Of a DNA stretch of 64,000 nucleotides, positions 1-64,000 are shown in pieces. The translations under genes were made by a program, and so were the position numbers. How positions within the stretch are numbered: position 1 is the first letter of the stretch; every line of letters begins with the position of its first letter. Source of the DNA: a virus; IMG/VR virus record IMGVR_UViG_3300020045_004291, positions 28,472-92,471 of that record. One strand, 5' to 3'. The notes under the pieces were generated by a model that saw only the letters and a list, made by a program, of their open reading frames with translations, ran no database searches and had not been told where the DNA came from.

Positions 1-44
1 CTTGTCGTTCCAATGATCTTCGCCGCTCTCATTATCTTATTTGC

Positions 45-440
45 GTTTCGGCTGGACTTTCACCCATGGTAGCTTACATGGCACGTCATAATGATCGTAT
101 CGCCCCGCCCCAGCCAATGGGTTCCTAAAGGCGGGAATTAGACAAAGCCGTCTGCCGGACGTAAAGCGGCTAAGTTTCGCGCTTCGGCGCACATAAGTTT
201 AGCTAGCGACCACCCCAGTCCGAAAATGGGGCCGCCAACGTAATCAGGGATTATGGGGCGCTGGCTAATAAGTTTGATCTGCGGTGCAAAACTTCCCCTG
301 CGCCTGTCTTTCGCCAGGATTAACACAGAGGATGAACCTAAGCGTAATGGCGAGGTTTCGCAGATCAAAACCAATCCCGCAAGGGTAGAGGGGCGACCTT
401 CCGAAAGACCTCAGCCGTTTCCCTCCGGCTGGGGTTTTTT
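45..440 (+). ncRNA. Large structured non-coding RNA (copy A), family unassigned
   Basis: 11-bp helix 273-283/359-369; long-range TCGCCCC 100-106/GGGGCGA 390-396; UUCG (179-190) and GCAA (376-385) tetraloop hairpins; ends in an intrinsic terminator; conserved in copy B with structure-preserving changes. Confidence 0.8.
408..440 (+). terminator. Rho-independent terminator ending ncRNA copy A
   Basis: CCTCAGCCG-N8-CGGCTGGGG followed by T6. Confidence 0.85.
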
Positions 441-504
441 GTGTCTTAAACCATATATTTAGATTTCTGATCTATTGTGGTTCTCATAGAAGAGGGAAAA
501 TTCT

Positions 505-1098
505 ATGAGATATCCAAACGCCGTTGGTGCAATCAACATCATTAATGTCAGCCTGTTAATCGCCCTGGGGATCGCCGTCACGGCACCAACTGTGCAGCCT
601 GACCAGTTTGTTACCTATGCCCCGCCGCCCGCCTTGGAGGTCGTATGGCCCACGCGTGAATTGATCGTGTATCCAGAGGTTGCCACCGTTTCAGGCGTTG
701 ACCTAATTAAACGCTTTGAAGGGCTGCGCTTGAAAGCGTATAAGTGCACGGCAAAACGCTGGACTATTGGTTATGGCCGCGCATATGGCGTCAAATCCGG
801 TCAGGTGATCACACAGGCCGAAGCTGACCGCATGTTGTCGGTTGACTACGCCAAAACAAAAAGCGCCGTCCTGAGTGCTGTAAAGGCCGATATCAGCGAT
901 CAACAAATAGAGGTATTGGTGTCGTTCGCGTATAACGTGGGGATTACGCGGTTCAAAGAATCCACTATGTTAAAAATGATCAATGCCGGTGACATGCGCG
1001 GCGCTCGCGATCAGTTCAGGTTCTGGATTCACGTTGACGGCCAGCCTATCGACGGCCTGATTAACCGCCGTGCAGAAGAGGCGGCGTTGTTTATTTAG
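505..1098 (+). CDS. GH24 phage lysozyme with N-terminal hydrophobic anchor and Pro-rich linker, antisense to the late operon
   Basis: IKRFEGLRLKAYKC..WTIGYG (E-x8-C-x5-T), SFAYNVG, GLINRRAEE motifs; GAGGG RBS. Confidence 0.9.
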   Translation: MRYPNAVGAINIINVSLLIALGIAVTAPTVQPDQFVTYAPPPALEVVWPTRELIVYPEVATVSGVDLIKRFEGLRLKAYKCTAKRWTIGYGRAYGVKSGQVITQAEADRMLSVDYAKTKSAVLSAVKADISDQQIEVLVSFAYNVGITRFKESTMLKMINAGDMRGARDQFRFWIHVDGQPIDGLINRRAEEAALFI

Positions 1099-1285
1099 CC
1101 AGTCCGAAAAATGTCTTTATCTGGGCTGCAAATATGCCGAACAGAACGCCAATGGTAGCCGCTCCACCAAGCACGAATTTTTGCCACGATACCAGATCGT
1201 CAATCTTCTTCTGGTGTGTCGCTTGCCACGCCTTTAAATCGTCGACATCTTTTTTTAACAGCGCAATCTGCGTTTCCGGCGTCAC
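1091..1285 (-). CDS. Small coiled-coil plus single-TM protein (holin/XhlA-like), last gene of the lysis cassette
   Basis: Heptad N-terminus then hydrophobic FVLGGAATIGVLFGIF; identical protein in unit B. Confidence 0.6.
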   Translation of the reverse strand: MTPETQIALLKKDVDDLKAWQATHQKKIDDLVSWQKFVLGGAATIGVLFGIFAAQIKTFFGLAK

Positions 1286-1755
1286 TTCCGCCCCACTTTA
1301 TGACGAGCCGCCACCCTATTATCAGGCAGGTTATGCAGATAAATATTACCAATATCTGCAATCACGATACCCAACCCCCAAACCATACTCGTTACAATTA
1401 GCGCCATAGTCAGGCCGTTGAGGCCCGCATAATAGCCGTAATGGCTTTCAGGCCGCATAAGCGCCGTCACAAGGTGCAGGGACAACATTCCGATATAAGC
1501 GCCCATGATCGGCCACCTAAGGTTTTTCGTGCGCTGCCCACGCCTTGCCACCAGCACGCATAATATCATACCGATGACATCTGCAATAGCATAAGTTGCT
1601 AATTGGCGCGGCAAAGGTATAAATTGCGATATGGCCTCACCAATTGCAAAGCCACCGACAAGCAACAATGAAAGCTTTTGTAGGGCGCGCGACGATCCCG
1701 CCCAAGCTATGAGCGCATTGGTGATTAGGGCGACGACCATGGCAACCGCTATCAA
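1282..1755 (-). CDS. Multi-pass membrane protein
   Basis: About 5 hydrophobic segments; 4-nt overlaps with neighbours; conserved in unit B. Confidence 0.7.
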   Translation of the reverse strand: MIAVAMVVALITNALIAWAGSSRALQKLSLLLVGGFAIGEAISQFIPLPRQLATYAIADVIGMILCVLVARRGQRTKNLRWPIMGAYIGMLSLHLVTALMRPESHYGYYAGLNGLTMALIVTSMVWGLGIVIADIGNIYLHNLPDNRVAARHKVGRK

Positions 1756-2030
1756 GGCTGTGTTTCCTCTTCGTCGTCCTTATTGGTGGTGTTGTTTGAG
1801 AATGCGACAACGCCATCACCGGATTCGTCTGCATAATCGATACCAAGCTTTTTAGCCGCTACGTGCAAGGCTTTGTGATGCCGACGCATGGCACGAACGA
1901 CATTCTTAGCCGCCGATGTGTCGTCGGATTCCGCCAGAAGTTCGTCAAGATAGATTTCCAGCACTGAGAGCGTCTCAGCGACCGGCTGGGCCTCTTTGGC
2001 GATAAAGGTTGATAGTTTCATTACATCCAT
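1752..2030 (-). CDS. Hypothetical protein
   Basis: Conserved in unit B with mostly synonymous changes. Confidence 0.7.
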   Translation of the reverse strand: MDVMKLSTFIAKEAQPVAETLSVLEIYLDELLAESDDTSAAKNVVRAMRRHHKALHVAAKKLGIDYADESGDGVVAFSNNTTNKDDEEETQP

Positions 2031-2046
2031 CCTTCAATATTACAGG

Positions 2047-2367
2047 TCAAGGCTTAGCTCCATTGGATAAATCGATTAAATCAACAAGGCCCTTGCGCTT
2101 CTCGTTGCATTCTATCAAAGCCGCCTCTTGATTGACAGAGGTTACAGCCATATTTTGCACCGCTGAAAACACTTCGTCCAATGAGGGATTTTCACTCAGG
2201 CGCGAAGGCAGATCAGGCCCAGTGCAAGCCGTCCTGAAATTGGCGGGAACGAATATCAGCGTCTTAGGGCTGGGTTGGGGTTTCCCCGCGCAACTCGTCA
2301 AGGCCAGCAAGCCAAGCGTTATAAGTGACGCCAATATCTTCGCATTTAGACGGGACGGGGATTTCAT
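2047..2367 (-). CDS. o-spanin-like lipoprotein (Rz1-like)
   Basis: Lipobox LLALTSC, Pro-rich, overlaps 3' end of the i-spanin gene. Confidence 0.75.
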   Translation of the reverse strand: MKSPSRLNAKILASLITLGLLALTSCAGKPQPSPKTLIFVPANFRTACTGPDLPSRLSENPSLDEVFSAVQNMAVTSVNQEAALIECNEKRKGLVDLIDLSNGAKP

Positions 2368-2614
2368 GAGTGATCACCTTGGCTTTTTCGCGGACGACTT
2401 TCACGCGGTCGATATATTTGGTGTCAATGACGATTGAAGCTTGCGCATTTATCAGCGATGTCTTAGCGGACGCCAGTTCACCCCCAAGGCGGGCTATATC
2501 TGCCTTCTGAGCGGCAATAACCTTTTCCTTGGCGTCAAGCTTCATATTGACGATAATGACGGTGCCAGCCAGCGTAAAGGCCGCAAGGGCTATAGCGAAT
2601 GTTTCCAGCTTCAT
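2264..2614 (-). CDS. i-spanin (Rz-like)
   Basis: N-terminal TM plus coiled coil, directly after the endolysin; start taken at MKLETF. Confidence 0.75.
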   Translation of the reverse strand: MKLETFAIALAAFTLAGTVIIVNMKLDAKEKVIAAQKADIARLGGELASAKTSLINAQASIVIDTKYIDRVKVVREKAKVITHEIPVPSKCEDIGVTYNAWLAGLDELRGETPTQP

Positions 2615-3090
2615 GAGACACCTTTCAGGCAAAGGTTACGCTCTGCGTTACGTCTGTTTAACAGGCCTTGCACGGGCTTTCCACCGGCAAAGCGCCACGC
2701 TAAGAACGCATCGCACCCGCCCTTGATGTCGCCAGCGTCAAACCTACGATCGACAGTCGATTTGCAATAGGCTTGCGTGCCGATGTTATAGGCTAGAGAA
2801 GTGGCTGCGGCTAAAACTTCGGGCTTGGATGCAATGGACGGCGTACACGCCATAACGGGTTTCATGTAGCGTTCACTGACGGCCTTTTTCAGCATGGCCT
2901 CGCACTCAGCGTCGGTATAATGGCGCATTTCGACTTGCGTTTCACCAAAGCACACAGTTTTTACATTGACGATATCAAAATATGGGTCGTTAATTTTCCC
3001 TTCCCACGGCATAATGACGCCAAGCGCAAGCGCCATTGCAGATCCGCCAATGAGTGCGGTTTGTGCCTTTGGTGGTATATTAAGCCGCAT
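2611..3090 (-). CDS. SAR-type endolysin (GH24)
   Basis: Gly/Ala-rich N-terminal TM followed by WEG..PYFDIVNVKTVCFGET, AYNIG, GLLNRR. Confidence 0.9.
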   Translation of the reverse strand: MRLNIPPKAQTALIGGSAMALALGVIMPWEGKINDPYFDIVNVKTVCFGETQVEMRHYTDAECEAMLKKAVSERYMKPVMACTPSIASKPEVLAAATSLAYNIGTQAYCKSTVDRRFDAGDIKGGCDAFLAWRFAGGKPVQGLLNRRNAERNLCLKGVS

Positions 3091-3370
3091 CCTTAACCCT
3101 CACCGTGCGAATGTTTTTCTGTGTCAGGTTTGCCGCCAGGGTAGACAGCACCATAAGCGCAATCGCAACGCAGATGACCGGCATAACCAGAGCCTCAGAC
3201 ATGCGGTTAAACGTGTAGAGGATACCCCACACACCAGACCACAGCGTATTGGCGATGTTAATTAAAACTGACCAACGAGTGATTGTGAGCCGCCAACCTG
3301 TTACCAAGTCCACCCAAAACGGGGGCTTTGGCAACGCGGTCAAGGTCGGGCGTGTGTATGGGGCTTTCAT
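3080..3370 (-). CDS. Putative holin
   Basis: Two TM segments, basic C-terminus, immediately upstream of the endolysin; start set from the unit B homologue. Confidence 0.65.
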   Translation of the reverse strand: MKAPYTRPTLTALPKPPFWVDLVTGWRLTITRWSVLINIANTLWSGVWGILYTFNRMSEALVMPVICVAIALMVLSTLAANLTQKNIRTVRVKDAA

Positions 3371-3371
3371 G

Positions 3372-5930
3372 TTAAGGATAGGCCGCCGTTGGAAGTGCCC
3401 AAAGGTCAGCATATTCCATCATCACAGCGGGCAAGAGTCCAGTAGCCTGGTTGTGCTGCATGTACCAACGCACATTTCCTGTACTATAGAAGTGGTTGTG
3501 ATCTAGGTTAAATTCGCTGATTTGACGCGGAAGGGGATGCTTGACTGGCGAACCCCATGCCGCACCGGTCAGACCATCTGCGCTGGTATAACTGACAAGA
3601 TCGCCCGGTGTATTTACGTAGTTAACCGAGTTTGACGTGTAGCCAGTCCCGAAGATTATCTCCACGGCCCCCGAAGGAGTAGAATAGATAGTCGGACGCG
3701 AGTAGTCAGGGAACGCTGTGACTGGGGTGCGCGTCAGGTTTGACACCTGAGTTGTGGTGGTAACACCGGCGGACGTGACCGAGATGTGATGAAGCTGGGT
3801 ATTTCCAGTTAAATCATCCTGCATGAACGCCACGTGAAGTGTTCCTGAACTATCCAAGAAAGATGAGTTCTGGTTCATATTCCGTGCGTTGGTAGTAAGC
3901 AGCAGGTCTTCATCCGCAAGGACGATAGGCAATGGATACACAGCCCCGCTACGCTTAACCCACTGGTTAGACGCTTTGAGGTACTTGGCATAATAAACGT
4001 TCGAGTTGGTGCTCCCCCCAGTCCGGTTTGTCCACGTCATGTAGATATTACCCGACGCATCGAATGACAGGGTGTTGATATACGGCCCGGATGCCCCGGA
4101 AATTGTTGTCGCAATACCGCCTAGACGCGACCATGTAGACGTTGCCTCGTCATAGACATTCATATGCACGGTGCCATTGCCCGATACACCGTCTCTGTAC
4201 ACAAACAAAAGTTGGCCGGTATCAGGAAAATTGTAGAACTGTGGATATGTGACCTGTGTCTCATTAACACCTGTCATGGTGTTAATGGGGGTCATCACGC
4301 TAGTATCATAGGCTAATGAACTCTTAGAGTAGACCATGGGCGCGCCGTGCATGTTGTTACACACATGGACAAAACCGTTACGATCTACGCCAAGTGATAC
4401 CACGTTGTGCGCGTCATCGCCGGCTTGGGTGCGGGTAAGAAGCGTCTTGCGCCACGTTACGCCCCCATCCTGCGAACGAACAATCGCCTGCTTGCGGTCA
4501 TGTTGCCACACACCGGCGTACATATTGCCGGAAGCTTCACGGAACGGTGTCGCGTATATGTTACTTTGCAGAGCGTTCCCGCCATGCTCGATAAGGGTAA
4601 CGTTTGACGGATACTGCGACTGCATAGAGGAGGGTGGTGTGGTCTTGTATGGATGACCCGCCGCTAAAACGCTCTGGATATTGTATTTGAAGGCTATAAT
4701 ACCCTCTATGATCTGTCTAAGCGAGTCGCTTAGAGCAGAAGGGAATACAAGGATCATAGCGATCCCACCATTGATGTATTGGCCTGCACCACGGCCCGCC
4801 TCGCAGATGCGGAAAGGCAGGGCGGCCTTATTAAGGGTGCCAGTGATCGTAGTGGGGGTACCGGCTACACCGTTTTTATATACAGTGATGGCTGACGCCG
4901 AGCATGTTGTAGATAGGATGGCAACCTCACCGCTTATTAGATTGGATGCGGCTGAGGCCGCAAAGGCTGTACCAGCGTCGTTAAATGCGGCGGCCCCCGG
5001 TATTGCAGATGCGTTAATGTTTATCATCTGGTTACCACGGGATGCCAGACCTGTAGCGTCCTGAGAGACAAACACCCCCTGCACCGATCCGGTTGCGGGC
5101 ACCCTATACACTGTGAAGGCTGTCCATTCTCCCGTACTGGCGCTGCATAGCTGTGCAGAAGCGGCTGTGGCCATAAAGGATGGCGATGCACTCCAAAGAT
5201 ATTTGTAACCGTTCAGTGTGTTTACGTTAACAACTGGTCGGTTAGCATCTGTGGCTTGCGTAATGTCATAAGCACTATTTGACTTATCAATCGCAGCGCT
5301 GATTTTACCAGAAGTTTCGGTCACCCACTCAGTTGTACCGAAATCCAAATCAAGTGAGGGCAAGCCAACCCGCGAATAAATCGGTGCATAGGTTGTAATG
5401 GTTGTCAGTGCCGCAACAACCGCAGAAGTTGCCGCGCTAGACGCAGAGTTTGATCCGATTAAGTTAATTGCGGCAACGTTACACGTTAAGGTGTGTCCAA
5501 TATCGCCAGTCACAGGCACATAAGTTGCTGATGTAGCGCCTGAAATTGGCGTTACGACATCAAACCAGAACCATTGGTAGGTGTATGATGTTGGAGAATT
5601 TGTCCACGTTCCATTTGTTGTTGTCAGGGTTGATCCAACCGTTGCGGAACCAGACACCACAGGAGCAACTGTGTTTACAGGAGCGCCCGCAATGCTTGAT
5701 TGACCATAAAGCGCCAAGCTCTCAAACTCGACCACAGCCTCACAGGTGATGGCCGCACCGATATCACCAGAGACAAGCGTGTAGGTGACGCTCGTTTCAC
5801 CGCTGATGTCCACGCCGTCCCGTTGCCATTGATAGGTTGGCGTAGGAGCTCCCGGCCATGCAATGACCGTTGCCCGCAGAACGGAGCCGACCGTGTTATT
5901 ACCTGTGACGACTACGCGAGTCCGTGCCAT
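3372..5930 (-). CDS. Virion-associated carbohydrate-binding/degrading protein: 2 Ig-like domains, LamG-like domain, BNR_4 (PL24-like) beta-propeller
   Basis: PVNTVAPVVSGSATVGSTLT/YQW Ig repeats; DDAHNVVSLGVDRNGFVH..NNMH and TYPQF..LFVYRDG motifs. Confidence 0.7.
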   Translation of the reverse strand: MARTRVVVTGNNTVGSVLRATVIAWPGAPTPTYQWQRDGVDISGETSVTYTLVSGDIGAAITCEAVVEFESLALYGQSSIAGAPVNTVAPVVSGSATVGSTLTTTNGTWTNSPTSYTYQWFWFDVVTPISGATSATYVPVTGDIGHTLTCNVAAINLIGSNSASSAATSAVVAALTTITTYAPIYSRVGLPSLDLDFGTTEWVTETSGKISAAIDKSNSAYDITQATDANRPVVNVNTLNGYKYLWSASPSFMATAASAQLCSASTGEWTAFTVYRVPATGSVQGVFVSQDATGLASRGNQMININASAIPGAAAFNDAGTAFAASAASNLISGEVAILSTTCSASAITVYKNGVAGTPTTITGTLNKAALPFRICEAGRGAGQYINGGIAMILVFPSALSDSLRQIIEGIIAFKYNIQSVLAAGHPYKTTPPSSMQSQYPSNVTLIEHGGNALQSNIYATPFREASGNMYAGVWQHDRKQAIVRSQDGGVTWRKTLLTRTQAGDDAHNVVSLGVDRNGFVHVCNNMHGAPMVYSKSSLAYDTSVMTPINTMTGVNETQVTYPQFYNFPDTGQLLFVYRDGVSGNGTVHMNVYDEATSTWSRLGGIATTISGASGPYINTLSFDASGNIYMTWTNRTGGSTNSNVYYAKYLKASNQWVKRSGAVYPLPIVLADEDLLLTTNARNMNQNSSFLDSSGTLHVAFMQDDLTGNTQLHHISVTSAGVTTTTQVSNLTRTPVTAFPDYSRPTIYSTPSGAVEIIFGTGYTSNSVNYVNTPGDLVSYTSADGLTGAAWGSPVKHPLPRQISEFNLDHNHFYSTGNVRWYMQHNQATGLLPAVMMEYADLWALPTAAYP

Positions 5931-5980
5931 GTTTTAAGCCCTATGTGTAATCGTTGTTTACTACGTTTTTTTAGTTGTGA

Positions 5981-6157
5981 CTAGGTTGCAATCTGGTTGA
6001 TTTCAGCGACCCTTAGAATCGACTGCTTGTTAAAAGACCAAATCTCATTATCGGTCAAATCCCACTGAGCAGCGGTTTTAGCTTCGCCGTTTATCTCAAT
6101 TTGATTTTCCGAAATCAGAATAATGGTTTGCCCATTATTTACATGTAAATTTATCAT
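5981..6157 (-). CDS. 58-aa protein coupled to the tailspike (possible chaperone); missing from the ORF track
   Basis: ATG overlaps the tailspike stop (ATGA); MINLHVNNGQTIILISENQ... Confidence 0.55.
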   Translation of the reverse strand: MINLHVNNGQTIILISENQIEINGEAKTAAQWDLTDNEIWSFNKQSILRVAEINQIAT

Positions 6158-8337
6158 ATCCGAGCTTCCACATTGATTCTAAGGGTGCCGCTTGTAACGA
6201 TCCCGCCATGGGAAAGTTGAACCGTAACGTTTGATGCATCGATAGCTACAACGTCACCAGAAACGGGGCCAATAAACAAGCCGCTTTCAGCCAAAACTTG
6301 CAATATAAGCCCCCTTTTGGTTGGCGTTCCTGCTAAGGTGTTCGGAACGTTCACATAAGAGCCGCTCGCCGGATCTGTGCCAGTAAGTACCGTCATTACA
6401 TCCGCGACCCTAAGGCCTGTGTTTAGTTTCCCGAAAAAGAACTTGTTCGGATCGGTTTGCGTAATGTTTAACTGGGCGGTCGGGTCAAAGTCGTTAGATT
6501 CTATGATGTATGGGCCACCCGAAGCCCCGTCTGAGATAGTTAGGTTAGCGTCCAAATTGGTGAAATAGTTGCCATTGATATTCACGCGGGTGGCACCATT
6601 CATGTAAATGCCGGTTGTAGAGTCGGCGAACTTGCACGCCAACACCTTCACATTGGAAGGCGCGCTTAAATCAAGAGACGTCGCGGAATGCATGAAATCG
6701 CAGGCAATGAATATGATGTCAGACATGTTTGCGCCGCCCGATGTGTCATGGTAGACGCCAGATGATGATGTGAGTGTGTTTGTTGCGATATAGCACCCCC
6801 TGAAACAGACGCTATCAATGCCGTCGTTCGAGGGCTTTAATATGACCTGCTTTCCGTTACCCTGATCGAAAGTGCAGCCATCGCAGTCAGTGTATAGACA
6901 ACTTGTAATAGTTAAGTTGTGGCCGGTACCGAACATTTTAAGCCCGATAAGATGTATCCCCTCCGGACGAGCGGAACCGTCAGAAGACCCGATCCAAATC
7001 CCATGACCGGGGCCACCCCACACACCTCCCTCGACCGTGTTTTCAATGCTGATGTGGCCAGATGTCCGGTCAAGTACGTACGCATACGCAGACGCGCCCG
7101 TTCTCAAATTTGTGAATGAAGTGTTTGTGCACTCTGTCAGAGAACCGGCTATATAAACAATCGAGTCCGGGTTGCCCGTGACCTCGCCGGTTATGTGGCA
7201 GTCCGTGATTCTGTGCCCATCATATTGCCCGCCATCAAAAACCCTGCCCGCAGATCCGAGGTGCTTTAGTGCAACCTTATCAAATCCGACAGTAGACCCG
7301 GACGCGGTGAACATGGTGATTGACTGGGTTGTTTGAAACGTGACTTGCTCAGAGCCACCGAAGGCTGTCACTCCGACGAGGCATGAACCCTGCGGAAGCG
7401 TTACAGGCGTTGAAATACTATAGGGAGAGCTTTTCGGCTTCGCCCTGATAGTTTTTACACCCGCCGCGATGGCGCGAGCAAACGTAAGGCCGTAATCACC
7501 GGCATCAGCCGTTAGATAATAGTCCTCAAGAAAGGCGTCGTCAGCGATACTGCGCTTTAAATCTAAAGCTTCCTTAATAGGCCCAGCCGTAACCTTTGTT
7601 GCATCAGAAGTGTTATCGACATTGCCCAAGCCCAAGGCAGTGCGCTGCAATGCAGCCGTCGCGGCCCCCACCACGGCACGGCCAGCAGCGGTAAAAGGTG
7701 CCATTGCCCATGTTTCAGCCGCTGTTGAGTACGGGATTTTGTCTATGCCAGAAGTCAGCGCCGCAATCGCCGCAAGATCGACGCTGTAAGCCTGAACGTC
7801 AACATTAATAACGGTTCCTGTGTTTTCACGGGCTTGAGCCTTTTGAATATCGCTCAGGCTTTGCGTAACGTCAAAACGAACCGCACCAGTGGGAACGATG
7901 GTGTAAGACGTGCCACCTTCCAGGGTTACCTCAAAGACCTGCCCATCAATCGATACGTCAATTTCATCCCCATTGGCGGTAATGGACGCACCAAAAGGTT
8001 TAACGATAAACGCCCCGCCATAAATCTTTGAGGTGAAATCAGCGGGCGATGTGACCATGAAGTCAAAGAACAGCACAGACGGATTCTGTTCATCGTCAGA
8101 ATCAACCGGCAAAGCGTCAATGTCGTCTTTTTTCACAGAAACGGTGATGTTGTTGCCTGTGAATGACAGCTGGCTTCCGTTTGTGGACGGGTCAGTTGAA
8201 AAGGTTAAAAGTATTGTGCCGTTCAGGTCTGAGTAGACAGAGAATGCACCATCGTAGCCCAGAAAGGACACGTTCTCAGGAAACGCAAAATTAAGCGTTA
8301 AATCAGCACCACGGGGGGCATAAATCTTTGCAGTCAT
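6154..8337 (-). CDS. Tailspike / depolymerase (beta-helix, pectate-lyase-like)
   Basis: LGLGNVDNTSD fibre motif followed by parallel beta-helix-like repeats. Confidence 0.8.
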   Translation of the reverse strand: MTAKIYAPRGADLTLNFAFPENVSFLGYDGAFSVYSDLNGTILLTFSTDPSTNGSQLSFTGNNITVSVKKDDIDALPVDSDDEQNPSVLFFDFMVTSPADFTSKIYGGAFIVKPFGASITANGDEIDVSIDGQVFEVTLEGGTSYTIVPTGAVRFDVTQSLSDIQKAQARENTGTVINVDVQAYSVDLAAIAALTSGIDKIPYSTAAETWAMAPFTAAGRAVVGAATAALQRTALGLGNVDNTSDATKVTAGPIKEALDLKRSIADDAFLEDYYLTADAGDYGLTFARAIAAGVKTIRAKPKSSPYSISTPVTLPQGSCLVGVTAFGGSEQVTFQTTQSITMFTASGSTVGFDKVALKHLGSAGRVFDGGQYDGHRITDCHITGEVTGNPDSIVYIAGSLTECTNTSFTNLRTGASAYAYVLDRTSGHISIENTVEGGVWGGPGHGIWIGSSDGSARPEGIHLIGLKMFGTGHNLTITSCLYTDCDGCTFDQGNGKQVILKPSNDGIDSVCFRGCYIATNTLTSSSGVYHDTSGGANMSDIIFIACDFMHSATSLDLSAPSNVKVLACKFADSTTGIYMNGATRVNINGNYFTNLDANLTISDGASGGPYIIESNDFDPTAQLNITQTDPNKFFFGKLNTGLRVADVMTVLTGTDPASGSYVNVPNTLAGTPTKRGLILQVLAESGLFIGPVSGDVVAIDASNVTVQLSHGGIVTSGTLRINVEARI

Positions 8338-8361
8338 TGAGAAACCCCATATACAATAGTA

Positions 8362-8523
8362 ATGCTGTTCATGTTTTTATTTCTGTTCTTTTCCGGCGAT
8401 CCGTTGCAGTGGGCGCTCATTGCGGTTGTCCTTCTTCTGCAATTGCCCCTGTGGCGTATGCTGGAAGACTTAGGCTCTGTTGTGCCTGTGGAAGCGAGAT
8501 CATTGGATAGGCCGCAGGTGTAA
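8362..8523 (+). CDS. 53-aa hydrophobic membrane peptide antisense to the ejection gene (candidate superinfection exclusion)
   Basis: MLFMFLFLFFSGDPLQWALIAVVLLLQLPLW...; TTGCAG-18-TACAAT directly upstream. Confidence 0.5.
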   Translation: MLFMFLFLFFSGDPLQWALIAVVLLLQLPLWRMLEDLGSVVPVEARSLDRPQV

Positions 8524-10993
8524 CCCGTGGCACATAGGCCCCTAAACGGATTCCTTGCGCCAGTTGCTTAGAACGATCAAGGCGCAACTGAGCCGCAGCC
8601 AGTGAGGCGTTATAATCCCCCATGGCAAGATCAGCATATGCCGATATAACGTCCTCGGCATCCGTTCCAAGAATTGCCTTGTTTGCCCTGCGCAGGGCCG
8701 CCTCTTCCCACCTGGCAACCCGTTGCGGGCCGATAATGGCCTTAAGTAGCCCAGCCTTATCAGTTGGCAATTCTGTGAGCGTTCCCAGATCGGCATTAAT
8801 GCTGTTTGCACCCTCCAAAAGTCGAGAGGTCTTGGAATTGGTGTTGGGCATTAACGACATGGCCGACACACGAGCGCGTTCAACGTCTGCAATCTGCGTC
8901 AGAAAGGATTGCACCTGATCAGCGCGGCCAGCCCGTTGCCCAAGCATGAGCAAGCGTTGTTGTGCATTGCGCGTCAGGTATTTACCTAGATTGACATTGC
9001 CCTCAAGCGCGCCAGATATACGCCCGCCTGTTGCTGTGGCCAGATCGTCGCCAATCATTGCAAGAGCGCCGTTCAGTTCAGGAGCGCTCAGTGATTCAGC
9101 CCACTGGGCAAAGTCTGAATTGCTACCCTGACCAAAAACCTTTTGACGTGCAGCACGAGCCGCAGCCTCAAGGCGTGGGGCCTCCCCGCCGATTTCACGT
9201 GCACCGGCATAATTACGCATTTCACCCGTTACGGGATCGGTGACCTCAAGGCCCTTGTTGATTTCGTCCATTTGACGCACCAGTTCGCGGCGCGTCGTAT
9301 CGACGGCAATCAGGTCGTTCTTGTTAGCATTAGGGCTTTCAATAATGCGGCGCTCAATGTCATCAAGATTGCGCTTGGCGGCATCCAGTAATTGCAGCGT
9401 GGGTGCTTGAACCGTCTTTGTGCCGCCAATAGTGCCAGGATATACCCCGCCCGTTTCAGCCAGTTGTGACAATGACGCTAGTTCAGCGTCATCAGCCGCG
9501 AGAGCCGCTGCAATCTGTTGAGGCGTGGCGCGGTCTGGAATGTTTAGAGTACCAAGACGTTGCTCCAATTGGCTCAGATACTCAGCACGGTCAGCGCCGC
9601 CACTTGCCGCAGCCATGGAGCGAATTGGTCGACCCGACAGGCCGGAATTGATAGCGTCAAGCAATTCGCGCTCTGTGGGAATATCGCGGAAGTAACCCGC
9701 CTCTTGCGCTTGGCGGGCGACATCATCAAGGCTTTGACCAGTGGCGCGTGTAAGCTTGCCCATGCCACGCCCCCGGTTCAACGTCACGTCACCGGCACCC
9801 ATAGAGCGCAGGTCGCCGCCACGGTCTATAATCCCGCCACGCGCCGCCACAAATTCATTCAGGGTAGGGCCATCGGACCGCGCAGCCTTTTTGACGCCAC
9901 CACCAAGTAACTCACGCACATCAGCCAGATATGCCCCTGCATCGCGTGGCGCACCAGCCGTGAGGCCTTCGGGAAGATCAGGAACGTCAACGCTTGCAAA
10001 AGGCTTAACGCCTTGCCCCTGCATTTGACGCACACCCTCTTTTAAGGCATCGCGAGCAAATGGGTTTGCGGTTAGCAACTCATCTAAGACCGGCGAGGAT
10101 TGCGGGCCAGCTTGTGCAAACAGATCATTGTAAACCGGATTGGCACGGGCGCGCATCTGCTCAGCAGTTTCACGCACACCGCCCGCCGCCATAGCCGGAT
10201 CAATGCGCATTGTGTTCTGATATGCACCCATTGCTGCCGTAGGAGATTGAGCAACCCGCGATTCCAGTTCGTTGCGCAGAATTTGCGCTACTTCTGGATT
10301 AAGGTTTGCCGCAGCCTCAAGGCGATTGCGCGCCCCTTGACCCATGACTTCAGCGGCCATTTGTGGCTGTGACGATTTGCGAGGCGGGCCGGACTTCTTG
10401 GCCGATTTCAGCGCCGCCGCGTTATCTTTCATGAACAGTTCAGCCGCTTTGCGCTCTGCAATCTGGGCCGGTGTAAGTTTGACAACAGCCGCCTTTGCGA
10501 CCTTCGGGGGCGCAGACACGGGGAATTTAAGCCCCTTGGCTGGCATTGCGCCAGACAGAGCCATTCCTAAATCTTGCTCGATCATCTGGGCTTGCTCTTC
10601 GGGGGACGCATCGACGTATTGTGCGCCGTATCCCATAAAGCCACCACCTACCTTTTTCTTTGGTGGCCCCATACCTGCGTTCGCGATACCCTCAGACACG
10701 GGACGCAATAGCGCATGCTGCACACCAGCGATAGGTGACAACAGGACGTTTAACGCATCACCGCCCTGTTGCAAGGAATCCGTAAAGCCCTCAGCAATTC
10801 CTTGAATAGGGTTTGCAGGAAGTGGCGCGTTCATGCGCTTATTCAGGTTTTCGCCATATTGCTTTATGGCACCGCCAATGGTTCCACCAATGTCAGTTAT
10901 ATACGACTTTTCAGCCGCAGCCTTTACAGGTTTAGCGGATGATGGGTTAAACCCATTCTTCAAAGGCTTTGCACTTGACGGGTCAAACGCCAT
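8417..10993 (-). CDS. Large DNA ejection / internal virion protein
   Basis: 858 aa, Ala/Gly/Gln-rich, last of the ejection cluster; N-terminal FDPSSAKP repeat. Confidence 0.7.
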   Translation of the reverse strand: MAFDPSSAKPLKNGFNPSSAKPVKAAAEKSYITDIGGTIGGAIKQYGENLNKRMNAPLPANPIQGIAEGFTDSLQQGGDALNVLLSPIAGVQHALLRPVSEGIANAGMGPPKKKVGGGFMGYGAQYVDASPEEQAQMIEQDLGMALSGAMPAKGLKFPVSAPPKVAKAAVVKLTPAQIAERKAAELFMKDNAAALKSAKKSGPPRKSSQPQMAAEVMGQGARNRLEAAANLNPEVAQILRNELESRVAQSPTAAMGAYQNTMRIDPAMAAGGVRETAEQMRARANPVYNDLFAQAGPQSSPVLDELLTANPFARDALKEGVRQMQGQGVKPFASVDVPDLPEGLTAGAPRDAGAYLADVRELLGGGVKKAARSDGPTLNEFVAARGGIIDRGGDLRSMGAGDVTLNRGRGMGKLTRATGQSLDDVARQAQEAGYFRDIPTERELLDAINSGLSGRPIRSMAAASGGADRAEYLSQLEQRLGTLNIPDRATPQQIAAALAADDAELASLSQLAETGGVYPGTIGGTKTVQAPTLQLLDAAKRNLDDIERRIIESPNANKNDLIAVDTTRRELVRQMDEINKGLEVTDPVTGEMRNYAGAREIGGEAPRLEAAARAARQKVFGQGSNSDFAQWAESLSAPELNGALAMIGDDLATATGGRISGALEGNVNLGKYLTRNAQQRLLMLGQRAGRADQVQSFLTQIADVERARVSAMSLMPNTNSKTSRLLEGANSINADLGTLTELPTDKAGLLKAIIGPQRVARWEEAALRRANKAILGTDAEDVISAYADLAMGDYNASLAAAQLRLDRSKQLAQGIRLGAYVPRVTPAAYPMISLPQAQQSLSLPAYATGAIAEEGQPQ

Positions 10994-11715
10994 TATTCAC
11001 GCCACTTTCCATCACCAAGATATGTTGCTTGGTTGCCGTTCGCATCAGTGTAGGTCTGGCCTTTGACAAACTTGTCACCAGACGCCTTGCGCGGTGGAGA
11101 CTTGCCACCGGTTGAGGTGTAATTACGTTGACGCGCCGGGACATAACCCGCCGCCTTTTCCTTTGCGCGCTTTGGCATCCAATAAGAATCAAAAGCCGTT
11201 TCAGCACCGATCAGAGAACCCTTTTCAGCGGCGTATTGATCAAGGAAGGCCTTGCGGGCTTGCGCTTCACGGGCCTTTTCCTGAATATTCCGAGACGCAG
11301 CCGCGTTTGCGTTTCCGTACTTTTCAATAGACGGAAGCGCAAGCTTCATGCCCTTATATTCAATATCAGACGTAGCGCCCGAACCTGGGGCGCGTTGCTG
11401 TGGAGCCAATTCGTTATTAATGGCTTCCATCTGCTGCAAATTTTCGCCCTTAAAAAGATTTACGGGGTTAAAGCCCCATAGACCGTTACCATAAACCGGC
11501 CCCGTTGGCGCTTTTGCGTTGAGCTTTTCAAACTCTTTCAGGCGCGTTGCTGTATATGGCAGTGTGTTAGATGCCACGCCCGCCTCAGCAAGTGTTGCCT
11601 GATCAGCCGCCGTCAGTTTTGGCGCACCGGTTGTTTTTGTCGCCGGAACCCACTGGCCACCCTTGACGACATACTTACCGCTTGGAGATACCGCCCCTTC
11701 TTCATATTTTGCCAT
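10993..11715 (-). CDS. Ejection / internal virion protein
   Basis: Synteny, composition, coupled stop/start. Confidence 0.6.
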   Translation of the reverse strand: MAKYEEGAVSPSGKYVVKGGQWVPATKTTGAPKLTAADQATLAEAGVASNTLPYTATRLKEFEKLNAKAPTGPVYGNGLWGFNPVNLFKGENLQQMEAINNELAPQQRAPGSGATSDIEYKGMKLALPSIEKYGNANAAASRNIQEKAREAQARKAFLDQYAAEKGSLIGAETAFDSYWMPKRAKEKAAGYVPARQRNYTSTGGKSPPRKASGDKFVKGQTYTDANGNQATYLGDGKWRE

Positions 11716-11721
11716 TGTGCG

Positions 11722-12315
11722 TTACTCCGGTGGTTCTGCGTTGGTGCCGCCGCCAGAAGATCCACCACGCTTGGGTGGATTCATCCCCTTGGTGACAATA
11801 GCGGGCGGTGTCCAGTTTTTCAGCTCAACAACCTTGCCGTCTTCGCCAACCTGATAAAGGCCATAAGGCCCTTGAAAGATGCGTGGTGTAGCAGCTTGTT
11901 GTGGAGCGGTATAAGCGGGGGACACTTCACCGCCTTGAATCTTAAGCAGGGTATCGCCAACCTTTTCAAATTGTGGACGCTCAGGAGCAGGGTTTTGCGC
12001 TTGGTGTAGTTTCAGATATGGAGTGATGTCAACACCAGCCTGTGCAGCCCGCGCCAAAGCCCCGTAAATGTCTGGCTGCGCATCTAAGCTATTGCTTGTT
12101 GGTGTCCGAGGCGCAAACCCCATTTCCTGATTTATGCCGCCGATAGCCGCTTGTTGCGCCTCATCCTGTGCACGTTGCTTAAAACCAGCCTCAACACCAG
12201 CCAGACGATTAGACGATTGCCCTTGCAGGGCAGAACCAGCATCATAAAGCCCGCCGCCAATAAGCGACAGGCGATCCCCCCAATTCTTAGGCGCATTATC
12301 TCCAAACAGCGGCAT
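11722..12315 (-). CDS. Ejection / internal virion protein
   Basis: Synteny; start taken at MPLFGD, coupled to the upstream stop. Confidence 0.6.
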   Translation of the reverse strand: MPLFGDNAPKNWGDRLSLIGGGLYDAGSALQGQSSNRLAGVEAGFKQRAQDEAQQAAIGGINQEMGFAPRTPTSNSLDAQPDIYGALARAAQAGVDITPYLKLHQAQNPAPERPQFEKVGDTLLKIQGGEVSPAYTAPQQAATPRIFQGPYGLYQVGEDGKVVELKNWTPPAIVTKGMNPPKRGGSSGGGTNAEPPE

Positions 12316-13016
12316 TAGACAATCCCCCGATAATCGACGGTGTAGAACCCGCACGGCTGCATAGTGGCAATATCAAGATTTTCCTGCGCCATAACGCCTT
12401 CACGCACGATATCATCCCAAAGATACTTGAACTCATACCACTTGCGGCCCTTGCGCTCACCCAATGGCTTAATGTCGCGTTTCAGGCGTTCATCCGAGAA
12501 CATGGCAGCAATCTGGGCACCAGTCTGCAATAGCTTTGCACCCGTTTCCATCTCGCTAGGCGTAGACGAACCCTTGGTTGTGGTAGACGTGCCTTGTGCC
12601 AGTTGGCCAAGCAATTGCTGGATTGCCAGCGGGTATTGATTAGACGCCGTATTCTCAGCCTGGGCAGTTTGCAGGGCTTGTGCGTAATTAGAGGAGTTCA
12701 GGCCCGCAAGCGTGGTGGCTGCGTTCTGATCGTACTGGCCTTGCGTCAAAGCGCGCTCGACACTGGCACCCGTCCCCCCGAATGCACCGGCCTTGATAGC
12801 CTGATCATTGTTTTGATTTAGCGCCATTTGACGCGACGTATCGAGATTTTTCAGCGTAGCGTCTGTCACCGCAGACTGATACGGGTCCATGTAGTTGTTA
12901 ATCTGCGATCCAGACAAAGCGCTGTAAGCGGTCGGCAAAGACGATTTGGCGTCATTATATTGATTGAGCGCCGTCTGATTTGTGGTGGTAGATGCGGTCT
13001 TTGATTTGCTCGACAT
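12315..13016 (-). CDS. Pilot/ejection protein with C-terminal peptidase S74-like autoprocessing chaperone domain
   Basis: YMDPYQ..GAFGG motif; FSDERLKRDIK..GVMAQE..VDY. Confidence 0.75.
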   Translation of the reverse strand: MSSKSKTASTTTNQTALNQYNDAKSSLPTAYSALSGSQINNYMDPYQSAVTDATLKNLDTSRQMALNQNNDQAIKAGAFGGTGASVERALTQGQYDQNAATTLAGLNSSNYAQALQTAQAENTASNQYPLAIQQLLGQLAQGTSTTTKGSSTPSEMETGAKLLQTGAQIAAMFSDERLKRDIKPLGERKGRKWYEFKYLWDDIVREGVMAQENLDIATMQPCGFYTVDYRGIV

Positions 13017-13369
13017 TAAACAGCCCTAAACATGCGATCCCCGTCAGGGATGAAACCGAATTTCGACATAACGCGCCACCAGCCCTTACGGCCTGACAAC
13101 TCGATTCCGACACATCCGGCGACCTTCGCGAAGATCAGCGCGCTATCCAGAAGGTCAATCAGGTCAGCCAACGACCCGGACGCTTGCAGGATATGGAGCG
13201 TGTTTTCTGCGGTCACCTCAGTAACCGCACAAGACATCCCTTTGTGCCATAATTGAGCCTGTTCCGCAAGCAATGCCTTGCGTATCTCTTCTTTTTGTGC
13301 CTCAGACGCGAATTTCATGTGGCGTTCAGCGAATTGCCAGTACGTCAGACGCTCAGGCTGGGCAGACAT
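13016..13369 (-). CDS. GNAT-like virion assembly protein
   Basis: AGCVGIELSGRKGWWRVM motif; position before the ejection genes. Confidence 0.6.
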   Translation of the reverse strand: MSAQPERLTYWQFAERHMKFASEAQKEEIRKALLAEQAQLWHKGMSCAVTEVTAENTLHILQASGSLADLIDLLDSALIFAKVAGCVGIELSGRKGWWRVMSKFGFIPDGDRMFRAV

Positions 13370-13578
13370 TACGGATAAGCCGTTGCCGATACCACACCGG
13401 CATTACTTACAGCCAAAGCCCATTCCGTGCCGTCTGGGGATAGCAAAACAATGCGTTCACGAACTAACAGGATATCTTTTCCCTGCTTGAAGTTCTTGTT
13501 ATCCTCTTGCGTCAGGACGCGCCGCGCCTGTTGCTCGTTTGCCTGATCATACGTAGCCGTAGCATTGGGGAGATTCAT
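13369..13578 (-). CDS. Small tail (needle-like) protein
   Basis: Position after the nozzle gene; LLSPDGTEWALAVSNAG. Confidence 0.5.
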   Translation of the reverse strand: MNLPNATATYDQANEQQARRVLTQEDNKNFKQGKDILLVRERIVLLSPDGTEWALAVSNAGVVSATAYP

Positions 13579-15053
13579 CTTTTTCCGCGCTCAACAATTG
13601 CAAAACGAAACGACCCCACGCGGAAGTCAACATTATCCGCCGCTGTAAGCCTTGCAGAGACCTGCCTTGCACTTAGGCGGCAATCTGTGTTCTGCGTCAA
13701 CGGATAAGGCCCCACGGTTGTCTCAGCCCCCATAGGATAGATGCGCGTGAAGAAGGTCACCTCAACGTCACCCAGGGCTTTTTCATCCGGCACGATCTTT
13801 GAGACCATAAGTGTCTGATCCCCCGTGCCTATCTCAGACGGGCCGGATTCAGCATATGGCAATAACCCGCCGTGATTCATGCCGCGTTCATGATCCCACA
13901 CAAGCCCGCTTGCGTCGATCATCATAGGAAAATCAAACGCCCCCTGATCGCAACCACAGAGGCGGGACATTTGACCGATTGCCCAGTGGCCTTCTTTGTA
14001 ATTATAAACCACGTAACGATCATTTTCATTAGACGACGCCGATGGATAATCCCACCTGATTTCGTTAAACAATGAATTGTGCGTTGCTGTGATCTTGGAC
14101 GATTGATTTATATTAAGGTCTGAAAAGATATAATCATGCACGTCACAGGATACCGGCTGCACAAGGCCGTTGAACTGGAAAAACCCATTTTGCCCCATCC
14201 AGATTGCCTGTGAATCCACCGTAGCAATAGCACCCTGTGCAATCACGCCGCAGTCAGAGCCGACTTTTTCATACGTGTAAACATATGGCTGGCCATAAAA
14301 TGTAGCAAGCCAAGCATCCACATCCGTCATTAACAGTGTCCCACCATTAACGCGGCGACCGCACATCAGCTGCCCTACGGTCTGCAATGGGAATTGGCGC
14401 GCATAGTTTGTGGTGGTCTCAGTCCAGTCTGTATTGTCCTGCAATCCAGAATTACGCACAAGACGCGGATCACCATCAGCCCCCAAAGCCATCATGATAC
14501 GTTCAGCCGTCACAACGACAGCCCGTGCTGTTGGTGCGCCCGTAATCGCCGAAGCATCTAACGCGACATTGGGCACCCACTCATAGATGTTTCCATCCTC
14601 TATGGTGCAGCCCACAAGGTTCTCACCCCATATATCAAGGCTCCACACCGTAGCGGGGCTATAGACAGCCTCATCAGGTACACCAAAGCCATAGAAGCCC
14701 GAACCATACACACCGGAGCCATAAGCGCCCGATGCCGTGGCAGACGGACGCCCGACCGTGTATCCGGATGGTGTAATATCGTAGATATAGCCGCCGCTTG
14801 TCATGGCGTACAAGTGCGAGTGCGTACCGATGCCAGCCCAAGACTTGTTATCATTGTCACGCCATGTAACCAGAGCGCGGGTAGATCCCTCCACCAGCGT
14901 CGTTCCGCGTGAACGCTGCACCCATCCACCGACAGGGCGTTGCTCACCAGAGAACCAGCGCCACAATTGCGAATCGTAGAACCGCCCCCGGCTCTTGTAT
15001 TCAGTGCCGGTGCGAAAAACGCCTGGGGGAATGTCAAGTGTGATGTACTGCAT
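13575..15053 (-). CDS. Tail nozzle / packaged DNA stabilization protein
   Basis: 492 aa, beta-rich, podovirus synteny. Confidence 0.7.
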   Translation of the reverse strand: MQYITLDIPPGVFRTGTEYKSRGRFYDSQLWRWFSGEQRPVGGWVQRSRGTTLVEGSTRALVTWRDNDNKSWAGIGTHSHLYAMTSGGYIYDITPSGYTVGRPSATASGAYGSGVYGSGFYGFGVPDEAVYSPATVWSLDIWGENLVGCTIEDGNIYEWVPNVALDASAITGAPTARAVVVTAERIMMALGADGDPRLVRNSGLQDNTDWTETTTNYARQFPLQTVGQLMCGRRVNGGTLLMTDVDAWLATFYGQPYVYTYEKVGSDCGVIAQGAIATVDSQAIWMGQNGFFQFNGLVQPVSCDVHDYIFSDLNINQSSKITATHNSLFNEIRWDYPSASSNENDRYVVYNYKEGHWAIGQMSRLCGCDQGAFDFPMMIDASGLVWDHERGMNHGGLLPYAESGPSEIGTGDQTLMVSKIVPDEKALGDVEVTFFTRIYPMGAETTVGPYPLTQNTDCRLSARQVSARLTAADNVDFRVGSFRFAIVERGKR

Positions 15054-15748
15054 TACAGTTTGATGATGCCCATAAGCGAGAAGTTACGCGGGCGGTTTTC
15101 TGAGCTATTTTCAGTGCCACCGGAGGAAGATGTGGCCTTTGTTGAGCCATTGACGCCAGCGGCATTTGTCATGAAGCCAGCCGTTGAGCCGCCAAATGTG
15201 CCGCCCGTTGCCCCGCCCTCTTGATTGTGCGTATGTGCGGGGTATTGGTCGGCCTGATTTGTGCCCGTGGTGCGTGATATACCACCGGGAGCATCAACCA
15301 TGCGGCCCAAGTCAGCAAAGCGGGGAAACTCTGCCCGCAACTCAGGAACCGCAAGCGCCTTGTTAGCCGCATAGTCAGCCGCAGCATTTGCGCCCCGCGT
15401 TGAGGCAATCCCGCCAGATGTGTAAATAGGAAGGGACGTATTGGGGTAATTGTTCCACAGGTACGTAAACAGCGCCGCCGTGTCCGCATTAGCTCTGTTT
15501 GTGCCGTTAGATGACGCATTACCAATGGTCAGGCCGTTAGCCAAAATGTACCCCGTGGGGACACCAGCCGCCAATGGGTTAAGGCACATCTGCACAAAGC
15601 CGGTCTGTGAGGCCGCATTAGCCACCACAGACACCGCCTTAAGGTCAGTGTCCATCTGGTTAAACATCACCGTGTTGATAGCGCCCCACACGTCCTGATC
15701 AGCGCCATCGTCAGGGTATTCCCAATTATAATTTGCAGTCGTACCCAT
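15053..15748 (-). CDS. Short tail fibre with collar domain
   Basis: PTGYILANG..VPELRAEFPR..PAHTH..ENRPRN collar/tip motifs. Confidence 0.75.
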   Translation of the reverse strand: MGTTANYNWEYPDDGADQDVWGAINTVMFNQMDTDLKAVSVVANAASQTGFVQMCLNPLAAGVPTGYILANGLTIGNASSNGTNRANADTAALFTYLWNNYPNTSLPIYTSGGIASTRGANAAADYAANKALAVPELRAEFPRFADLGRMVDAPGGISRTTGTNQADQYPAHTHNQEGGATGGTFGGSTAGFMTNAAGVNGSTKATSSSGGTENSSENRPRNFSLMGIIKL

Positions 15749-16362
15749 TATTCACCACCACATGACTTGATTTGCAAAGGCCCGCCAAACGAGTTAGCCA
15801 AGCCCTCTTTATTGATTTCCGCTATCGTCTCATCAAAGCGAGATTTCCACATAGCGCCGCGATCATCTTCCACCATGAAGGCCGAAGCCTCCACCAATGC
15901 GCCAAACAGATAGGCATCTGGGTGATTTTCTAACAGCCAGTTAGGCCCCAGATTGAGCGCGTCGATCTTTTGACGATACCGCAGCCGCAATTGCAGCCCC
16001 TCAGCAGAAGGGCCGGGATAGATATAAATCTGGCCATCAGACACCGTGAAATAGCTAGGCGTCCCACCGTAGCCGCCCGCTTGCATGTCGAAGAAATCAC
16101 GGTTAGGCATGAAGCGCAGCGCGCCACCTTGGGGGGTATCATACACGAGCGACACAACACCCATGAAGTCATCCGGCAATGTGCGGTTTGCATCCGTGAA
16201 CGTGATATTTGTGCTGGCCACCAGATTAGCGTTGTCGGCTAACAGGCGATTCATGCGCGATTCTGCCAGCGTGATAAAGTCAGGGATATTTGCTGTGAGG
16301 TCAGCACGGTTCATCCATGACGCCACAGCCGCTTGAATACCTGAATAGCTGCTAAGGCTCAT
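15748..16362 (-). CDS. Head-tail adaptor
   Basis: IPDFITLAESRMNR..NWLLENHPDAYLFGAL motif; start at MSLSSY. Confidence 0.75.
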   Translation of the reverse strand: MSLSSYSGIQAAVASWMNRADLTANIPDFITLAESRMNRLLADNANLVASTNITFTDANRTLPDDFMGVVSLVYDTPQGGALRFMPNRDFFDMQAGGYGGTPSYFTVSDGQIYIYPGPSAEGLQLRLRYRQKIDALNLGPNWLLENHPDAYLFGALVEASAFMVEDDRGAMWKSRFDETIAEINKEGLANSFGGPLQIKSCGGE

Positions 16363-16736
16363 CGAATGTTCCCGTCCTGTGTAAAGCCCAGATTGCCGCC
16401 ACCTGTACGCAGGAAGGCCCAATCAGGATCGTTCAATTTCTTGCGCAGCCTGTCCGCATGTTCTGGATTTTGGATGTCCAGACCATCCTCTGCCAGCCAC
16501 TTCATCTGAACCGCCGCAGGGATAGACGCAACCCGCACCATGGTGCCGTCAGCGTTGCGCCCTGTGGTGTGATTACGGGCCTGCGCGTTGTGGTCAAGAA
16601 TAGCGCTCACATTATCCATAGGCGTTGATTTCTTGCACACCCATTGCTTTAGGTCTTCGTCAAACTTGACCCAGCGCCGCGTACCGTCTGGTAGCGGAGG
16701 AAATTCAACCCACCCGTAATCTTCTGGCCTATTCAT
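16359..16736 (-). CDS. Conserved phage head-region protein
   Basis: VASIP..KKLNDPDW motif; follows the capsid gene. Confidence 0.6.
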   Translation of the reverse strand: MNRPEDYGWVEFPPLPDGTRRWVKFDEDLKQWVCKKSTPMDNVSAILDHNAQARNHTTGRNADGTMVRVASIPAAVQMKWLAEDGLDIQNPEHADRLRKKLNDPDWAFLRTGGGNLGFTQDGNIR

Positions 16737-16966
16737 TACCGAGCGGCCTTGACCTTTTGGATATCGACGTAATAGCGCTTTTTCAGTTCAAGCGCGATAG
16801 GCTCATCGATTGTAAATTCTTCACCCTCGGCAAAGTATTGCTCGCCAGACTTGGGGTCATGAAGCCCCGTGCTGATCTTGCCGTGCCCCTCTTCGCGCAC
16901 TGTGACCTTGACCTGTTTTACAGGCTCAGTAACACCGGCTTCGAGTTCGTGTTTAAAAACTGGCAT
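16736..16966 (-). CDS. Hypothetical head-region protein
   Basis: Coupled ORF with RBS after the capsid terminator. Confidence 0.6.
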   Translation of the reverse strand: MPVFKHELEAGVTEPVKQVKVTVREEGHGKISTGLHDPKSGEQYFAEGEEFTIDEPIALELKKRYYVDIQKVKAAR

Positions 16967-16980
16967 AAGTTATCCCTTGG

Positions 16981-17008
16981 AAAAAGGGGGCCAGCCGAAG
17001 CCAGCCCC
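16981..17008 (-). terminator. Intrinsic terminator after capsid gene A
   Basis: GGGGCTGGC-TTCG-GCTGGCCCC-CTTTTT on the minus strand. Confidence 0.85.
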
Positions 17009-17016
17009 GCAGGTTA

Positions 17017-17970
17017 TTAAGAAAGGTCGTTGATCGACGCAGACCCTTTTTCGTTGCGGGCAATCAGCGTTGCTTCGCAAAGCAGTTGCTTCTTGTCAGC
17101 GTCGCCGGTCTTGGCCAGAATCTCAGTCTTGAGCGGACGGAGATAAGCCAGTTCCCAATATGCCGGATCAATGATCAGCACATCGCGGGTCAGACCAAAC
17201 TGAACAGGAACGGTCGTGATTTGGCCAAAGTCGCCGATGTAAACATCAGCAGCACCGACGATCACAGCTTGGTTCATGCCCGACACATCACGGCGAATAT
17301 CGGCGATACCGGTAAACGACGAGAAAGTTTGCTTGTGCGTGGCCGACATCAAAGCCAGTTTTGGGCCGGAAGCGCCAGCGGTAAACGCAGAGGCCAGAAC
17401 GGTCTTCAACAGGTCTTCAGTGAACGGGCGTTGCGCCCCGTTGGTCGCGGCACCTTGGCCACCGGAGTACGTACCAGACGAACCACCGACGCCGCGAGAG
17501 ACGTTTGAGGTCATCCAGGCCAGTGCACCGGCCATCTGGGCAGCCGTTGCAGCGTCACCAGTGATTGCGGCGTAGTTGCCAAGCAATGACATTTCCATAT
17601 CGTTCAGCAGTTCTTCGCCCTTGAGCAAGACCTGATACGACATTTCATTCGGACGGCCAGCCGAATCAACAGCTTGCTGTGTGCCCGCGACAGTTGCCGA
17701 TTCCTTGAAAATCTGGGTGCGGTTACCCAGACGGGTCGTCAGCTTTGGCGCGGTAGCGGCAGTGTCGTCACCCTGAACGTTCTTGTTCGTACCAACCGGG
17801 GTACGGAGCGCTTGGGTTTGCCATTCAGAGAATGTGGCCTTCGCGGTGCCCTTTTTGATATTTTGCTGGAAAGGACGCAGCGTCTGGGCAATCTTGTAGA
17901 TCACGTCAGAGAGGTCTTCGCGGTTACCTACGGCTTCGTGGGTGTCCATGGTATTTGCAGGTACAGCCAT
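17017..17970 (-). CDS. Major capsid protein (DUF5309/SU10-like family)
   Basis: GNREDLSDVIY..EWQT..GNRTQIF..LAKTGD motifs; follows the scaffold. Confidence 0.85.
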   Translation of the reverse strand: MAVPANTMDTHEAVGNREDLSDVIYKIAQTLRPFQQNIKKGTAKATFSEWQTQALRTPVGTNKNVQGDDTAATAPKLTTRLGNRTQIFKESATVAGTQQAVDSAGRPNEMSYQVLLKGEELLNDMEMSLLGNYAAITGDAATAAQMAGALAWMTSNVSRGVGGSSGTYSGGQGAATNGAQRPFTEDLLKTVLASAFTAGASGPKLALMSATHKQTFSSFTGIADIRRDVSGMNQAVIVGAADVYIGDFGQITTVPVQFGLTRDVLIIDPAYWELAYLRPLKTEILAKTGDADKKQLLCEATLIARNEKGSASINDLS

Positions 17971-17971
17971 T

Positions 17972-26945: not shown

Positions 26946-29260
26946 TGCGATAAAACGAACCTTTCCGCCAGTCCGCCAGCAACTTTTGCTTTAAATTCCT
27001 CACGAAACGCTAGACCCTCCGAAACCATTGCGTCAAGCTCTTTTTTTATGTCTTCGCGTTTGTATTTACGCAGCCTGTTAGCGATCACGCCGAGGGTTTC
27101 TCCGTCCCCATCGATCACATTTGCGATCTTTGAACGAAGCGCGAGCTTTGGTGCGTCCTTAACGCGGTCATTAGAGGTCACAAGGCGGGCCTTGTCGTCA
27201 ATGTCGCGTCTGACCAAGGCAAAGGCCCAACGGACATGTTCAACCGTCCTACGGCCTTCAGGGACGGCAAGAATTAGGCTTACCTTACTCACTAGCTCAT
27301 ATGCCCCCAGATACAGCGCCTCAAGCCCCGTACGCGCCTTGTGGTCAACCGCCTGATCCTCAAACCAGTCTAAGGCGTCGTCCATCATGTCAGCCGCCCT
27401 GGTGTCCGTTGGAATGACGTTCAGGTCGCCATAGTGTTCAACGCGACCTGAACCCTCCATATCGTAATCTCCGCCCGTGTATAACTGGCAGAATGTTACA
27501 GCCATGGCCGACGACATAGGAACCCGCGTGAACCCCCTTTTAGACCGCGGAGCGGTTTCACGTTCCTGAAAGATCAGTGCGCGCCCTATGAAGCCATTGG
27601 CCGCAGACTGATAATCAACAAGATCGTCAAATGTAACTGGCGTTGTAAACCCCATGAGAGACAAAAAAGGACGTTCCAAGCCACGATCTAAGCCCGCAAG
27701 TGTTTTTTGCACCTGCGTGATTCTTTGTTTCCCCCAGCTTGGGAGGTCGCCGGAATCATCTTGTTTGTTCAGTGCCGACAATTCCTTGATTTGTTGCGCC
27801 CTGATATCCTCCTTCATGTCGCCGGTGAGCAACATAAACCCGGACGCTTTGGAGTATGCAGACATTAACATCCCGATGACGCCATCGAGATAAGCAGCGC
27901 CGCCCTTTTGTTGAGCATTCTTAACTTTGTTTAGGAATATACCCACCTCATCTATGAGGTAAAACGCGGCTTGGTTGCGGACAAGGTTTTTAACTATCTC
28001 CTGTTCTGACTTGATAGCGCCGTGTGTGGCGGGTGCACAGCCAGCCGCCCTGTGTATTTCAGATACCGCCTGTTGTATGGCCTCCTTGCCGGTGCGGGAG
28101 CCAGCAACGCAGAAGCTGAAAAGGTTGGTTGTCACGCCGTCCCTGTCATCCGTGTAGCGCAGGCCAGAGATGTTACCCACAGCCATAAGTGCAGCCGCCG
28201 CAGAAAGCTTGCGCCGTGGTCTGCGAGACTGGTTTTCGATCCACTCTGCAACCTTGCCGACAAAGCCCGGAGGACAAGACAAATCAACGCCGGAAAGATC
28301 AAATGGTAAGCCGTCTTTGCGGGCCTCAACCGGTTCGCTAAAATCAAACTCAGCGCCGCCCGTGAATGTAACCGGCATTACCCAGCCGCCTGCCTCAGCA
28401 TAGTGCACCAATGTGCCAAGCGTTACGGGATTAGCCGACCGACCGAAGCTGTGCCATTTATAAACCATTACGCCGTCGTCGTGCTTGCTGGACTGTGAAG
28501 ACCAATGATCCCACAATTCAAAGCCGGTGCCGCCTGTGGCGTGGTGTATGGCCATGCCGATTCTAATCCACGTCTCATAGTCAAGGTCATCATTTTTAAA
28601 GTATGAGAGCATCTCAGCAAGGTCAGCGTGCGACACGTCAACCGCCTGCCCGTCATAGTCTGCCCTGTGGCGGTCTGGGCGACGAAGGAGGTCTATAAGC
28701 CCCTGTGGTGCATCCTCGACATCGTCAGGGCCACCAACACCTATTTCGTAGTAATTGCCGCTTACATGTTTAGAGCCTGGGCCGATAACAAAGCCGTTTG
28801 CCTTGAAATCAATCCCCGGCAATTCTGGCATATGCTGCACAAGTGAAACGCCGTCAGGAGCGCGGAAATACAAGTGCCGCGAACCACCACCAGAGCCGGT
28901 CTTAACGATCATGCCAGCCCCTGATATCTGGGGAACCATGTCGCAAAGCTTGGCAAACGATTCAACGCCACCGTTGCGCGCGTCAACGTCAACGACCAGC
29001 AACCCGTTGCAGAGCACACCGAAGCCGTTTTCAAATTGGTCATACTCGACCATGTTATCTATTTGCTCATCATCCCAAAGCGGCGTGTGTTGCCAGTTGG
29101 ACGCCACAGGGTGTTTAAAGTACGCCGTGCACGATGGATTTCCACATTCGCACATTATTCCCGATTTAGTTTTGCGCGCACCCTGAATCGGGAAAACCCT
29201 ATAACCGGCCTGCCAAAACTCATAAGCATACCGTGCCGCTAAACCCTTATCTTTAGTCAT
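26939..29260 (-). CDS. Bifunctional primase-polymerase with PriCT-2 and C-terminal helicase-like domain
   Basis: CECG..C..KHP, VVDVD, TGSGG..HLYF, GIDFK, YETWIRIGMA, AGSRTGKE, IDEVG. Confidence 0.88.
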   Translation of the reverse strand: MTKDKGLAARYAYEFWQAGYRVFPIQGARKTKSGIMCECGNPSCTAYFKHPVASNWQHTPLWDDEQIDNMVEYDQFENGFGVLCNGLLVVDVDARNGGVESFAKLCDMVPQISGAGMIVKTGSGGGSRHLYFRAPDGVSLVQHMPELPGIDFKANGFVIGPGSKHVSGNYYEIGVGGPDDVEDAPQGLIDLLRRPDRHRADYDGQAVDVSHADLAEMLSYFKNDDLDYETWIRIGMAIHHATGGTGFELWDHWSSQSSKHDDGVMVYKWHSFGRSANPVTLGTLVHYAEAGGWVMPVTFTGGAEFDFSEPVEARKDGLPFDLSGVDLSCPPGFVGKVAEWIENQSRRPRRKLSAAAALMAVGNISGLRYTDDRDGVTTNLFSFCVAGSRTGKEAIQQAVSEIHRAAGCAPATHGAIKSEQEIVKNLVRNQAAFYLIDEVGIFLNKVKNAQQKGGAAYLDGVIGMLMSAYSKASGFMLLTGDMKEDIRAQQIKELSALNKQDDSGDLPSWGKQRITQVQKTLAGLDRGLERPFLSLMGFTTPVTFDDLVDYQSAANGFIGRALIFQERETAPRSKRGFTRVPMSSAMAVTFCQLYTGGDYDMEGSGRVEHYGDLNVIPTDTRAADMMDDALDWFEDQAVDHKARTGLEALYLGAYELVSKVSLILAVPEGRRTVEHVRWAFALVRRDIDDKARLVTSNDRVKDAPKLALRSKIANVIDGDGETLGVIANRLRKYKREDIKKELDAMVSEGLAFREEFKAKVAGGLAERFVLSQG

Positions 29261-29263
29261 TGT

Positions 29264-29434
29264 TTAAGCCTTAAAGTAATCTGACAACGCTTTCAAAACA
29301 GCATAGGAGGGATTGGCGCGCTCTCCGCTGTCCCTTATCGCCGTAATAGTGTTGCGGTGTATGCCGGTTGCTTCTGAAATCATGCTTATACGCCGATCCT
29401 TAAGCAAGGCTTGCAATTCATCAAGGGTTAACAT
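29264..29434 (-). CDS. Cro-like HTH regulator
   Basis: ISEATGIHRNTI..NPSYAVLKALSDY; start at MLTLDE after GAGG. Confidence 0.8.
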   Translation of the reverse strand: MLTLDELQALLKDRRISMISEATGIHRNTITAIRDSGERANPSYAVLKALSDYFKA

Positions 29435-29438
29435 TTTG

Positions 29439-29496
29439 AACCTCACAATATCGAAAATAGTGTCTTGACAGTGCAATATCGTGAGGTTAATGTCAA
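29439..29496. promoter_or_regulatory. Overlapping divergent promoters with operator repeats
   Basis: TTGACA-17-TAATGT on +, TTGACA on - at 29491-29496; AACCTCAC/GTGAGGTT inverted repeat; CAATATCG twice. Confidence 0.75.
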
Positions 29497-29529
29497 GTCG
29501 TAGAGCAGTCGAAAAGGAGATTTTCTCTC

Positions 29530-30360
29530 ATGAGTATTTTAACCGCAGCCAAGCCCCCGGTTCGGGAGCCGCTGATAATGACAATATGCGGAACGCCGGG
29601 GACTGGTAAAACCAGCCTTGCGGCAACCCTGCCAGGGCCTGTGTTCCTGATCCAGACGCAGGGCGAAAAGGTGCCTCGCGACATCCCGCGCGATCAGGTG
29701 CCGGTGTCGTTGGGTGAGACAAATTCACCTGAAAAGCTTTGGGAGCAATTACTTGCCTTGGGGCAAGATGATCACGGCTACAAGACGGTCATCATCGATA
29801 GCGTGACCGGTCTTGAGACCATGTTCATTGAGGATATCCTGAAAAGCGACCCGAAGGCCAAGGCGATCAATACAGCGCTTGGCGGGTATGGTGCAGGGCG
29901 TGCAGCGGTGGCGACACAGCACAACCGCGTGCGCAACATCGTTGAGAAAATTCGCAGACGCGGAATCAACGTGGTGTTTATTGCGCATTCTGACGTTGTG
30001 CGGATTGAACCGCCTGACTCGGATTCGTTTACGCAATACAGCTTGCGACTACATGAAAAATCCATGGCTCCTTATGTGGACTCTGTGGATGTTGTGGGAT
30101 TCATTAAGCAATCAACCGTGCTTGTGGGTAAGGACGACGAGCGCAAGCGGGCTGTGACTTCTGACGACCGCGTATTGCTGGTGCACCTTACGCCTGTGGC
30201 GGTCAGCAAGAACCGCCTTGGCATTACAGAGCCGCTAGACCTTGAGCGGGGTAAGAACCCGTTTGAGCAGTGGACGACGCCAAAAACGCGCGCTAAGGCG
30301 CAACCGGTTGCCGTTGAAGCGCCAGCCGAACCCGAAACCGTAAACGAGGACGCAAACTAA
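29530..30360 (+). CDS. AAA_24 / Sak4-like recombination ATPase
   Basis: GTPGTGKTSLA, VIIDS, FIAH, SKNR. Confidence 0.85.
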   Translation: MSILTAAKPPVREPLIMTICGTPGTGKTSLAATLPGPVFLIQTQGEKVPRDIPRDQVPVSLGETNSPEKLWEQLLALGQDDHGYKTVIIDSVTGLETMFIEDILKSDPKAKAINTALGGYGAGRAAVATQHNRVRNIVEKIRRRGINVVFIAHSDVVRIEPPDSDSFTQYSLRLHEKSMAPYVDSVDVVGFIKQSTVLVGKDDERKRAVTSDDRVLLVHLTPVAVSKNRLGITEPLDLERGKNPFEQWTTPKTRAKAQPVAVEAPAEPETVNEDAN

Positions 30361-30935
30361 TGTCATTCTGGCAATTATCAGATGGTGGGTCAGCCACCGA
30401 AACCGGCGCAGCCTATGAAATTGAGGGTGGCAGCATTACGCCTATCCCTGACGATACATCGCTTTTGGCCATGATCGACGAAGCAAACTGGAAAACAACT
30501 CAGGGCGGGGATGAATATATCAATCTGCGCTGGACGGTTGTTACACCGGATGAATACAAAAACCGCAAAATCTTTCAAAAGCTTTGGGTGACCGATGACG
30601 ACCCAAACGCAAAGGATGCGGGTAAAAAGCGCGACAAAGCCCGCCGTATGCTGGCGGCGATCGACGCGAACGCAGGCGGTAAACTCTCGCAGAAAGCGGG
30701 CAAACCAAGTGACGACGATCTAGCGCGGGCATTGACGCAAAAGCTTATGACCATCAAGGTTAAGTCGTGGTCAATGGATGACAACCAAAACCCCGGCGCA
30801 AAGATCGAGGGCAATTGGATTTGTGCCGTCAGCGCTAAAAGCAAGGTGGCGTCACCAGTAAAGGCCGAAACGCCCAAGCCTGCACCCGTTCAAGATTTTG
30901 ATGACAGTCTTGAAGGTGACGATATCCCTTTTTAA
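30360..30935 (+). CDS. Single-stranded DNA-binding protein (DUF669-like)
   Basis: Follows the Sak4-like gene; acidic C-terminal DDIPF. Confidence 0.8.
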   Translation: MSFWQLSDGGSATETGAAYEIEGGSITPIPDDTSLLAMIDEANWKTTQGGDEYINLRWTVVTPDEYKNRKIFQKLWVTDDDPNAKDAGKKRDKARRMLAAIDANAGGKLSQKAGKPSDDDLARALTQKLMTIKVKSWSMDDNQNPGAKIEGNWICAVSAKSKVASPVKAETPKPAPVQDFDDSLEGDDIPF

Positions 30936-31085
30936 GACTGAGTAAGGTTTGCTCTTGTGGTCGCGGATACCGTTCTAACTATGACGGTCTCTGCGGCCAT
31001 TGCAGAACGCAAAAAGAGCATAAGACCCACTTATTCAAGTTAAATAAGGGTCTTTATGAAATGAAAGAGATTGAGGGGTATTTTT

Positions 31086-31961
31086 ATGGAACAGCGTACA
31101 GAAGCTTGGCACTCAGCAAGGCGAGGCCGCATAACCGCAAGCGCGGTAGGTGGGATACTTAATCACGCGCCATATGCCACAAGGGCCGATATTATGCGCC
31201 GCATGGTGCGCGACTATCACGGGGCGGAATCAGAGTTTACCGGCAATGTAGCCACAGAATATGGCACATACAACGAGGCTGGGGCCTTGATTGATTATCG
31301 CATGGAAACCGGGAACGCGGTTGAGGCCGTGGGATTTATCACAAAAGACGACTGGGCTGGGTGCTCACCAGATGGATTGATTGGTCTTACCGGCGGGCTT
31401 GAAATTAAGTGCCCCTATAGCTTGCGGAAAATGACGCCTGAGGATTCGTTTAAGACCATTGAGGATCAGCCGCATTACTACGATCAAGTGCAATTTAGCC
31501 TTTGGGTCTGTGAGCGCGCATGGTGGGATTTTTTTCAATGGGCACCTATGGGTTACACAAAAACAGACCGCATATTGCCAGACAGCAAATGGCGCGCAAA
31601 GAACCTTCCAAAGCTTAAGGCTTTTTACGACGAATATTTGATTGAGCGCGAAAAGCCGAACGCGCAAAAACACCTTGACGGAAAACGCGTTGAAATCGAC
31701 ACGCCGTCTGTTCAAATGATGTTGTCGGAATATGACGACCTTGTCGAAGCTATAGAGCAGGCGCAGGAGCGTAAAAAGGAAATCCTTGCCGAACTGGTAA
31801 AGCAAGCAGGCGATAAGAACGCCATGGTTTGCGGGCGAAACCTTACAAAAGTTGAGAAGGAGGGCGCTGTATCATACGCCAAGGCAATTAAGGCGTTATT
31901 GCCAAACGCTGACCTTGAGCCGTACAGGGGCGCGCCGTCCTCCCACTGGTTGTTAAAATGA
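31086..31961 (+). CDS. YqaJ / lambda-type exonuclease
   Basis: QRTEAW..R.GRITAS, SPDGL, LEIKCP, YYDQVQ. Confidence 0.9.
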   Translation: MEQRTEAWHSARRGRITASAVGGILNHAPYATRADIMRRMVRDYHGAESEFTGNVATEYGTYNEAGALIDYRMETGNAVEAVGFITKDDWAGCSPDGLIGLTGGLEIKCPYSLRKMTPEDSFKTIEDQPHYYDQVQFSLWVCERAWWDFFQWAPMGYTKTDRILPDSKWRAKNLPKLKAFYDEYLIEREKPNAQKHLDGKRVEIDTPSVQMMLSEYDDLVEAIEQAQERKKEILAELVKQAGDKNAMVCGRNLTKVEKEGAVSYAKAIKALLPNADLEPYRGAPSSHWLLK

Positions 31962-33823
31962 TACTGAGACCATATCAGGAAGCCGCGACGAAGGCCGCGA
32001 AACTGTGGCTTAAGTCCAGCACAGACCCGTGTCTGATCGACGCAGCCCCCGCCGCAGGCAAAAGTTTTATGGTTGCCGACCTTGCCCGCTGGCTGCGCAA
32101 GGTGAGCGGTGGAAGGCGGGTTTTGTGCTTGCAGCCAAACGCAAAGCTTGTTGTTCAAAATCTCGAAAAGTTTTTGATGACGGGCGAATCTTCGTCTGTG
32201 TTTTCTGCAAGCGCTGGCACTAAATCAACAAAAAACGGGGTTGTTTTTGCGACCCCTGGCACGGTGAAAAATAGCATAAGCCGTTTTTGCAGGTCTGGGC
32301 AGGATGGTTATTGCGGCGTCATCATCGACGAAGCGCACGAACTAACGCCAACCATATTAAGCATCATTGACGCTATGAGGGCCGCTAACCCTAATTTGCG
32401 AGTAATCGGGCTGACTGGCACACCGCACCGGATGGGAACCGGCTATATTTTCCGCATGTGGCCAGACGGTAGGTCAAACACAGATCAGCAAACGCGTGAA
32501 CCATATTTCATGAAATGCGTTTATCGTGTTTCGGCGCGTGAGATGCTGGATCAGGAGTTTATCACACCAATGGAGGTTTGCGGAATCAACGCCGCAGCCT
32601 ATGACGCGGACGGCATAAGATTACTGCCTAATGGCACGGCGAACCATAGCGACATTGAGCGCGCATTTGTGGCCCATGGCCGCAAAACGTCTGCAATCGT
32701 TGGCGATGTAATTCGCCAGTCTAACGAGCGCGGCGTTAAAGGCGGGATCATGTATTTTGCTGCAACCGTGCAGCACGCCCATGAAATACTTGCCAGCCTG
32801 CCACCAGAGAATAGCGCTCTGTCAGCAGGCGACGAAGGAATCTTGAGGGGCAGACCAGCCACTGACAAAGAGATTGTCAAATCTTACCGCGATGGAAAGA
32901 TTAAGCATCTGGTCTCTGTGGGTAAATACACCACAGGGTTTGACGTAAGCCATACAGAGATTATAGCGCTTTTGCGGTTTACTGAAAGCGCCTCGCTATT
33001 GATACAGATACTTGGCAGGGCGTGGCGATTACATCCTGAAAAGCCCGTGTCGTTTCTTTTGGATTACGCCGGAAACGTAAACCGACACTTTCCAGACGGT
33101 GATATATATAACCCTGAAATACGCGCTAAAAGCGCCAAAAGCGGAGGCGCGCCAATAAAAGCGCACTGCCCGTCCTGTAACGCTGAAAACGAGTTTGGAA
33201 TCAGGCCAGAGGTTGCGGAAGCTGGCTACCAGATAGACCAAAATGGATATTGTTTGGACCTTGAGGGCGAGCGTGTAGAAACCGACTTTGGCCCAATGCC
33301 TGCACATTTTGGACGCCGTTGCTTTGGAATGATCCAAACGAAAAACGCCGGAAAATATGACAGGTGTAATTATAGATGGACAAGTAAACCATGTCCCGCC
33401 TGCGACGAACCAAACGACATCGCGGCGAGATATTGCATAAGCTGCAAGTCCGAAATTGTAGACCCAAACGAAAAGCTTTCGTCGGACTTTAAGGCCCATA
33501 AAAAAGACCCGACAAGATTACAGACAGACGAGGTGGTAAGCATGGTTTGCCGCGAAGGTGTGAGCCAAAGGGGTAACAAAACCCTAAGGGCCGACTTTGT
33601 GACGCCGTACAGGTCTTTTAGCGTTTGGCTTCAACCTGAGGCAACGAGCACTAAAGGATGGTATCAATGGGACTTGTTTGTGCGCAACTGTGGCGCAAAT
33701 GGTGAAACGGTTCCGCAAAGCATCACATACAGAAAAGACGCCGCATCAGGTTTTTACCAGATCGAGGCGTACAACAGGCAAATAGATATGTTGCCAGAGA
33801 GGGTTTTAAATGCGGCTGAGTGA
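31958..33823 (+). CDS. SF2 DEAH helicase with Zn-finger (RadD/YejH-like)
   Basis: LRPYQ, AAGKS, DEAH, TGT, TTGFD, QILGRAWR, CxxC clusters. Confidence 0.9.
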   Translation: MILRPYQEAATKAAKLWLKSSTDPCLIDAAPAAGKSFMVADLARWLRKVSGGRRVLCLQPNAKLVVQNLEKFLMTGESSSVFSASAGTKSTKNGVVFATPGTVKNSISRFCRSGQDGYCGVIIDEAHELTPTILSIIDAMRAANPNLRVIGLTGTPHRMGTGYIFRMWPDGRSNTDQQTREPYFMKCVYRVSAREMLDQEFITPMEVCGINAAAYDADGIRLLPNGTANHSDIERAFVAHGRKTSAIVGDVIRQSNERGVKGGIMYFAATVQHAHEILASLPPENSALSAGDEGILRGRPATDKEIVKSYRDGKIKHLVSVGKYTTGFDVSHTEIIALLRFTESASLLIQILGRAWRLHPEKPVSFLLDYAGNVNRHFPDGDIYNPEIRAKSAKSGGAPIKAHCPSCNAENEFGIRPEVAEAGYQIDQNGYCLDLEGERVETDFGPMPAHFGRRCFGMIQTKNAGKYDRCNYRWTSKPCPACDEPNDIAARYCISCKSEIVDPNEKLSSDFKAHKKDPTRLQTDEVVSMVCREGVSQRGNKTLRADFVTPYRSFSVWLQPEATSTKGWYQWDLFVRNCGANGETVPQSITYRKDAASGFYQIEAYNRQIDMLPERVLNAAE

Positions 33824-34232
33824 CATTCCACATGGCATAAAGATTTACGGCAACACCGCATTCCGTGGTGAATGCCCAAAAGAAAGCCTTGAGCAAGTGA
33901 CTTTTTTTAACAAGCTTCGCAAAGCGCACCCAACAACCTGGGGGCTATTGGCCCTACACCCGCGCAACGAGCAACAGCTAAAAGGCGGCCAACATGGGGC
34001 ATTTGTTAAGCAAAAGGCAGAAGGGTTAACGCCTGGGGCTTCCGATATAATAATCCCGGCCCGCGTTTCATTTGTGTGCGAGTTAAAGCGAAAAGATCAC
34101 ACCTTAAGCAAGTGGCAAGACGGACAAAAAGAATATCTTTTTGCCGCATCCAACGCTGGGGCTTTTGCTTGCGTAGCATTTGGCCATGAAGGCGCGTGGT
34201 CAGCTTTTGAGGATTGGTTAAGTGGACAATAA
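33810..34232 (+). CDS. VRR-NUC nuclease
   Basis: HPRNE..EGLTPGASDII..ELKR..Q. Confidence 0.85.
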   Translation: MRLSDIPHGIKIYGNTAFRGECPKESLEQVTFFNKLRKAHPTTWGLLALHPRNEQQLKGGQHGAFVKQKAEGLTPGASDIIIPARVSFVCELKRKDHTLSKWQDGQKEYLFAASNAGAFACVAFGHEGAWSAFEDWLSGQ

Positions 34233-34536
34233 GGCAATAGCTGAAAAGATATTTTGCGCACCATCGGAAAGGGCGCAAAAAAGACTGTTTGCGGACGTGC
34301 CGGAATCGCAAAGGCCGTATGTGTTGTGCGAGCTTAGGGAGCTATCAGGAAGCCCGCACGCCATACGTAATGGAATGACGCTACTGGCAACAGACGACAC
34401 ATCAGACGGGCTTAAAGACGCCAAAGCGTGGATAAAACAAAAAGGCCTGACATCCGCAGACATCAGGCTTTTTAAAAGTGGTGGCCTCCTTGTGATTGAG
34501 GCTGTCAGGGACGACGCTCTAAACCCCCAGCGTTGA
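34222..34536 (+). CDS. Hypothetical protein
   Basis: Coupled ORF ending the recombination operon. Confidence 0.55.
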   Translation: MDNKAIAEKIFCAPSERAQKRLFADVPESQRPYVLCELRELSGSPHAIRNGMTLLATDDTSDGLKDAKAWIKQKGLTSADIRLFKSGGLLVIEAVRDDALNPQR

Positions 34537-34679
34537 AAACATCGCAGCGCCCTTAATCGCGTGGTTCAAGCCCTTAGCGCGCACATTGCGATGAAAGATG
34601 AAACACTGACAGCCTGACAGATAATAAACGTCATACGCCGCCAGATGGCCGATCCAGTGTTGCTTGACCTTTACGGGCT

Positions 34680-35048
34680 TCATTCCGCCGCCTCCCTCAT
34701 TATTCTTGTGGCGCGCGGCGTGTTTCTTTCCAGCTTGGCGACCATTGGCTTTTCTGTAAGATAAATAATATCGCGTCCCAGTTTCACCCTGTCAAACTCT
34801 TCAATTCGGCGGCACCCGTAAATTACCGCCGTGTGATCCCTGTTGCAGTACTCGCCTATTTTTTCGTAACTCCACCCCAATTCTCGCAAATCACGCATGA
34901 CGCGGAATCTTGCAAAGGCAATTTTTGCGGTTCGCTCTTTATTTTCAAATTCTGCAACGCTGATACCGTATTTTTGGCAATACTCAGCGACAATCTGATT
35001 ACGGCGGTGGAATCCCACCATTTCCTTTTTGTGAAATGACTGCATCAC
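34680..35048 (-). CDS. Stand-alone DnaA domain IV-like HTH protein
   Basis: R..IAFAR..M..LRELGWSYEKIG..NRDHTAVIYG. Confidence 0.8.
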   Translation of the reverse strand: MMQSFHKKEMVGFHRRNQIVAEYCQKYGISVAEFENKERTAKIAFARFRVMRDLRELGWSYEKIGEYCNRDHTAVIYGCRRIEEFDRVKLGRDIIYLTEKPMVAKLERNTPRATRIMREAAE

Positions 35049-35812
35049 CGCCCCGCATATCTGCGCAGATCGTGCGCAAGGCGTTTAACATTGATAGTAT
35101 CGCGCACATATAACGCCCTATGGTGCGGGCAATATGAAGAGCCAGGATCAACCCTGTGACCGCAATAAACCGCCTCGTTATGCTCGTTGCGACCCTCAAC
35201 TGATTTGCATTGAAAGCGCCCAATCTGCACAAGGTTTTCACCCGTGGCAATGGGCAGATACGACAGGTCAGGCGTTTTAATTAGGGTGGACGCATCCCTG
35301 ACACCGTGCAAAGACTTAGTTGTAGGACTAGGCTTTGGCTTATCCTTTTCTTTCACCTTTGCCTTACCCAAAATGGACGGCAATTGCTGCAATCTTTTTG
35401 ACCCAAAAGCTGGAAACGAATGACCCTGTTGTTTTAGGCGATCAACCACACCGGCGACAGTGGATCGTGTCAGGTTGGTCTCAAATTTTTCATGGAACAA
35501 AACCATGACCTCATTGTAGCTTTTACCGGCCTGAACCAGTTCGCGTATGAAATCTTTTTGCTCCTTTGGCCAAGCGCCAGAGCGGCAAGATTGCCTTGCC
35601 GGTGTTGCCCCGAAGGTCTGATCGGTTTTCCCGCTATAGCGCATCTCGCCAAGCTTTGATTGACAATTCTTCATGGTTCTGACTATGCGCTTGCCATGAA
35701 ATTCATCATTTAGTCGTAGCGCCGCATATTTTGACGTTGCGCCTGATTTCGCCAGTTCTAACAGGCGTTCAGCCTCTTGCGGCTTCCACTCTGTTTTGCA
35801 CATTACTGCCAT
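35045..35812 (-). CDS. gcrA: GcrA-like transcription regulator with duplicated N-terminal HTH
   Basis: W..E..L..G.S..TRSTVAGVVDRL and C-terminal C..YCG..GSSYCPHH..Y. Confidence 0.75.
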   Translation of the reverse strand: MAVMCKTEWKPQEAERLLELAKSGATSKYAALRLNDEFHGKRIVRTMKNCQSKLGEMRYSGKTDQTFGATPARQSCRSGAWPKEQKDFIRELVQAGKSYNEVMVLFHEKFETNLTRSTVAGVVDRLKQQGHSFPAFGSKRLQQLPSILGKAKVKEKDKPKPSPTTKSLHGVRDASTLIKTPDLSYLPIATGENLVQIGRFQCKSVEGRNEHNEAVYCGHRVDPGSSYCPHHRALYVRDTINVKRLAHDLRRYAGR

Positions 35813-35922
35813 TTTAGTCCCTCAGATAAGTTTGAATATTAACGCCCAGATCATGCCAGCCAGCACAATCATTCCTGTGTGTCCTGCAATTTTGTAGGCC
35901 ATGTTTCGTCCCTGATTATTTT

Positions 35923-36207
35923 TTATTCTAGATTTGCGCGAACCCTCTTTATGTCCTCCAAAACCTCCTTAAGCGTCACTTCTGCGTCAGAAAGAGACGC
36001 GTTCGCCTCGCTGATTATTTCCTCAAGGTCGCTTATATTTTCGCACTCATCAACCGATTGGTATTCGTCAAGTATTTCGCGTATTCCAAGACCGTATTTT
36101 TTGAGAATTTCCAAAGCGGCTGCGGCGTCTCCAAGGTCAACAGCCCGCGCTATATCAGCGCTCACGGCGCGGCGGTTGTCGTCGTGTTGCAAAAGATCGT
36201 AGCTCAT
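35923..36207 (-). CDS. Hypothetical protein
   Basis: ORF with GAGG RBS in the leftward operon. Confidence 0.55.
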   Translation of the reverse strand: MSYDLLQHDDNRRAVSADIARAVDLGDAAAALEILKKYGLGIREILDEYQSVDECENISDLEEIISEANASLSDAEVTLKEVLEDIKRVRANLE

Positions 36208-36524
36208 TTTTTCCTCTTATTTCCAGCCTCATCAATACGAAGCTTGTTAAGTTTTTCACTAAATTCAATCGGCGTAATCAGCGCCAGTTCCCTCGCAATG
36301 GAAAGGACTTTGGCTTGCGCCTTTTGGTCTTTTCCAGCCACCATCGATATTACCCAGTCAATCGATTTTCCTTGCTTAAGAAAATCACGGGAAAGACCAG
36401 CTTGCTTTTCAATGGCGCTACTGCCGTAAGGTACGCCCTGGCTGTCATTCATTTTCATCTTCACATCTCCATTCGTGCATTTCCCTTGTTGTGTCGTGAC
36501 CACATGCCCGCTCAACCTCTTCAA
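36204..36524 (-). CDS. Hypothetical protein (start uncertain)
   Basis: Coupled ORF. Confidence 0.45.
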   Translation of the reverse strand: MKRLSGHVVTTQQGKCTNGDVKMKMNDSQGVPYGSSAIEKQAGLSRDFLKQGKSIDWVISMVAGKDQKAQAKVLSIARELALITPIEFSEKLNKLRIDEAGNKRKK

Positions 36525-36602
36525 GGGTTGGTATTACCGGCGTGTGTCTTTCGGCAGTACCTGACACGCTAAAGCGTATCAGATCGTGCGGGGTGTATTC
36601 CC

Positions 36603-36887
36603 TCATGATTCACCTAATGCTTTGGAGATTGCGCGGGACTGAAAAGATGCCTTAGCCCGTGCCAAGTCATTGATTATTGCCCGGTTTGTCACTGCGTTCT
36701 TCACAAGAAAGGTTACGGCATCAGCGATGCGAAAAACCATTTTTATGCTTGGGTTTGCCTTGCCTGACAGAATTTCCGACAAATAGCTATTAGGTATCCC
36801 GACTTGCGCGGCAATATCTTTTTGTGGAAATCTGCTTTGTTTAATCAGTTCGGCAAGCTTGCCTATGGGGTCAATGTCGTGTGTCAA
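36603..36887 (-). CDS. XRE-family HTH regulator
   Basis: QKDIAAQVGIPNSYLSEILSGKANPS; AGGAG RBS. Confidence 0.85.
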   Translation of the reverse strand: MTHDIDPIGKLAELIKQSRFPQKDIAAQVGIPNSYLSEILSGKANPSIKMVFRIADAVTFLVKNAVTNRAIINDLARAKASFQSRAISKALGES

Positions 36888-36919
36888 GCGTGTCTCCTTA
36901 TTGTACAGGCTCCGACATT

Positions 36920-36990
36920 GGCATAAAAATAATTATGCCGCAAGCTAATTTTTATTCGTTGACAGACTAAAACACATATGCAATTGTTGG
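36920..36990. promoter_or_regulatory. Divergent control region with palindromic operator
   Basis: GGCATAA-N6-TTATGCC (36920-36939) and TTGACA at 36959. Confidence 0.65.
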
Positions 36991-37766
36991 TCATCAACAA
37001 CGCACCACTTGAGGGAATTAAGCTGATGCAAACCGACATTAACGAAACCAAACAGCGCCTATACGATGCCTTCGATCTGGCTTACGCCATTGGATACCGC
37101 TATCCGGTCATCGATTCAGCATGGGACGACATGGACGAGGCCGAACAACTGGCAGAACGCCAGCGCCATAACGCAGACGACGCGCGGAAGGAGTGCTAGA
37201 AATGACTCAGAACGAGTTTAAGCTTTTCACCCAGTCGAACAATCGCCCCCATAAGTCTGGGGAGGCTTTCAGCGTTGGCCAGGGCCGCCCATATGCGCTT
37301 ATTGGTGCGGTCGTCAATCTCATGACAATTATCGGATTCCTGGGTGTCGTATTGTTTGCGCTTTCAGCTTTGGCGGTGTCGGTATGACACAGCAACAAAT
37401 TGACCGCCTATGGCGTGAAAATCAGCGCTTGCAAGAGATTATAGCCGCGCAGGAAATCACCATTGCCAACTATGAAAAATGGTTGCAGGAGATGAAGGAG
37501 CAAAGCCAATGCACCCATTTGTCATAATTGGCGCAATCATTGCCGCCGTCTTTATTGTCGGCATATTCATCGCGTACGTAGTTTTAGAGGATCAAGATTA
37601 TTATGCCCCAAAGTAACCAAAAACTAACCGCCGAACAGCAACGCGATATAGCGCTTGAGGCTTTGGCGTATTTAGAGCGTGCAGCAAGGTGCGGCTGTGG
37701 CGTAAGTGCAGCGGCAAATGCAGCGGCCCAAGTCCGCGCCGCCCTCAAAGCTTGCGGGGTGGTGTG

Positions 37767-38057
37767 ATGCCGACAAGCAACATAATTAAAAACGCATTAC
37801 TTCGTTCGGCACAGGTAGCCGCTCTTGCAATCCACGCGGAAAAACTAAAGGCGTCAACCATGACCCAAGATGAGTATTTCGAACACGAGGCCGCGAAGGC
37901 CCACAAGCCATCCAATAAGGTCTTGGTTGACCGTGAGGATTTGGAGGGTGCTATTGTGGCGCTGTTATATGGGCACGGCCACTCCATCAAGGCCACAGAG
38001 CAATCGTTCGCGGTAATAGAGCGCCTCATGGCAGCGCTTAACGGAGGTGCGGAATGA
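37767..38057 (+). CDS. Early hypothetical protein
   Basis: Coupled ORF, start at MPTSN. Confidence 0.5.
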   Translation: MPTSNIIKNALLRSAQVAALAIHAEKLKASTMTQDEYFEHEAAKAHKPSNKVLVDREDLEGAIVALLYGHGHSIKATEQSFAVIERLMAALNGGAE

Positions 38058-38761
38058 CCCACATCACACCAGAAGCCGCGCGGGAGGCTGGGACGCCTTG
38101 GTATCACAGCCTAAAATTGATTGCGGATGATTTCTGCACTGTTGACGGATATAAAACCCGCATCGGTGGCCCATATCGCTTTGGCAATCCTCAGACTTCG
38201 CGAACGATCTGCACCATTCATTCCGATTTCGACAGGTCGGCACCAAAAGACCCTTACAATCTCAGCTTCAAGCGCGCGGAGCAATTTGCGGCACTCTTCG
38301 CCGCCGCCCCTGAGACAGCCACCGAACGTGACGCCCTCAAGGCTCAGGTGGCGAAACAGGACGAAGTTATCCGAGCATGGAGTTTTGTCGCCTCCGGTCT
38401 TGAGGCGCACTTAGAAGATCGTGTTAGTCAAAAAGACCCCGCGAAACCAGAGGTCTACCTGTCCATACTTCGCTCAAGTGTTCGGGATATTGACCGCACC
38501 AGTGATCAGTTTCTCGCATCTCGACACGCGGACTACAAACGTCATCAAGACGTCATTGCAAGGCTAGAGGCTAAGGTGTCCGAACTCACCGCACAGAACG
38601 AGCGCCAGCGGGAGGCGTTGGTGACAGCAGAACGGCACCTGACTAACATGCAGCCACACATCGCTCAGAAGCCCGTCGAGATTGGTGCGTTCATAGACGT
38701 TTACATAGACATGGCGCGTGAGGCAATCCAAGCCGCACTCAACCCCGCGAAGGAGGGATGA
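38054..38761 (+). CDS. Early hypothetical protein (coiled-coil)
   Basis: GGAGG RBS; TPW..FAAAPE..ERDALK pattern. Confidence 0.65.
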   Translation: MTHITPEAAREAGTPWYHSLKLIADDFCTVDGYKTRIGGPYRFGNPQTSRTICTIHSDFDRSAPKDPYNLSFKRAEQFAALFAAAPETATERDALKAQVAKQDEVIRAWSFVASGLEAHLEDRVSQKDPAKPEVYLSILRSSVRDIDRTSDQFLASRHADYKRHQDVIARLEAKVSELTAQNERQREALVTAERHLTNMQPHIAQKPVEIGAFIDVYIDMAREAIQAALNPAKEG

Positions 38762-39099
38762 TGACCACCGACGAACAAGCCCGCGCCTTGCTGAATAAGC
38801 ATAAGGCGGATTGCAAGCTGACCAGTTCGAACGCCTACTTGCTTCTGCACGACTGCGCCCTAGCTGCTATCAAAGAGGCGATGGAATATGTGCCGGAAGG
38901 GTGGCAACCGATTGAGACTCATCCAGCAAGGGGGCAATTCTTAGTTGACGCTCCTGATTTAGAGTGCGGCATGATGCTTGCGGACTTTGAGTGCGGACAG
39001 ATCGTTTCCGCGTGGGATGGGCGGCCATTTGGCAAGCACGTCAACAAGCCAAAGATGTGGCACCCCCTGCCTCCCCCACCAATGAAGGAAATGAAATGA
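38758..39099 (+). CDS. DUF551-like early protein
   Basis: WQPIET...W.PLPPPP. Confidence 0.7.
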   Translation: MMTTDEQARALLNKHKADCKLTSSNAYLLLHDCALAAIKEAMEYVPEGWQPIETHPARGQFLVDAPDLECGMMLADFECGQIVSAWDGRPFGKHVNKPKMWHPLPPPPMKEMK

Positions 39100-39416
39100 C
39101 CAAGATCACACAGGAGCAGGCGCTAACCGATAACTTTGACGGTGACAACGCGCACCTGATTAGAAGCATTGAAGCGCTGATAGCGCTCAACGATAAGGGC
39201 GCACTAGCACCCCATGGCATCGGCGGTCATGCCCGCGCCTTGCTGTCCTCCGCTGCCGTTCGCCTCACCCGACCAGCCCCCGCACCCATGCCGAGCCGTG
39301 AAGAGGTGGCAAACATGATGTATGATCTAATCAAGAGCGATTATATGTACAGGGCCTCACTTAAGATCGCCGACGCCGTGCTTGAACTCATTCGCAAGAC
39401 ACAGGAGTCTAAGTGA
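39096..39416 (+). CDS. Early hypothetical protein
   Basis: Coupled ORF, start at MTKIT. Confidence 0.55.
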   Translation: MTKITQEQALTDNFDGDNAHLIRSIEALIALNDKGALAPHGIGGHARALLSSAAVRLTRPAPAPMPSREEVANMMYDLIKSDYMYRASLKIADAVLELIRKTQESK

Positions 39417-40198
39417 TGAAAACCCCAACCATTGCAGTTTGGTTTTCGTGCGGCGCGCCTTCTGCAATTGCCATTCGTGAGACGTTCCGGCGCTATGGAA
39501 ACTCGCACAAAATCCGCGTCGTTAATAATGAAGTAGTCGAAGAGGATGCGGACAACCGCCGCTTTGCTGATGATGTGGCAAACTGGCTAAATATAAAAAT
39601 TGAGCGCGTGGCTCACCCTGATTATCCAAATTGTAGCGCTGTCGAGATTTGGGAAAAGCGTAAATTTATGTCAGGAACTAAAGGAGCACCATGCACCATG
39701 CTTTTGAAGCGTGAGGCTCGCTCAATTTGGATGCGTGATAACCTTGTCGATTGGCACGTATTCGGCTTTACCTCAGAAGAAAAAAAGCGTCATGACGATT
39801 ACGTGCTGACAGAAATGTCCAATGTTTTACCGGTGCTGATTGAGGCCAATCTGAGCCGTCAGGATTGTTTTGATGAAATTCAAAGCGCAGGCCTTGAATT
39901 GCCTAACATCTATAAACGCGGATACCCTAACGCGAATTGCATAGGGTGTGTTAAGGCGACAAGCCCGACATATTGGAATCACGTTCGCAAAGACTCGCCC
40001 GATGTGTTCGCCAATAGGGCAGAGCAATCGCGGAGAATTGGCGCAAAACTGGTGCGGGTGAAAAACGAGCGCATCTTTCTTGATGAACTACCTGAGTCCG
40101 CTAAGGGGCGTTCGCTCAAATCTCTAAAAATGCCTGAATGTGGCATACTCTGCGAAGAAAGAATCCCGATGAACAGCAAGACACAGGAGCGGGGATGA
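39413..40198 (+). CDS. PAPS-reductase-like adenine-nucleotide alpha-hydrolase protein with Cys cluster
   Basis: VWFSCGAPSA, PCT..LK, NANCIGCVK, ECGILC. Confidence 0.75.
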   Translation: MMKTPTIAVWFSCGAPSAIAIRETFRRYGNSHKIRVVNNEVVEEDADNRRFADDVANWLNIKIERVAHPDYPNCSAVEIWEKRKFMSGTKGAPCTMLLKREARSIWMRDNLVDWHVFGFTSEEKKRHDDYVLTEMSNVLPVLIEANLSRQDCFDEIQSAGLELPNIYKRGYPNANCIGCVKATSPTYWNHVRKDSPDVFANRAEQSRRIGAKLVRVKNERIFLDELPESAKGRSLKSLKMPECGILCEERIPMNSKTQERG

Positions 40199-40357
40199 TG
40201 GAATTTAAGAAAATATCAGCCGATGATTACGCTAAATCCATGGCAGCTATGAAAAAGGCTGAGGAAGATGGATTGTCAGATCGTGAAATTTTGGACGCGG
40301 GAAATGCTGCCTTAGGCATTGCCCCAAAGCGACGCAGAAAACCAAAGGATCAACCCA

Positions 40358-41227
40358 ATGACCGATAAAACACCCGCCTTAGAGGGCGTTCTTGTATCTG
40401 GCCCATGTGGAGTTTTTTGGAAGTGCACCAATGGCTCACCTCGATCATTAACCGACGATGATGTGGCTAAGATAAACGCCGCCCTGCAACCCGTAAGCGA
40501 TCCTTGTGCCTCACCCATGAGTGACAAAACTGATTGTCACTCAAAAACAACGGAAAATGAGCCACAACCCGTAAGCGCGGAGCCGGTGATTTGGCGCAGT
40601 CGTATCAAAGGATTTTCAAAAGGTTGGGTCTACGAAGACATGAAACCGGACTTTGAGCCTTACAACGACGCACTAATAGTCCAACCCCTCTACACCTCAC
40701 CTCCCGACCAGAGTGCCCGCATCAGGGAGTTGGAGGCGGCGCTTGAATCCGCAAAGCTAGATAAAATGGCCATGAACCACGCCAATGATGTAGCTCAAGC
40801 ATCATTCGACAAGGCAAAGACAAGTGCTGTGCGCGTCGCGGAGTTGGAGGCGGCGTTGGCCAAAACAACTCAAGATGAAGACTTCTCCAATCTATATGAT
40901 ATTTTTGGTCACTTGTGGACGCCGGGTTTTGGCGACGTTGTTTTAAAACTCCATCACGAGTTAACAAGCCCATCGTGCCCGACCGCAAGTATCGAGACCG
41001 AACGTGCCCCGGATGGCTTTACGCGTGTTGTATTTAGATTTGACGCTGACACCATTGGCGCGGCCATAAGCGGGGCTGTTTCATCTGCACGAACGGCACT
41101 TATAGACCGTACGGGGATTCCTGACACAGTACCGTGGAGCGAGGTCGGAAAGTCAGACGCAGTGACGGAGCTTTTGCGAATGGTTGACGCTCGTAAAGCC
41201 ATCAACAAAGAAAGCGACCCGTCATGA
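40358..41227 (+). CDS. Mosaic early protein
   Basis: EPV.W..PLYTSPP motif; internal repeats. Confidence 0.6.
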   Translation: MTDKTPALEGVLVSGPCGVFWKCTNGSPRSLTDDDVAKINAALQPVSDPCASPMSDKTDCHSKTTENEPQPVSAEPVIWRSRIKGFSKGWVYEDMKPDFEPYNDALIVQPLYTSPPDQSARIRELEAALESAKLDKMAMNHANDVAQASFDKAKTSAVRVAELEAALAKTTQDEDFSNLYDIFGHLWTPGFGDVVLKLHHELTSPSCPTASIETERAPDGFTRVVFRFDADTIGAAISGAVSSARTALIDRTGIPDTVPWSEVGKSDAVTELLRMVDARKAINKESDPS

Positions 41228-41649
41228 CCACAGTAACAGAAGCGCTGGAATCCGTCCTTTTATTGATAGAGGGAGACTTCCGTCACAAATTTGCCCCAAG
41301 GCTTAAAGATGGGAGGTTATGCACCATTGCCCTTGAAGACTACATCGACGCCTCTGAGAAAAAGATAGCGGAGTTGGTGGAACAAAATGACAGCCTAAAG
41401 CGGAAGCTATCTATGGCGTGGGAAAAGGGTGAATTTGCCCTACTGACTGAGCGCGACGCCCTCCGAGCGTTACTCAAAGAGGCTGGGGAGGCTTTGGCAC
41501 CATTGGCGCAACAAATAACAAATCTTGGCGATTGTGTAGAAGGCTGCATGCGGGTTCAGGATGACGTTACTATAAAAATGCTAACGTCATCAACTTCAAT
41601 TCGCAAAGCCGCCGCCATTGCAGAAAAGATTAAGGAGCAACTTAAATGA
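41224..41649 (+). CDS. Early hypothetical protein
   Basis: Coupled ORF. Confidence 0.55.
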   Translation: MTTVTEALESVLLLIEGDFRHKFAPRLKDGRLCTIALEDYIDASEKKIAELVEQNDSLKRKLSMAWEKGEFALLTERDALRALLKEAGEALAPLAQQITNLGDCVEGCMRVQDDVTIKMLTSSTSIRKAAAIAEKIKEQLK

Positions 41650-41882
41650 TCAATTTCATCAAACGCCTGTTTGGCAAGAATGCACCAGTCGTGGCAGAAA
41701 AGACCGCCGAGCAGAAGCTTACGGACTTTCGAGACCTTTATGTCAGCCATGACCCCATAGCTGACAACCTCAAAGACAAGATCGCCCAGGCCAAGCGCAA
41801 CAAAAAGCGCTATAGCCACCTTGAGGCGCAACTACGCGACCACATGACAGCAAAGCTTTTAAAAGCGGACGGATTCAAATGA
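41646..41882 (+). CDS. Early hypothetical protein
   Basis: AAGGAG RBS, coupled. Confidence 0.6.
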   Translation: MINFIKRLFGKNAPVVAEKTAEQKLTDFRDLYVSHDPIADNLKDKIAQAKRNKKRYSHLEAQLRDHMTAKLLKADGFK

Positions 41883-42007
41883 TTGATAACATAATACACA
41901 TAAGCATGGCTGTAATCCTAATGGGCGCAGCCGCATTAATTGTTGGTGCGGTGGTTTTTCTTTCGATTGTTGCGTTCAGCTTTTTGCGTGACTTTTTCCG
42001 CTTGTAG
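41879..42007 (+). CDS. 42-aa single-TM peptide; missing from the ORF track
   Basis: ATGA coupling; MIDNIIHISMAVILMGAAALIVGAVVFLSIVAF... Confidence 0.5.
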   Translation: MIDNIIHISMAVILMGAAALIVGAVVFLSIVAFSFLRDFFRL

Positions 42008-42030
42008 CGACACTAAATCCGTTGTAGTCT
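42002..42030 (+). promoter_or_regulatory. Candidate promoter for ncRNA copy B
   Basis: TTGTAG-17-TAGTCT with a TG extension. Confidence 0.45.
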
Positions 42031-42041
42031 TGTGTTTCATT

Positions 42042-42447
42042 GTTTCGGCTGGACTTTCACCCATGGTAGCTTACATGGCACGTCATAATGATCGTATCGC
42101 CCCGCCCCAGCCAATGGGTTCCTAAGGCGGGAATTAGACAAAGCCGTCTGCCGGACGTAAAGCGGCCAAGTTTCGCCAGAGATGGCCTGTAAGGGAAATA
42201 AAATGTCAGAAGAGATCCACCCCAGTCCAAAAATGGGGTCGCCAACGTAATCAGGGATTATGGGGCGCTGGCTAATAAGTTTGATCTGCGGGCTTTTCAC
42301 GTCCCCTGCACCTGTCGTTCGTCAGGATTAACACAGAGGATGAACCTAAGCGTAATGGCGAGGTTACGCAGATCAAAACCATCCCGCAAGGGTAGAGGGG
42401 CGACCTTCCGAAAGACCCTAGCCGTTTCCCTCCGGCTGGGGTTTTTT
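42042..42447 (+). ncRNA. Large structured non-coding RNA (copy B)
   Basis: Same helices as copy A; UUCG hairpin replaced by GCCA-GAGA-TGGC (42175-42186); terminator 42416-42447. Confidence 0.8.
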
Positions 42448-42511
42448 GTGTCTTAAACCATATATTTAGATTTCTGATCTATTGTGGCTTTCATAGAAGA
42501 GGGAAAATTCT

Positions 42512-43105
42512 ATGAGATATCCGAACGCCGTTGGCGCAATCAACATCATTAACGTCAGCCTGTTAATCGCCCTGGGGATCGCCGTCACGGCACCAACTGT
42601 GCAGCCTGACCAGTTTGTTACCTATGCCCCGCCACCCGCCTTGGAGGTCATATGGCCCAAGCGCGAATTGATCGTGTATCCAGAGGTTGCCACAGTTTCG
42701 GGCATTGACTTGATTAAACGCTTTGAGGGGCTGCGCTTGAAGGCATATAAATGCACGGCAAAACGCTGGACGATTGGTTATGGCCGCGCATATGGCGTAA
42801 AATCCGGTCAGGTGATCACACAGGCCGATGCTGATCGCATGTTGTCGGTTGACTACGCCAAAACAAAAAGCGCCGTCCTGAGTGCTGTAAAGGCCGATAT
42901 CAGCGATCAGCAAATAGAGGTGTTGGTGTCTTTCGCGTATAACGTGGGGATTACGCGGTTCAAAGAATCCACCATGTTAAAAATGATCAACGCCGGTGAC
43001 CTGCGTGGCGCGCGCGATCAATTCAGGTTTTGGATTCACGTAGACGGCCAGCCTATCGACGGCCTGATTAACCGCCGTGCAGAAGAGGCCGCGTTGTTTA
43101 TTTAG
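42512..43105 (+). CDS. GH24 membrane-anchored lysozyme (copy B)
   Basis: 5 conservative substitutions relative to 505-1098. Confidence 0.9.
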   Translation: MRYPNAVGAINIINVSLLIALGIAVTAPTVQPDQFVTYAPPPALEVIWPKRELIVYPEVATVSGIDLIKRFEGLRLKAYKCTAKRWTIGYGRAYGVKSGQVITQADADRMLSVDYAKTKSAVLSAVKADISDQQIEVLVSFAYNVGITRFKESTMLKMINAGDLRGARDQFRFWIHVDGQPIDGLINRRAEEAALFI

Positions 43106-43292
43106 CCAGTCCGAAAAACGTCTTTATCTGGGCTGCGAAGATTCCGAACAGAACGCCAATGGTAGCAGCGCCACCAAGCACAAACTTCTGCCATGAAACC
43201 AGATCGTCAATCTTCTTCTGATGTGTCGCCTGCCAAGCCTTTAGGTCGTCCACATCTTTTTTTAATAGCGCAATCTGCGTTTCCGGCGTCAC
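43098..43292 (-). CDS. Coiled-coil plus TM protein (copy B)
   Basis: Identical protein to 1091-1285. Confidence 0.65.
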   Translation of the reverse strand: MTPETQIALLKKDVDDLKAWQATHQKKIDDLVSWQKFVLGGAATIGVLFGIFAAQIKTFFGLAK

Positions 43293-43762
43293 TTCCGCCC
43301 CACTTTATGACGAGCCGCCACCCTATTATCAGGCAGGTTATGCAGATAAATATTACCAATATCTGCAATCACGATACCCAACCCCCACACCATACTCGTT
43401 ACAATTAGCGCCATAGTAAGGCCGTTGAGGCCTGCATAATAGCCGTAATGGCTCTCAGGCCGCATGAGCGCCGTCACAAGGTGCAAGGACAACATGCCGA
43501 TATAAGCGCCCATGATCGGCCACCTAAGGTTTTTCGTGCGCTGCCCACGCCTTGCCACCAGCACGCATAATATCATACCGATGACGTCCGCAATAGCATA
43601 AGTTGCTAATTGGCGCGGCAAAGGTATAAATTGAGATATAGCCTCGCCGATGGCAAAGCCACCAATCAGGAGCAGAGAAAGCTTTTGTAGGGCGCGCGAC
43701 GATCCAGCCCACGCTATGAGCGCATTAGTGATTAAGGCTACGACCATGGCGACAGCTATCAC
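43289..43762 (-). CDS. Multi-pass membrane protein (copy B)
   Basis: Homologue of 1282-1755. Confidence 0.7.
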   Translation of the reverse strand: MIAVAMVVALITNALIAWAGSSRALQKLSLLLIGGFAIGEAISQFIPLPRQLATYAIADVIGMILCVLVARRGQRTKNLRWPIMGAYIGMLSLHLVTALMRPESHYGYYAGLNGLTMALIVTSMVWGLGIVIADIGNIYLHNLPDNRVAARHKVGRK

Positions 43763-44031
43763 GGCTGTGTTTCCTCTTCGTCGTCGTCCTTATTCGTGGT
43801 GTTGTTTGAGAACGCGACAATTCCGTCGCTGGATTCGTCAGCGTAATCGATACCAAGCTTTTTAGCCGCTACATGCAAGGCCTTGTGGTGACGACGCATG
43901 GCACGAATTACGTTTTTAGCGGCTGACGTGTCATCTGATTCCGCCAGGAGTTCATCAAGATAGATTTCCAGCACTGAGAGCGTCTCAGCGACCGGCTGGG
44001 CCTCTTTGGCAATAAAGGTTGATAATTTCAA
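43759..44031 (-). CDS. Hypothetical protein (copy B)
   Basis: Homologue of 1752-2030. Confidence 0.7.
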   Translation of the reverse strand: MKLSTFIAKEAQPVAETLSVLEIYLDELLAESDDTSAAKNVIRAMRRHHKALHVAAKKLGIDYADESSDGIVAFSNNTTNKDDDEEETQP

Positions 44032-44348
44032 GGCTTCGCTCCATTGGATAAATCGATTAAATCAACAAGGCCCTTGCGCTTCTCGTTACATTCTACCAGT
44101 GCAGCCTCTTGATTGACAGAGGTTACAGCCATATTTTGCACCGCTGAAAACACTTCATCCAATGAGGGATTTTCACTCAGGCGCGAAGGCAGATCAGGCC
44201 CCGTGCATGCCGTCCTGAAATTGGCAGGAACAAAGATCAGCGTTTTAGGGCTGGGCTGGGGTTTCCCTGCGCAATTCGTCAAGGCCAGCAAGCCAAGTGT
44301 TATAAGTGACGCCGATATCTTCGCATTTAGACGGTACGGGGATTTCAT
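44028..44348 (-). CDS. o-spanin-like lipoprotein (copy B)
   Basis: LLALTNC lipobox. Confidence 0.75.
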   Translation of the reverse strand: MKSPYRLNAKISASLITLGLLALTNCAGKPQPSPKTLIFVPANFRTACTGPDLPSRLSENPSLDEVFSAVQNMAVTSVNQEAALVECNEKRKGLVDLIDLSNGAKP

Positions 44349-44595
44349 GAGTGATAACCTTGGCTTTTTCGCGAATGACTTTCACGCGGTCGATATATTG
44401 GGTATCAATGACAATCGAGGCCTCAGCATTGGCCAGCGAGTTCTTAGCTGATGCCAGTTCGCCACCAAGGCGGGCAATATCGGCCTTCTGGGCGGCAATA
44501 ACCTTTTCCTTGGCGTCAAGCTTCATATTGCCGATGCAGACGCTACCGGCCAGCGTAAAGGCCGCAAATGCAATAGCGAATGTTTCCAGCTTCAT
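44245..44595 (-). CDS. i-spanin (copy B)
   Basis: Homologue of 2264-2614. Confidence 0.75.
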   Translation of the reverse strand: MKLETFAIAFAAFTLAGSVCIGNMKLDAKEKVIAAQKADIARLGGELASAKNSLANAEASIVIDTQYIDRVKVIREKAKVITHEIPVPSKCEDIGVTYNTWLAGLDELRRETPAQP

Positions 44596-45074
44596 GAGAC
44601 ACCTTTCAGGCATAGGTTACGTTCTGCGGCCCGCCTGTTTGTCAGGCCCCGCACCTCACGGCCCCCCGCGCGATTCCACATCATGAACGCATCGCACCCG
44701 CCTTTGATATCGCCAGCATCAAACCTACGATCCACGGTAGACTTGCAATAGGCTTGCGTGCCGATATTATAGGCTAGAGACGTAGCCGCCGCCAAGACTT
44801 CTGGCTTTGATGCAATGGACGGCGTACACGCCATGACGGGTTTCATATAGCGTTCGCTGACAGCCTTTTTCAGCATTGCCTCGCACTCAGCGTCGCTGTA
44901 GTAACGATCCTGCACATTTTGAGTCTCACCAAAGCACACAGTTTTTACATTGACGATATCAAAATATGGATCGTTTTCCTTCCCTTCCCACGGCATAATG
45001 ACGCCAAGCGCAAGCGCCATCGCAGAGCCGCCAATGAGTGCGGTTTGTGCTTTTGGTGGTATATTAAACCGCAT
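44592..45074 (-). CDS. SAR endolysin (copy B)
   Basis: Homologue of 2611-3090 with two divergent patches. Confidence 0.9.
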   Translation of the reverse strand: MRFNIPPKAQTALIGGSAMALALGVIMPWEGKENDPYFDIVNVKTVCFGETQNVQDRYYSDAECEAMLKKAVSERYMKPVMACTPSIASKPEVLAAATSLAYNIGTQAYCKSTVDRRFDAGDIKGGCDAFMMWNRAGGREVRGLTNRRAAERNLCLKGVS

Positions 45075-45354
45075 CCTTAACCCTCACTGTGCGAATGTTC
45101 TTTTGTGTCAGGTTCGCCGCAATGGTGGACAGCACCATAAGCGCAATGGCCACACAGATGACCGGCATGACCAGAGCCTCAGACATGCGGTTAAACGTGT
45201 ATAGAATGCCCCACACACCCGACCACAGCGTATTGGCGATGTTTATAAGCACGCTCCATTTACGCATAGTCAACGACCAACCTGTTACCAAGTCCACCCA
45301 GATGGGAGGCTTTGGCAACGCGGTCAGGGTTGGGCGTGTGTACGGGGCTTTCAT
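45064..45354 (-). CDS. Putative holin (copy B)
   Basis: Homologue of 3080-3370. Confidence 0.65.
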   Translation of the reverse strand: MKAPYTRPTLTALPKPPIWVDLVTGWSLTMRKWSVLINIANTLWSGVWGILYTFNRMSEALVMPVICVAIALMVLSTIAANLTQKNIRTVRVKDAV

Positions 45355-46019
45355 CAGTAGCTAACTAGACGCAACTTGATCTTGCTGAATTCTACGGTCC
45401 TCTGCGCGGCGGTCTTAGCCCGGACGTAGAAATCAATCACAGAGTTTGTGTCAGTCCAGCTTCCTTTGCTGTAGTACCCGCCGCCGCCGCAGTCATACGG
45501 GTCACCGTGAGTGAACCAGATTTCCTTGGTGCGTGGACGAATAGTTACGCCAAAATTCTTGCGCTTGGCCAAGCTAGTTGCAAGATTGATCCCCGTAGAT
45601 AGGTTTACACCAGCCGCTGGATATAGGCGTATTGCGTCAACGCCACCAACGCCATCATTGTTTTGCCAGAACATACCGCCGGTACTTCCGTTGTTATAGC
45701 CAATACCAAGGTTTTGAATGGTGTTGGTGGCACTGTCGGATAGACCCGAGTAAACAATGAAGGAAATTTCTTCAAAGTTAGCGCTGTTAATTGTAAATGC
45801 GGTACTTACACCAGCCTGATCGCCAGAGGCGGGGGTTGCAGACTTGGTTGTAACCTTGGCCACACCCCTACCTACGGCTGGCGTTTCAAACGCGATGGTG
45901 CTGTCTGTTCCATTTTTAACTAGCCATGAAGGGAGCGCGGTATCATTTAGCGCGTCCCAGACGAACTCTCGAACTACAGGGCCTGGATAGGCTGGCTGGC
46001 CATTGGGCTTACAGAACAT
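45354..46019 (-). CDS. Beta-sandwich / lectin-like protein
   Basis: Beta-rich; GGAG RBS before MFCKP. Confidence 0.5.
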   Translation of the reverse strand: MFCKPNGQPAYPGPVVREFVWDALNDTALPSWLVKNGTDSTIAFETPAVGRGVAKVTTKSATPASGDQAGVSTAFTINSANFEEISFIVYSGLSDSATNTIQNLGIGYNNGSTGGMFWQNNDGVGGVDAIRLYPAAGVNLSTGINLATSLAKRKNFGVTIRPRTKEIWFTHGDPYDCGGGGYYSKGSWTDTNSVIDFYVRAKTAAQRTVEFSKIKLRLVSY

Positions 46020-47055
46020 GTGTAATAACTCCGATGTGGGTCTTGTTGATTGTGTAATAGACGTACAAGACGCCATTCTCGATATACGGGCACACAGAGC
46101 GCATGTCGGTTGATTCCCAAGCTTCCACAGGAGACCAGATTACGGTGGGCCGCTCTATGATGCTGTCGTAGCTGGGAGAAATGCGCGCCGCCACGATTCG
46201 ACAGTTAGATGTAGCGCCGCCAGATGCGCCATCAGAAGCGCGACCAATTAGGTAATCGACGCCACCGGAGTTGGCTACAAAGCAAGAGTTCCACTCGATG
46301 CGGCGACCGGCCAGCGTTCCGCCCTGCGTAAACTCCTGGCTAAATGGCAACTTCTGCCAATTAGACTGCCAGTCGTTGAGTTGGCCACGGCAACGCCACA
46401 TCGTGAACGCTCCGAAGTCAGTCCCACCGGCAAGGCTGTACGCGTACATGCCTGTTCTGGTCTGGAAAGGTAGAAAATACCCCGTGTGGCCGTTACCATA
46501 CACATAATTTGCGGCTGGAATGTCCAACACAAACGCTGGGTCTTTAGTCCACGTCACACCGTCTGTAGAGGTGGCGGATAAGGTGGACTGATCACCAAGC
46601 GCGTTGGTTACGTTAGATGCGCCATACTTAGCGCCAGATTGTTGATAAAACATACGCAAGACGGAATTGTGCTGATCCCAAACCACGGCGGGGGTCTCAG
46701 TCTGGCCAACGTTGCTGCCCCAAGAACTGGCAGGGTCAACATATACGAGGCCGCGTTGCGTCCACGGGCCTAAGGGGCTGGGGGCCGACGCCATGTAGAT
46801 ACCGCCGACGCCAGAATTGTGGTCGGTTGAGAAGTACATGTAGTAGGCGTCAAGCGGCGCCGATATTTTGTCCGTCTTAATAACCCAAGGCCAATAGAGG
46901 TTTGCAGCCCCTGTGTCAGCAGACGTAAACATCAGTTGGTGCGCAGACCAGCTTGCTGGCTCCAGGATAGAGCCGGTCAAATTAGGACGGTTTGTAGCGG
47001 GAGCGACCGAACCTTGTCGGGCTGCAATCATGCTCTCAGAAAGTTCGATAGACAT
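46009..47055 (-). CDS. Five-bladed beta-propeller glycoside hydrolase-like protein (GH43/32/130 clan)
   Basis: YWP..YYMYFSTDH..SAPSPLGPW, ETPAVVW..MFY, ATSTDGVTW. Confidence 0.65.
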   Translation of the reverse strand: MSIELSESMIAARQGSVAPATNRPNLTGSILEPASWSAHQLMFTSADTGAANLYWPWVIKTDKISAPLDAYYMYFSTDHNSGVGGIYMASAPSPLGPWTQRGLVYVDPASSWGSNVGQTETPAVVWDQHNSVLRMFYQQSGAKYGASNVTNALGDQSTLSATSTDGVTWTKDPAFVLDIPAANYVYGNGHTGYFLPFQTRTGMYAYSLAGGTDFGAFTMWRCRGQLNDWQSNWQKLPFSQEFTQGGTLAGRRIEWNSCFVANSGGVDYLIGRASDGASGGATSNCRIVAARISPSYDSIIERPTVIWSPVEAWESTDMRSVCPYIENGVLYVYYTINKTHIGVITHVL

Positions 47056-47532
47056 TTAAGCCTCCGTGAAGGTGATATATTCAGAATTAAAGACAACAAG
47101 CTCCCCGCCAAAAGATATATAGTTTGCTGCGATTGGCGAGGTCGCCCCCTTAAAAAAACCAGCTAACGAACCAATCTCGCCATTTTGGACGGCACCTAAT
47201 GCAAGGCGATCAGCGAACGAGGTGGGAATGACTGCGTAAAATATAGGGCCGGTTAAAAGCTTTTTAACACTAGCTTCCGGCCCAGTAGAAACACGCAATC
47301 GATACTTTGCGCTAATGTCCTGCGCTGTCAGGTCTGTCTTACCACTGGTGGTGTATGTTCCAACGGTTGTCCATGACAGTCCGTTGTCAGTGGTCTTTTC
47401 CAGAACGACAGACCCGGAGGCTGTTAGCGAGATACCGACAGAAAAGGCGGCAGCGGTGTCGCTAAGGCGTGGGATATACAAGTCTGAAACCTGCCCCACA
47501 GATTCAAAAACACCAGAAAGATAAGAGGGCAT
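47056..47532 (-). CDS. Small beta-rich virion accessory protein
   Basis: VVLEKTTDNGLSW..KYRLRV; AAGGA RBS. Confidence 0.55.
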   Translation of the reverse strand: MPSYLSGVFESVGQVSDLYIPRLSDTAAAFSVGISLTASGSVVLEKTTDNGLSWTTVGTYTTSGKTDLTAQDISAKYRLRVSTGPEASVKKLLTGPIFYAVIPTSFADRLALGAVQNGEIGSLAGFFKGATSPIAANYISFGGELVVFNSEYITFTEA

Positions 47533-47597
47533 GTGGTTAATTCCTTGTGAGGTTTTGCGATATTACTACGTTTTTGCGCTAAAAAGCAACTAAACCA

Positions 47598-49472
47598 TTA
47601 AGTTTGATACATAACGGCTCCTTGGCGAATCCATGTTACCCCTTGACCAGCTGTGAATGAGGTCGGTGGAGTTTTGTAGAAGGTCAGGCCAGAGGGTGCG
47701 ATAACATTAACGCCACTTGCCGCTACGGCAAAGGATAGCGTGAAATAATCACCATCTGCGACCTTTGCAGGTGTGTAATCAAAGCTTGTTATTGGAGCGC
47801 CCGCATTAATGATTTGGTAACGCGTCCCTTGCGGCCCGACCCACACCCACCCTGTAGAGCCGACACTTTGCAACTGAAAACCGTCTTGCGTTTTCGTGCC
47901 TATGGTGTTTGATGAGCCTTGGTTCAAAACATATTTAGCTATTGACGCAGACCGTCCGACGCAGGCAGTACCAGCGGTAAACCATGTCAAATCAGCGTCA
48001 ACAGCTTGGTCTTGAGTGTCAGACTCTGTAATGACGTTGCTTTCGGTGATTTTAACATTAGAGGCAGACGCGCCAAGCTTGATCGCCGTACCGCCGGAAC
48101 TTCCGCCGCTTGGGTTTGTCCTGCGGATAACACAGTTGTCAATTATTCCATGTGACGCGGATTGAACATCAATGGCCGTGCTAACAGCCACAGTGTTCAG
48201 GTTTTCAAATTGAACACCACGAATTGTAAATTGCGTCACGCCATTGGCAAGAATGATGCCGGTTCCTGGGGCTGTATTATCCAGTTGTTTATAGATAGTT
48301 GCCCCGTCAATATCGACCTGCGCCATGTCGTCAACACGGATATCGTATTGGCTGGCGTTGATGTGGCCTGAACCGATTGACAGGTGAGGATAGTTCCTGC
48401 GCACCGCCGATGGATCAACGCCACTTGCCGATATTCCGCGATTTACCCCAACAAACTGATAATCCTTTATTATCCCGCCCTCAAAGTCATTGGCTATTAT
48501 CGCATCTTTAGCATACGACATATTCAGGCCACACATTAGAAACTCTGTGGGATGCGGGGATGCCGCAACAGCGTTGTTATATGTGATTCCCGCCTCGCTT
48601 AAATATGACGGCTCCCCACCACCGGCAACAACCCCACGGAAATGATATTGATCCAGAAGCGCCCGTGTGCAGTTATCAAAATGAACGCCATTTAACCAGC
48701 CGTCCGTAAACGCACCAGCTGCACCAGACGACCCCATAACCCTTAGGTTTCTGACAAGCGCTCTCGGAGTTGTTCTGTCAGCTGCGTAAGCTGCATCACC
48801 GGTTATTTTTAGTGCCTTACCAGACGCAAGTTTCCCTGTGAGCAGGTCAAGGCTATCAAAACAAATTGTTTTGGAGCTTCCACCAGCCCCGCCAATGGTT
48901 AGGCTTATGCCGGTTCGGGTAGCGCCCGCAGACCATTTAAAACCTGATACGCCAATCCCCGTGCCGATAATGGATAGACCACCCGCCCCGACTGATTTAG
49001 ACGTGTCTGTGTGGACGCTTTCAATGGAGTCCGTCATCAGAGCATAGCCGTCAATTGTGAGACCATATCCGTTTGCGATAGCCGCCTTTATGGCGGCAAT
49101 AACTGCCAGAGTGTCGTCTGTGGTGCCATCAAGAACGGCCCCCCATTCGCGGATATTTACAAGCGTTTTAATGGCAGAGTTAATATTCGTTCTCGCAAGC
49201 GCTTTTTGTGGGGCTGTAAAGCTTTGTGAAATGTCTGTTTTTACAGATGTATTAAATTGAGCCTGTGCCGCCGTTGATACAGGCTTATTGGCATCTGAGG
49301 TGTTATTTACATTGCCCAAGCCTAGATTTTCGCGCCCCTGTAACTGTTGCGATGAATCATAGCTCTGGTCAATGTCAGTCCGCACAAGGCCAGCATCAGC
49401 GATGCGGTCATCGACAATCGTTGTAACCTGATTGGCGTTGGTCTCGCCGGAAATATTCACAGAAGACGGCAT
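47598..49472 (-). CDS. Tailspike / depolymerase (pectate-lyase-3-like beta-helix)
   Basis: LGLGNVNNTSDANKP; VNIREWGAVLDGTTDDT. Confidence 0.85.
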   Translation of the reverse strand: MPSSVNISGETNANQVTTIVDDRIADAGLVRTDIDQSYDSSQQLQGRENLGLGNVNNTSDANKPVSTAAQAQFNTSVKTDISQSFTAPQKALARTNINSAIKTLVNIREWGAVLDGTTDDTLAVIAAIKAAIANGYGLTIDGYALMTDSIESVHTDTSKSVGAGGLSIIGTGIGVSGFKWSAGATRTGISLTIGGAGGSSKTICFDSLDLLTGKLASGKALKITGDAAYAADRTTPRALVRNLRVMGSSGAAGAFTDGWLNGVHFDNCTRALLDQYHFRGVVAGGGEPSYLSEAGITYNNAVAASPHPTEFLMCGLNMSYAKDAIIANDFEGGIIKDYQFVGVNRGISASGVDPSAVRRNYPHLSIGSGHINASQYDIRVDDMAQVDIDGATIYKQLDNTAPGTGIILANGVTQFTIRGVQFENLNTVAVSTAIDVQSASHGIIDNCVIRRTNPSGGSSGGTAIKLGASASNVKITESNVITESDTQDQAVDADLTWFTAGTACVGRSASIAKYVLNQGSSNTIGTKTQDGFQLQSVGSTGWVWVGPQGTRYQIINAGAPITSFDYTPAKVADGDYFTLSFAVAASGVNVIAPSGLTFYKTPPTSFTAGQGVTWIRQGAVMYQT

Positions 49473-49481
49473 GTCAGCCCC

Positions 49482-50405
49482 TTAATAATAAATTACCCAA
49501 TCGACAGCTACGTTTTTCATGCGCGTCTCAAGCCCACCAACAGATGACGTTGCCTTTGTTGAACCATTAACACCGTTTGCGTTGGTCATAAAGCCCGCTT
49601 CCGTTCCACCGAAGGCCCCGCCCGTCGCGCCGCCGATTTGGTTGTGTGTGTGCGCTAAAAGCTCATCCGCCTGATACGTACCGATTGTATGGCCGCCCAC
49701 GGCTTCTGTTCCTACACGGTCACGCACCGCACCACGCAGAACCACGTTGCGGCCATCTGGAATGTTGAACGTGGTGGAACCGTCACCAACGCCCCAGTTT
49801 GTCCCGATTTCAGCAAAAAGGTCTGCATAGGTTGCGCGGCTAACCGCCCGACCGTCGCAAAGCAAGTGCAGGGCAGTGTCAACCTCGGTCTTGCCAGACG
49901 CGAACATCTTACCGACCATGCCAAGGGCCTTGATAACCTCCCTCATGGTCAAGTCTTGTGGCGATGCCGCTGACCCTGTGTCATTGCCCTTGATCGTCAA
50001 GGCTGGCATGTTCAACAACTGCGCATTGGTCACAGCCTGATCAGCGATCTTAGACGATGTGACAGCATCATCCGCAAGCTTTACCGTTGTGACGGCTCCA
50101 TCTTGCAAGTCAGCCGTTCCAATGGATGACCCGCCATTAATGGGGTCAATGTCGTACAACTCCGTTCCGCTGTTGCGCTTAATAATAAAGCGATACGTCA
50201 CAGATGGGTCAAGAAATATGTCCGGAAAGACACCATTGGCATTGGTTGACACCGGCACATCATGAGGCGTTGTAAGGCCAGCGTCTGAATATACAGCCTC
50301 AGGCGTCAATGTGCCAGTAAGGTAAAAATAACCCTTGGCGTTATAGACCGGCAAGCCCGTTTCGGGGTCAAGAATTTGCGTAAAGGGTTGCGACATTAGG
50401 GGCAT
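49482..50405 (-). CDS. Tail fibre with collar domain
   Basis: AVTT.KLAD repeats; LLCDGRAVSRATYADLF..GDGSTTFNIPD. Confidence 0.85.
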   Translation of the reverse strand: MPLMSQPFTQILDPETGLPVYNAKGYFYLTGTLTPEAVYSDAGLTTPHDVPVSTNANGVFPDIFLDPSVTYRFIIKRNSGTELYDIDPINGGSSIGTADLQDGAVTTVKLADDAVTSSKIADQAVTNAQLLNMPALTIKGNDTGSAASPQDLTMREVIKALGMVGKMFASGKTEVDTALHLLCDGRAVSRATYADLFAEIGTNWGVGDGSTTFNIPDGRNVVLRGAVRDRVGTEAVGGHTIGTYQADELLAHTHNQIGGATGGAFGGTEAGFMTNANGVNGSTKATSSVGGLETRMKNVAVDWVIYY

Positions 50406-50451
50406 TTAAAACACCTTTGTAAAGCGTGGCGAAACACGCCATACTTGCGGC

Positions 50452-50628
50452 ATGTGGGAATTAATTGGCGTCATCATACCGCCCGAATGGGGCTTATTCA
50501 ACTGGTTGCAAAAGGTCGTGTATGCGGTCATTTTCGTTACGATCCTGACCCTAATTGGTTCACTGGCGCACGGCTTCTTTCACCGTATCGCTTACGAGTT
50601 TCTGCCTCGGCTGCTAGGCGTGTCGTGA
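50452..50628 (+). CDS. 58-aa membrane peptide antisense to the ejection gene (candidate superinfection exclusion)
   Basis: MWELIGVIIPPEWGLFNWLQKVVYAVIFVTILTLIGSLAHG...; TTGTAA-17-CATACT ending 6 nt before the ATG. Confidence 0.55.
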   Translation: MWELIGVIIPPEWGLFNWLQKVVYAVIFVTILTLIGSLAHGFFHRIAYEFLPRLLGVS

Positions 50629-52396
50629 TTTGAGTTAGTGCCGCTTTGGCTTCTGGATTATTAAGTGCGGCCCTGCGCAATTGGCTTAAAGCGCCATTAG
50701 CGGCTGAATTGGATTTTGCGCGGGCAAGATCATTAACCAAGCGTAGAACTGGCTTGGAATAGGCCCCACGTAAGGCAATCTCAGTTGCCACAGCCCCAAC
50801 CAATGGGAGAGGGTTGCCAGCAAAGGCGGTACCAGCAAGCCCCAGAATCGCGGCACGTTCACCAGAGCCGGTAGACCCGATTTTAGGGGCCATGATGTTC
50901 TTGGACGCCTCGCTTAGATCCTGCATACCAGCGCGGCCCCGTGCAAAGTCACGCTTGCGAGCGCCACCAGCCGTGGCCTTTACAGCCGTTTGAAGCTGCG
51001 CTGGACTGAATACGCCACCTTCTGCCCCAACGGCATTAGCGGCGCGTTCTGGACGCAGGGACAGGGCATAAGCCTTACGTGCGGCCATGATCTTTTTCAC
51101 GTCGCCCGTTTTGTCGCGATTGATTGACTTAATAACTTCACGTTCAAGGCCTTGATAATAATCAAACAGCGCCTTGTCTGGCGTCGGCCCGCTTAATGCT
51201 GCGCGCTTGGCTGCGCTGATGCGGCTCATGGCCCGCCCAAGGTCTTTGCCTTCGATTTGCCCATTGCGAACCAAAGGCCCCTTGAGTAAAGAATCTGTCA
51301 GCGATTTTGCACGCTGGCGGGTCTGCATATCGACACCGACAAGCGTATCATCTGCAACTTGTTTCAGGCTTTGGCCGAAGGTGGGTGTCGCAATGAATTT
51401 AGCGCCGGAATAAGCGTCCTCCATGGCGCGGCCAGTCTTGACGATCATTTCGTCGATAGCTTCGCGGCCCGCTTCTGTGTTTTTGGAAAGCTTCTCACCA
51501 ATGGGCGCAAGCGCACGATTTATCGCTGCCTTGTTCAACTGTTCGCGCCCACGTTCACGAGCGCCACCGATAGCACCTGACACCGTGGACGTAACGTCCT
51601 CAAGCATCTTTGCAGGGCCACCGAACATTTCACCATAGGTAAGATCAACGCCTTCACGCTGTAACGCTCTGACCTCTTCCTTACGGGCTGCGGCTTGTTT
51701 CGCGGCCTTAGTGGCCCCCAGAGCGTTTATGGCCTTGCCAGCCACCTTGCCAGCCACAGGGATAGCGCCACCGATAGCGGCACCGGTTCCGCCCCCAACT
51801 AAGGCGTTTTGAACCCGCTCCATGCCTTGGCCTTCACCAGCGCCGTAAGCTGCACCAGTCGCACCACCAACAATTGCAGATCGTCCTGCGACTTGTGCAA
51901 GGCCCTTGCCGCCCGCAACAAAACCGCCACCAGCCTTGGCAAGCGGGTTTGCGATACCACCAACAACATTGGCCGCGAAGTTTGCAACAGGCGCTTGCTT
52001 TGCGTATTGCTGGCCAGCCTCTTTTTCAGACTGCATAACGGCCTGATATGCTTCTTTTGGGGAATATCCCGCACCTTTAACGAGGCCGGTTTTAGACGCC
52101 AGATTGCGCGCGCCAGTCTCAACAGCGGCACCCGCCGCATCGATCTCATCAGACAGATTAAACGTAAAGCCCTGATTAACCGCCCGCACAGCGCCGGATG
52201 TATTCTTAGAGCGTTGACGCGCATCAGCAAGCGCTTTATCGGCTCCCTTAGGGCCAACTTTCGCAAGCGCTTTAACCTGTTTATTGAAATCCTTTTGCGC
52301 GCGCGCCTCAACCTCATCAGGCGTAGCGGTATCGGGCACACCTTGATAAGTGTGTGAAGTGCCATCTGAAAATGTAACTGTTACTTGCTTTGGCAT
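50537..52396 (-). CDS. Large ejection / DNA transfer protein
   Basis: Gly/Ala-rich, QGFTFNLSDEI motif; podovirus synteny. Confidence 0.7.
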   Translation of the reverse strand: MPKQVTVTFSDGTSHTYQGVPDTATPDEVEARAQKDFNKQVKALAKVGPKGADKALADARQRSKNTSGAVRAVNQGFTFNLSDEIDAAGAAVETGARNLASKTGLVKGAGYSPKEAYQAVMQSEKEAGQQYAKQAPVANFAANVVGGIANPLAKAGGGFVAGGKGLAQVAGRSAIVGGATGAAYGAGEGQGMERVQNALVGGGTGAAIGGAIPVAGKVAGKAINALGATKAAKQAAARKEEVRALQREGVDLTYGEMFGGPAKMLEDVTSTVSGAIGGARERGREQLNKAAINRALAPIGEKLSKNTEAGREAIDEMIVKTGRAMEDAYSGAKFIATPTFGQSLKQVADDTLVGVDMQTRQRAKSLTDSLLKGPLVRNGQIEGKDLGRAMSRISAAKRAALSGPTPDKALFDYYQGLEREVIKSINRDKTGDVKKIMAARKAYALSLRPERAANAVGAEGGVFSPAQLQTAVKATAGGARKRDFARGRAGMQDLSEASKNIMAPKIGSTGSGERAAILGLAGTAFAGNPLPLVGAVATEIALRGAYSKPVLRLVNDLARAKSNSAANGALSQLRRAALNNPEAKAALTQITTRLAAEAETRKRYGERSRAPVNQLGSGS

Positions 52397-53124
52397 TACC
52401 AATTGCTCACAGATGCGCCCGATTGCGTTTTGGTGGGCTTAGATTGGCCACCAGATTGTTTCTTAGCAGGCTTATAAACACCCTCGCCACCAAATGAAGG
52501 TCGCGGATATTTTTGCTCTGCGTAACTTGTCCACCAGTCTGCAAAAGACTGCCCGCTCTTGTTCTTGGCTTGTGCCGATCCTAAGCGCTTTTCCCACGCC
52601 GACCGTGCCGCGTTATATCCAAGAGCCTTCGCGCCAGCCCATTGTTGCGCCCGTGCTACGTCTGTGTTTTCGCCCGTGGCGCTTTTTAGGTTGAACGTCA
52701 GGCTTTTCAAAAACGATACGTCTTTGTCAGACAGCGCGCCCTTAAGATTCCCAGCGTTTTGCAGAGTCGCAGCATTAGCCGCACGCTCAACAGCACCAAG
52801 AGAGCGCGCCTTTTTCTCGTTGGAAACAAGGGGCACACCAGCGCGCGCAACACCAAGCGCAACGGGGGCAAAAGTACCGGTTCCCTTGCTTTCACGAAGT
52901 GCTGCCTGCACATCGCCAGCCTCACGAATAAGGCCCAAGGCGTCACCGGACGAATCGCCCTGATTAGCTTGAAACGTACCGGCCTCTTTGCCCATGACGG
53001 TTCCAGCAGCGCGAGCGGCTGCAACGTCCTGCACGGATGCGTCAGCCCATGCGTCGGCTGAATTAGGGTCACCGCCCTTGTAGACGTAACCATCATAAAC
53101 TTGTCCGATAACTGGCCCAGCCAT
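52396..53124 (-). CDS. Ejection protein
   Basis: LKGALSDKD motif; synteny. Confidence 0.6.
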   Translation of the reverse strand: MAGPVIGQVYDGYVYKGGDPNSADAWADASVQDVAAARAAGTVMGKEAGTFQANQGDSSGDALGLIREAGDVQAALRESKGTGTFAPVALGVARAGVPLVSNEKKARSLGAVERAANAATLQNAGNLKGALSDKDVSFLKSLTFNLKSATGENTDVARAQQWAGAKALGYNAARSAWEKRLGSAQAKNKSGQSFADWWTSYAEQKYPRPSFGGEGVYKPAKKQSGGQSKPTKTQSGASVSNW

Positions 53125-53841
53125 TTATTGTCCTCCCGACCAGTCGCGCGCCCATGGTTTTGTGTTAGACTTCCCGCTGCCCGCCTTGGACGGTGCGGCC
53201 CGCTTGGCAATCTGGCTCTGCACATTAGCGCCTTGCTGATTGGCGCGTTGTTGCGCTACGCCTAGTTGGCCTTGTTGGTATTGGCGTTGTTGTTCAAGGC
53301 GTTGCTGATTGGCCATGTTGTCAATGGCCGTGTTAACGCCCTGCGCCACGGCAGAGTGATAATCCAGATAAGCATCATCCTCGACATTCCCCAGCTTGGA
53401 CAGGTCAAAACCTTGTTGTTGCAACATCTGCGCATTTTGATCCACCCACGCACGGCGAGAACCTGGCGGAACCTGCTTAAGCGCCACAGACAGGGCCGCA
53501 ACGCGCTCTGATTCCTGCTTGACTTGGCGGGTTGTCTGCTCATCATTCATCTCAGCAACTTTTGCCGCCATGGATTGAATGTCCATTTCAGCCCGCTGGC
53601 GTGAATAATCATTCTCTTGTTGCTGCGCCTGTTGTTGCTGCATACGTTGCGCGGCGACCTGATCAGGCGATTGATACGACTGAGCCAGTTCTGGATTGAT
53701 TGTTGATAGGGCATTTGCAGACCCCGGTACACCGGCGTTAATGCCAGCAATAGCCGTGCGCTGCCTGCGCAGATCGCCAAGCGCATTAATGCGGTCTGAA
53801 CCCTCGTTAAACGCATCCATGTTGCGGATATAATCAACCAT
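53125..53841 (-). CDS. Ejection protein
   Basis: Gln-rich; synteny. Confidence 0.6.
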   Translation of the reverse strand: MVDYIRNMDAFNEGSDRINALGDLRRQRTAIAGINAGVPGSANALSTINPELAQSYQSPDQVAAQRMQQQQAQQQENDYSRQRAEMDIQSMAAKVAEMNDEQTTRQVKQESERVAALSVALKQVPPGSRRAWVDQNAQMLQQQGFDLSKLGNVEDDAYLDYHSAVAQGVNTAIDNMANQQRLEQQRQYQQGQLGVAQQRANQQGANVQSQIAKRAAPSKAGSGKSNTKPWARDWSGGQ

Positions 53842-54521
53842 TACAGATACGTTGTCCCCCGTTGACCCCAGCCAGACAAAGCATTAGACGTGCCAGATTG
53901 ACCCAAGCCTTTAAATAACGTGCTTGTTCCGCCTGTAAGCGCGCTAAGGCCCATTTGCTCGATTTGGTTTAGCCCGCCCTGCACCGTGCCCCACAAGCCT
54001 TGGTTAATTGCCCCGTTGGCTGTCTTGTAGGACGCCTCAGCATTACCTTTGCCAATCAGATTGTTGCCGTACGAATTGGCGTAGTTTTGACCATACCCCG
54101 CCAAGGCGTTAACTGATGACTGCCCAAGATTGGCAAGGCCCGATTGACGATCCCACCAGTTGCCATATTCCGCCGAGGCTGTATTTTGCCCGCGATCTTG
54201 CAGGGCAGACAGGGCCGCGCCACTGTTAAGCATGCCGCCAGTGGCATAATTGTTTGTTACCGCCTTTTGACCCTCGCCAAAGCGGTAAGCATAGTCAGGG
54301 CTGGCCTGAAAGCTTGACGTTGGGTCATTCAGGGCCGCAAGCGCATTCGTGCCGGTTGAAATATACGGCTGATAATTGGCGCTCGTGGTGTTGTATTGCG
54401 AAGTTAACTGCGCATTAGCGGCGTCAATAGCCTTTTGCTGCGCCTCAAGCGCTTGCTTGTTGGCCTTTTTTGCCGAATTGGCACCCAAGACGCTCGTAAA
54501 GATATCCGAAAAGAAAGACAT
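53841..54521 (-). CDS. DNA transfer/pilot protein (P22 gp7-like)
   Basis: YQPY..G..AL, FQASPDY.Y, GGMLNSGAAL motifs. Confidence 0.75.
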   Translation of the reverse strand: MSFFSDIFTSVLGANSAKKANKQALEAQQKAIDAANAQLTSQYNTTSANYQPYISTGTNALAALNDPTSSFQASPDYAYRFGEGQKAVTNNYATGGMLNSGAALSALQDRGQNTASAEYGNWWDRQSGLANLGQSSVNALAGYGQNYANSYGNNLIGKGNAEASYKTANGAINQGLWGTVQGGLNQIEQMGLSALTGGTSTLFKGLGQSGTSNALSGWGQRGTTYL

Positions 54522-54655
54522 TACGGCTCCAAAGCTTTGATGCGCGCCTCTAGTGACGCAATATACTCTTGAAGTAGCGACAAATAAAGCACAATCTCAG
54601 GGCTGAACTGTGTCTTATAGCCCATAGGCAATCTGGGTTGTTGAATCGTGGCCAT
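54521..54655 (-). CDS. 44-aa tail peptide; missing from the ORF track
   Basis: Coupled at both ends; ends SLEARIKALEP. Confidence 0.55.
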   Translation of the reverse strand: MATIQQPRLPMGYKTQFSPEIVLYLSLLQEYIASLEARIKALEP

Positions 54656-56010
54656 TAGCGCGTATCCTCATCTAAAACTAGGTTTTGTGGGCAGAACGGC
54701 ACATTTTCAGCACACCGCACCTGATACACGCGACCAAAGGCCGACCGCTGACCCAAAGCCCGCCATGTGGGCTTAACCCAATACTCACCAATCCCGCCCA
54801 TGGATTCCGCCATCCACTCGCTGAACTCATAGCCGCCGTCGTCTGAATAGCGCATCTCAACCTGAGGATCGACAACAGTCGTAAGGCCACCAGGGGCACG
54901 AGATGACATAAGAACGGCGGATGAATTGCGCGCCTTACCGCTTGATAGTGGGTAATACCCCGAAACAATGCGGTCTATGTGCGCCTCCGTGTCTGCGTTA
55001 ACCGTGCTGTCAAAGCGGTATACAGAACCAGACGACATATCCCCCGCGTAGGTAACGCCGTCTTTGACTATCGTACCGACGATTGACAGGCTTAAATTCT
55101 GATAGCGATTCCAGCGATACCAGTTTGCACCATCAAACACATATGACGCCGTGTCTTTGTCGGTCAGAATGAAGAACTCTTTCCCGTCAATGAACAAGCT
55201 ACACAGGCTGATATTCTCAAGCGGAGCATATTGCAGGGATTCCAGTACGCTATCGTCTGCAATGGGCGTTAACCCACCAGCCAACAGGAACAACTGGCGA
55301 TCTTTTGATAGGAAATAGATACGACCTGCCCGCTCGTAAACGCTGTCACGGCTAAACGCTCCCGTGTCCAATGTGCTTTCAGGGTTCGGCTTAAATGGTA
55401 TCGTTGAATCGCCTGTTGTATACCAAAGCTCAATCGTGTCAGAGCCGAAGATGTAAAGGCTCTTGCCGGAGATGGCCGCCGCAAGAAATCCGTCTGGTTT
55501 GGCCTCAGCCGTGGCGAACGACAGGCCACTAATATTTGACGGCTCGTTGATTTCCGACCAGTAAAACCGCCCCAGATTGCCGAAATAAAGCCAGCGGTTG
55601 TCAAAGAATTTCACGTCATAAATCAACGTGTCATCAGGGATTGCAACACTCGACACCACACCGCCTGTGTATTTATACACAAGCCCGCCATTGGCGACCC
55701 ACACAAGGCAGTCATTAGCGCCGTCAAATCCGCCAGCAATGCGCGCGTTATCCTCACCGGCCAGCGTGGCTATAATGGCGCTTTCCCGAAACACTTGCGC
55801 ACCAGAGATATAAAATCGGTCACTGTTAAAAAGGCCAGCTTGGTAAAACATACCGCGAATCTGGCCCGATCCCTTGGTCTCATAATCGACAATCGCAGGG
55901 CGATCAAAGAACGCCCCAACCTTATCATCCCACCATACGTTTTTACACGGAAGCCTCAACAGACCCGTGCGGCGTTCATGGTGTGACGTGCTGAATTGAA
56001 TAGTTGGCAT
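54655..56010 (-). CDS. Packaged DNA stabilization protein (P22 gp10-like)
   Basis: FATAEAKPD, IFGSDTIE.W, YSDDGG..W..G..GEY..W..LG. Confidence 0.85.
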   Translation of the reverse strand: MPTIQFSTSHHERRTGLLRLPCKNVWWDDKVGAFFDRPAIVDYETKGSGQIRGMFYQAGLFNSDRFYISGAQVFRESAIIATLAGEDNARIAGGFDGANDCLVWVANGGLVYKYTGGVVSSVAIPDDTLIYDVKFFDNRWLYFGNLGRFYWSEINEPSNISGLSFATAEAKPDGFLAAAISGKSLYIFGSDTIELWYTTGDSTIPFKPNPESTLDTGAFSRDSVYERAGRIYFLSKDRQLFLLAGGLTPIADDSVLESLQYAPLENISLCSLFIDGKEFFILTDKDTASYVFDGANWYRWNRYQNLSLSIVGTIVKDGVTYAGDMSSGSVYRFDSTVNADTEAHIDRIVSGYYPLSSGKARNSSAVLMSSRAPGGLTTVVDPQVEMRYSDDGGYEFSEWMAESMGGIGEYWVKPTWRALGQRSAFGRVYQVRCAENVPFCPQNLVLDEDTR

Positions 56011-56648
56011 TAAAACCACCGCGCAATATCATTAAAGTCGTCTGCCGGTGTCTTGGGCTGAAACCTTCCGCTATAACGAGCGGTCATTGCCCGTTGAGCC
56101 GTGTCATATGCCATACCCAATTCTTGTGATACGGGAAGCCCATAAAGTGGAGCAATCGATACCGCAAGCATGGCCTCAAGGTGCATGTGCATCGCCGCAT
56201 CCAGCGGCACAATGCCAGTAGGCTCTAAATTGTGTACTTGAATCCAATGGCCTGTATCGGCGCGATAGGCATAATAGACATTATCATCGCCCTGTTGTGC
56301 ATATACAGCCACACGGGCACCGTCGCGGGGTGCAACGTAGTAATCACCGGTTTTTACCGTAAAGCCATCAGATTCATACGTGATGACCGGCTGATAAAAA
56401 TTCAACTGAGGCAGTGTTACGGTTACGGTAACATCACCAATAACGGCGATGCGCTCATCATCGCCCGCTGTGTAGTCCTGATTTATCTCTATGTTGTTCC
56501 ATTCCGTCCACCCAGGCAGGGTGCGAATAAGAGACGAAAGGCGGTCAAGGCATACGTCAAGATCATGCGCCGCAGGAACGGCACGAATGGCAATAGCCCC
56601 TATGGAGAGCATTGCAGTTTTAATGATTTGAAGGTTTGTTTGGGCCAT
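56010..56648 (-). CDS. Head-tail adaptor (P22 gp4-like)
   Basis: IIKTAM..IG, LAVSIAP.YG; follows the capsid gene. Confidence 0.7.
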   Translation of the reverse strand: MAQTNLQIIKTAMLSIGAIAIRAVPAAHDLDVCLDRLSSLIRTLPGWTEWNNIEINQDYTAGDDERIAVIGDVTVTVTLPQLNFYQPVITYESDGFTVKTGDYYVAPRDGARVAVYAQQGDDNVYYAYRADTGHWIQVHNLEPTGIVPLDAAMHMHLEAMLAVSIAPLYGLPVSQELGMAYDTAQRAMTARYSGRFQPKTPADDFNDIARWF

Positions 56649-56662
56649 GATCCACCAATAGT

Positions 56663-56689
56663 AAAAGGGGGCTAGCCGAAGCCAGCCCC
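56663..56689 (-). terminator. Intrinsic terminator after capsid gene B
   Basis: GGGGCTGGC-TTCG-GCTAGCCCC-CTTTT on the minus strand. Confidence 0.85.
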
Positions 56690-56696
56690 GCAGGTT

Positions 56697-57737
56697 TTAG
56701 ACAGCCAGAGCGCCGACGTAGCCAGTCAGCACGCCATGGTCTTTGCCATTATATATCAGCTTTTCGACGCCAATCATTTCATGGATGCCAACGCCCTTGA
56801 CAAACCCATAATCGCGGGTGTCGGTTGTTGACTTTGTACGCTGTGCCCAAGCCACACCCAAAGCCTGAACGCCACACAGGAAGTATGGTTCCAGTCGGGC
56901 GGACGACGCACCAACCGTTCCGATGGTGGCGATTTCCTGAATCTTGCGGATGATAACACCATCCCACATCAGGTCTCCGTCATTCCACAGCGGGTTGCTG
57001 TCGCCGCGCTCTTGTGCGTTTTGCAAAGAGGTTGCCAAGTCGGTTTTCAGATCGCGGAAAGCGCCGGAACCAACGAACATGACATATGTTTCGCTGTCTT
57101 CGCTAACGGTCACAGGGCCGATGATCGGGGACGCGGTTTCAGCGCGGGCCTTAGCTTGTGACACCACTTCCTTTGTCAGCTTCATAGACGCCGTTACCAG
57201 CAGCAGGTCAGCCGAGTGGTCAGTGTAAGCGCCAACACCCGTGCCAAACAGAACGCGGTCAGAGTTGGCAACCAGCCACGCATCCTTAACAGCCTCAGAG
57301 GCAGAGCCGTAAGCGGTGCCTGATTTAGACGCCAACGCCGTGATGATGTCGGTGCGCAACTTTTTCATTGCCCACTTTTTCAACATAGGCTTAGCGGCGT
57401 CACGCAGACCAATGCCCGTAAACTGCTGGTCGTTGTCAGTGACGGCGACAGCGTGACGACGAGTGGCGACCTCGATCTTGTGACCGTAGTTACCAAGCGC
57501 TTCTTCGTTGCCTTCAAGCAGGCCGTTGCCTGTTTGGCCAGCGCCAACCAGTTCGCCAACGAGGGGAATGGTGATCCCGTCGCCTGCTTTTTTGGTCAGG
57601 TCTTCTTTAACCTGGATCACTGCATTTTCATCAGTGCCCATGTAGCGCTTAAAGCGGTTTTCGCGGACGTATGAGGTGAAAAAGTTGTTGTCCCATACCT
57701 CTTCGGTATTGGCGGCGGCGACAGTTGTAAAAGCCAT
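56697..57737 (-). CDS. Major capsid protein (DUF4043 / N4 gp56-like family)
   Basis: DLTKKAGD.I, LEGNEEAL, RHAV, LCGVQAL, DYG, DHGV motifs. Confidence 0.85.
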   Translation of the reverse strand: MAFTTVAAANTEEVWDNNFFTSYVRENRFKRYMGTDENAVIQVKEDLTKKAGDGITIPLVGELVGAGQTGNGLLEGNEEALGNYGHKIEVATRRHAVAVTDNDQQFTGIGLRDAAKPMLKKWAMKKLRTDIITALASKSGTAYGSASEAVKDAWLVANSDRVLFGTGVGAYTDHSADLLLVTASMKLTKEVVSQAKARAETASPIIGPVTVSEDSETYVMFVGSGAFRDLKTDLATSLQNAQERGDSNPLWNDGDLMWDGVIIRKIQEIATIGTVGASSARLEPYFLCGVQALGVAWAQRTKSTTDTRDYGFVKGVGIHEMIGVEKLIYNGKDHGVLTGYVGALAV

Positions 57738-57764
57738 TGTAGTAAATCCTTATGAGTGCGGGCC

Positions 57765-58493
57765 TTAGCCTCGCAATATGTCATTTAAAGACGGCGGGGG
57801 CTGTACAGCGCTGCCAGTAGACCGGCCAGACTGCGCGCCCGCCAACGATGCGGGAAACTGTTGGGAGACCGGGGCTTGTGCTTGCGCTTGTTGCGTAAGT
57901 TCCGCTCTGATCTTTTCAGTTAAACGAGCCTCAAGTGTCGCCACATCTGTTGCGCCGAGTTCCTGCATCATTTTGTGGCTTTTGGCGATTTGATACGCCT
58001 TATTCCACGGATGCGGGTCTGCCTGACATTGCTGTTTCAGTGATGGGTTTTGATCCATCAAAGACAAGAATGTGTTTTTCATGTCTTCAAAATCTGGATG
58101 CGCTTGACGGGCAAGCATTTCCGACATTTCGACACGCGCGTTTAGTGTGGCTTCCTGAACGGCCTGACTTACAACATTGTTGCCGAAATTGTTTTGCCAT
58201 CCCTGTTCATCCTCAAAGATAGACGGGGGCGGTTCTGCAATGGCGGCGGCTTCAAATGCGGCAAGACGTGCCTCTGCCTCTTGGCGGCGGCGGCGTTCAG
58301 CAATGAGGGCGGGGTGTTCAAGGTCTGGCTGACGCTGTTCGACGGGCGCAGGCGACGCGCTCTCTGTTTCGCCCTTCGGTGCAAACTTGCCGGTTTCGTC
58401 GCGTGGCTGTGCGGGTTCCTCAACCTGCTCAACTGTTGATTCTTCGGCTTGTTCAAACGGTTCGTCAGATAAAATATCGTCAAGAGTAGACAT
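57765..58493 (-). CDS. Scaffolding protein
   Basis: LDDIL..RDETGKFA..AERRRRQ..LNDIL. Confidence 0.8.
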   Translation of the reverse strand: MSTLDDILSDEPFEQAEESTVEQVEEPAQPRDETGKFAPKGETESASPAPVEQRQPDLEHPALIAERRRRQEAEARLAAFEAAAIAEPPPSIFEDEQGWQNNFGNNVVSQAVQEATLNARVEMSEMLARQAHPDFEDMKNTFLSLMDQNPSLKQQCQADPHPWNKAYQIAKSHKMMQELGATDVATLEARLTEKIRAELTQQAQAQAPVSQQFPASLAGAQSGRSTGSAVQPPPSLNDILRG

Positions 58494-58510
58494 GTGTAAC
58501 AATCCCTATA

Positions 58511-58563
58511 CGCCCGAAACGGCGGCGACCCGTTTAACGCCCGTGAAACCCCGGCGACGGGTT
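58511..58563 (-). promoter_or_regulatory. Tandem hairpin/pseudoknot leader of the scaffold gene
   Basis: Two units of stem-GTCGCCG-stem followed by GGGCG. Confidence 0.6.
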
Positions 58564-58574
58564 AGCAGTGTGAC

Positions 58575-60437
58575 CTATTGGACACCCTGAAACTGTGGTG
58601 GTGGCATTTGCTCAGGCGCACCAACGGGCGCAGCGGCTGGCAATTGCACACCGGCTTTAACACCCTCAAAGAGGGGTTTTAACTGTTCATTTCTCGTTTG
58701 CGCGGCAAGCTTCGCGGTCTCTGCTTCGGTCTTATTAACCTCAGCCACAGCCCCGCGCATCTGCACTTCCTGCATGGGGTTTGGTTGTGACGCGCCTTGC
58801 TTATCTTTCTCGATAAGCTGTAAAATCTTCTCTTTGTTGCGCAGACCAGACGCCTCAACCATCATTTCAAACATTAATGGAATCTTGTCTGGTGGCGTGA
58901 TAGGCGCAAGCTTAGTCAATTGCTCAAACTGCTCAATCTGCAATGTGGCCGTATCCACAACCTCATCCATGTTAATATCAACATCCATCTCAGCAACTGA
59001 GTTCATCTTCTCAGCCATAGTCGGGTCGCTCATGATTTGCATTTCGTATTGCGCAGCGGTCTGCTCATCAAGCTGACCAGCCTTGACAGCATCCGCCAAT
59101 TTACTCATGGCGGCATGACCCTTGGTGATATTCATACCCACAAAGCGCACATTTTTTTCATCGTCGGTGACGCGCACCCAACGCTCTGCCGTCCACACCT
59201 GACGTATGCGATTCCATATTGCCCGATAAACACGCACATTAAAATGGCGCAACGCATCCAGCATTGGGGCCATTTCCGTCATGCCGCCTTGCTGCAAAGC
59301 CAGAATAGCGCGCCCTGATTGGTCTTGGCCAGACTTACCTTGCATGGTGGCGTTTGGGCCTGTGGCCTGAATTGCCGCCTTGGCCTCTGCCAGCAGATTA
59401 AAATGACCCGCAGCCAGATCGCCCTGACTAATTATCTCAATCTCCCCAGGATCAGCAACAATCACAGCGTCGGGTTGCGCCATCTGTGTTTTAATGCGCG
59501 CCTCGTCCGTCTGCATGGCGCGGCTAATGCGGTATTGACGCGTGTTTGACAAATGCAGGAATTTAGACCGGCGCTTGTTAACCTCGTCCTGAAGCGTGAT
59601 AAAGTCTCGCACAATCCCATAGCGGTCGTTGTCACGGTCAACATTTGCAGACTGCAATATCAGCGCGCAATCCGGGCGACCCTCCTCGTCCATGTAGGGC
59701 GATGGCGCATATGGCTCTAACTCACCTGCCAGCGTGAACACGGCACGATACCACCCGCCATCACCCACGCAATACATGGTGACAATGCGCACACGCTTAC
59801 GCTTGGAATCAGCCCAATACGTCCATTTAGGCTTATCCTCATAGGTATCATATGCTGACCCCGTGGGCTTGGCTATTGTGGCGTCAATTACGTCCTTAGC
59901 CTCTGGCCAGCGACGCTTTGCTGTTGATGCGTCCATCCATGTGATAAATCCCACATATTGCGCGTCTGAAAAATCAGGGGATGAACTGTGTGGATCATAA
60001 AAAATGCGATCCCACGGGATATATTCAACAGATGGATCGTATTGATTGCGGACTTGCTTAACTATAACCTCAACGCCGCCTACACCCTCAACCATCATGT
60101 TGTTAAACACCCATGATCGTTTAATAGCAAAGTTTTGGTCTTCGCAGACGTACCTCAAGGCGTCCGTGGCGGCGTTAGCGTCGTCTTCGTGCTTGGCAGT
60201 GCGCGGATACGCCTTTGGGTCTGTACGCCCCTGACGCTCAAGCCCACACAGATAATCAATCTTGGGGCGTATCAGGTTCTCAATGACAATGGGCTGCTTG
60301 CGACGGTTCAGCGCCTTGATTTGCGTGTCAGTTAACTGTTTACCGTCAACATAGTCGCGTGCTTTTTCAGCTTCGGCCCGCGCATTGACGGTTGCCTCTT
60401 CGGATTCCTCGAATTTGCGCACGAGATCAGTCAGCAT
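58575..60437 (-). CDS. Portal protein (P22-like), divergent from portal A
   Basis: YVDGKQ..P...N.IRP.ID...G; DPHS..DFSDA; QDEVNKRRSK; SGRAI..QQ. Confidence 0.88.
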   Translation of the reverse strand: MLTDLVRKFEESEEATVNARAEAEKARDYVDGKQLTDTQIKALNRRKQPIVIENLIRPKIDYLCGLERQGRTDPKAYPRTAKHEDDANAATDALRYVCEDQNFAIKRSWVFNNMMVEGVGGVEVIVKQVRNQYDPSVEYIPWDRIFYDPHSSSPDFSDAQYVGFITWMDASTAKRRWPEAKDVIDATIAKPTGSAYDTYEDKPKWTYWADSKRKRVRIVTMYCVGDGGWYRAVFTLAGELEPYAPSPYMDEEGRPDCALILQSANVDRDNDRYGIVRDFITLQDEVNKRRSKFLHLSNTRQYRISRAMQTDEARIKTQMAQPDAVIVADPGEIEIISQGDLAAGHFNLLAEAKAAIQATGPNATMQGKSGQDQSGRAILALQQGGMTEMAPMLDALRHFNVRVYRAIWNRIRQVWTAERWVRVTDDEKNVRFVGMNITKGHAAMSKLADAVKAGQLDEQTAAQYEMQIMSDPTMAEKMNSVAEMDVDINMDEVVDTATLQIEQFEQLTKLAPITPPDKIPLMFEMMVEASGLRNKEKILQLIEKDKQGASQPNPMQEVQMRGAVAEVNKTEAETAKLAAQTRNEQLKPLFEGVKAGVQLPAAAPVGAPEQMPPPQFQGVQ

Positions 60438-60467
60438 GTTACACCATTGTCCGCATATGTTGCATAA

Positions 60468-61895
60468 TTACACGGTTGTCCAGTCGTTGTCCATAGGCTC
60501 ATTTATGGCGTAGTCCTGCCGCCTGGTGTTTATTTGTGGCGTTCGCACTATTGCAGGGTGCGCCTGATCAATAACGCGCCCCATGAGCGTAGCCGTGTCA
60601 ACATCATCGTCGTGTTTACCAGCGGGGAAACTTAGAAACTCTGACAGGTCAGCCCCGGTCTCCATAAAAACCTTACCCATTGACGCCATGGCCTGAAATG
60701 ATCTTGCCCGTGTGGGTTTGTCGTGTATGGACGACACCCATTCAAGACGGCAAAAAACACGGCGCTCCATCATGCGGCGCTTTAGCATTGGTTCTACGGC
60801 CTTTTGGATAACGCCACCCTCTCCAAACCACGCGAGGGGCTTGTGCTTGGCCATCAGGTTCAGTTTCTCTTCGATCCACACATCAGCAGACGTCTGACCG
60901 CGCCATCCGTCAAGTCTATATATGTTGCCCTGTGGACACACCCCCCAAACACGATGCACGGTGTAATCGCCGCCGTTGTCTGTCACGGCATAATCAGACG
61001 TGCCATATATCGCCAGATTGGCGGGCCGGATTGTCCACTTCTTAAACCAGTCGCGCAGGAAAAACGACCCTTCATCAGGTTGCGGTCTCTGCATGTATAG
61101 CGCAGACCACTCGCGCTGGCCTATGGTGCGTTTAATTTCGTTTAGGCGCTCAATGGGGTATCTCTCAGGCCATAGAGCAATTCCATCGTCGGATATAGCC
61201 GGGAGGCTCAGAACGTCCCATTGATCCGCACCGGTCTCCATCTTGTCTATGAGTTTGCCGCTCAGGTCATCCTCGTGCCAGCGTGTTTGAATAATAACCA
61301 CGCGGCCCCCAGGGCTCAATCTGGTGTACGCTGTTGACCTGTACCACTCCCACACACGACGCCGTGTAGCCTCGCTGTCCGCCTCCTGCCTGTCCTTAAA
61401 CGGGTCATCTATCAGTAGCAGATCAGCGCCCCGGCCTGTTGCAGCAGTACCTACACCAACGGCCCGATATGCGCCGCCGTGTGTTAATCGCCAGCGATCA
61501 GCAGCGCGGTCATCTGATTTCAGACCAACGCCATTAAATACGCGCGAAAATTCCTCAGAGCCGACAATTCCGCGCACCTCCCGTCCAAAATCTGAGGCTA
61601 GATCGCTGTTGTAACTCGCCGCGATAACCTCAAGCGTCGGGTTTTTGCCCATAAACCATGCCGGAAACCGTCTGGATGCCAACTCAGATTTACCATGACG
61701 TGGTGGCATAAATATCATCAGGCGCTTACAGTCGCCACGCTCGACGGCTTCCAATTTTGAGGCGATCAACTCATGATGCGGCGCACTGTCGTAGCTGGGC
61801 AGCGTGTATCTTGTAAACCCCAGCATGGAGTTTTTAGCGTGACGGCGCTTTAATAGTTCAGCCGCCGCCTCTTGTGGCGATAGCTGCAAGCTCAT
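60468..61895 (-). CDS. terL: Terminase large subunit (Terminase_6 type)
   Basis: MPPRHGKS, GRGADLLLIDDP, TRWHEDDL, HDDDVD. Confidence 0.92.
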   Translation of the reverse strand: MSLQLSPQEAAAELLKRRHAKNSMLGFTRYTLPSYDSAPHHELIASKLEAVERGDCKRLMIFMPPRHGKSELASRRFPAWFMGKNPTLEVIAASYNSDLASDFGREVRGIVGSEEFSRVFNGVGLKSDDRAADRWRLTHGGAYRAVGVGTAATGRGADLLLIDDPFKDRQEADSEATRRRVWEWYRSTAYTRLSPGGRVVIIQTRWHEDDLSGKLIDKMETGADQWDVLSLPAISDDGIALWPERYPIERLNEIKRTIGQREWSALYMQRPQPDEGSFFLRDWFKKWTIRPANLAIYGTSDYAVTDNGGDYTVHRVWGVCPQGNIYRLDGWRGQTSADVWIEEKLNLMAKHKPLAWFGEGGVIQKAVEPMLKRRMMERRVFCRLEWVSSIHDKPTRARSFQAMASMGKVFMETGADLSEFLSFPAGKHDDDVDTATLMGRVIDQAHPAIVRTPQINTRRQDYAINEPMDNDWTTV

Positions 61896-62289
61896 CGTCC
61901 GTCATCTCCACAGCACGTTTTACGTTAACAGACATGTCAATGCTGGCAGCCTGTTTATCAACCACCAAGCCATTAAGCTTGGCGTAGTCCATCAGGGCGG
62001 CCCTTGCTACCGATCCAGACGGAGCGTCCTCATTAACCGCAAAGCGATCATGCAATGATGCGAGGCGATTAAGTATATCAGTCTTTCCCCAAACAGCCGA
62101 AGCCTCAGCCTTTCGGTTCATCTCCGCTACGCGCTTGTTAATGCTTGCACTGGCTTGCAGCAACTTTGTGCTCGCCCCCCGTGCACCGTTTGGCGAATAA
62201 CCGGCGTCAATATACGCTTTTTCTTGAGACTTTCCCTCAAAAATCCCCCTCGCGAACGCTTCATGCCGCGAATTTGCCAAGACAGGCAC
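61858..62289 (-). CDS. terS: Terminase small subunit (copy B, different C-terminus)
   Basis: Near-identical to TerS A up to LVVDK, then QAASID..MTDDELAAIA. Confidence 0.88.
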   Translation of the reverse strand: MPVLANSRHEAFARGIFEGKSQEKAYIDAGYSPNGARGASTKLLQASASINKRVAEMNRKAEASAVWGKTDILNRLASLHDRFAVNEDAPSGSVARAALMDYAKLNGLVVDKQAASIDMSVNVKRAVEMTDDELAAIATRGGG

Positions 62290-62353
62290 GTTTTAACCCT
62301 CACAAATGACAAGGCCCCCAGATTACAACACCTGAGGGCTTGCGTCAACAAGC

Positions 62354-62699
62354 CTAAAGCCCCTCCCCAACGGTTATAGTCCGCTTGATGTTGATACAGG
62401 CGATGCGTGGGGGGGGTGTATTGTTTCACCGAATTATCTGCGTCTTGACGGCACCGATATAAGCTCGCACCACCTTTTGCATAAACATTAACCCACACAT
62501 CAACCTCAATCGTTTCTGGTGCTTCTATGAGGTCAAAATCATGGGATATGCCAGACGCCGCAAACCCGCCACATGTATTCCAACGGAAAATATCCCCTCT
62601 GACAATCCCCACAACCGGAAATTCGCCCGGCACATCAACACACAACAAGCGCACCCCTCGCCCGTCCCGCGTTGTATATTTCTTATCCATGCTGATCAT
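62354..62699 (-). pseudogene. Homologue of 25342-25686 with a +1 frameshift in a C8 tract (or a sequencing error)
   Basis: Removing one base from the G run at 62409-62416 restores RIACINIKRTITVGEGL*. Confidence 0.7.
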
Positions 62700-63394
62700 T
62701 TTTGAGTCCCTTCTAAAGCCCATTGTTGAGCCATTGCGGCTGAAATTCCTGGATAGGTCTCAGCCCGTTTAATCCATCTGTCACCGGCTGGTGATTCCTT
62801 GTTCTGCCCGCTGTCAGTCTGATTTGACCACCGCTCAACACCATTAACAAATCGTCCAACAAACCGTTTTGTTCCGCGCAGCTCTGGCAAGTTGTGCAGC
62901 CAAAGGCACGTTCTCTTGCTGGCATCCTCTCCAAATTCATAGGGCTGTATCGTCTGATCTGGCTTGCGCCACAATGTCGATAACATCCCAACGGGATTTT
63001 CTATTGCCCAACTTTTGCACTTGCGTGTCGCCAGTTCAATAAAATCCAGCAGCCACGCAAACTGCTTTGCCTGTTCGTCGCGCCGAGCCTGACCGGTCAG
63101 CGTTCCTGGCTTCACCTTCTGATGATACCCAATTCCTGGATGCTTCACAAAGTCAGGGTCTTTAAACGCCCATGCCGCCGCAACTGTGTAAATCGTGCAG
63201 TCGGGATGAAATATCCCCAGATCGTAATAACCGTCAGGAACACCCATCAAGTGCGCCATTATGTCTCCGGTTATGTGATACGGAGAACCAGACACATCAG
63301 GGAGTAAATCACAAGACCAAGCATCAACTCCAACGGCGCGTAATGCGGCGCGTGTATTGCCACGGCACTCCATGCCTACAATGGCCCGCATCAC
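62696..63394 (-). CDS. Compact C5 DNA cytosine methyltransferase-like protein, unit B only
   Basis: WSCDLLP, HPDCT, IENPVG, IQPYEFG, KRTCLWL, TYPGI. Confidence 0.75.
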   Translation of the reverse strand: MMRAIVGMECRGNTRAALRAVGVDAWSCDLLPDVSGSPYHITGDIMAHLMGVPDGYYDLGIFHPDCTIYTVAAAWAFKDPDFVKHPGIGYHQKVKPGTLTGQARRDEQAKQFAWLLDFIELATRKCKSWAIENPVGMLSTLWRKPDQTIQPYEFGEDASKRTCLWLHNLPELRGTKRFVGRFVNGVERWSNQTDSGQNKESPAGDRWIKRAETYPGISAAMAQQWALEGTQK

Positions 63395-63611
63395 ACGGCC
63401 TCATAATGCGATTTTGCGAAACACTCCTGCGACCCAAAACCTTGCGCACCGACAAGGCCCACCAAAGGGCGGTCTTCGCGATCTTCGATCACCACAAAAG
63501 TCATTAACTCCTCGCCAGCTTCAGGCTTTGAATATTTAACCAATTCGCCCTTTTCGTAAGTCATTTCCGTATTCCCTCAGGTTGTGCGCCTCAGCGCCGT
63601 TTCGATAACCC

Positions 63612-63640
63612 ACACTAACCGAAACGATATTCGGTGTCAA
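63612..63640 (-). promoter_or_regulatory. Sigma70-type promoter (copy B)
   Basis: TTGACA-17-TAGTGT with the same palindromic spacer as A. Confidence 0.8.
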
Positions 63641-63649
63641 CATAAATAA

Positions 63650-63835
63650 TCACACCCCTGCAAACTTTGCGCACTCGATGACATGAACGTCCCGCGCATG
63701 TTCTGCCATGGCCTTAGCTTGCTGTAATAGCATCCGCCCGCCCTCGCATATGGTGAACTCCCCAGCACGACCAGCACGCGCCATGCCAGAGAGAAACACC
63801 ACAGACGATTCAATCTGCTCTTTCGTGTAGGTCAT
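63650..63835 (-). CDS. Hypothetical protein (copy B)
   Basis: Homologue of 26064-26249. Confidence 0.7.
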   Translation of the reverse strand: MTYTKEQIESSVVFLSGMARAGRAGEFTICEGGRMLLQQAKAMAEHARDVHVIECAKFAGV

Positions 63836-63872
63836 TTAGCACCCCCATAAAGGCCATATTATATCAAGGGTA

Positions 63873-64000
63873 GGAAGATCAGTAAAAGGATATTCTTGCC
63901 TTACTATCGCTAGTTCTGGTTTTGTTCCCCTAATAAAATCAATGATATCAATATCTTATATATATAATAGATTAAGATTAGTAAGATCAGTTCAATTTTT
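63873..64000. other. Start of the putative replication origin (copy B)
   Basis: Matches ~26566-26700 apart from a short iteron deletion. Confidence 0.7.

What the first reader, a model, noticed from the sequence alone, without database searches (positions are those of the whole stretch)
45..440. Unassigned ~400-nt highly structured phage ncRNA, supported by variation between its two copies
Seen in sequence: the segment recurs at 42042-42447 and no reading frame survives in both copies. It contains a perfect 11-bp helix (TTTGATCTGCG 273-283 / CGCAGATCAAA 359-369), a long-range closing helix (TCGCCCC 100-106 / GGGGCGA 390-396), a CCC-GCAA-GGG GNRA hairpin, several short stems and a terminator. 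The differences between copies preserve structure. GCGC-UUCG-GCGC (179-190) becomes GCCA-GAGA-UGGC (42175-42186), a different stem with another stable tetraloop. The loop-region AGTCCG (217-222) becomes AGTCCA, and both can pair with TGGACT (53-58) as a pseudoknot. The terminator stem swaps G-C and G-U pairs. Known: phages encode large ornate RNAs of unclear function (GOLLD, ROOL). Inference: this is an independently transcribed large RNA, possibly a new class; I cannot assign it to a family by eye.
Basis: partly seen in the sequence, partly recalled or inferred. Interest (0 to 1): 0.88.

Follow-up and report, generated by a model that had tools for sequence, protein, structure and literature searches.

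The report
Orphan structured RNA before phage lysozyme
A roughly 400-base gene-free stretch of an uncultured aquatic phage probably makes a folded RNA that ends in a strong transcription stop just before a second, tightly locked lysozyme gene, but it has no known relatives, so its structure and role cannot yet be proven.

Summary
The segment is non-coding, matches no Rfam family, and ends in a strong plus-strand intrinsic terminator 65 nt before a membrane-anchored GH24 lysozyme.

The supporting argument is weaker than claimed.
- The "two copies" are the same locus in two sibling phage genomes joined head to tail in one metagenome contig.
- These genomes are mosaics. 7.7% of all 134-nt windows are as near-identical as the RNA's 5' part, so identity alone does not show selection.
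- Without the terminator the body folds only modestly better than shuffles (z about -2).
- RNAalifold finds no compensatory pair.
- The proposed UUCG-to-GAGA hairpin swap is not the preferred fold in copy B.

One helix does covary. The strand 166-172 pairs with different partners in the two copies: U-A becomes C-G, and two G-U/G-C exchanges occur. This is unlikely by chance and specific to the plus strand.

No promoter-like site, no homologue outside this contig and no RNA data were found.

Verdict: a plausible orphan structured RNA (about 0.6). It most likely acts as the terminal, terminator-bearing element of the rightward operon, gating the lysozyme. Independent transcription and "new class" remain untested.

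The parts
45..406 (+). Body of the candidate structured RNA, unit A. It is a closed multi-helix fold with nested long-range helices 46-51/401-406, 100-106/390-396, 131-136/375-380, 154-158/261-265 and 273-283/359-369.
   Evidence: RNAfold and RNAalifold. z is -2.1 without the terminator. No conserved ORF. No Rfam hit.
166..207 (+). Variable hairpin 'P-var', unit A. The 5' strand 166-172 pairs with 200-207 and is capped by GCGC-UUCG-GCGC (179-190). The unit B counterpart is 42162-42190.
   Evidence: The same 5' strand pairs with different 3' strands in A and B. There is one double change (U171-A201 to C-G), two G-U/G-C exchanges, and the 1-nt bulge is kept. Block shuffles reproduce the helix in 8.3% (A) and 2.75% (B) of trials.
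273..369 (+). Domain closed by the perfect 11-bp helix 273-283/359-369. Its 5' inner part (284-293) differs between the units.
   Evidence: I3; z -2.9/-2.8; 1.5% of shuffles reach 11 bp.
408..440 (+). Intrinsic terminator, unit A: stem 408-416/425-433, 8-nt loop, U6 tract.
   Evidence: z about -3. The TC-to-CT change in unit B keeps all pairs by shifting a G-U. The only, sub-threshold, Rfam resemblance is to the terminator hairpin of NsiR1.
441..511 (+). Spacer and translation-initiation hairpin of the lysozyme gene. The 10-bp stem 483-492/502-511 holds the Shine-Dalgarno GAGGG in its loop and the ATG (505) in its 3' arm.
   Evidence: (I7). In unit B a C-to-U change keeps the pair as G-U.
505..1098 (+). 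Membrane-anchored GH24 lysozyme, the gene directly downstream. It is a second lysozyme besides the minus-strand endolysin at 2611-3090.
   Evidence: Pfam PF00959 with E 3e-40. PHROG endolysin.
42042..42413 (+). Body of the candidate RNA, unit B (orthologous copy).
42415..42447 (+). Intrinsic terminator, unit B.
41879..42007 (+). 42-aa single-pass membrane ORF that ends the upstream gene string, unit B. The unit A counterpart lies just before the window, at L001 1229-1357.
   Evidence: It was called as a gene in the public collection.
42512..43105 (+). Lysozyme gene, unit B. It is 94.6% identical at the nucleotide level to unit A, with 27 of 32 differences at third codon positions.

Best explanation
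The stretch is a real plus-strand structured RNA of no described family.

Proposed mechanism:
- It is transcribed as the last, non-coding part of the rightward operon (replication and accessory genes, ending with the 141-aa, 76-aa and 42-aa ORFs).
- It folds into a closed domain of about 360 nt and ends at a strong, constitutive intrinsic terminator.
- Its main effect is in cis. The terminator closes the operon and insulates the next gene, a second, membrane-anchored lysozyme.
- That gene is also locked at translation by a 10-bp hairpin over its start codon.
- The folded body would stabilise the 3' end of the transcript and could be the docking site for a factor that allows read-through late in infection.

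Shown: non-coding status; the terminator; the plus-strand-specific covarying helix; the start-codon hairpin; the absence of recognisable promoters.

Inferred: co-transcription with the operon, efficient termination, and any regulated read-through.
For: - Non-coding. No ORF is shared by the copies. None was called by public gene callers, while the neighbouring 42-aa ORF was. No Pfam, PHROG or translated similarity.
- Strand. Folding z is -2.8/-2.6 on the plus strand, against -1.45/-1.35 on the minus strand and -1.5 to +0.6 for coding controls. G-U pairs occur in P-var and in the terminator.
- Covariation in P-var. U171-A201 becomes C-G, G168.U204 becomes G-C, and G166-C207 becomes G.U, with the same bulge. 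Shuffled blocks give this helix in 2.75% (B) and 8.3% (A) of trials.
- The terminator change TC to CT keeps all pairs.
- AGUCCG to AGUCCA keeps complementarity to UGGACU 53-58.
- Isolated point differences sit at positions of low pairing probability. The mean is about 0.32 against 0.60 overall, worked out by hand.
- Both single-base indels (127 and 373) lie within 4 nt of the two strands of helix 131-136/375-380.
- No promoter-like site was found upstream of the RNA or between the terminator and the lysozyme.
- The lysozyme ATG lies in a 10-bp stem that is conserved through a C-to-U (G-U) change.
- The terminator hairpin forms in both alternative 3' folds, so it looks constitutive.
Against: - Only two closely related sequences exist. 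RNAalifold finds no double compensatory change. All long-range helices are invariant, so they are untested.
- The body folds only modestly better than shuffles (z -2.1/-1.9).
- Near-identity is not evidence of selection here. 7.7% of all 134-nt windows between the two units have 2 or fewer differences. Counting the replaced blocks, the region is about as divergent as its flanks.
- No terminator/antiterminator alternative was found.
- The RNA body shows no special complementarity to the lysozyme start region.
- The 5' end is undefined. Copy A carries about 110 extra nt, and a 27-aa ORF runs into positions 45-71.
Confidence: 0.4

Rival explanations
1. The same folded RNA is a stand-alone, trans-acting stable ncRNA. 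This is the kind of thing GOLLD and ROOL are thought to be. It would be made from its own weak or factor-dependent promoter, or cut out of the operon transcript like a 3'-UTR-derived sRNA. Its position next to the lysozyme would be incidental.
For: - The closed fold, with 5' and 3' parts paired and directly followed by a terminator, is the usual build of stable RNAs.
- Peripheral hairpins vary between the copies while the core is fixed.
- An exposed 11-nt loop (217-227) can form a pseudoknot or a kissing contact.
- A candidate TTGTAG-17-TAGTCT lies in the 28-nt block shared by both copies just after the 42-aa ORF.
- A CATAAT at 87-92 would place a start near 100, the 5' strand of the closing helix (my reading).
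Against: - No promoter reaches the scan's threshold in either copy.
- The two candidate promoters match the consensus poorly.
- The sequence directly upstream of 45 is not conserved.
- No target complementarity beyond chance. The 12-mer shared with 1099-1110 is within the number of such matches expected, and the unit B change would break that pairing.
- No homologues in other phages.
Confidence: 0.25
2. There is no functional RNA body. The stretch is a mosaic-junction spacer left by recombination, duplication and deletion between gene modules. Only the terminator and the lysozyme start hairpin are functional. The other helices are chance, and the identity reflects recent exchange between the sibling phages.
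For: - The two units are mosaics with many near-identical tracts in coding DNA too.
- The homology starts abruptly at 45, next to a 110-nt insertion or deletion.
- Positions 45-71 look like the tail of a decayed duplicate of the 42-aa membrane ORF (E 7e-4).
- The body z is only about -2.
- An 11-bp inverted repeat within 100 nt is expected about once per 64 kb by chance (my estimate).
- No homologues anywhere.
Against: - Compensatory and compatible changes are concentrated in P-var.
- Folding is asymmetric between strands.
- The two replaced blocks coincide with a hairpin and a linker rather than cutting through core helices.
- Roughly 360 nt of junk would have been kept in both siblings of an otherwise tightly packed genome.
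Confidence: 0.25
3. It is a DNA-level site, such as binding sites for a regulator, a replication element or a packaging element, rather than an RNA.
For: - Inverted repeats occur in the fully identical 5' part (64-68/77-81 and 83-88/92-98).
- The region is non-coding and retained in both units.
Against: - No iterons or repeated motifs.
- Helices need G-U pairs and are therefore strand-specific.
- The changes in P-var preserve RNA pairing, not a DNA motif.
- Another reader places the origin and the promoter cassette elsewhere in the genome (note e1-6037081, unchecked).
Confidence: 0.05
4. It hides small peptide genes. Candidates are the 50-54-aa or 27-aa ORFs entering positions 45-128 in unit A, the 20-aa ORF 66-128, and a 15-aa ORF with a good Shine-Dalgarno in unit B only (42203-42250).
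For: - AGGTGG lies 9 nt before an ATG in the unit A insert.
- AAGGGA lies 6 nt before the ATG in unit B.
- The 27-aa ORF is hydrophobic and resembles the 42-aa ORF.
Against: - None of these ORFs with a ribosome-binding site exists in both units.
- They cover under a third of the stretch.
- Frame-shifting indels lie between the copies.
Confidence: 0.05

Closest known systems
GOLLD and ROOL large ornate RNAs of phages and prophages (Rfam families; cryo-EM structures in bioRxiv 10.1101/2024.12.08.627333)
   Same: It is phage-borne, non-coding and several hundred nucleotides long. It has many helices, including long-range ones, and its function is unknown.
   Different: - No covariance-model match even at E up to 10.
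- It is about 360 nt, against roughly 600-800 nt (sizes from my own knowledge).
- It is not next to tRNA genes.
- It is known from one phage lineage only, so there is no family-level covariation.
Lambda-type late leader (PR' - 6S RNA - tR' upstream of the lysis genes, read through by Q); established knowledge
   Same: A non-coding transcribed stretch ends at an intrinsic terminator directly upstream of a cell-wall-degrading gene. Expression of that gene would need read-through.
   Different: - No promoter-like site and no recognisable Q-type antiterminator upstream.
- It is about twice as long and far more folded than 6S.
- The gene behind it is a second lysozyme at the end of the replication arm. 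The full lysis cassette sits on the other strand.
Transcription-attenuating leaders and riboswitches (a closed aptamer domain followed by a terminator)
   Same: A closed multi-helix domain has its outer helix 3' strand abutting a terminator, in front of a single gene that also has a structured start region.
   Different: - No match to any riboswitch or leader family.
- No mutually exclusive antiterminator was found, and the terminator forms in both alternative 3' folds.
- It is larger than almost all known aptamers.
Processive antitermination RNAs (HK022 put, EAR); established knowledge
   Same: An RNA element within a phage or operon transcript sits upstream of a terminator and could act on the transcribing polymerase.
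   Different: - Those elements are about 70-120 nt with defined two-stem architectures.
- There is no Rfam match here.
- This element lies at the end of an operon, not near its promoter.

Membership tests
Any Rfam 15 family (including GOLLD, ROOL, HEARO, OLE, raiA, riboswitches, ribozymes, group I/II introns) | Covariance-model score at or above the family's gathering threshold | tested here: not met
   There were 0 matches at gathering over the whole window. At E up to 10 on each copy and on the unit A insert there were only chance-level hits. The best was NsiR1, 21 bits against a threshold of 39, over the terminator hairpin.
Bacterial RNase P RNA | Match to RNaseP_bact_a, with conserved P4 sequences | tested here: not met
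   RF00010 was searched in the whole contig at E up to 10 with 0 matches, while the control genomes scored.
tmRNA / tRNA-like | tRNA-like acceptor domain and tag reading frame | tested here: not met
   ARAGORN found no tRNA or tmRNA in the window. No Rfam match.
Group I or group II intron | Interrupts a host gene whose exons join in frame, and has a catalytic core recognised by the models | tested here: not met
   The flanking ORFs are complete: the 42-aa ORF has its stop, and the lysozyme has its own Shine-Dalgarno and ATG. There are stops in all frames after 440. There was no intron model hit apart from a 15-bit fragment on the opposite strand.
Riboswitch / attenuator leader | Terminator and a mutually exclusive antiterminator coupled to the sensing domain | tested here: inconclusive
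   The position (5' of one gene, with a terminator 65 nt before the ATG) fits. However, local folding shows the terminator intact in both the local-hairpin fold and the long-range fold. No ligand class can be inferred.
Lambda-type late leader with Q antitermination | Constitutive promoter at its 5' end and a Q-family antiterminator gene upstream | tested here: not met
   No promoter-like site. The upstream 141-aa, 76-aa and 42-aa proteins have no Pfam match and no functionally annotated PHROG match; the 76-aa protein has only a weak hit to an unknown-function PHROG. A Q-like function of an unrecognised protein cannot be excluded.
Rho-independent terminator | G+C-rich hairpin followed directly by a U tract on the transcribed strand | tested here: met
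   The 9-bp core stem is 408-416/425-433, RNAfold extends it by further flanking pairs, and UUUUUU follows. Pairing is kept in both copies. The simple scanner missed it, probably because the stem can extend into the U tract.
Independent ncRNA gene | Its own promoter and a discrete transcript | not testable with these tools
   No promoter-like site by consensus scan. No RNA-seq run holding this sequence was listed.

The most novel reading that the evidence does not exclude
This is the founding member of a new class of roughly 360-nt phage RNAs. The fold would be autonomous and pseudoknotted, made at the end of the early operon. It would control, through polymerase read-through or RNA-RNA/protein contacts, when a second, membrane-tethered lysozyme is made. 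That would be an RNA-based lysis or cell-wall-remodelling timer distinct from the holin clock.
Probability: 0.2. Interest if true: 0.75.

Novelty: new variant of a known kind. Interest (0 to 1): 0.42.

Why it matters
Large folded RNAs of phages are few and their roles are unknown. A new one placed exactly between an operon end and a doubly locked lysozyme gene would offer a testable link between RNA structure and the control of cell-wall attack.

As it stands the case rests on two sibling sequences. Its present value is as a defined candidate, with coordinates, a proposed fold and one covarying helix, for model-based searches of viromes and for simple reporter tests.

It also gives a caution. 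In mosaic sibling genomes, near-identity of a non-coding stretch is not evidence of selection.

Tried and rejected
Homologue hunt (all negative):
- blastn against phages and plasmids.
- Exact 19-30-mers from six parts of the RNA in viral contigs and one in metagenome contigs.
- One 20-mer in genome contigs gave a single chance hit in a Bacteroidales MAG with unrelated flanks.
- nhmmer and sensitive blastn against all fetched loci, including Pseudoalteromonas phage H103 and a Manatee Spring phage that share the primase and replication arm.
- BLAST in 12 distant IMG/VR records.

Routes through neighbouring proteins:
- The lysozyme's nearest relative outside the contig is 53% identical.
- Loci with 40%-identical lysozymes have no gap upstream.
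- The portal's best cultured relative, a Microcystis phage at 35%, has no such gap.
- The 141-aa protein has one relative, P0122, on a 35,099-bp JGI contig.
- Spurious ORFs of the region used as translated probes found nothing.

Expression: no RNA holder was listed. The only run was an aquatic DNA metagenome holding a 207-nt identical contig across the terminator and lysozyme start.

Other attempts:
- A single-sequence covariance model of the variable hairpin aligned unit B poorly (12.6 bits), so it gave no usable structural alignment.
- The RNA body shows no special complementarity to the lysozyme start region.
- The 12-mer CCAGTCCGAAAA, shared with the site just after the lysozyme stop, is within chance for all 12-mers of the RNA.
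- The 11-nt tetraloop-receptor look-alikes (CCUAAG and UAUGG) cannot pair as a receptor (my reading).
- The idea that conservation proves purifying selection was dropped.
- Earlier-findings look-ups by sequence found nothing.
- The virome csRNA paper PMC10690425 holds no searchable supplements.

Full report
**What the window is**

The window is bases 28472-92471 of a 92.5-kb IMG/VR virus record. A self-comparison shows that the record holds about 2.3 head-to-tail units of a roughly 40-kb phage genome, and the units are 87-95% identical where they align.

Each unit has two arms:
- Rightward arm: Sak4-like annealing protein, SSB, RecE-like exonuclease, helicase, PAPS-reductase-like protein and small unknown proteins.
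- Leftward arm: primase, terminase, portal, capsid, tail fibres and a lysis cassette with a GH24 endolysin at 2611-3090.

The finding's "two copies" (45-440 and 42042-42447) are therefore the same locus in two sibling genomes, not paralogues. The best cultured relatives are distant. The primase is 55% identical to Pseudoalteromonas phage H103, and the portal is 35% identical to a Microcystis phage. The one sequencing run holding an identical fragment is an aquatic metagenome.

**Checking the observation**

The locus lies between a 42-aa membrane ORF that ends the rightward gene string and a GH24 lysozyme with an N-terminal membrane segment (505-1098; Pfam PF00959, E 3e-40).

The stretch is non-coding:
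- No reading frame is shared by the copies. Only a 26-residue piece of one minus-strand frame is common.
- Public gene callers called nothing here, although they did call the adjacent 42-aa ORF.
- No frame matches Pfam, PHROGs, other parts of the phage or the large protein collection.

Family assignment failed:
- Rfam 15 gives nothing at gathering thresholds.
- At E up to 10 there are only chance-level hits, the best being the terminator hairpin resembling that of NsiR1.
- RNase P is negative at E up to 10.
- ARAGORN finds no tRNA or tmRNA.

**How strong is the structure signal**

With the terminator, the plus strand folds better than dinucleotide shuffles:
- z is -3.45 and -2.36 from the tool.
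- z is -2.8 and -2.6 in my own run, against -1.45 and -1.35 for the minus strand and -1.5 to +0.6 for coding controls.

Much of this comes from the terminator (z about -3 on its own) and from the 11-bp helix. The body 45-406 alone gives z -2.1 and -1.9. A perfect stem of 11 bp or more appears in 1.5% of shuffles. "Highly structured" is therefore too strong. The signal is real but modest.

The predicted fold common to both copies is a set of nested long-range helices:
- 46-51/401-406
- 100-106/390-396
- 131-136/375-380
- 154-158/261-265
- 273-283/359-369

Local hairpins sit between them, followed by the terminator 408-416/425-433 and a U6 tract. All of the long-range helices are identical in both copies, so the comparison says nothing for or against them.

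**Does variation between copies support structure**

RNAalifold on the MAFFT alignment finds 109 pairs. None has a change on both sides. The only one-sided changes are the two in the terminator.

MAFFT misaligns the first replaced block. Folding that sub-region separately in each copy gives a clearer picture. The same 5' strand, G166-A172, closes a hairpin in both copies but pairs with different 3' strands: 200-207 in A and 42183-42190 in B. The changes are:
- U171-A201 becomes C-G, a change on both sides.
- G168.U204 becomes G-C.
- G166-C207 becomes G.U.
- The one-base bulge is kept.

When the variable block is shuffled, a stacked 5-bp helix with this strand appears in 8.3% (A) and 2.75% (B) of trials. 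The full 7-bp form appears in 2% and 0.15%.

This is the best evidence for a selected RNA helix. Its G-U pairs make it specific to the plus strand. In copy B the GCCA-GAGA-UGGC hairpin uses the bases that form this closing helix and is the less stable alternative.

Weaker points in the same direction:
- The loop change AGUCCG to AGUCCA keeps complementarity to UGGACU 53-58 (G-U to A-U).
- The isolated point differences fall at positions of low pairing probability in the fold predicted from copy A alone. The mean is about 0.32 against 0.60 overall (by hand; nine sites only).
- The only two single-base indels lie within 4 nt of the two strands of helix 131-136/375-380.

**A correction on conservation**

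At first sight the RNA looks far more conserved than neutral sites. It has about 3% point differences outside two replaced blocks, against 13.6% at third codon positions of the lysozyme gene.

However, the two units are mosaics. 7.7% of all 134-column windows across the aligned blocks have two or fewer differences, and this includes long coding tracts. Counting the replaced blocks, the region is about as divergent as its flanks. Near-identity here may be a recent exchange tract and cannot be used as proof of purifying selection.

**Ends and transcription**

The 3' end is well defined by the terminator. The 5' end is not.
- Homology between the copies starts abruptly at 45.
- Upstream, copy A carries about 110 extra nt.
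- That insert holds a 27-aa hydrophobic ORF weakly similar to the 42-aa ORF (E 7e-4). This ORF ends at 71, inside the proposed RNA.
- The consensus scan finds no sigma-70-like promoter upstream of the RNA or between the terminator and the lysozyme gene in either copy.
- By eye there are only poor candidates: TTGTAG-17-TAGTCT just after the 42-aa ORF, and CATAAT at 87-92, which would start an RNA near 100.
- No terminator separates the upstream genes from the stretch.

The simplest reading is that the stretch is transcribed as the tail of the rightward operon. No RNA-seq run holding the sequence was listed, so expression could not be examined.

**The 3' region and the downstream gene**

The last 65 nt can fold locally into two GNRA-capped hairpins (376-385 with GCAA, 388-401 with GCGA) plus the terminator. 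Alternatively they can donate their 5' halves to the long-range helices. The terminator hairpin forms either way, so I see no terminator/antiterminator switch.

Downstream, the lysozyme start region forms a perfect 10-bp hairpin (483-492/502-511). The Shine-Dalgarno sequence is in its loop and the ATG is in its stem. In unit B a C-to-U change keeps the pair as G-U.

The lysozyme is a second enzyme. A complete endolysin gene sits on the other strand, which agrees with unchecked notes by other first readers. The gene behind the RNA is thus shut twice, by a strong terminator and by an occluded start codon. I found no special complementarity between the RNA body and that start region.

**What it most likely is**

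I put about 0.6-0.65 on a genuine plus-strand structured RNA.

- Cis role (0.4). I favour this because of the missing promoters, the constitutive terminator and the doubly locked gene behind it. The element would end the rightward operon and gate the lysozyme. Its folded body would protect the 3' end or serve as a platform for a read-through factor.
- Stand-alone trans-acting RNA (0.25). The architecture fits equally well.
- Spacer with no functional body (0.25). A mosaic-junction spacer in which only the terminator and the start hairpin are functional remains a serious rival.
- DNA-level site (0.05) and hidden peptides (0.05) are minor.

**Comparison with what is known**

It resembles GOLLD and ROOL only in kind: phage-borne, large, many helices. 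It is not a member of either family.

It sits where lambda's PR'-6S-tR' leader sits relative to the lysis genes, but it lacks the promoter and a recognisable Q protein.

It is built like a riboswitch leader but shows no switch. It is much larger than put or EAR antitermination RNAs.

**Limits**

No homologue could be retrieved despite searches by DNA pattern, BLAST, profile and neighbouring proteins (see Tried and rejected). The claim of a new RNA class therefore cannot be tested here.

Noticed in passing
whole contig (G000:C1 1-92471); window 1-64000: The record is a head-to-tail tandem of about 2.3 non-identical sibling phage genomes with a period of about 39-42 kb. Identity is mosaic, with tracts near 100% next to unalignable modules. 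It may be a natural concatemer or co-assembly of strain variants.
   Followed up: partly
window 483-511 (unit B 42490-42518): A perfect 10-bp hairpin holds the lysozyme Shine-Dalgarno sequence in its loop and the ATG in its 3' arm. In unit B a C-to-U change keeps the pair as G-U. This looks like a translational lock on a potentially lethal enzyme.
   Followed up: partly
L001 1380-1500 (just before and into window 1-71): Unit A has about 110 extra nt between the 42-aa membrane ORF and the RNA. The insert carries a 27-aa hydrophobic ORF weakly similar to the 42-aa ORF (E 7e-4), and a 50-aa ORF with a good AGGTGG ribosome site that reads into the RNA's first 84 nt. Both are absent from unit B.
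   Followed up: partly
window 215-226 and 1099-1110 (unit B 42222-42233 and 43106-43117): The loop motif CCAGTCCGAAAA of the RNA recurs directly after the lysozyme stop codon in both units. Taken over all 12-mers of the RNA this is within chance, and the unit B loop change is not mirrored at the second site.
   Followed up: yes
window 505-1098 (+) and 2611-3090 (-): Each unit has two GH24 lysozymes. One is membrane-anchored, on the plus strand behind the RNA. The other sits in the minus-strand late lysis cassette. The two converge, and the plus-strand gene abuts the last minus-strand ORF.
   Followed up: partly
window 42203-42250: A 15-codon ORF with AAGGGA 6 nt upstream lies inside the block that only unit B has. 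There is no counterpart in unit A.
   Followed up: no
protein P0122 (JGI contig of 35,099 bp, not retrievable): This is the only relative of the upstream 141-aa protein among 1.84 billion representatives. It is a 109-aa form, 65% identical, with an internal deletion. Its contig is the best place to look for a third copy of the RNA.
   Followed up: partly

Follow-up and report, generated by a model that had tools for sequence, protein, structure and literature searches.

A folded non-coding RNA, an intrinsic terminator and a predicted start-codon hairpin precede an accessory GH24 lysozyme gene in a phage genome

Organization of the locus

The window analysed here is a stretch of 64,000 nt, positions 28,472 to 92,471 of the IMG/VR virus record IMGVR_UViG_3300020045_004291. 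Near its left end lies an RNA of ~395 nt that ends in an intrinsic terminator, and 63 nt further on begins lys2, a gene for a GH24 lysozyme (Table 1); the initial annotation had placed a lysozyme gene about 65 nt behind the RNA. lys2 is read in the same direction as the rightward, early-side operon. The virion genes and the late operon are on the other strand, and that annotation had likewise placed the lysozyme gene opposite the late genes. The stop codon of lys2 (1096–1098) creates an 8-nt overlap with the end of the convergent ORF 1091–1285. The overlap had been reported as one with the last lysis gene; the overlap itself is present, but the label "lysis" finds no footing, as the ORF has no family match in Pfam or PHROG. 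Between the two copies of the locus described below, this ORF carries 18 synonymous and no amino-acid differences.

The full holin, SAR endolysin and spanin cassette assigned to 2047–3370 is indeed there, and lys2 is separate from it. Within the cassette, the i-spanin and o-spanin genes overlap by 104 nt, and the N-terminal segment of the SAR-type endolysin has a Kyte-Doolittle value of 1.64 and a Gly/Ala/Ser/Thr content of 53%. The 157-aa protein encoded downstream of the spanins evolves with a dN/dS of 0.03 and resembles only unnamed viral proteins. ORFs 1091–2030 and lys2, which meet at the junction of the converging operons, are lineage-specific and missing from related phages.

Table 1. 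Coordinates of features at the locus and in its second copy
Feature	Position	Strand	Basis or description
Structured non-coding RNA body, orphan	45–406	+	Indels, constraint, fold z
5′ end segment CGGCUGG, candidate antiterminator strand	49–55	+	Copy of terminator 3′ arm
Variable hairpin 1	166–209	+	Different stem-loop per copy on a common conserved base
3′ domain	273–369	+	10–11-bp long-range helix 273–283/359–369; RNAalifold consensus, local folds
Second variable loop, in 3′ domain	284–293	+	RNAalifold consensus, local folds
Intrinsic terminator	405–442	+	Predicted 13-bp stem 405–417/426–438, 8-nt loop
A+T-rich spacer	443–481	+	No sigma-70-like promoter
Translation-start hairpin	482–510	+	Predicted 10 bp, 482–491/501–510
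lys2, 197 aa	505–1098	+	PF00959, PHROG endolysin, PDB sequence/fold matches, dN/dS
Lys2 anchor, residues 7–25	523–579	+	Hydropathy
Lys2 Pro-rich linker, residues 26–62	580–690	+	Hydropathy
Lys2 GH24 domain, residues 63–197	691–1095	+	PF00959, AlphaFold2
Lys2 catalytic triad, E72, C81, T87	718–720, 745–747, 763–765	+	Translation
Last minus-strand operon gene, 64 aa	1091–1285	−	Coiled-coil and C-terminal TM
Accessory five-TM protein, 157 aa	1282–1755	−	ORF, hydropathy; downstream of spanins
Accessory acidic protein, 92 aa	1752–2030	−	ORF; downstream of spanins
o-Spanin, lipobox LTSC	2047–2367	−	Canonical lysis cassette
i-Spanin	2264–2614	−	Canonical lysis cassette
SAR-type GH24 endolysin	2611–3090	−	E-x8-D-x5-T, Gly/Ala-rich N-terminal segment
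Holin candidate, two-TM	3080–3370	−	Canonical lysis cassette
Second cassette copy	42042–43105	+	RNA 42042–42452, lys2 42512–43105
Copy 2 terminator arms	42414–42424/42433–42443	+	Predicted fold

In the 92,471-bp record, a phage genome of ~42 kb is present ~2.2 times in tandem, in copies that are not identical, and the segment 45–3370 recurs at 42042–45354 with ~90% identity. The two units recognized in the initial annotation are therefore two sibling genomes, and a repeat within one phage is ruled out. The record breaks off within a 121-nt repeat that does not vary between copies; together with the tandem of non-identical genomes, this is compatible with an assembler that circled through strain variants. 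The cassette is not an assembly artefact, as neither copy is disrupted and another contig, of 19,131 bp, encodes a third variant of the Lys2 protein (P0122, 97% identical). Its description as conserved applies among these near-identical siblings, namely the two copies and the 97%-identical third protein, and not beyond them, as 79 related phage records lack it. By portal protein (P0127), the closest phage is 69% identical; the host is probably a Caulobacter-like bacterium. The phage gene annotation includes no integrase, and position 45 was rejected as a prophage end or att site, the homology break there being a 114-nt indel inside colinear genomes.

The RNA is non-coding and constrained at the nucleotide level

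Four frame-breaking indels (1, 11, 1 and 1 nt) separate the two RNA copies, so that 45–442 is non-coding and a protein-coding reading is ruled out. Outside two swapped hairpin blocks, the copies show 11 point differences in 355 nt, versus 27 differences at 139 synonymous sites of lys2 (Fisher p 1e-8), which amounts to a change ~seven times slower than that of neighbouring synonymous sites. Elsewhere in the phage, non-coding stretches are poorly conserved between copies. Divergence climbs steadily from the RNA through lys2 to ORF 1091–1285, so recombination history could explain part of the conservation of the RNA, which from the sequences at hand is conserved among close kin only.

Better-than-shuffled folding is confined to the plus strand, with z-scores of −2.96 and −2.35, compared with −1.54 on the minus strand. 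In local folds, variable hairpin 1 of copy 1 is a 10-bp stem plus GCGC-UUCG-GCGC, while in copy 2 GGCCA pairs with UGGCC and encloses UUUC-GCCA-GAGA; the replaced block supplies a matching partner for the T171C change. By eye, copy 2 can alternatively be read as GCCA-GAGA-UGGC. In the fixed alignment of the two ~90%-identical copies, no pair carries a double compensatory change, and a test of the placement of the point changes, free of circularity, gives p 0.078, a weak signal from two copies.

An intrinsic terminator and a candidate antiterminator strand

The terminator has a G-C core (407–417/426–436), and its folding energy is −20.3 kcal/mol in one copy and −21.0 kcal/mol in the other. Six consecutive U occupy 435–440, with the last two U 3′ of the stem, and in both copies the G+C-rich hairpin leads directly into this U-tract, as in intrinsic terminators. 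The terminator is strong, and most transcripts should therefore end there. It is not among the results listed by a simple terminator scan. A UC-to-CU swap at 411–412 leaves both positions paired (G-U or G-C), on the plus strand only.

The segment 49–55 has two predicted pairing options, either with 411–417 (7 bp) in the 5′ arm of the terminator or with 397–406, which closes the fold. In nascent RNA, before the 3′ arm of the terminator exists, the minimum-energy fold pairs 49–55 with 411–417 in both copies; in the full-length RNA, the terminator is favoured over this pairing by 13 kcal/mol. These folding predictions make 49–55 a candidate antiterminator strand of a terminator switch. The element is a single 7-mer without covariation that forms in about half of the trials in which the interior of the RNA was shuffled, and since it persists under shuffling it says nothing about the large fold.

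The spacer and the start-codon hairpin

The G+C content of 441–504 is 31%, versus 51% for the genome, and these 64 nt contain two substitutions between the copies. Neither the spacer nor the sequence immediately before position 45 contains a sigma-70-like promoter, according to a sigma-70 scan that phage-specific promoters would escape. The −10-like TATTGT at 474–479 has no −35 element and falls below the scan threshold, and no spacer motif recurs elsewhere in the genome as a repeated promoter motif.

At the end of the spacer, a predicted hairpin encloses the translation start of lys2. Specifically, its loop, GAGGGAAAA, holds the Shine-Dalgarno sequence, while the AUG (505–507) is positioned within the stem and pairs with 485–487 in both copies. 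The hairpin has folding energies of −13.7 and −10.8 kcal/mol and z-scores of −3.3 and −2.5 in the two copies, and the C483U change retains its pair as G-U. The start signals are thus predicted to lie inside a stable helix, the hallmark of masking of the T4 gene e type. No extended complementarity connects the RNA with the lys2 start region, the duplex being weaker than shuffled controls, and the search for trans targets among phage transcripts returned one 12-mer only, as expected by chance.

lys2 encodes an intact GH24 lysozyme

Lys2 matches PF00959 over residues 69–192 and the full profile (1–125) with an E-value of 3.3e-40 and a score of 137.7 bits, versus a curated cut-off of 22.3, and its PHROG match is endolysin (2e-50). 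The motif E-x8-C-x5-T that had been proposed for it can be read directly from the sequence as E72-x8-C81-x5-T87, and E72 and T87 are invariant in a 47-sequence alignment. The AlphaFold2 model, with pLDDT >90 for residues 63–197 and <50 for the linker, matches 6et6, 6h9d, 9kbs, 3hde, 1xjt and T4 lysozyme with a Foldseek probability of 1.00, and the predicted fold is that of a two-lobed lysozyme. The two copies differ by 32 nt and five amino acids (V47I, T50K, V65I, E106D, M164L), with a dS of 0.22 and a dN/dS of 0.05, in accordance with the purifying selection and five conservative substitutions noted initially. lys2 is an intact, selected GH24 gene.

The N-terminal hydrophobic anchor and Pro-rich stalk of the same account correspond to a single hydrophobic segment, residues 7–25 (Kyte-Doolittle 2.28, 32% Gly/Ala/Ser/Thr), followed by residues 26–62. 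SAR segments are weakly hydrophobic and rich in Gly/Ala/Ser/Thr, belong to the catalytic domain or abut it directly, and refold into it; by a crude hydropathy measure the Lys2 segment is of another kind, and a 37-residue Pro-rich linker separates it from the catalytic domain. Lys2 contains one Cys only, so disulfide caging is impossible. The anchor-plus-stalk architecture is nothing special: the layout of N-terminal anchor, linker and GH24 domain recurs elsewhere, many GH24 proteins having N-terminal anchors or signal peptides unrelated to that of Lys2, and relatives of the phage encode C-terminally anchored GH24 proteins with the GH24–Pro-rich–TM order of SpmX. The nearest relatives of Lys2 outside its own cluster are at most 53% identical, in the catalytic domain only. 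SpmX, which ranks sixth among the PDB matches, is ruled out by sequence as the nearest relative.

Searches for the RNA and for second GH24 genes

Rfam gave no family at gathering scores over the whole window, and at E ≤ 10 over positions 1–600 the best scores were at most 16 bits, in the terminator region only. ARAGORN detected no tRNA or tmRNA in the RNA region. The RNA had no blastn match in 50,697 phage records; four exact 20–24-mers were absent from IMG/VR, one 24-mer was absent from 185,579 species genomes, and one 20-mer gave a single chance match in JGI metagenomes, inside an ATPase gene. BLAST likewise found no RNA in 39 portal-related and 40 primase-related viral records, in 401 genomes from the family to which the Asticcacaulis MAG belongs, or in 14 genomes that carry related prophages, one of them unpublished and supporting no claim made here. 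A 31-nt match (L222) in related viral records sits in coding DNA. Covariance model R1, built for the 3′ domain, recovers both copies at E 1e-30 and matches nothing beyond their own record. A sensor domain conserved across diverged genomes, as expected of a riboswitch, was seen in none of the collections searched.

No second GH24 gene was found in the 79 related phage records (two different GH24 genes in 0/79), in the 14 genomes with related prophages or in the 401 family genomes. Within the collections searched, the gated arrangement thus appears in this phage lineage only.

Discussion

We tentatively favour, with somewhat less than even confidence, a reading in which 45–510 is a long cis-acting leader that gates an accessory Sec-exported muramidase. 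Transcripts would arrive from the early-side, rightward operon or start at an unrecognised promoter immediately before the RNA, yielding a highly folded RNA that normally ends at the terminator. A minority of transcripts would read through, either when 49–55 captures 411–417 rather than pairing with 397–406 to close the fold, or when termination is suppressed by a phage factor. No antiterminator protein was recognised by Pfam match among the upstream proteins; the 302-aa and 141-aa proteins encoded there match neither Pfam nor PHROG, and a novel antiterminator is possible. In readthrough transcripts, the start codon of lys2 would be held inside the 10-bp hairpin, so that translation would be throttled as well. 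The hydrophobic segment of Lys2 would insert into the inner membrane, with the ~37-residue linker keeping the intact GH24 domain in the periplasm. Because no terminator lies between the converging units, late, heavy minus-strand transcription would pass antisense through lys2 and silence it late in infection. We infer that small amounts of Lys2 would be produced ahead of the late phase, apart from the pinholin–SAR endolysin–spanin cassette. The initial annotation had suggested control of the lysozyme by readthrough, which is plausible in view of the spacer without a sigma-70-like promoter, the AUG-burying hairpin and the 7-bp pairing between the 5′ end and the terminator arm, the three features that are new here. 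The non-lytic role proposed in the same annotation, such as wall remodelling, exclusion or lysis timing, is a hypothesis.

The start hairpin invites comparison with T4 gene e. In early transcripts of that gene, a start-site hairpin cuts lysozyme synthesis ~100-fold (PMC3014915; McPheeters et al. 1986), and late promoters start inside the inhibitory hairpin, freeing the start site (PMC3014915). In both cases, transcripts from an earlier unit upstream would reach a phage lysozyme gene whose start hairpin, predicted in ours, masks initiation. Unlike in T4, the AUG lies in the stem and the Shine-Dalgarno sequence in the loop, a 395-nt folded RNA and a terminator precede the gene, and Lys2 is an extra, by sequence probably exported, enzyme and not the sole endolysin.

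The T4 late promoters are also a precedent for a different reading, possible though unlikely, in which the RNA is a free-standing terminated transcript, with a role in trans or none, and lys2 is transcribed from its own promoter in the spacer. For example, the −10-like TATTGT (474–479) is suitably placed for transcripts that would start inside the 5′ arm of the hairpin and so free the AUG. The strength of the terminator and the low G+C content of the spacer are in line with such an arrangement, as is the place of the RNA, between the last genes of a rightward operon and a gene of the lysis type. This place mirrors lambda, where the layout is Q-PR′-tR′-S/R and the terminated leader is the lambda 6S RNA. 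In Stx phages, the PR′ transcript left by early termination of the Shiga toxin transcript is likewise reported to act as a small regulatory RNA (PMC7547250). The likeness to the lambdoid PR′-tR′ unit, a short terminated transcript that closes the rightward early operon just ahead of the lysis-type gene or genes, holds equally for the proposed leader, because in both readthrough decides expression. However, neither a Q-type antiterminator upstream nor a PR′-like promoter was found here, the RNA has twice the length and much more structure, a single gene follows, and the virion genes are on the opposite strand. The free-standing reading is further weakened by the sigma-70 scan, by spacer motifs that occur once in the genome, and by the chance-level complementarity of the RNA to phage transcripts and to the lys2 start.

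Unlikely in our judgement is a reading without a dedicated RNA function, in which the RNA is the structured 3′ end of the rightward operon, with a terminator that insulates convergent units, and lys2, gained at a variable junction, serves ordinary lysis as an accessory or back-up endolysin. The converging-operon junction does carry lineage-specific genes, the active site of Lys2 is intact, tethered GH24 enzymes are the sole endolysin in relatives, and the statistical support for the RNA structure is modest. However, the slow change of 355 nt exceeds what a terminator needs and contrasts with the other non-coding stretches of the phage, and the replaced hairpin still gives a stem-loop at the same position. 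In addition, lys2 is ill-placed for a late endolysin, on the opposite strand and behind a terminator and a start-codon hairpin, and none of the 79 related records pairs two different GH24 genes. A DNA-level element (packaging site, origin or recombination site) or a chimeric assembly, as the odd tandem ending in an identical repeat might suggest, is very improbable, given wobble-compatible changes valid for plus-strand RNA only, a block that closes with a terminator and U-tract, terminase genes, and hence any pac site, ~22 kb away, replication genes 26–33 kb away, and the intact copies with their third protein variant on another contig.

Returning to the cis-acting leader, riboswitch and attenuator leaders such as the ydaO c-di-AMP class precede cell-wall hydrolase genes. 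The locus shares with them a folded leader, a terminator, a short spacer, a wall-hydrolase gene and a possible terminator/antiterminator choice; unlike them, it has no Rfam match, its leader is two to three times the usual aptamer length, and its two near-identical copies define no conserved aptamer. An extended version of the leader reading is doubtful: the RNA would be the first known representative of a novel class of large cis-acting switches in phages of stalked alphaproteobacteria, in which the multi-helix fold senses a signal, competition between the closing helix and the terminator arm sets readthrough, and a periplasmic tethered muramidase is dosed before lysis, for example for wall remodelling or exclusion. 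Should the large fold turn out to have a sensor function, the known large structured RNAs would gain a phage-borne class.

An exported lysozyme made at the wrong time is dangerous, and three stacked brakes appear to guard lys2, namely the terminator, the masked start codon and convergent antisense transcription. If true, a lethal gene would here be controlled through RNA at several levels, a compact example from nature. Built on two near-identical DNA copies, the case is a good lead and not a result.

In the protein, the Cys that replaces the triad Asp is also found in P1 Lyz. D20C variants of T4-type lysozymes are reported to stay active (10.1101/418723). With SAR endolysins (P1 Lyz, phage 21 R) and the Sec-secreted Lys44 of Oenococcus phage fOg44 (reviewed in PMC6116005), Lys2 shares the T4-type fold and an N-terminal hydrophobic segment, and holin-independent export to the wall compartment would be expected. 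Lys2 departs from SAR endolysins in its long linker and in its segment, which exceeds that of the phage's own SAR-type enzyme in hydrophobicity and contains less Gly/Ala/Ser/Thr; moreover, the phage encodes a true SAR endolysin besides Lys2. SpmX of Caulobacterales combines a phage-derived GH24 domain, a Pro-rich linker and membrane segments (10.1101/418723; PDB 6H9D), and its cleft is described as remodelled (E11/D20L/T26M; 10.1101/418723). Lys2 has the same three elements and a likely host in the same clade, and 6H9D is its second-best fold match, but its domain order is reversed, with the anchor first, and the E/C/T triad is kept; no homology was found beyond the catalytic domain. Phages of stalked alphaproteobacteria share the clade in which a phage GH24 domain became the domesticated SpmX, and the GH24 enzymes of related phages sit on Pro-rich tethers in both orientations, which bears on the question of a phage origin for the SpmX architecture.

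The RNA–lys2 cassette in a repeated phage genome

The window covers positions 28472–92471 of an IMG/VR virus record of 92,471 bp. Self-comparison of the whole record reveals a ~42-kb phage genome in ~2.2 head-to-tail copies that are 6–15% different. Two units (89.6% identical) lie in the window; a third also contains the RNA, the second lysozyme gene (lys2) and the lysis cassette, and its virion genes have no DNA-level match to the other units. Host DNA is absent from the record, and an integrase was not found in the phage genome. Either a genuine tandem or an assembler walking round strain variants could account for the record, whose end falls within a 121-nt stretch identical in all three copies (e.g., window 26583–26703 = 63880–64000).

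The initial annotation described a non-coding RNA followed by a GH24 lysozyme gene that converges on the lysis-side operon and overlaps its last ORF by 8 nt, alongside a complete canonical lysis cassette. This description holds, and its support is now stronger. Three conserved accessory ORFs of no known function lie between the lysis cassette and lys2. Elsewhere, ~1.2 kb separating the primase gene from the small genes ahead of the terminase contains no ORF of at least 80 codons and is mostly non-homologous among genome copies. A 267-aa protein encoded next to the small terminase gene matches MptE-like 6-hydroxymethylpterin diphosphokinase below threshold (PF01973; 33.6 bits, cut-off 34.6).

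Positions of features in the window
Feature	Position	Strand	Remark
Units	45–3370; 42042–45354
RNA and lys2, copy 2	42042–43105
RNA, copy 1	45–442	+	terminator 405–442
20-codon ORF	66–128	+	starts MVAYMARH
Replaced blocks in RNA	179–209; 282–293
12-mer	215–226; 1099–1110
Start-codon hairpin	482–510	+	predicted
lys2, copy 1	505–1098	+
Last lysis-side ORF	1091–1285	−	64 aa
Canonical lysis cassette	2047–3370	−	o-spanin, i-spanin, SAR-type GH24 endolysin, holin candidate
267-aa protein	23132–23935	−
ORF-poor region	25687–26938
GcrA-domain protein	35045–35809	−
Small HTH regulator	36603–36887		faces plus-strand operon whose end is the RNA
Minus-strand block		−	primase, then terminase, portal and tail genes, then lysis genes
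Plus-strand blocks		+	Sak4, SSB, exonuclease, helicase, PAPS-reductase-like gene

The RNA is non-coding and constrained

Four indels (1, 11, 1 and 1 nt) between the two window copies of the RNA disrupt every reading frame, indicating that the RNA is non-coding. With the two replaced blocks left out, the copies show 11 point differences in 355 nt, far fewer than lys2 (27 of its 139 synonymous sites differ; Fisher p = 1e-8 versus the RNA), the ORF at 1091–1285 (18 of 45 synonymous sites) or the coding block upstream of the RNA (only 89% identical), which shows constraint at the nucleotide level. Divergence climbs steadily from 3% in the RNA through dS 0.14 and 0.27 in the first and second parts of the lysozyme gene to 0.58 in ORF 1091–1285, and part of the RNA's conservation signal may come from recombination history.

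The plus-strand fold is better than those of shuffled sequences in both copies (z −2.96 and −2.35); the minus strand is not (z −1.54). The first replaced block is a hairpin swap, in which a conserved GCGGC base common to both copies carries different stem-loops, and T171C finds a matching new partner in the swapped hairpin. In the terminator, UC is replaced by CU with both pairs preserved by G–U, which is valid for a plus-strand RNA only. Comparison of the two copies reveals no double compensatory change at any fixed pair, and point changes avoid paired bases only weakly (p = 0.078, with the fold predicted for copy 1 by itself). No Rfam family matches the RNA. On balance, a structured plus-strand RNA is fairly likely to be real.

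The 20-codon ORF in the RNA lies within an 81-nt stretch identical in both copies and retains its stop although 1 nt is deleted at position 127; a clear Shine-Dalgarno sequence is lacking. The 12-mer CCAGTCCGAAAA is present at two sites, the loop region of a hairpin in the RNA and the stretch immediately 3′ of the lysozyme stop codon, within the convergent ORF; ~1 such genome match is expected by chance, and a G-to-A change in the second RNA copy breaks the match. In just one copy, a 114-nt insertion immediately 5′ of the conserved block of the RNA (record 28403–28515, ending at window 44) carries a Shine-Dalgarno-led 32-codon ORF extending into the first bases of the RNA. In the copy without it, the last small ORF stops 35 nt 5′ of the RNA.

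Putative brakes on lys2 expression

The RNA ends in a predicted 13-bp hairpin (11-bp G–C core, ~−20 kcal/mol); six consecutive U span the hairpin's 3′ end and extend just past it. The 63-nt spacer to lys2 is A+T-rich (31% G+C), and a scan detected no σ70-like promoter in it or just upstream of position 45. Positions 482–491 are predicted to form a perfect 10-bp stem with 501–510, placing the AUG inside the 3′ arm and the Shine-Dalgarno sequence, GAGGGAAAA, in the loop. This hairpin is stronger than shuffles in both copies (z −3.3 and −2.5), and its sole stem substitution, C483U, keeps the pair. The same logic operates in T4 gene e early transcripts, where a start-site hairpin cuts lysozyme synthesis ~100-fold (PMC3014915).

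The first conserved RNA bases, 49–55 (CGGCUGG), repeat the terminator's 3′ arm and, in the lowest-energy fold of the nascent transcript, pair with its 5′ arm (411–417) in both copies; in the finished RNA, the terminator plus a closing helix (46–51/401–406) is favoured by 13 kcal/mol. Because the alternative pairing is a single 7-mer and still forms in half of trials with a shuffled interior, we treat it only as a hypothetical antiterminator. The predicted AUG-masking hairpin, the spacer's lack of a σ70-like promoter and this candidate antiterminator were absent from the initial annotation.

Since no minus-strand terminator-like site was found in 1–3500, late minus-strand transcripts probably traverse lys2 antisense. 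Our favoured mechanism, consistent with all of these features, is that the RNA would be a cis-acting leader throttling an exported muramidase through three brakes: termination at the RNA's 3′ end, masking of the lys2 start codon by the hairpin, and late antisense transcription through lys2. Precedents exist for each element; what is new is how they are combined, and the large orphan RNA itself.

The ORF at 1091–1285, the last one of the lysis-side operon, has a C-terminal TM segment, and its 18 synonymous and zero amino-acid differences between copies mark its predicted product as a very strongly conserved small protein.

lys2 encodes a complete GH24 lysozyme

The lys2 product is a complete GH24 lysozyme (Pfam match 3.3e-40; relatives with solved structures at 1.6e-28), and its confident predicted model resembles prophage muramidases, SpmX, R21, P1 Lyz and T4 lysozyme. 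The triad is E72/C81/T87, a Cys variant that is frequent among phage enzymes and reported active (10.1101/418723). Consistent with the purifying selection proposed earlier, dN/dS between copies is 0.05 and third positions hold 27 of 32 changes; a third variant, on a separate contig, is 97% identical.

Residues 1–62 have no homologue among 1.84 billion representative proteins. Residues 7–25 are clearly hydrophobic and have less SAR character than the SAR-type endolysin of this phage, and the Pro-rich linker is of low confidence in the predicted model. Unrelated N-terminal anchors, signal peptides or lipoboxes with linkers are found on many GH24 proteins, and the anchor–linker–GH24 layout is nothing unusual.

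Host and distribution of the cassette

A GcrA cell-cycle-regulator domain (PF07750, 6.9e-11), in a protein with an additional weak HNH match, and portal relatives (44–64% identity) in Asticcacaulis and Caulobacteraceae assemblies point to an alphaproteobacterial host, probably within Caulobacterales.

Among 39 portal-related viral records (40–62% identity), a single GH24 gene is present in seven and two GH24 genes in none. GH24 occurs in 8 of 40 primase-related records (53–67%), where the sole double hit is one gene repeated at both record ends. Neither BLAST nor a model of the RNA's 3′ domain, which recovers both own copies at E = 1e-30, detected the RNA in these 79 records, and the closest prophage (Asticcacaulis assembly) has neither RNA nor second lysozyme. 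The cassette, initially described as conserved, is therefore an accessory specific to this lineage, located at a variable junction.

In phages with related portals, what looks like the sole lysozyme is a GH24 protein with a Pro-rich linker and C-terminal TM segments, arranged in the same domain order as SpmX, a polarity protein of Caulobacterales. These proteins bear on whether phages gave rise to the SpmX architecture, a question left open in 10.1101/418723. One or two C-terminal TM segments follow the linker in L128 (1198–1935, minus strand) and L129–L133, all loci in portal-related records; in L131 and L132 the poly-Pro tracts are long and the C terminus contains two hydrophobic segments.

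Follow-up and report, generated by a model that had tools for sequence, protein, structure and literature searches.

Two unrelated virion gene sets, one SU10-like and the other P22-like, occupy the same phage backbone in an uncultured virus from IMG/VR (record IMGVR_UViG_3300020045_004291). The window, that is, the whole 64,000-nt stretch analysed here, is the right-hand end of a 92,471-nt metagenome contig (record positions 28472-92471; G000:C1), which is listed as linear with a completeness of 100%; positions below are those of the window unless the record is named. The two gene sets follow one another head to tail, and we assign a probability of roughly 0.86, judged from sequence, to the reading that this arrangement was produced by the assembler running on through co-occurring sister phages. 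On that reading we infer that no physical molecule joins the units.

Module A (3372..22702, minus strand) encodes a large terminase (TerL) assigned to Terminase_3 (21434-22702), a portal matching SU10_portal (19221-21341, E = 2.1e-150), a scaffold-position gene (17972-18925), a major capsid protein matching SU10_MCP (PF17236; 17017-17970, E = 8.3e-81), a tail-fibre-domain protein (15053-15748) and a BNR_4 tailspike (3372-5930), along with further structural proteins and large proteins of 858 and 727 aa. Portal and major capsid protein are thus both of the SU10 type. The SU10 genome measures about 77 kb; since unit A, at about 40 kb, is shorter than that, the likeness to SU10 is limited to the module. 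Module B (45354..61895, minus strand) is P22-like, with a TerL of the Terminase_6N family (60468-61895), a portal matching P22_portal (58575-60437, E = 2.9e-103), a scaffold-position gene (57765-58502), a capsid protein (56697-57737), a head-closure-like protein (54655-56019; phrog_578, head closure Hc3), an ejection-like protein (53841-54521; phrog_598, ejection protein), a tail collar fibre (49482-50405) and genes in the tail or tailspike position (45354-49472). Its capsid protein matches Phage_capsid_3 (PF13252), not a P22 coat family. PF17236 and PF13252 are the former DUF5309 and DUF4043, respectively. A comparison of the two TerL proteins gives only E = 0.46. Both modules look short-tailed.

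By self-BLAST, modules A (3372-22767) and B (45354-61954) have in common only a 116-nt tail-fibre patch (70.7% identity) and a 34-nt terminator, and an 86-aa tail-fibre domain forms the only A/B protein pair in an all-against-all BLASTP comparison. The terminator is intrinsic, lies directly after the module A capsid gene (16982..17015, minus strand) and matches 56663-56696, behind the unrelated capsid gene of module B, at 33 of 34 nt. With the family assignments, these comparisons agree with the proposal that one chassis carries two wholly different virion modules.

Around the modules the picture is reversed, in that self-BLAST of the window reveals five stretches common to units A and B: 45-3370 and 42042-45354 (89.6% nucleotide identity over 3.35 kb), 22768-23087 and 61955-62274 (91.9%), 25346-25706 and 62358-62717 (70%), 25973-26249 and 63560-63835 (94.9%), and a 121-nt element, V2, at 26583-26703 and 63880-64000 (100%). 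The collinear backbones align over 16.2 kb at 91.4% and are about 90-92% identical overall, so the description of them as near-identical was too strong. In its first copy (45..3370), the block to the left of the modules comprises a non-coding stretch (45-440), a GH24 lysozyme gene on the plus strand (505-1098) and a minus-strand lysis cassette made up of small genes (1091-2632), a GH24 endolysin gene (2611-3090) and a holin gene with its ATG at 3370; lysozyme and endolysin both match Phage_lysozyme. At gathering thresholds, no Rfam family was found in the non-coding stretch or elsewhere in the window. The second copy of the block (42042..45354) has its lysozyme gene at 42512-43105 (plus strand) and its endolysin and holin genes at 44592-45074 and 45064-45354 (both minus strand). 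To the right of the modules, the small terminase gene terS (22704..23138 in unit A and 61858..62289 in unit B, minus strand) has an N-terminal core (Terminase_2) common to both units and a C-terminal tail specific to each module. The small minus-strand genes between terS and V2 (23132..26479) form a stretch that is itself mosaic; an HNH endonuclease gene (23868-24389) and a gene for a 145-aa protein occur only in the unit A copy. Beyond V2 lies the second copy of the replication and early region (26939..41882), which matches the copy lying upstream of the window at 87-98% identity and encodes a Prim-Pol/PriCT_2 protein (26939-29260, minus strand), AAA_24, DUF669, a YqaJ exonuclease, a helicase and a GcrA-like regulator (35045-35812, minus strand), followed by variable small genes at 37.6-41.9 kb.

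As in a modular mosaic pair, the non-homologous virion modules therefore stand between collinear backbones of high identity, with sharp breakpoints at the borders of genes or domains. On the left, alignment places the swap exactly at the holin ATG, as the first-pass annotation had stated, at a point where this ATG and the stop codon of the final tail gene overlap. On the right, it falls inside terS after the residues LNGLVVDK (at about 22768 in A and about 61955 in B), at a domain border, and the C-terminal tail switches together with TerL.

The full record extends this pattern, as its self-BLAST resolves about 2.3 units, all in direct orientation, with offsets of 37.3-42.1 kb. They belong to three units (A', A and B), not to the two proposed earlier. 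Record positions 1-10881 match 39264-50144 at 93.1% (A' against A), early regions match each other at 87-98%, and unit B joins at 70.5 kb of the record. The suggestion that another variant precedes unit A was borne out, as an A-type module, A', lies upstream of it (93% identity to A, and a TerL of a third type). The circular A-B heterodimer with which that sequence was said to be consistent is contradicted by the same observation, because in such a circle module B would precede the early region before unit A. Successive units are 87-98% identical rather than identical, and between them TerL or the entire virion module is replaced. The differences between copies fall mostly at third codon positions (in the portal gene, 170 nucleotide differences lead to only 17 amino acid differences), which indicates that the copies are diverged lineages and neither replication copies nor sequencing errors. 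A replication concatemer or terminal redundancy of one phage was rejected, given that successive units differ.

The ends of the contig point to how the units came to be joined. The first 121 nt of the record recur internally (V1, 10793..10913; record 39264-39384), with a single SNP at the base right after the 121-nt match. The last 121 nt of the contig are the third copy of V2 (63880..64000), a 121-mer identical in all three units (also record 15549-15669 and 55054-55174), and directly upstream of it copy B diverges from both other copies. Exact-pattern scans for V2 in viral contigs and in metagenome contigs found nothing. Matches of exactly 121 nt at both contig ends, each shared with internal copies, are the mark of a path through a de Bruijn graph with k = 121. 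Another exact match of maximally 121 nt (1260..1380 and 43267-43387) is, apart from V2, the sole exact stretch of at least 121 nt common to the two copies of the left-hand block, and it is possibly a crossing point in the graph. A plain unitig of the MEGAHIT style was rejected, as 665 121-mers are repeated in the contig and its exact internal repeats reach 514 nt; internal exact repeats above 121 nt indicate that the assembler performed some repeat resolution, perhaps with read pairs. The path must then come from a repeat-resolving assembler or a scaffolder, and some joins may be read-supported.

In the mechanism that we propose, the contig would be a k = 121 de Bruijn path of about 2.3 turns round a tangled graph, formed by three or more phages of roughly 37-40 kb that occur together, are mosaically related and lack an integrase. 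Their common backbone (about 91% nucleotide identity) would consist of the Prim-Pol replication genes, the lysis block, the N-terminal part of terS and a small intergenic element, and each phage would carry one virion module, SU10-like or P22-like, in the interval from the holin start codon to mid-terS. The circles of the variants would touch in the graph wherever 121 nt or more match exactly between them, and the assembler would have run from one variant into the next, halting when it met V2 for the third time. Cut at V2, the contig yields one circle of 39,505 nt with module A and another of 37,297 nt with module B, although the phasing of early regions with virion modules, including in these circles, is presumptive rather than proven.

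Comparison with relatives is consistent with this reading. Contigs with an A-type or B-type TerL measure about 37-46 kb, and, as in concatenated-genome artefacts, the present contig is far longer than its relatives, consists of repeated direct units and ends on graph vertices, that is, on exact repeats of fixed length. The closest relative of the backbone, an independent IMG/VR record (G001), likewise continues past its own circle, into 4,567 nt of a second copy that is 99.3% identical. An exact-protein cluster look-up found the window's proteins on no contig but the 92,471-nt JGI/IMG one, with one further lysozyme variant on a JGI/IMG contig of 19,131 nt; megablast of both window halves gave no match among cultured phage records, and no public sequencing runs were listed as holding window positions 40401-50400. 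The closest relatives of the B-type TerL include a provirus (G003) and a locus in a 963,594-nt Sphingomonadaceae contig that is taken to be a prophage, and the host is probably an alphaproteobacterium.

Contigs in IMG/VR with genomes repeated 2.0-6.8 times have been described as probable assembly artefacts, and terminal repeats with lengths equal to assembler k values have been reported (PMC8116208). The present record has in common with these multi-copy contigs a length more than twice that expected, a directly repeated gene order and end repeats of length k (PMC8116208), but it differs from them in holding three variants (89-94% identical) in which whole modules are replaced. Mosaic phage variants are known to share unitigs and to be inseparable by assemblers (PMC10104058). 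Like the 'phage bubbles' of that study, the co-occurring variants here share module-sized unitigs and differ in others (PMC10104058); in contrast to them, our contig is unbroken at branch points and follows a single path through several variants.

Among the alternatives, a real heteroconcatemer or cointegrate, formed when co-infecting sister phages recombine within their shared backbone and faithfully reported by the contig, survives best, with a slim chance of being correct. The units have the same orientation and are joined seamlessly in homologous backbone, recombination between the three copies is evident from their mosaicism, and the YqaJ-type exonuclease suggests that the phage may have a recombination system of its own; moreover, a transient heteroconcatemer arising from co-infection would yield the same short-read graph. 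Against this, linkage over 40 kb is beyond what a k = 121 short-read graph can establish, both contig ends lie on graph vertices, three different variants rather than two would have to stand in a row, packaging would cut such short-lived molecules to unit length, and the relatives are single units of 37-46 kb. Slimmer still is the chance of the stronger claim, namely that such a co-infection product is one replicating element with both the SU10-like and the P22-like virion gene sets.

It is likewise highly improbable that the shared chassis is itself chimeric, with module B taken from an unrelated phage and grafted by the assembler via short shared stretches. Local chimerism would be conceivable in a record that is a multi-variant path, but module B is flanked on both sides by backbone specific to its variant (the second block copy at 89.6% and terS at 91.9% relative to the A copies), the nearest exact stretches of at least 121 nt are 43267-43387, about 2 kb to the left, and V2 on the right, and breakpoints at the overlap of holin ATG and tail-gene stop and at the terS domain border are biologically sensible. 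Least probable of all is polylysogeny, in which related prophages or episomes would stand in tandem within a single host genome or plasmid. Related prophages are known to line up head to tail at one attachment site, and the relatives of the B-type TerL include the provirus and the presumed Sphingomonadaceae prophage, but 92.5 kb contain no host genes among the ORFs examined, no tRNA and no tyrosine or serine recombinase (PF00589 and PF00239 were absent from the whole record and gave matches in control genomes, and no resolvase was found), att-like repeats were not seen at the borders of the units, where inter-unit homology fades in and out, and the contig ends are k-mer vertices internal to the phage.

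The first-pass annotation had likewise reported neither integrase nor host gene in the window, and had offered sister phages joined by the assembler as one of two options; the 121-mer ends, the three non-identical units and the lack of a recombinase favour that option. It had also judged a complete head-and-tail swap between near-identical phages to be noteworthy. The swap is present on one backbone, the backbone copies being about 91% identical, and it belongs to a known kind of mosaicism; three co-occurring mosaic phages with one backbone are a clean but ordinary case of such module exchange. The Streptococcus thermophilus phages Sfi21/Sfi19 and Sfi11 pair replication modules of a single type (MV/BV) with different morphogenesis modules (MV1 versus BV2) (PMC8470116, Table 1), and there too whole virion modules are exchanged on a shared backbone; those phages are cultured and infect a Gram-positive host, whereas ours are uncultured and have two modules that both appear short-tailed, one SU10-like and one P22-like. 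Likewise, P22-like and ES18-like lambdoid Salmonella phages have related early genes and very different virion assembly genes, and hybrids between them form by homologous recombination in shared sequence (PMC10307801). They differ from the present phages in being temperate with integrases, none of which was found here, and in the extent of the shared part, which here, at about 91% nucleotide identity, also takes in the lysis cassette and half of terS.

A record listed as one complete 92-kb virus thus probably represents two or three phages, each of about 37-40 kb, and such records make genomes in virus catalogues look larger and richer in genes than they are. Its 21-mer frequency is only 1.13, low because the copies are non-identical, and is expected to lie below the CheckV duplication check; with copies of this kind, the usual k-mer test is unlikely to flag the record. 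Cheap detection is offered by the two contig ends, both of which are exact repeats of fixed length found elsewhere in the same contig. For the phages themselves, the record documents a clean natural module exchange, in which a single backbone for replication and lysis occurs with either an SU10-like or a P22-like module, and with three different large terminases. The known picture of phage evolution is unchanged by this exchange; its breakpoints, which coincide with a start codon and with the domain border of terS, are useful for the study of which recombination joints phages tolerate.

The SU10-like virion genes at window positions 3372-22702 (module A) and the provisionally P22-like virion genes at 45354-61895 (module B) are two non-homologous modules carried in one shared backbone, as the first-pass annotation had proposed and as self-BLAST, protein comparison and family matches confirm. 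In self-BLAST of the window, backbone copies align at 45-3370 and 42042-45354 (lysis-region blocks 1 and 2; 89.6%, 3.35 kb), 22768-23087 and 61955-62274 (91.9%), 25346-25706 and 62358-62717 (70%), 25973-26249 and 63560-63835 (94.9%), and 26583-26703 and 63880-64000 (100%), while the only similarities between 3372-22767 and 45354-61954 are a 116-nt patch of tail-fibre sequence and a terminator of 34 nt. No protein-level similarity between the modules was found apart from an 86-aa tail-fibre domain, and their large terminases (TerL) give a BLASTP E of only 0.46. Module A encodes Terminase_3, SU10_portal (E = 2.1e-150), SU10_MCP (E = 8.3e-81) and a BNR_4 tailspike. In module B the matches are Terminase_6N, P22_portal (E = 2.9e-103), a capsid protein of the Phage_capsid_3 family and not of a P22 coat family, a head-closure-like protein (phrog_578), a tail collar fibre and an ejection-protein family. 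Directly 3' of the two unrelated capsid genes lies an intrinsic terminator (16982-17015 and 56663-56696; 33/34 nt alike) with a 9-bp GC stem, a UUCG loop and a U run, which may be a common regulatory element or a recombination joint within otherwise non-homologous modules.

The left breakpoint of the swap is exactly the holin ATG, as had been read from the sequence; in unit B (backbone plus module B) the last tail gene ends in a stop codon that shares bases with this ATG. The right breakpoint lies within the small terminase gene (terS), whose products in units A and B are almost identical through ...LNGLVVDK and then unrelated. Common to the units are replication genes (a Prim-Pol/PriCT_2 protein, AAA_24 ATPase, DUF669, YqaJ exonuclease, helicase and GcrA-like regulator) and lysis genes (two GH24 lysozymes and a lysis cassette). 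The second lysozyme, on the + strand at 505-1098 and 42512-43105 (97% amino acid identity), is opposite in strand to the lysis cassette and has an N-terminal extension; another JGI/IMG contig, of 19,131 nt, carries a third variant, which falls into one 90%-identity cluster with them. The whole record lacks tyrosine and serine recombinases, in agreement with the reported absence of an integrase, and control genomes did give matches; no tRNA was found, nor any Rfam family at gathering score. Between terS and a 121-mer common to all three units (V2), small genes are mosaic irrespective of virion type (23132-26479, 62127-63835 and record 12349-15408): a 230-aa gene is shared by the upstream unit and unit B (95% amino acid identity) and missing from unit A; an HNH endonuclease (23868-24389) and a 145-aa gene occur in unit A only. 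V2 itself (26583-26703, 63880-64000 and record 15549-15669), AT-rich with repeated GATCAGTAA-like motifs, lies between the 3' end of the Prim-Pol gene and the start of the late-strand genes and is 100% conserved across the three variants in surroundings that differ by 5-30%; it may serve in regulation, as an origin or in packaging.

The window, bases 28472-92471, makes up the right two thirds of one virus record of 92,471 nt, listed in IMG/VR as linear and given a CheckV completeness of 100. When the full 92.5 kb are compared with themselves by BLAST, about 2.3 units appear, not the two first described. An incomplete A-type virion module fills record 1-10881, with 93.1% identity to module A at record 39264-50144, and is followed by terS, V2, early region 1 (the first replication-gene copy), block 1, module A, V2, early region 2, block 2, module B and V2. 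The TerL gene of this upstream unit (record 10642-12003, - strand, upstream of the window) encodes a Terminase_6N ATPase with 42% identity to TerL A across 343 aa and no relation to TerL B, yet the adjoining portal has 98% identity to portal A, so the terminase alone has been swapped.

The head-to-tail arrangement is, with a probability of about 0.86, an assembly product. The record's first 121 nt equal record 39264-39384 (window 10793-10913), the next base being a single SNP, and its last 121 nt equal record 15549-15669 and 55054-55174 (window 26583-26703), directly before which copy B differs from both other copies. The record thus starts on the 121-mer opening a variant bubble and stops on the 121-mer at which copy B rejoins the two other copies. 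At ~7% divergence, even one end placed at random would match exactly over 121 nt with a chance of only 0.93^121, about 1.5e-4, and the same exact length at both ends points to the assembler's k. According to the CheckV paper, the lengths of terminal repeats in IMG/VR cluster at the k values of assemblers, and where a contig contains a genome 2.0-6.8 times, an assembly artefact is the probable cause (PMC8116208); concatemers of small phages were discarded from a wastewater study for the same reason (PMC10747093). The 21-mer frequency of the record is only 1.13, which may be why it escaped flagging. The situation is the one described in the Phables paper, in which co-occurring mosaic phage variants with common unitigs and differing module-sized ones are inseparable for assemblers (PMC10104058). 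From this graph signature, rather than from reads, we infer that the units would not be physically joined.

The first-pass annotation, right about a shared backbone with two modules, had offered two readings of their join: sister phages linked by the assembler, or a real cointegrate, consistent with a circular A-B heterodimer. Such a heterodimer would put module B before early region 1; the record refutes this, because an A-type module is found there. Sequencing error is ruled out, and so is a replication concatemer (its units should not differ at all), by copies differing mostly at third codon positions with few amino acid changes (portal, 170 nucleotide changes, 146 of them third-position, and only 17 amino acid changes; helicase, 98 and 13): the copies are real, diverged lineages.

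Cut at V2, the record separates into two circles: early region 1, block 1 and module A together make up 39,505 nt, and early region 2, block 2 and module B make up 37,297 nt; contigs bearing relatives of either terminase are about 37-46 kb. The circles align over 16.2 kb at 91.4%, a whole-genome nucleotide similarity of ~38% by our own estimate, so they are not the near-identical phages first supposed. This phasing is proposed as the simplest only, since the variants also meet in further exact matches of at least 121 nt (for example, 514 nt in the early region and a 121-mer at 1260/43267). Independently of phasing, module B is truly placed in this backbone and not grafted, because variant-specific backbone copies flank it on either side, with no exact shared 121-mer within ~2 kb leftward.

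The searches brought up no close relative: megablast matched none of the cultured phage records, and IMG/VR protein relatives reach 69% identity at most. The closest backbone relative, G001, has replication genes in the same order (Prim-Pol, 63-64% identity), lacks both portal types, and carries a 1,547-aa protein and another structural gene set; the backbone therefore occurs with a third virion module too. In this 46,179-nt record (loci L171-L173), the opening stretch 1-4567 is repeated at 41614-46179 (29 mismatches, 1 gap; 99.3%), giving a true size of ~41.6 kb; it is over-assembled, wrongly classed as linear, and an independent case of the same overrun into a variant copy. A repeat array of 129-nt period lies at 2615-3493 of G001, inside a 501-aa gene. 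Proteins of the window occur on a single JGI/IMG contig only, besides the lysozyme variant on the 19,131-nt contig, and no public sequencing run is listed as containing the junction. Among cellular genomes, the best B-type terminase match (65%) lies within a 963,594-nt contig of a Sphingomonadaceae bacterium, in what is taken to be a prophage; together with the GcrA-like cell-cycle regulator homologue of the early region (35045-35812, - strand; PF07750, E = 6.9e-11), it hints at an alphaproteobacterial host.

The biological content of the record is co-occurring mosaic sister phages. Like the Streptococcus thermophilus phages Sfi19/Sfi21 and Sfi11, which have one replication module type and different morphogenesis modules (PMC8470116), they swap a whole virion module on a common backbone. 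Such exchange is classical phage mosaicism, already known; what is new here is a further example, in which an SU10-like module is paired with a P22-like one and three types of terminase occur within one sample.
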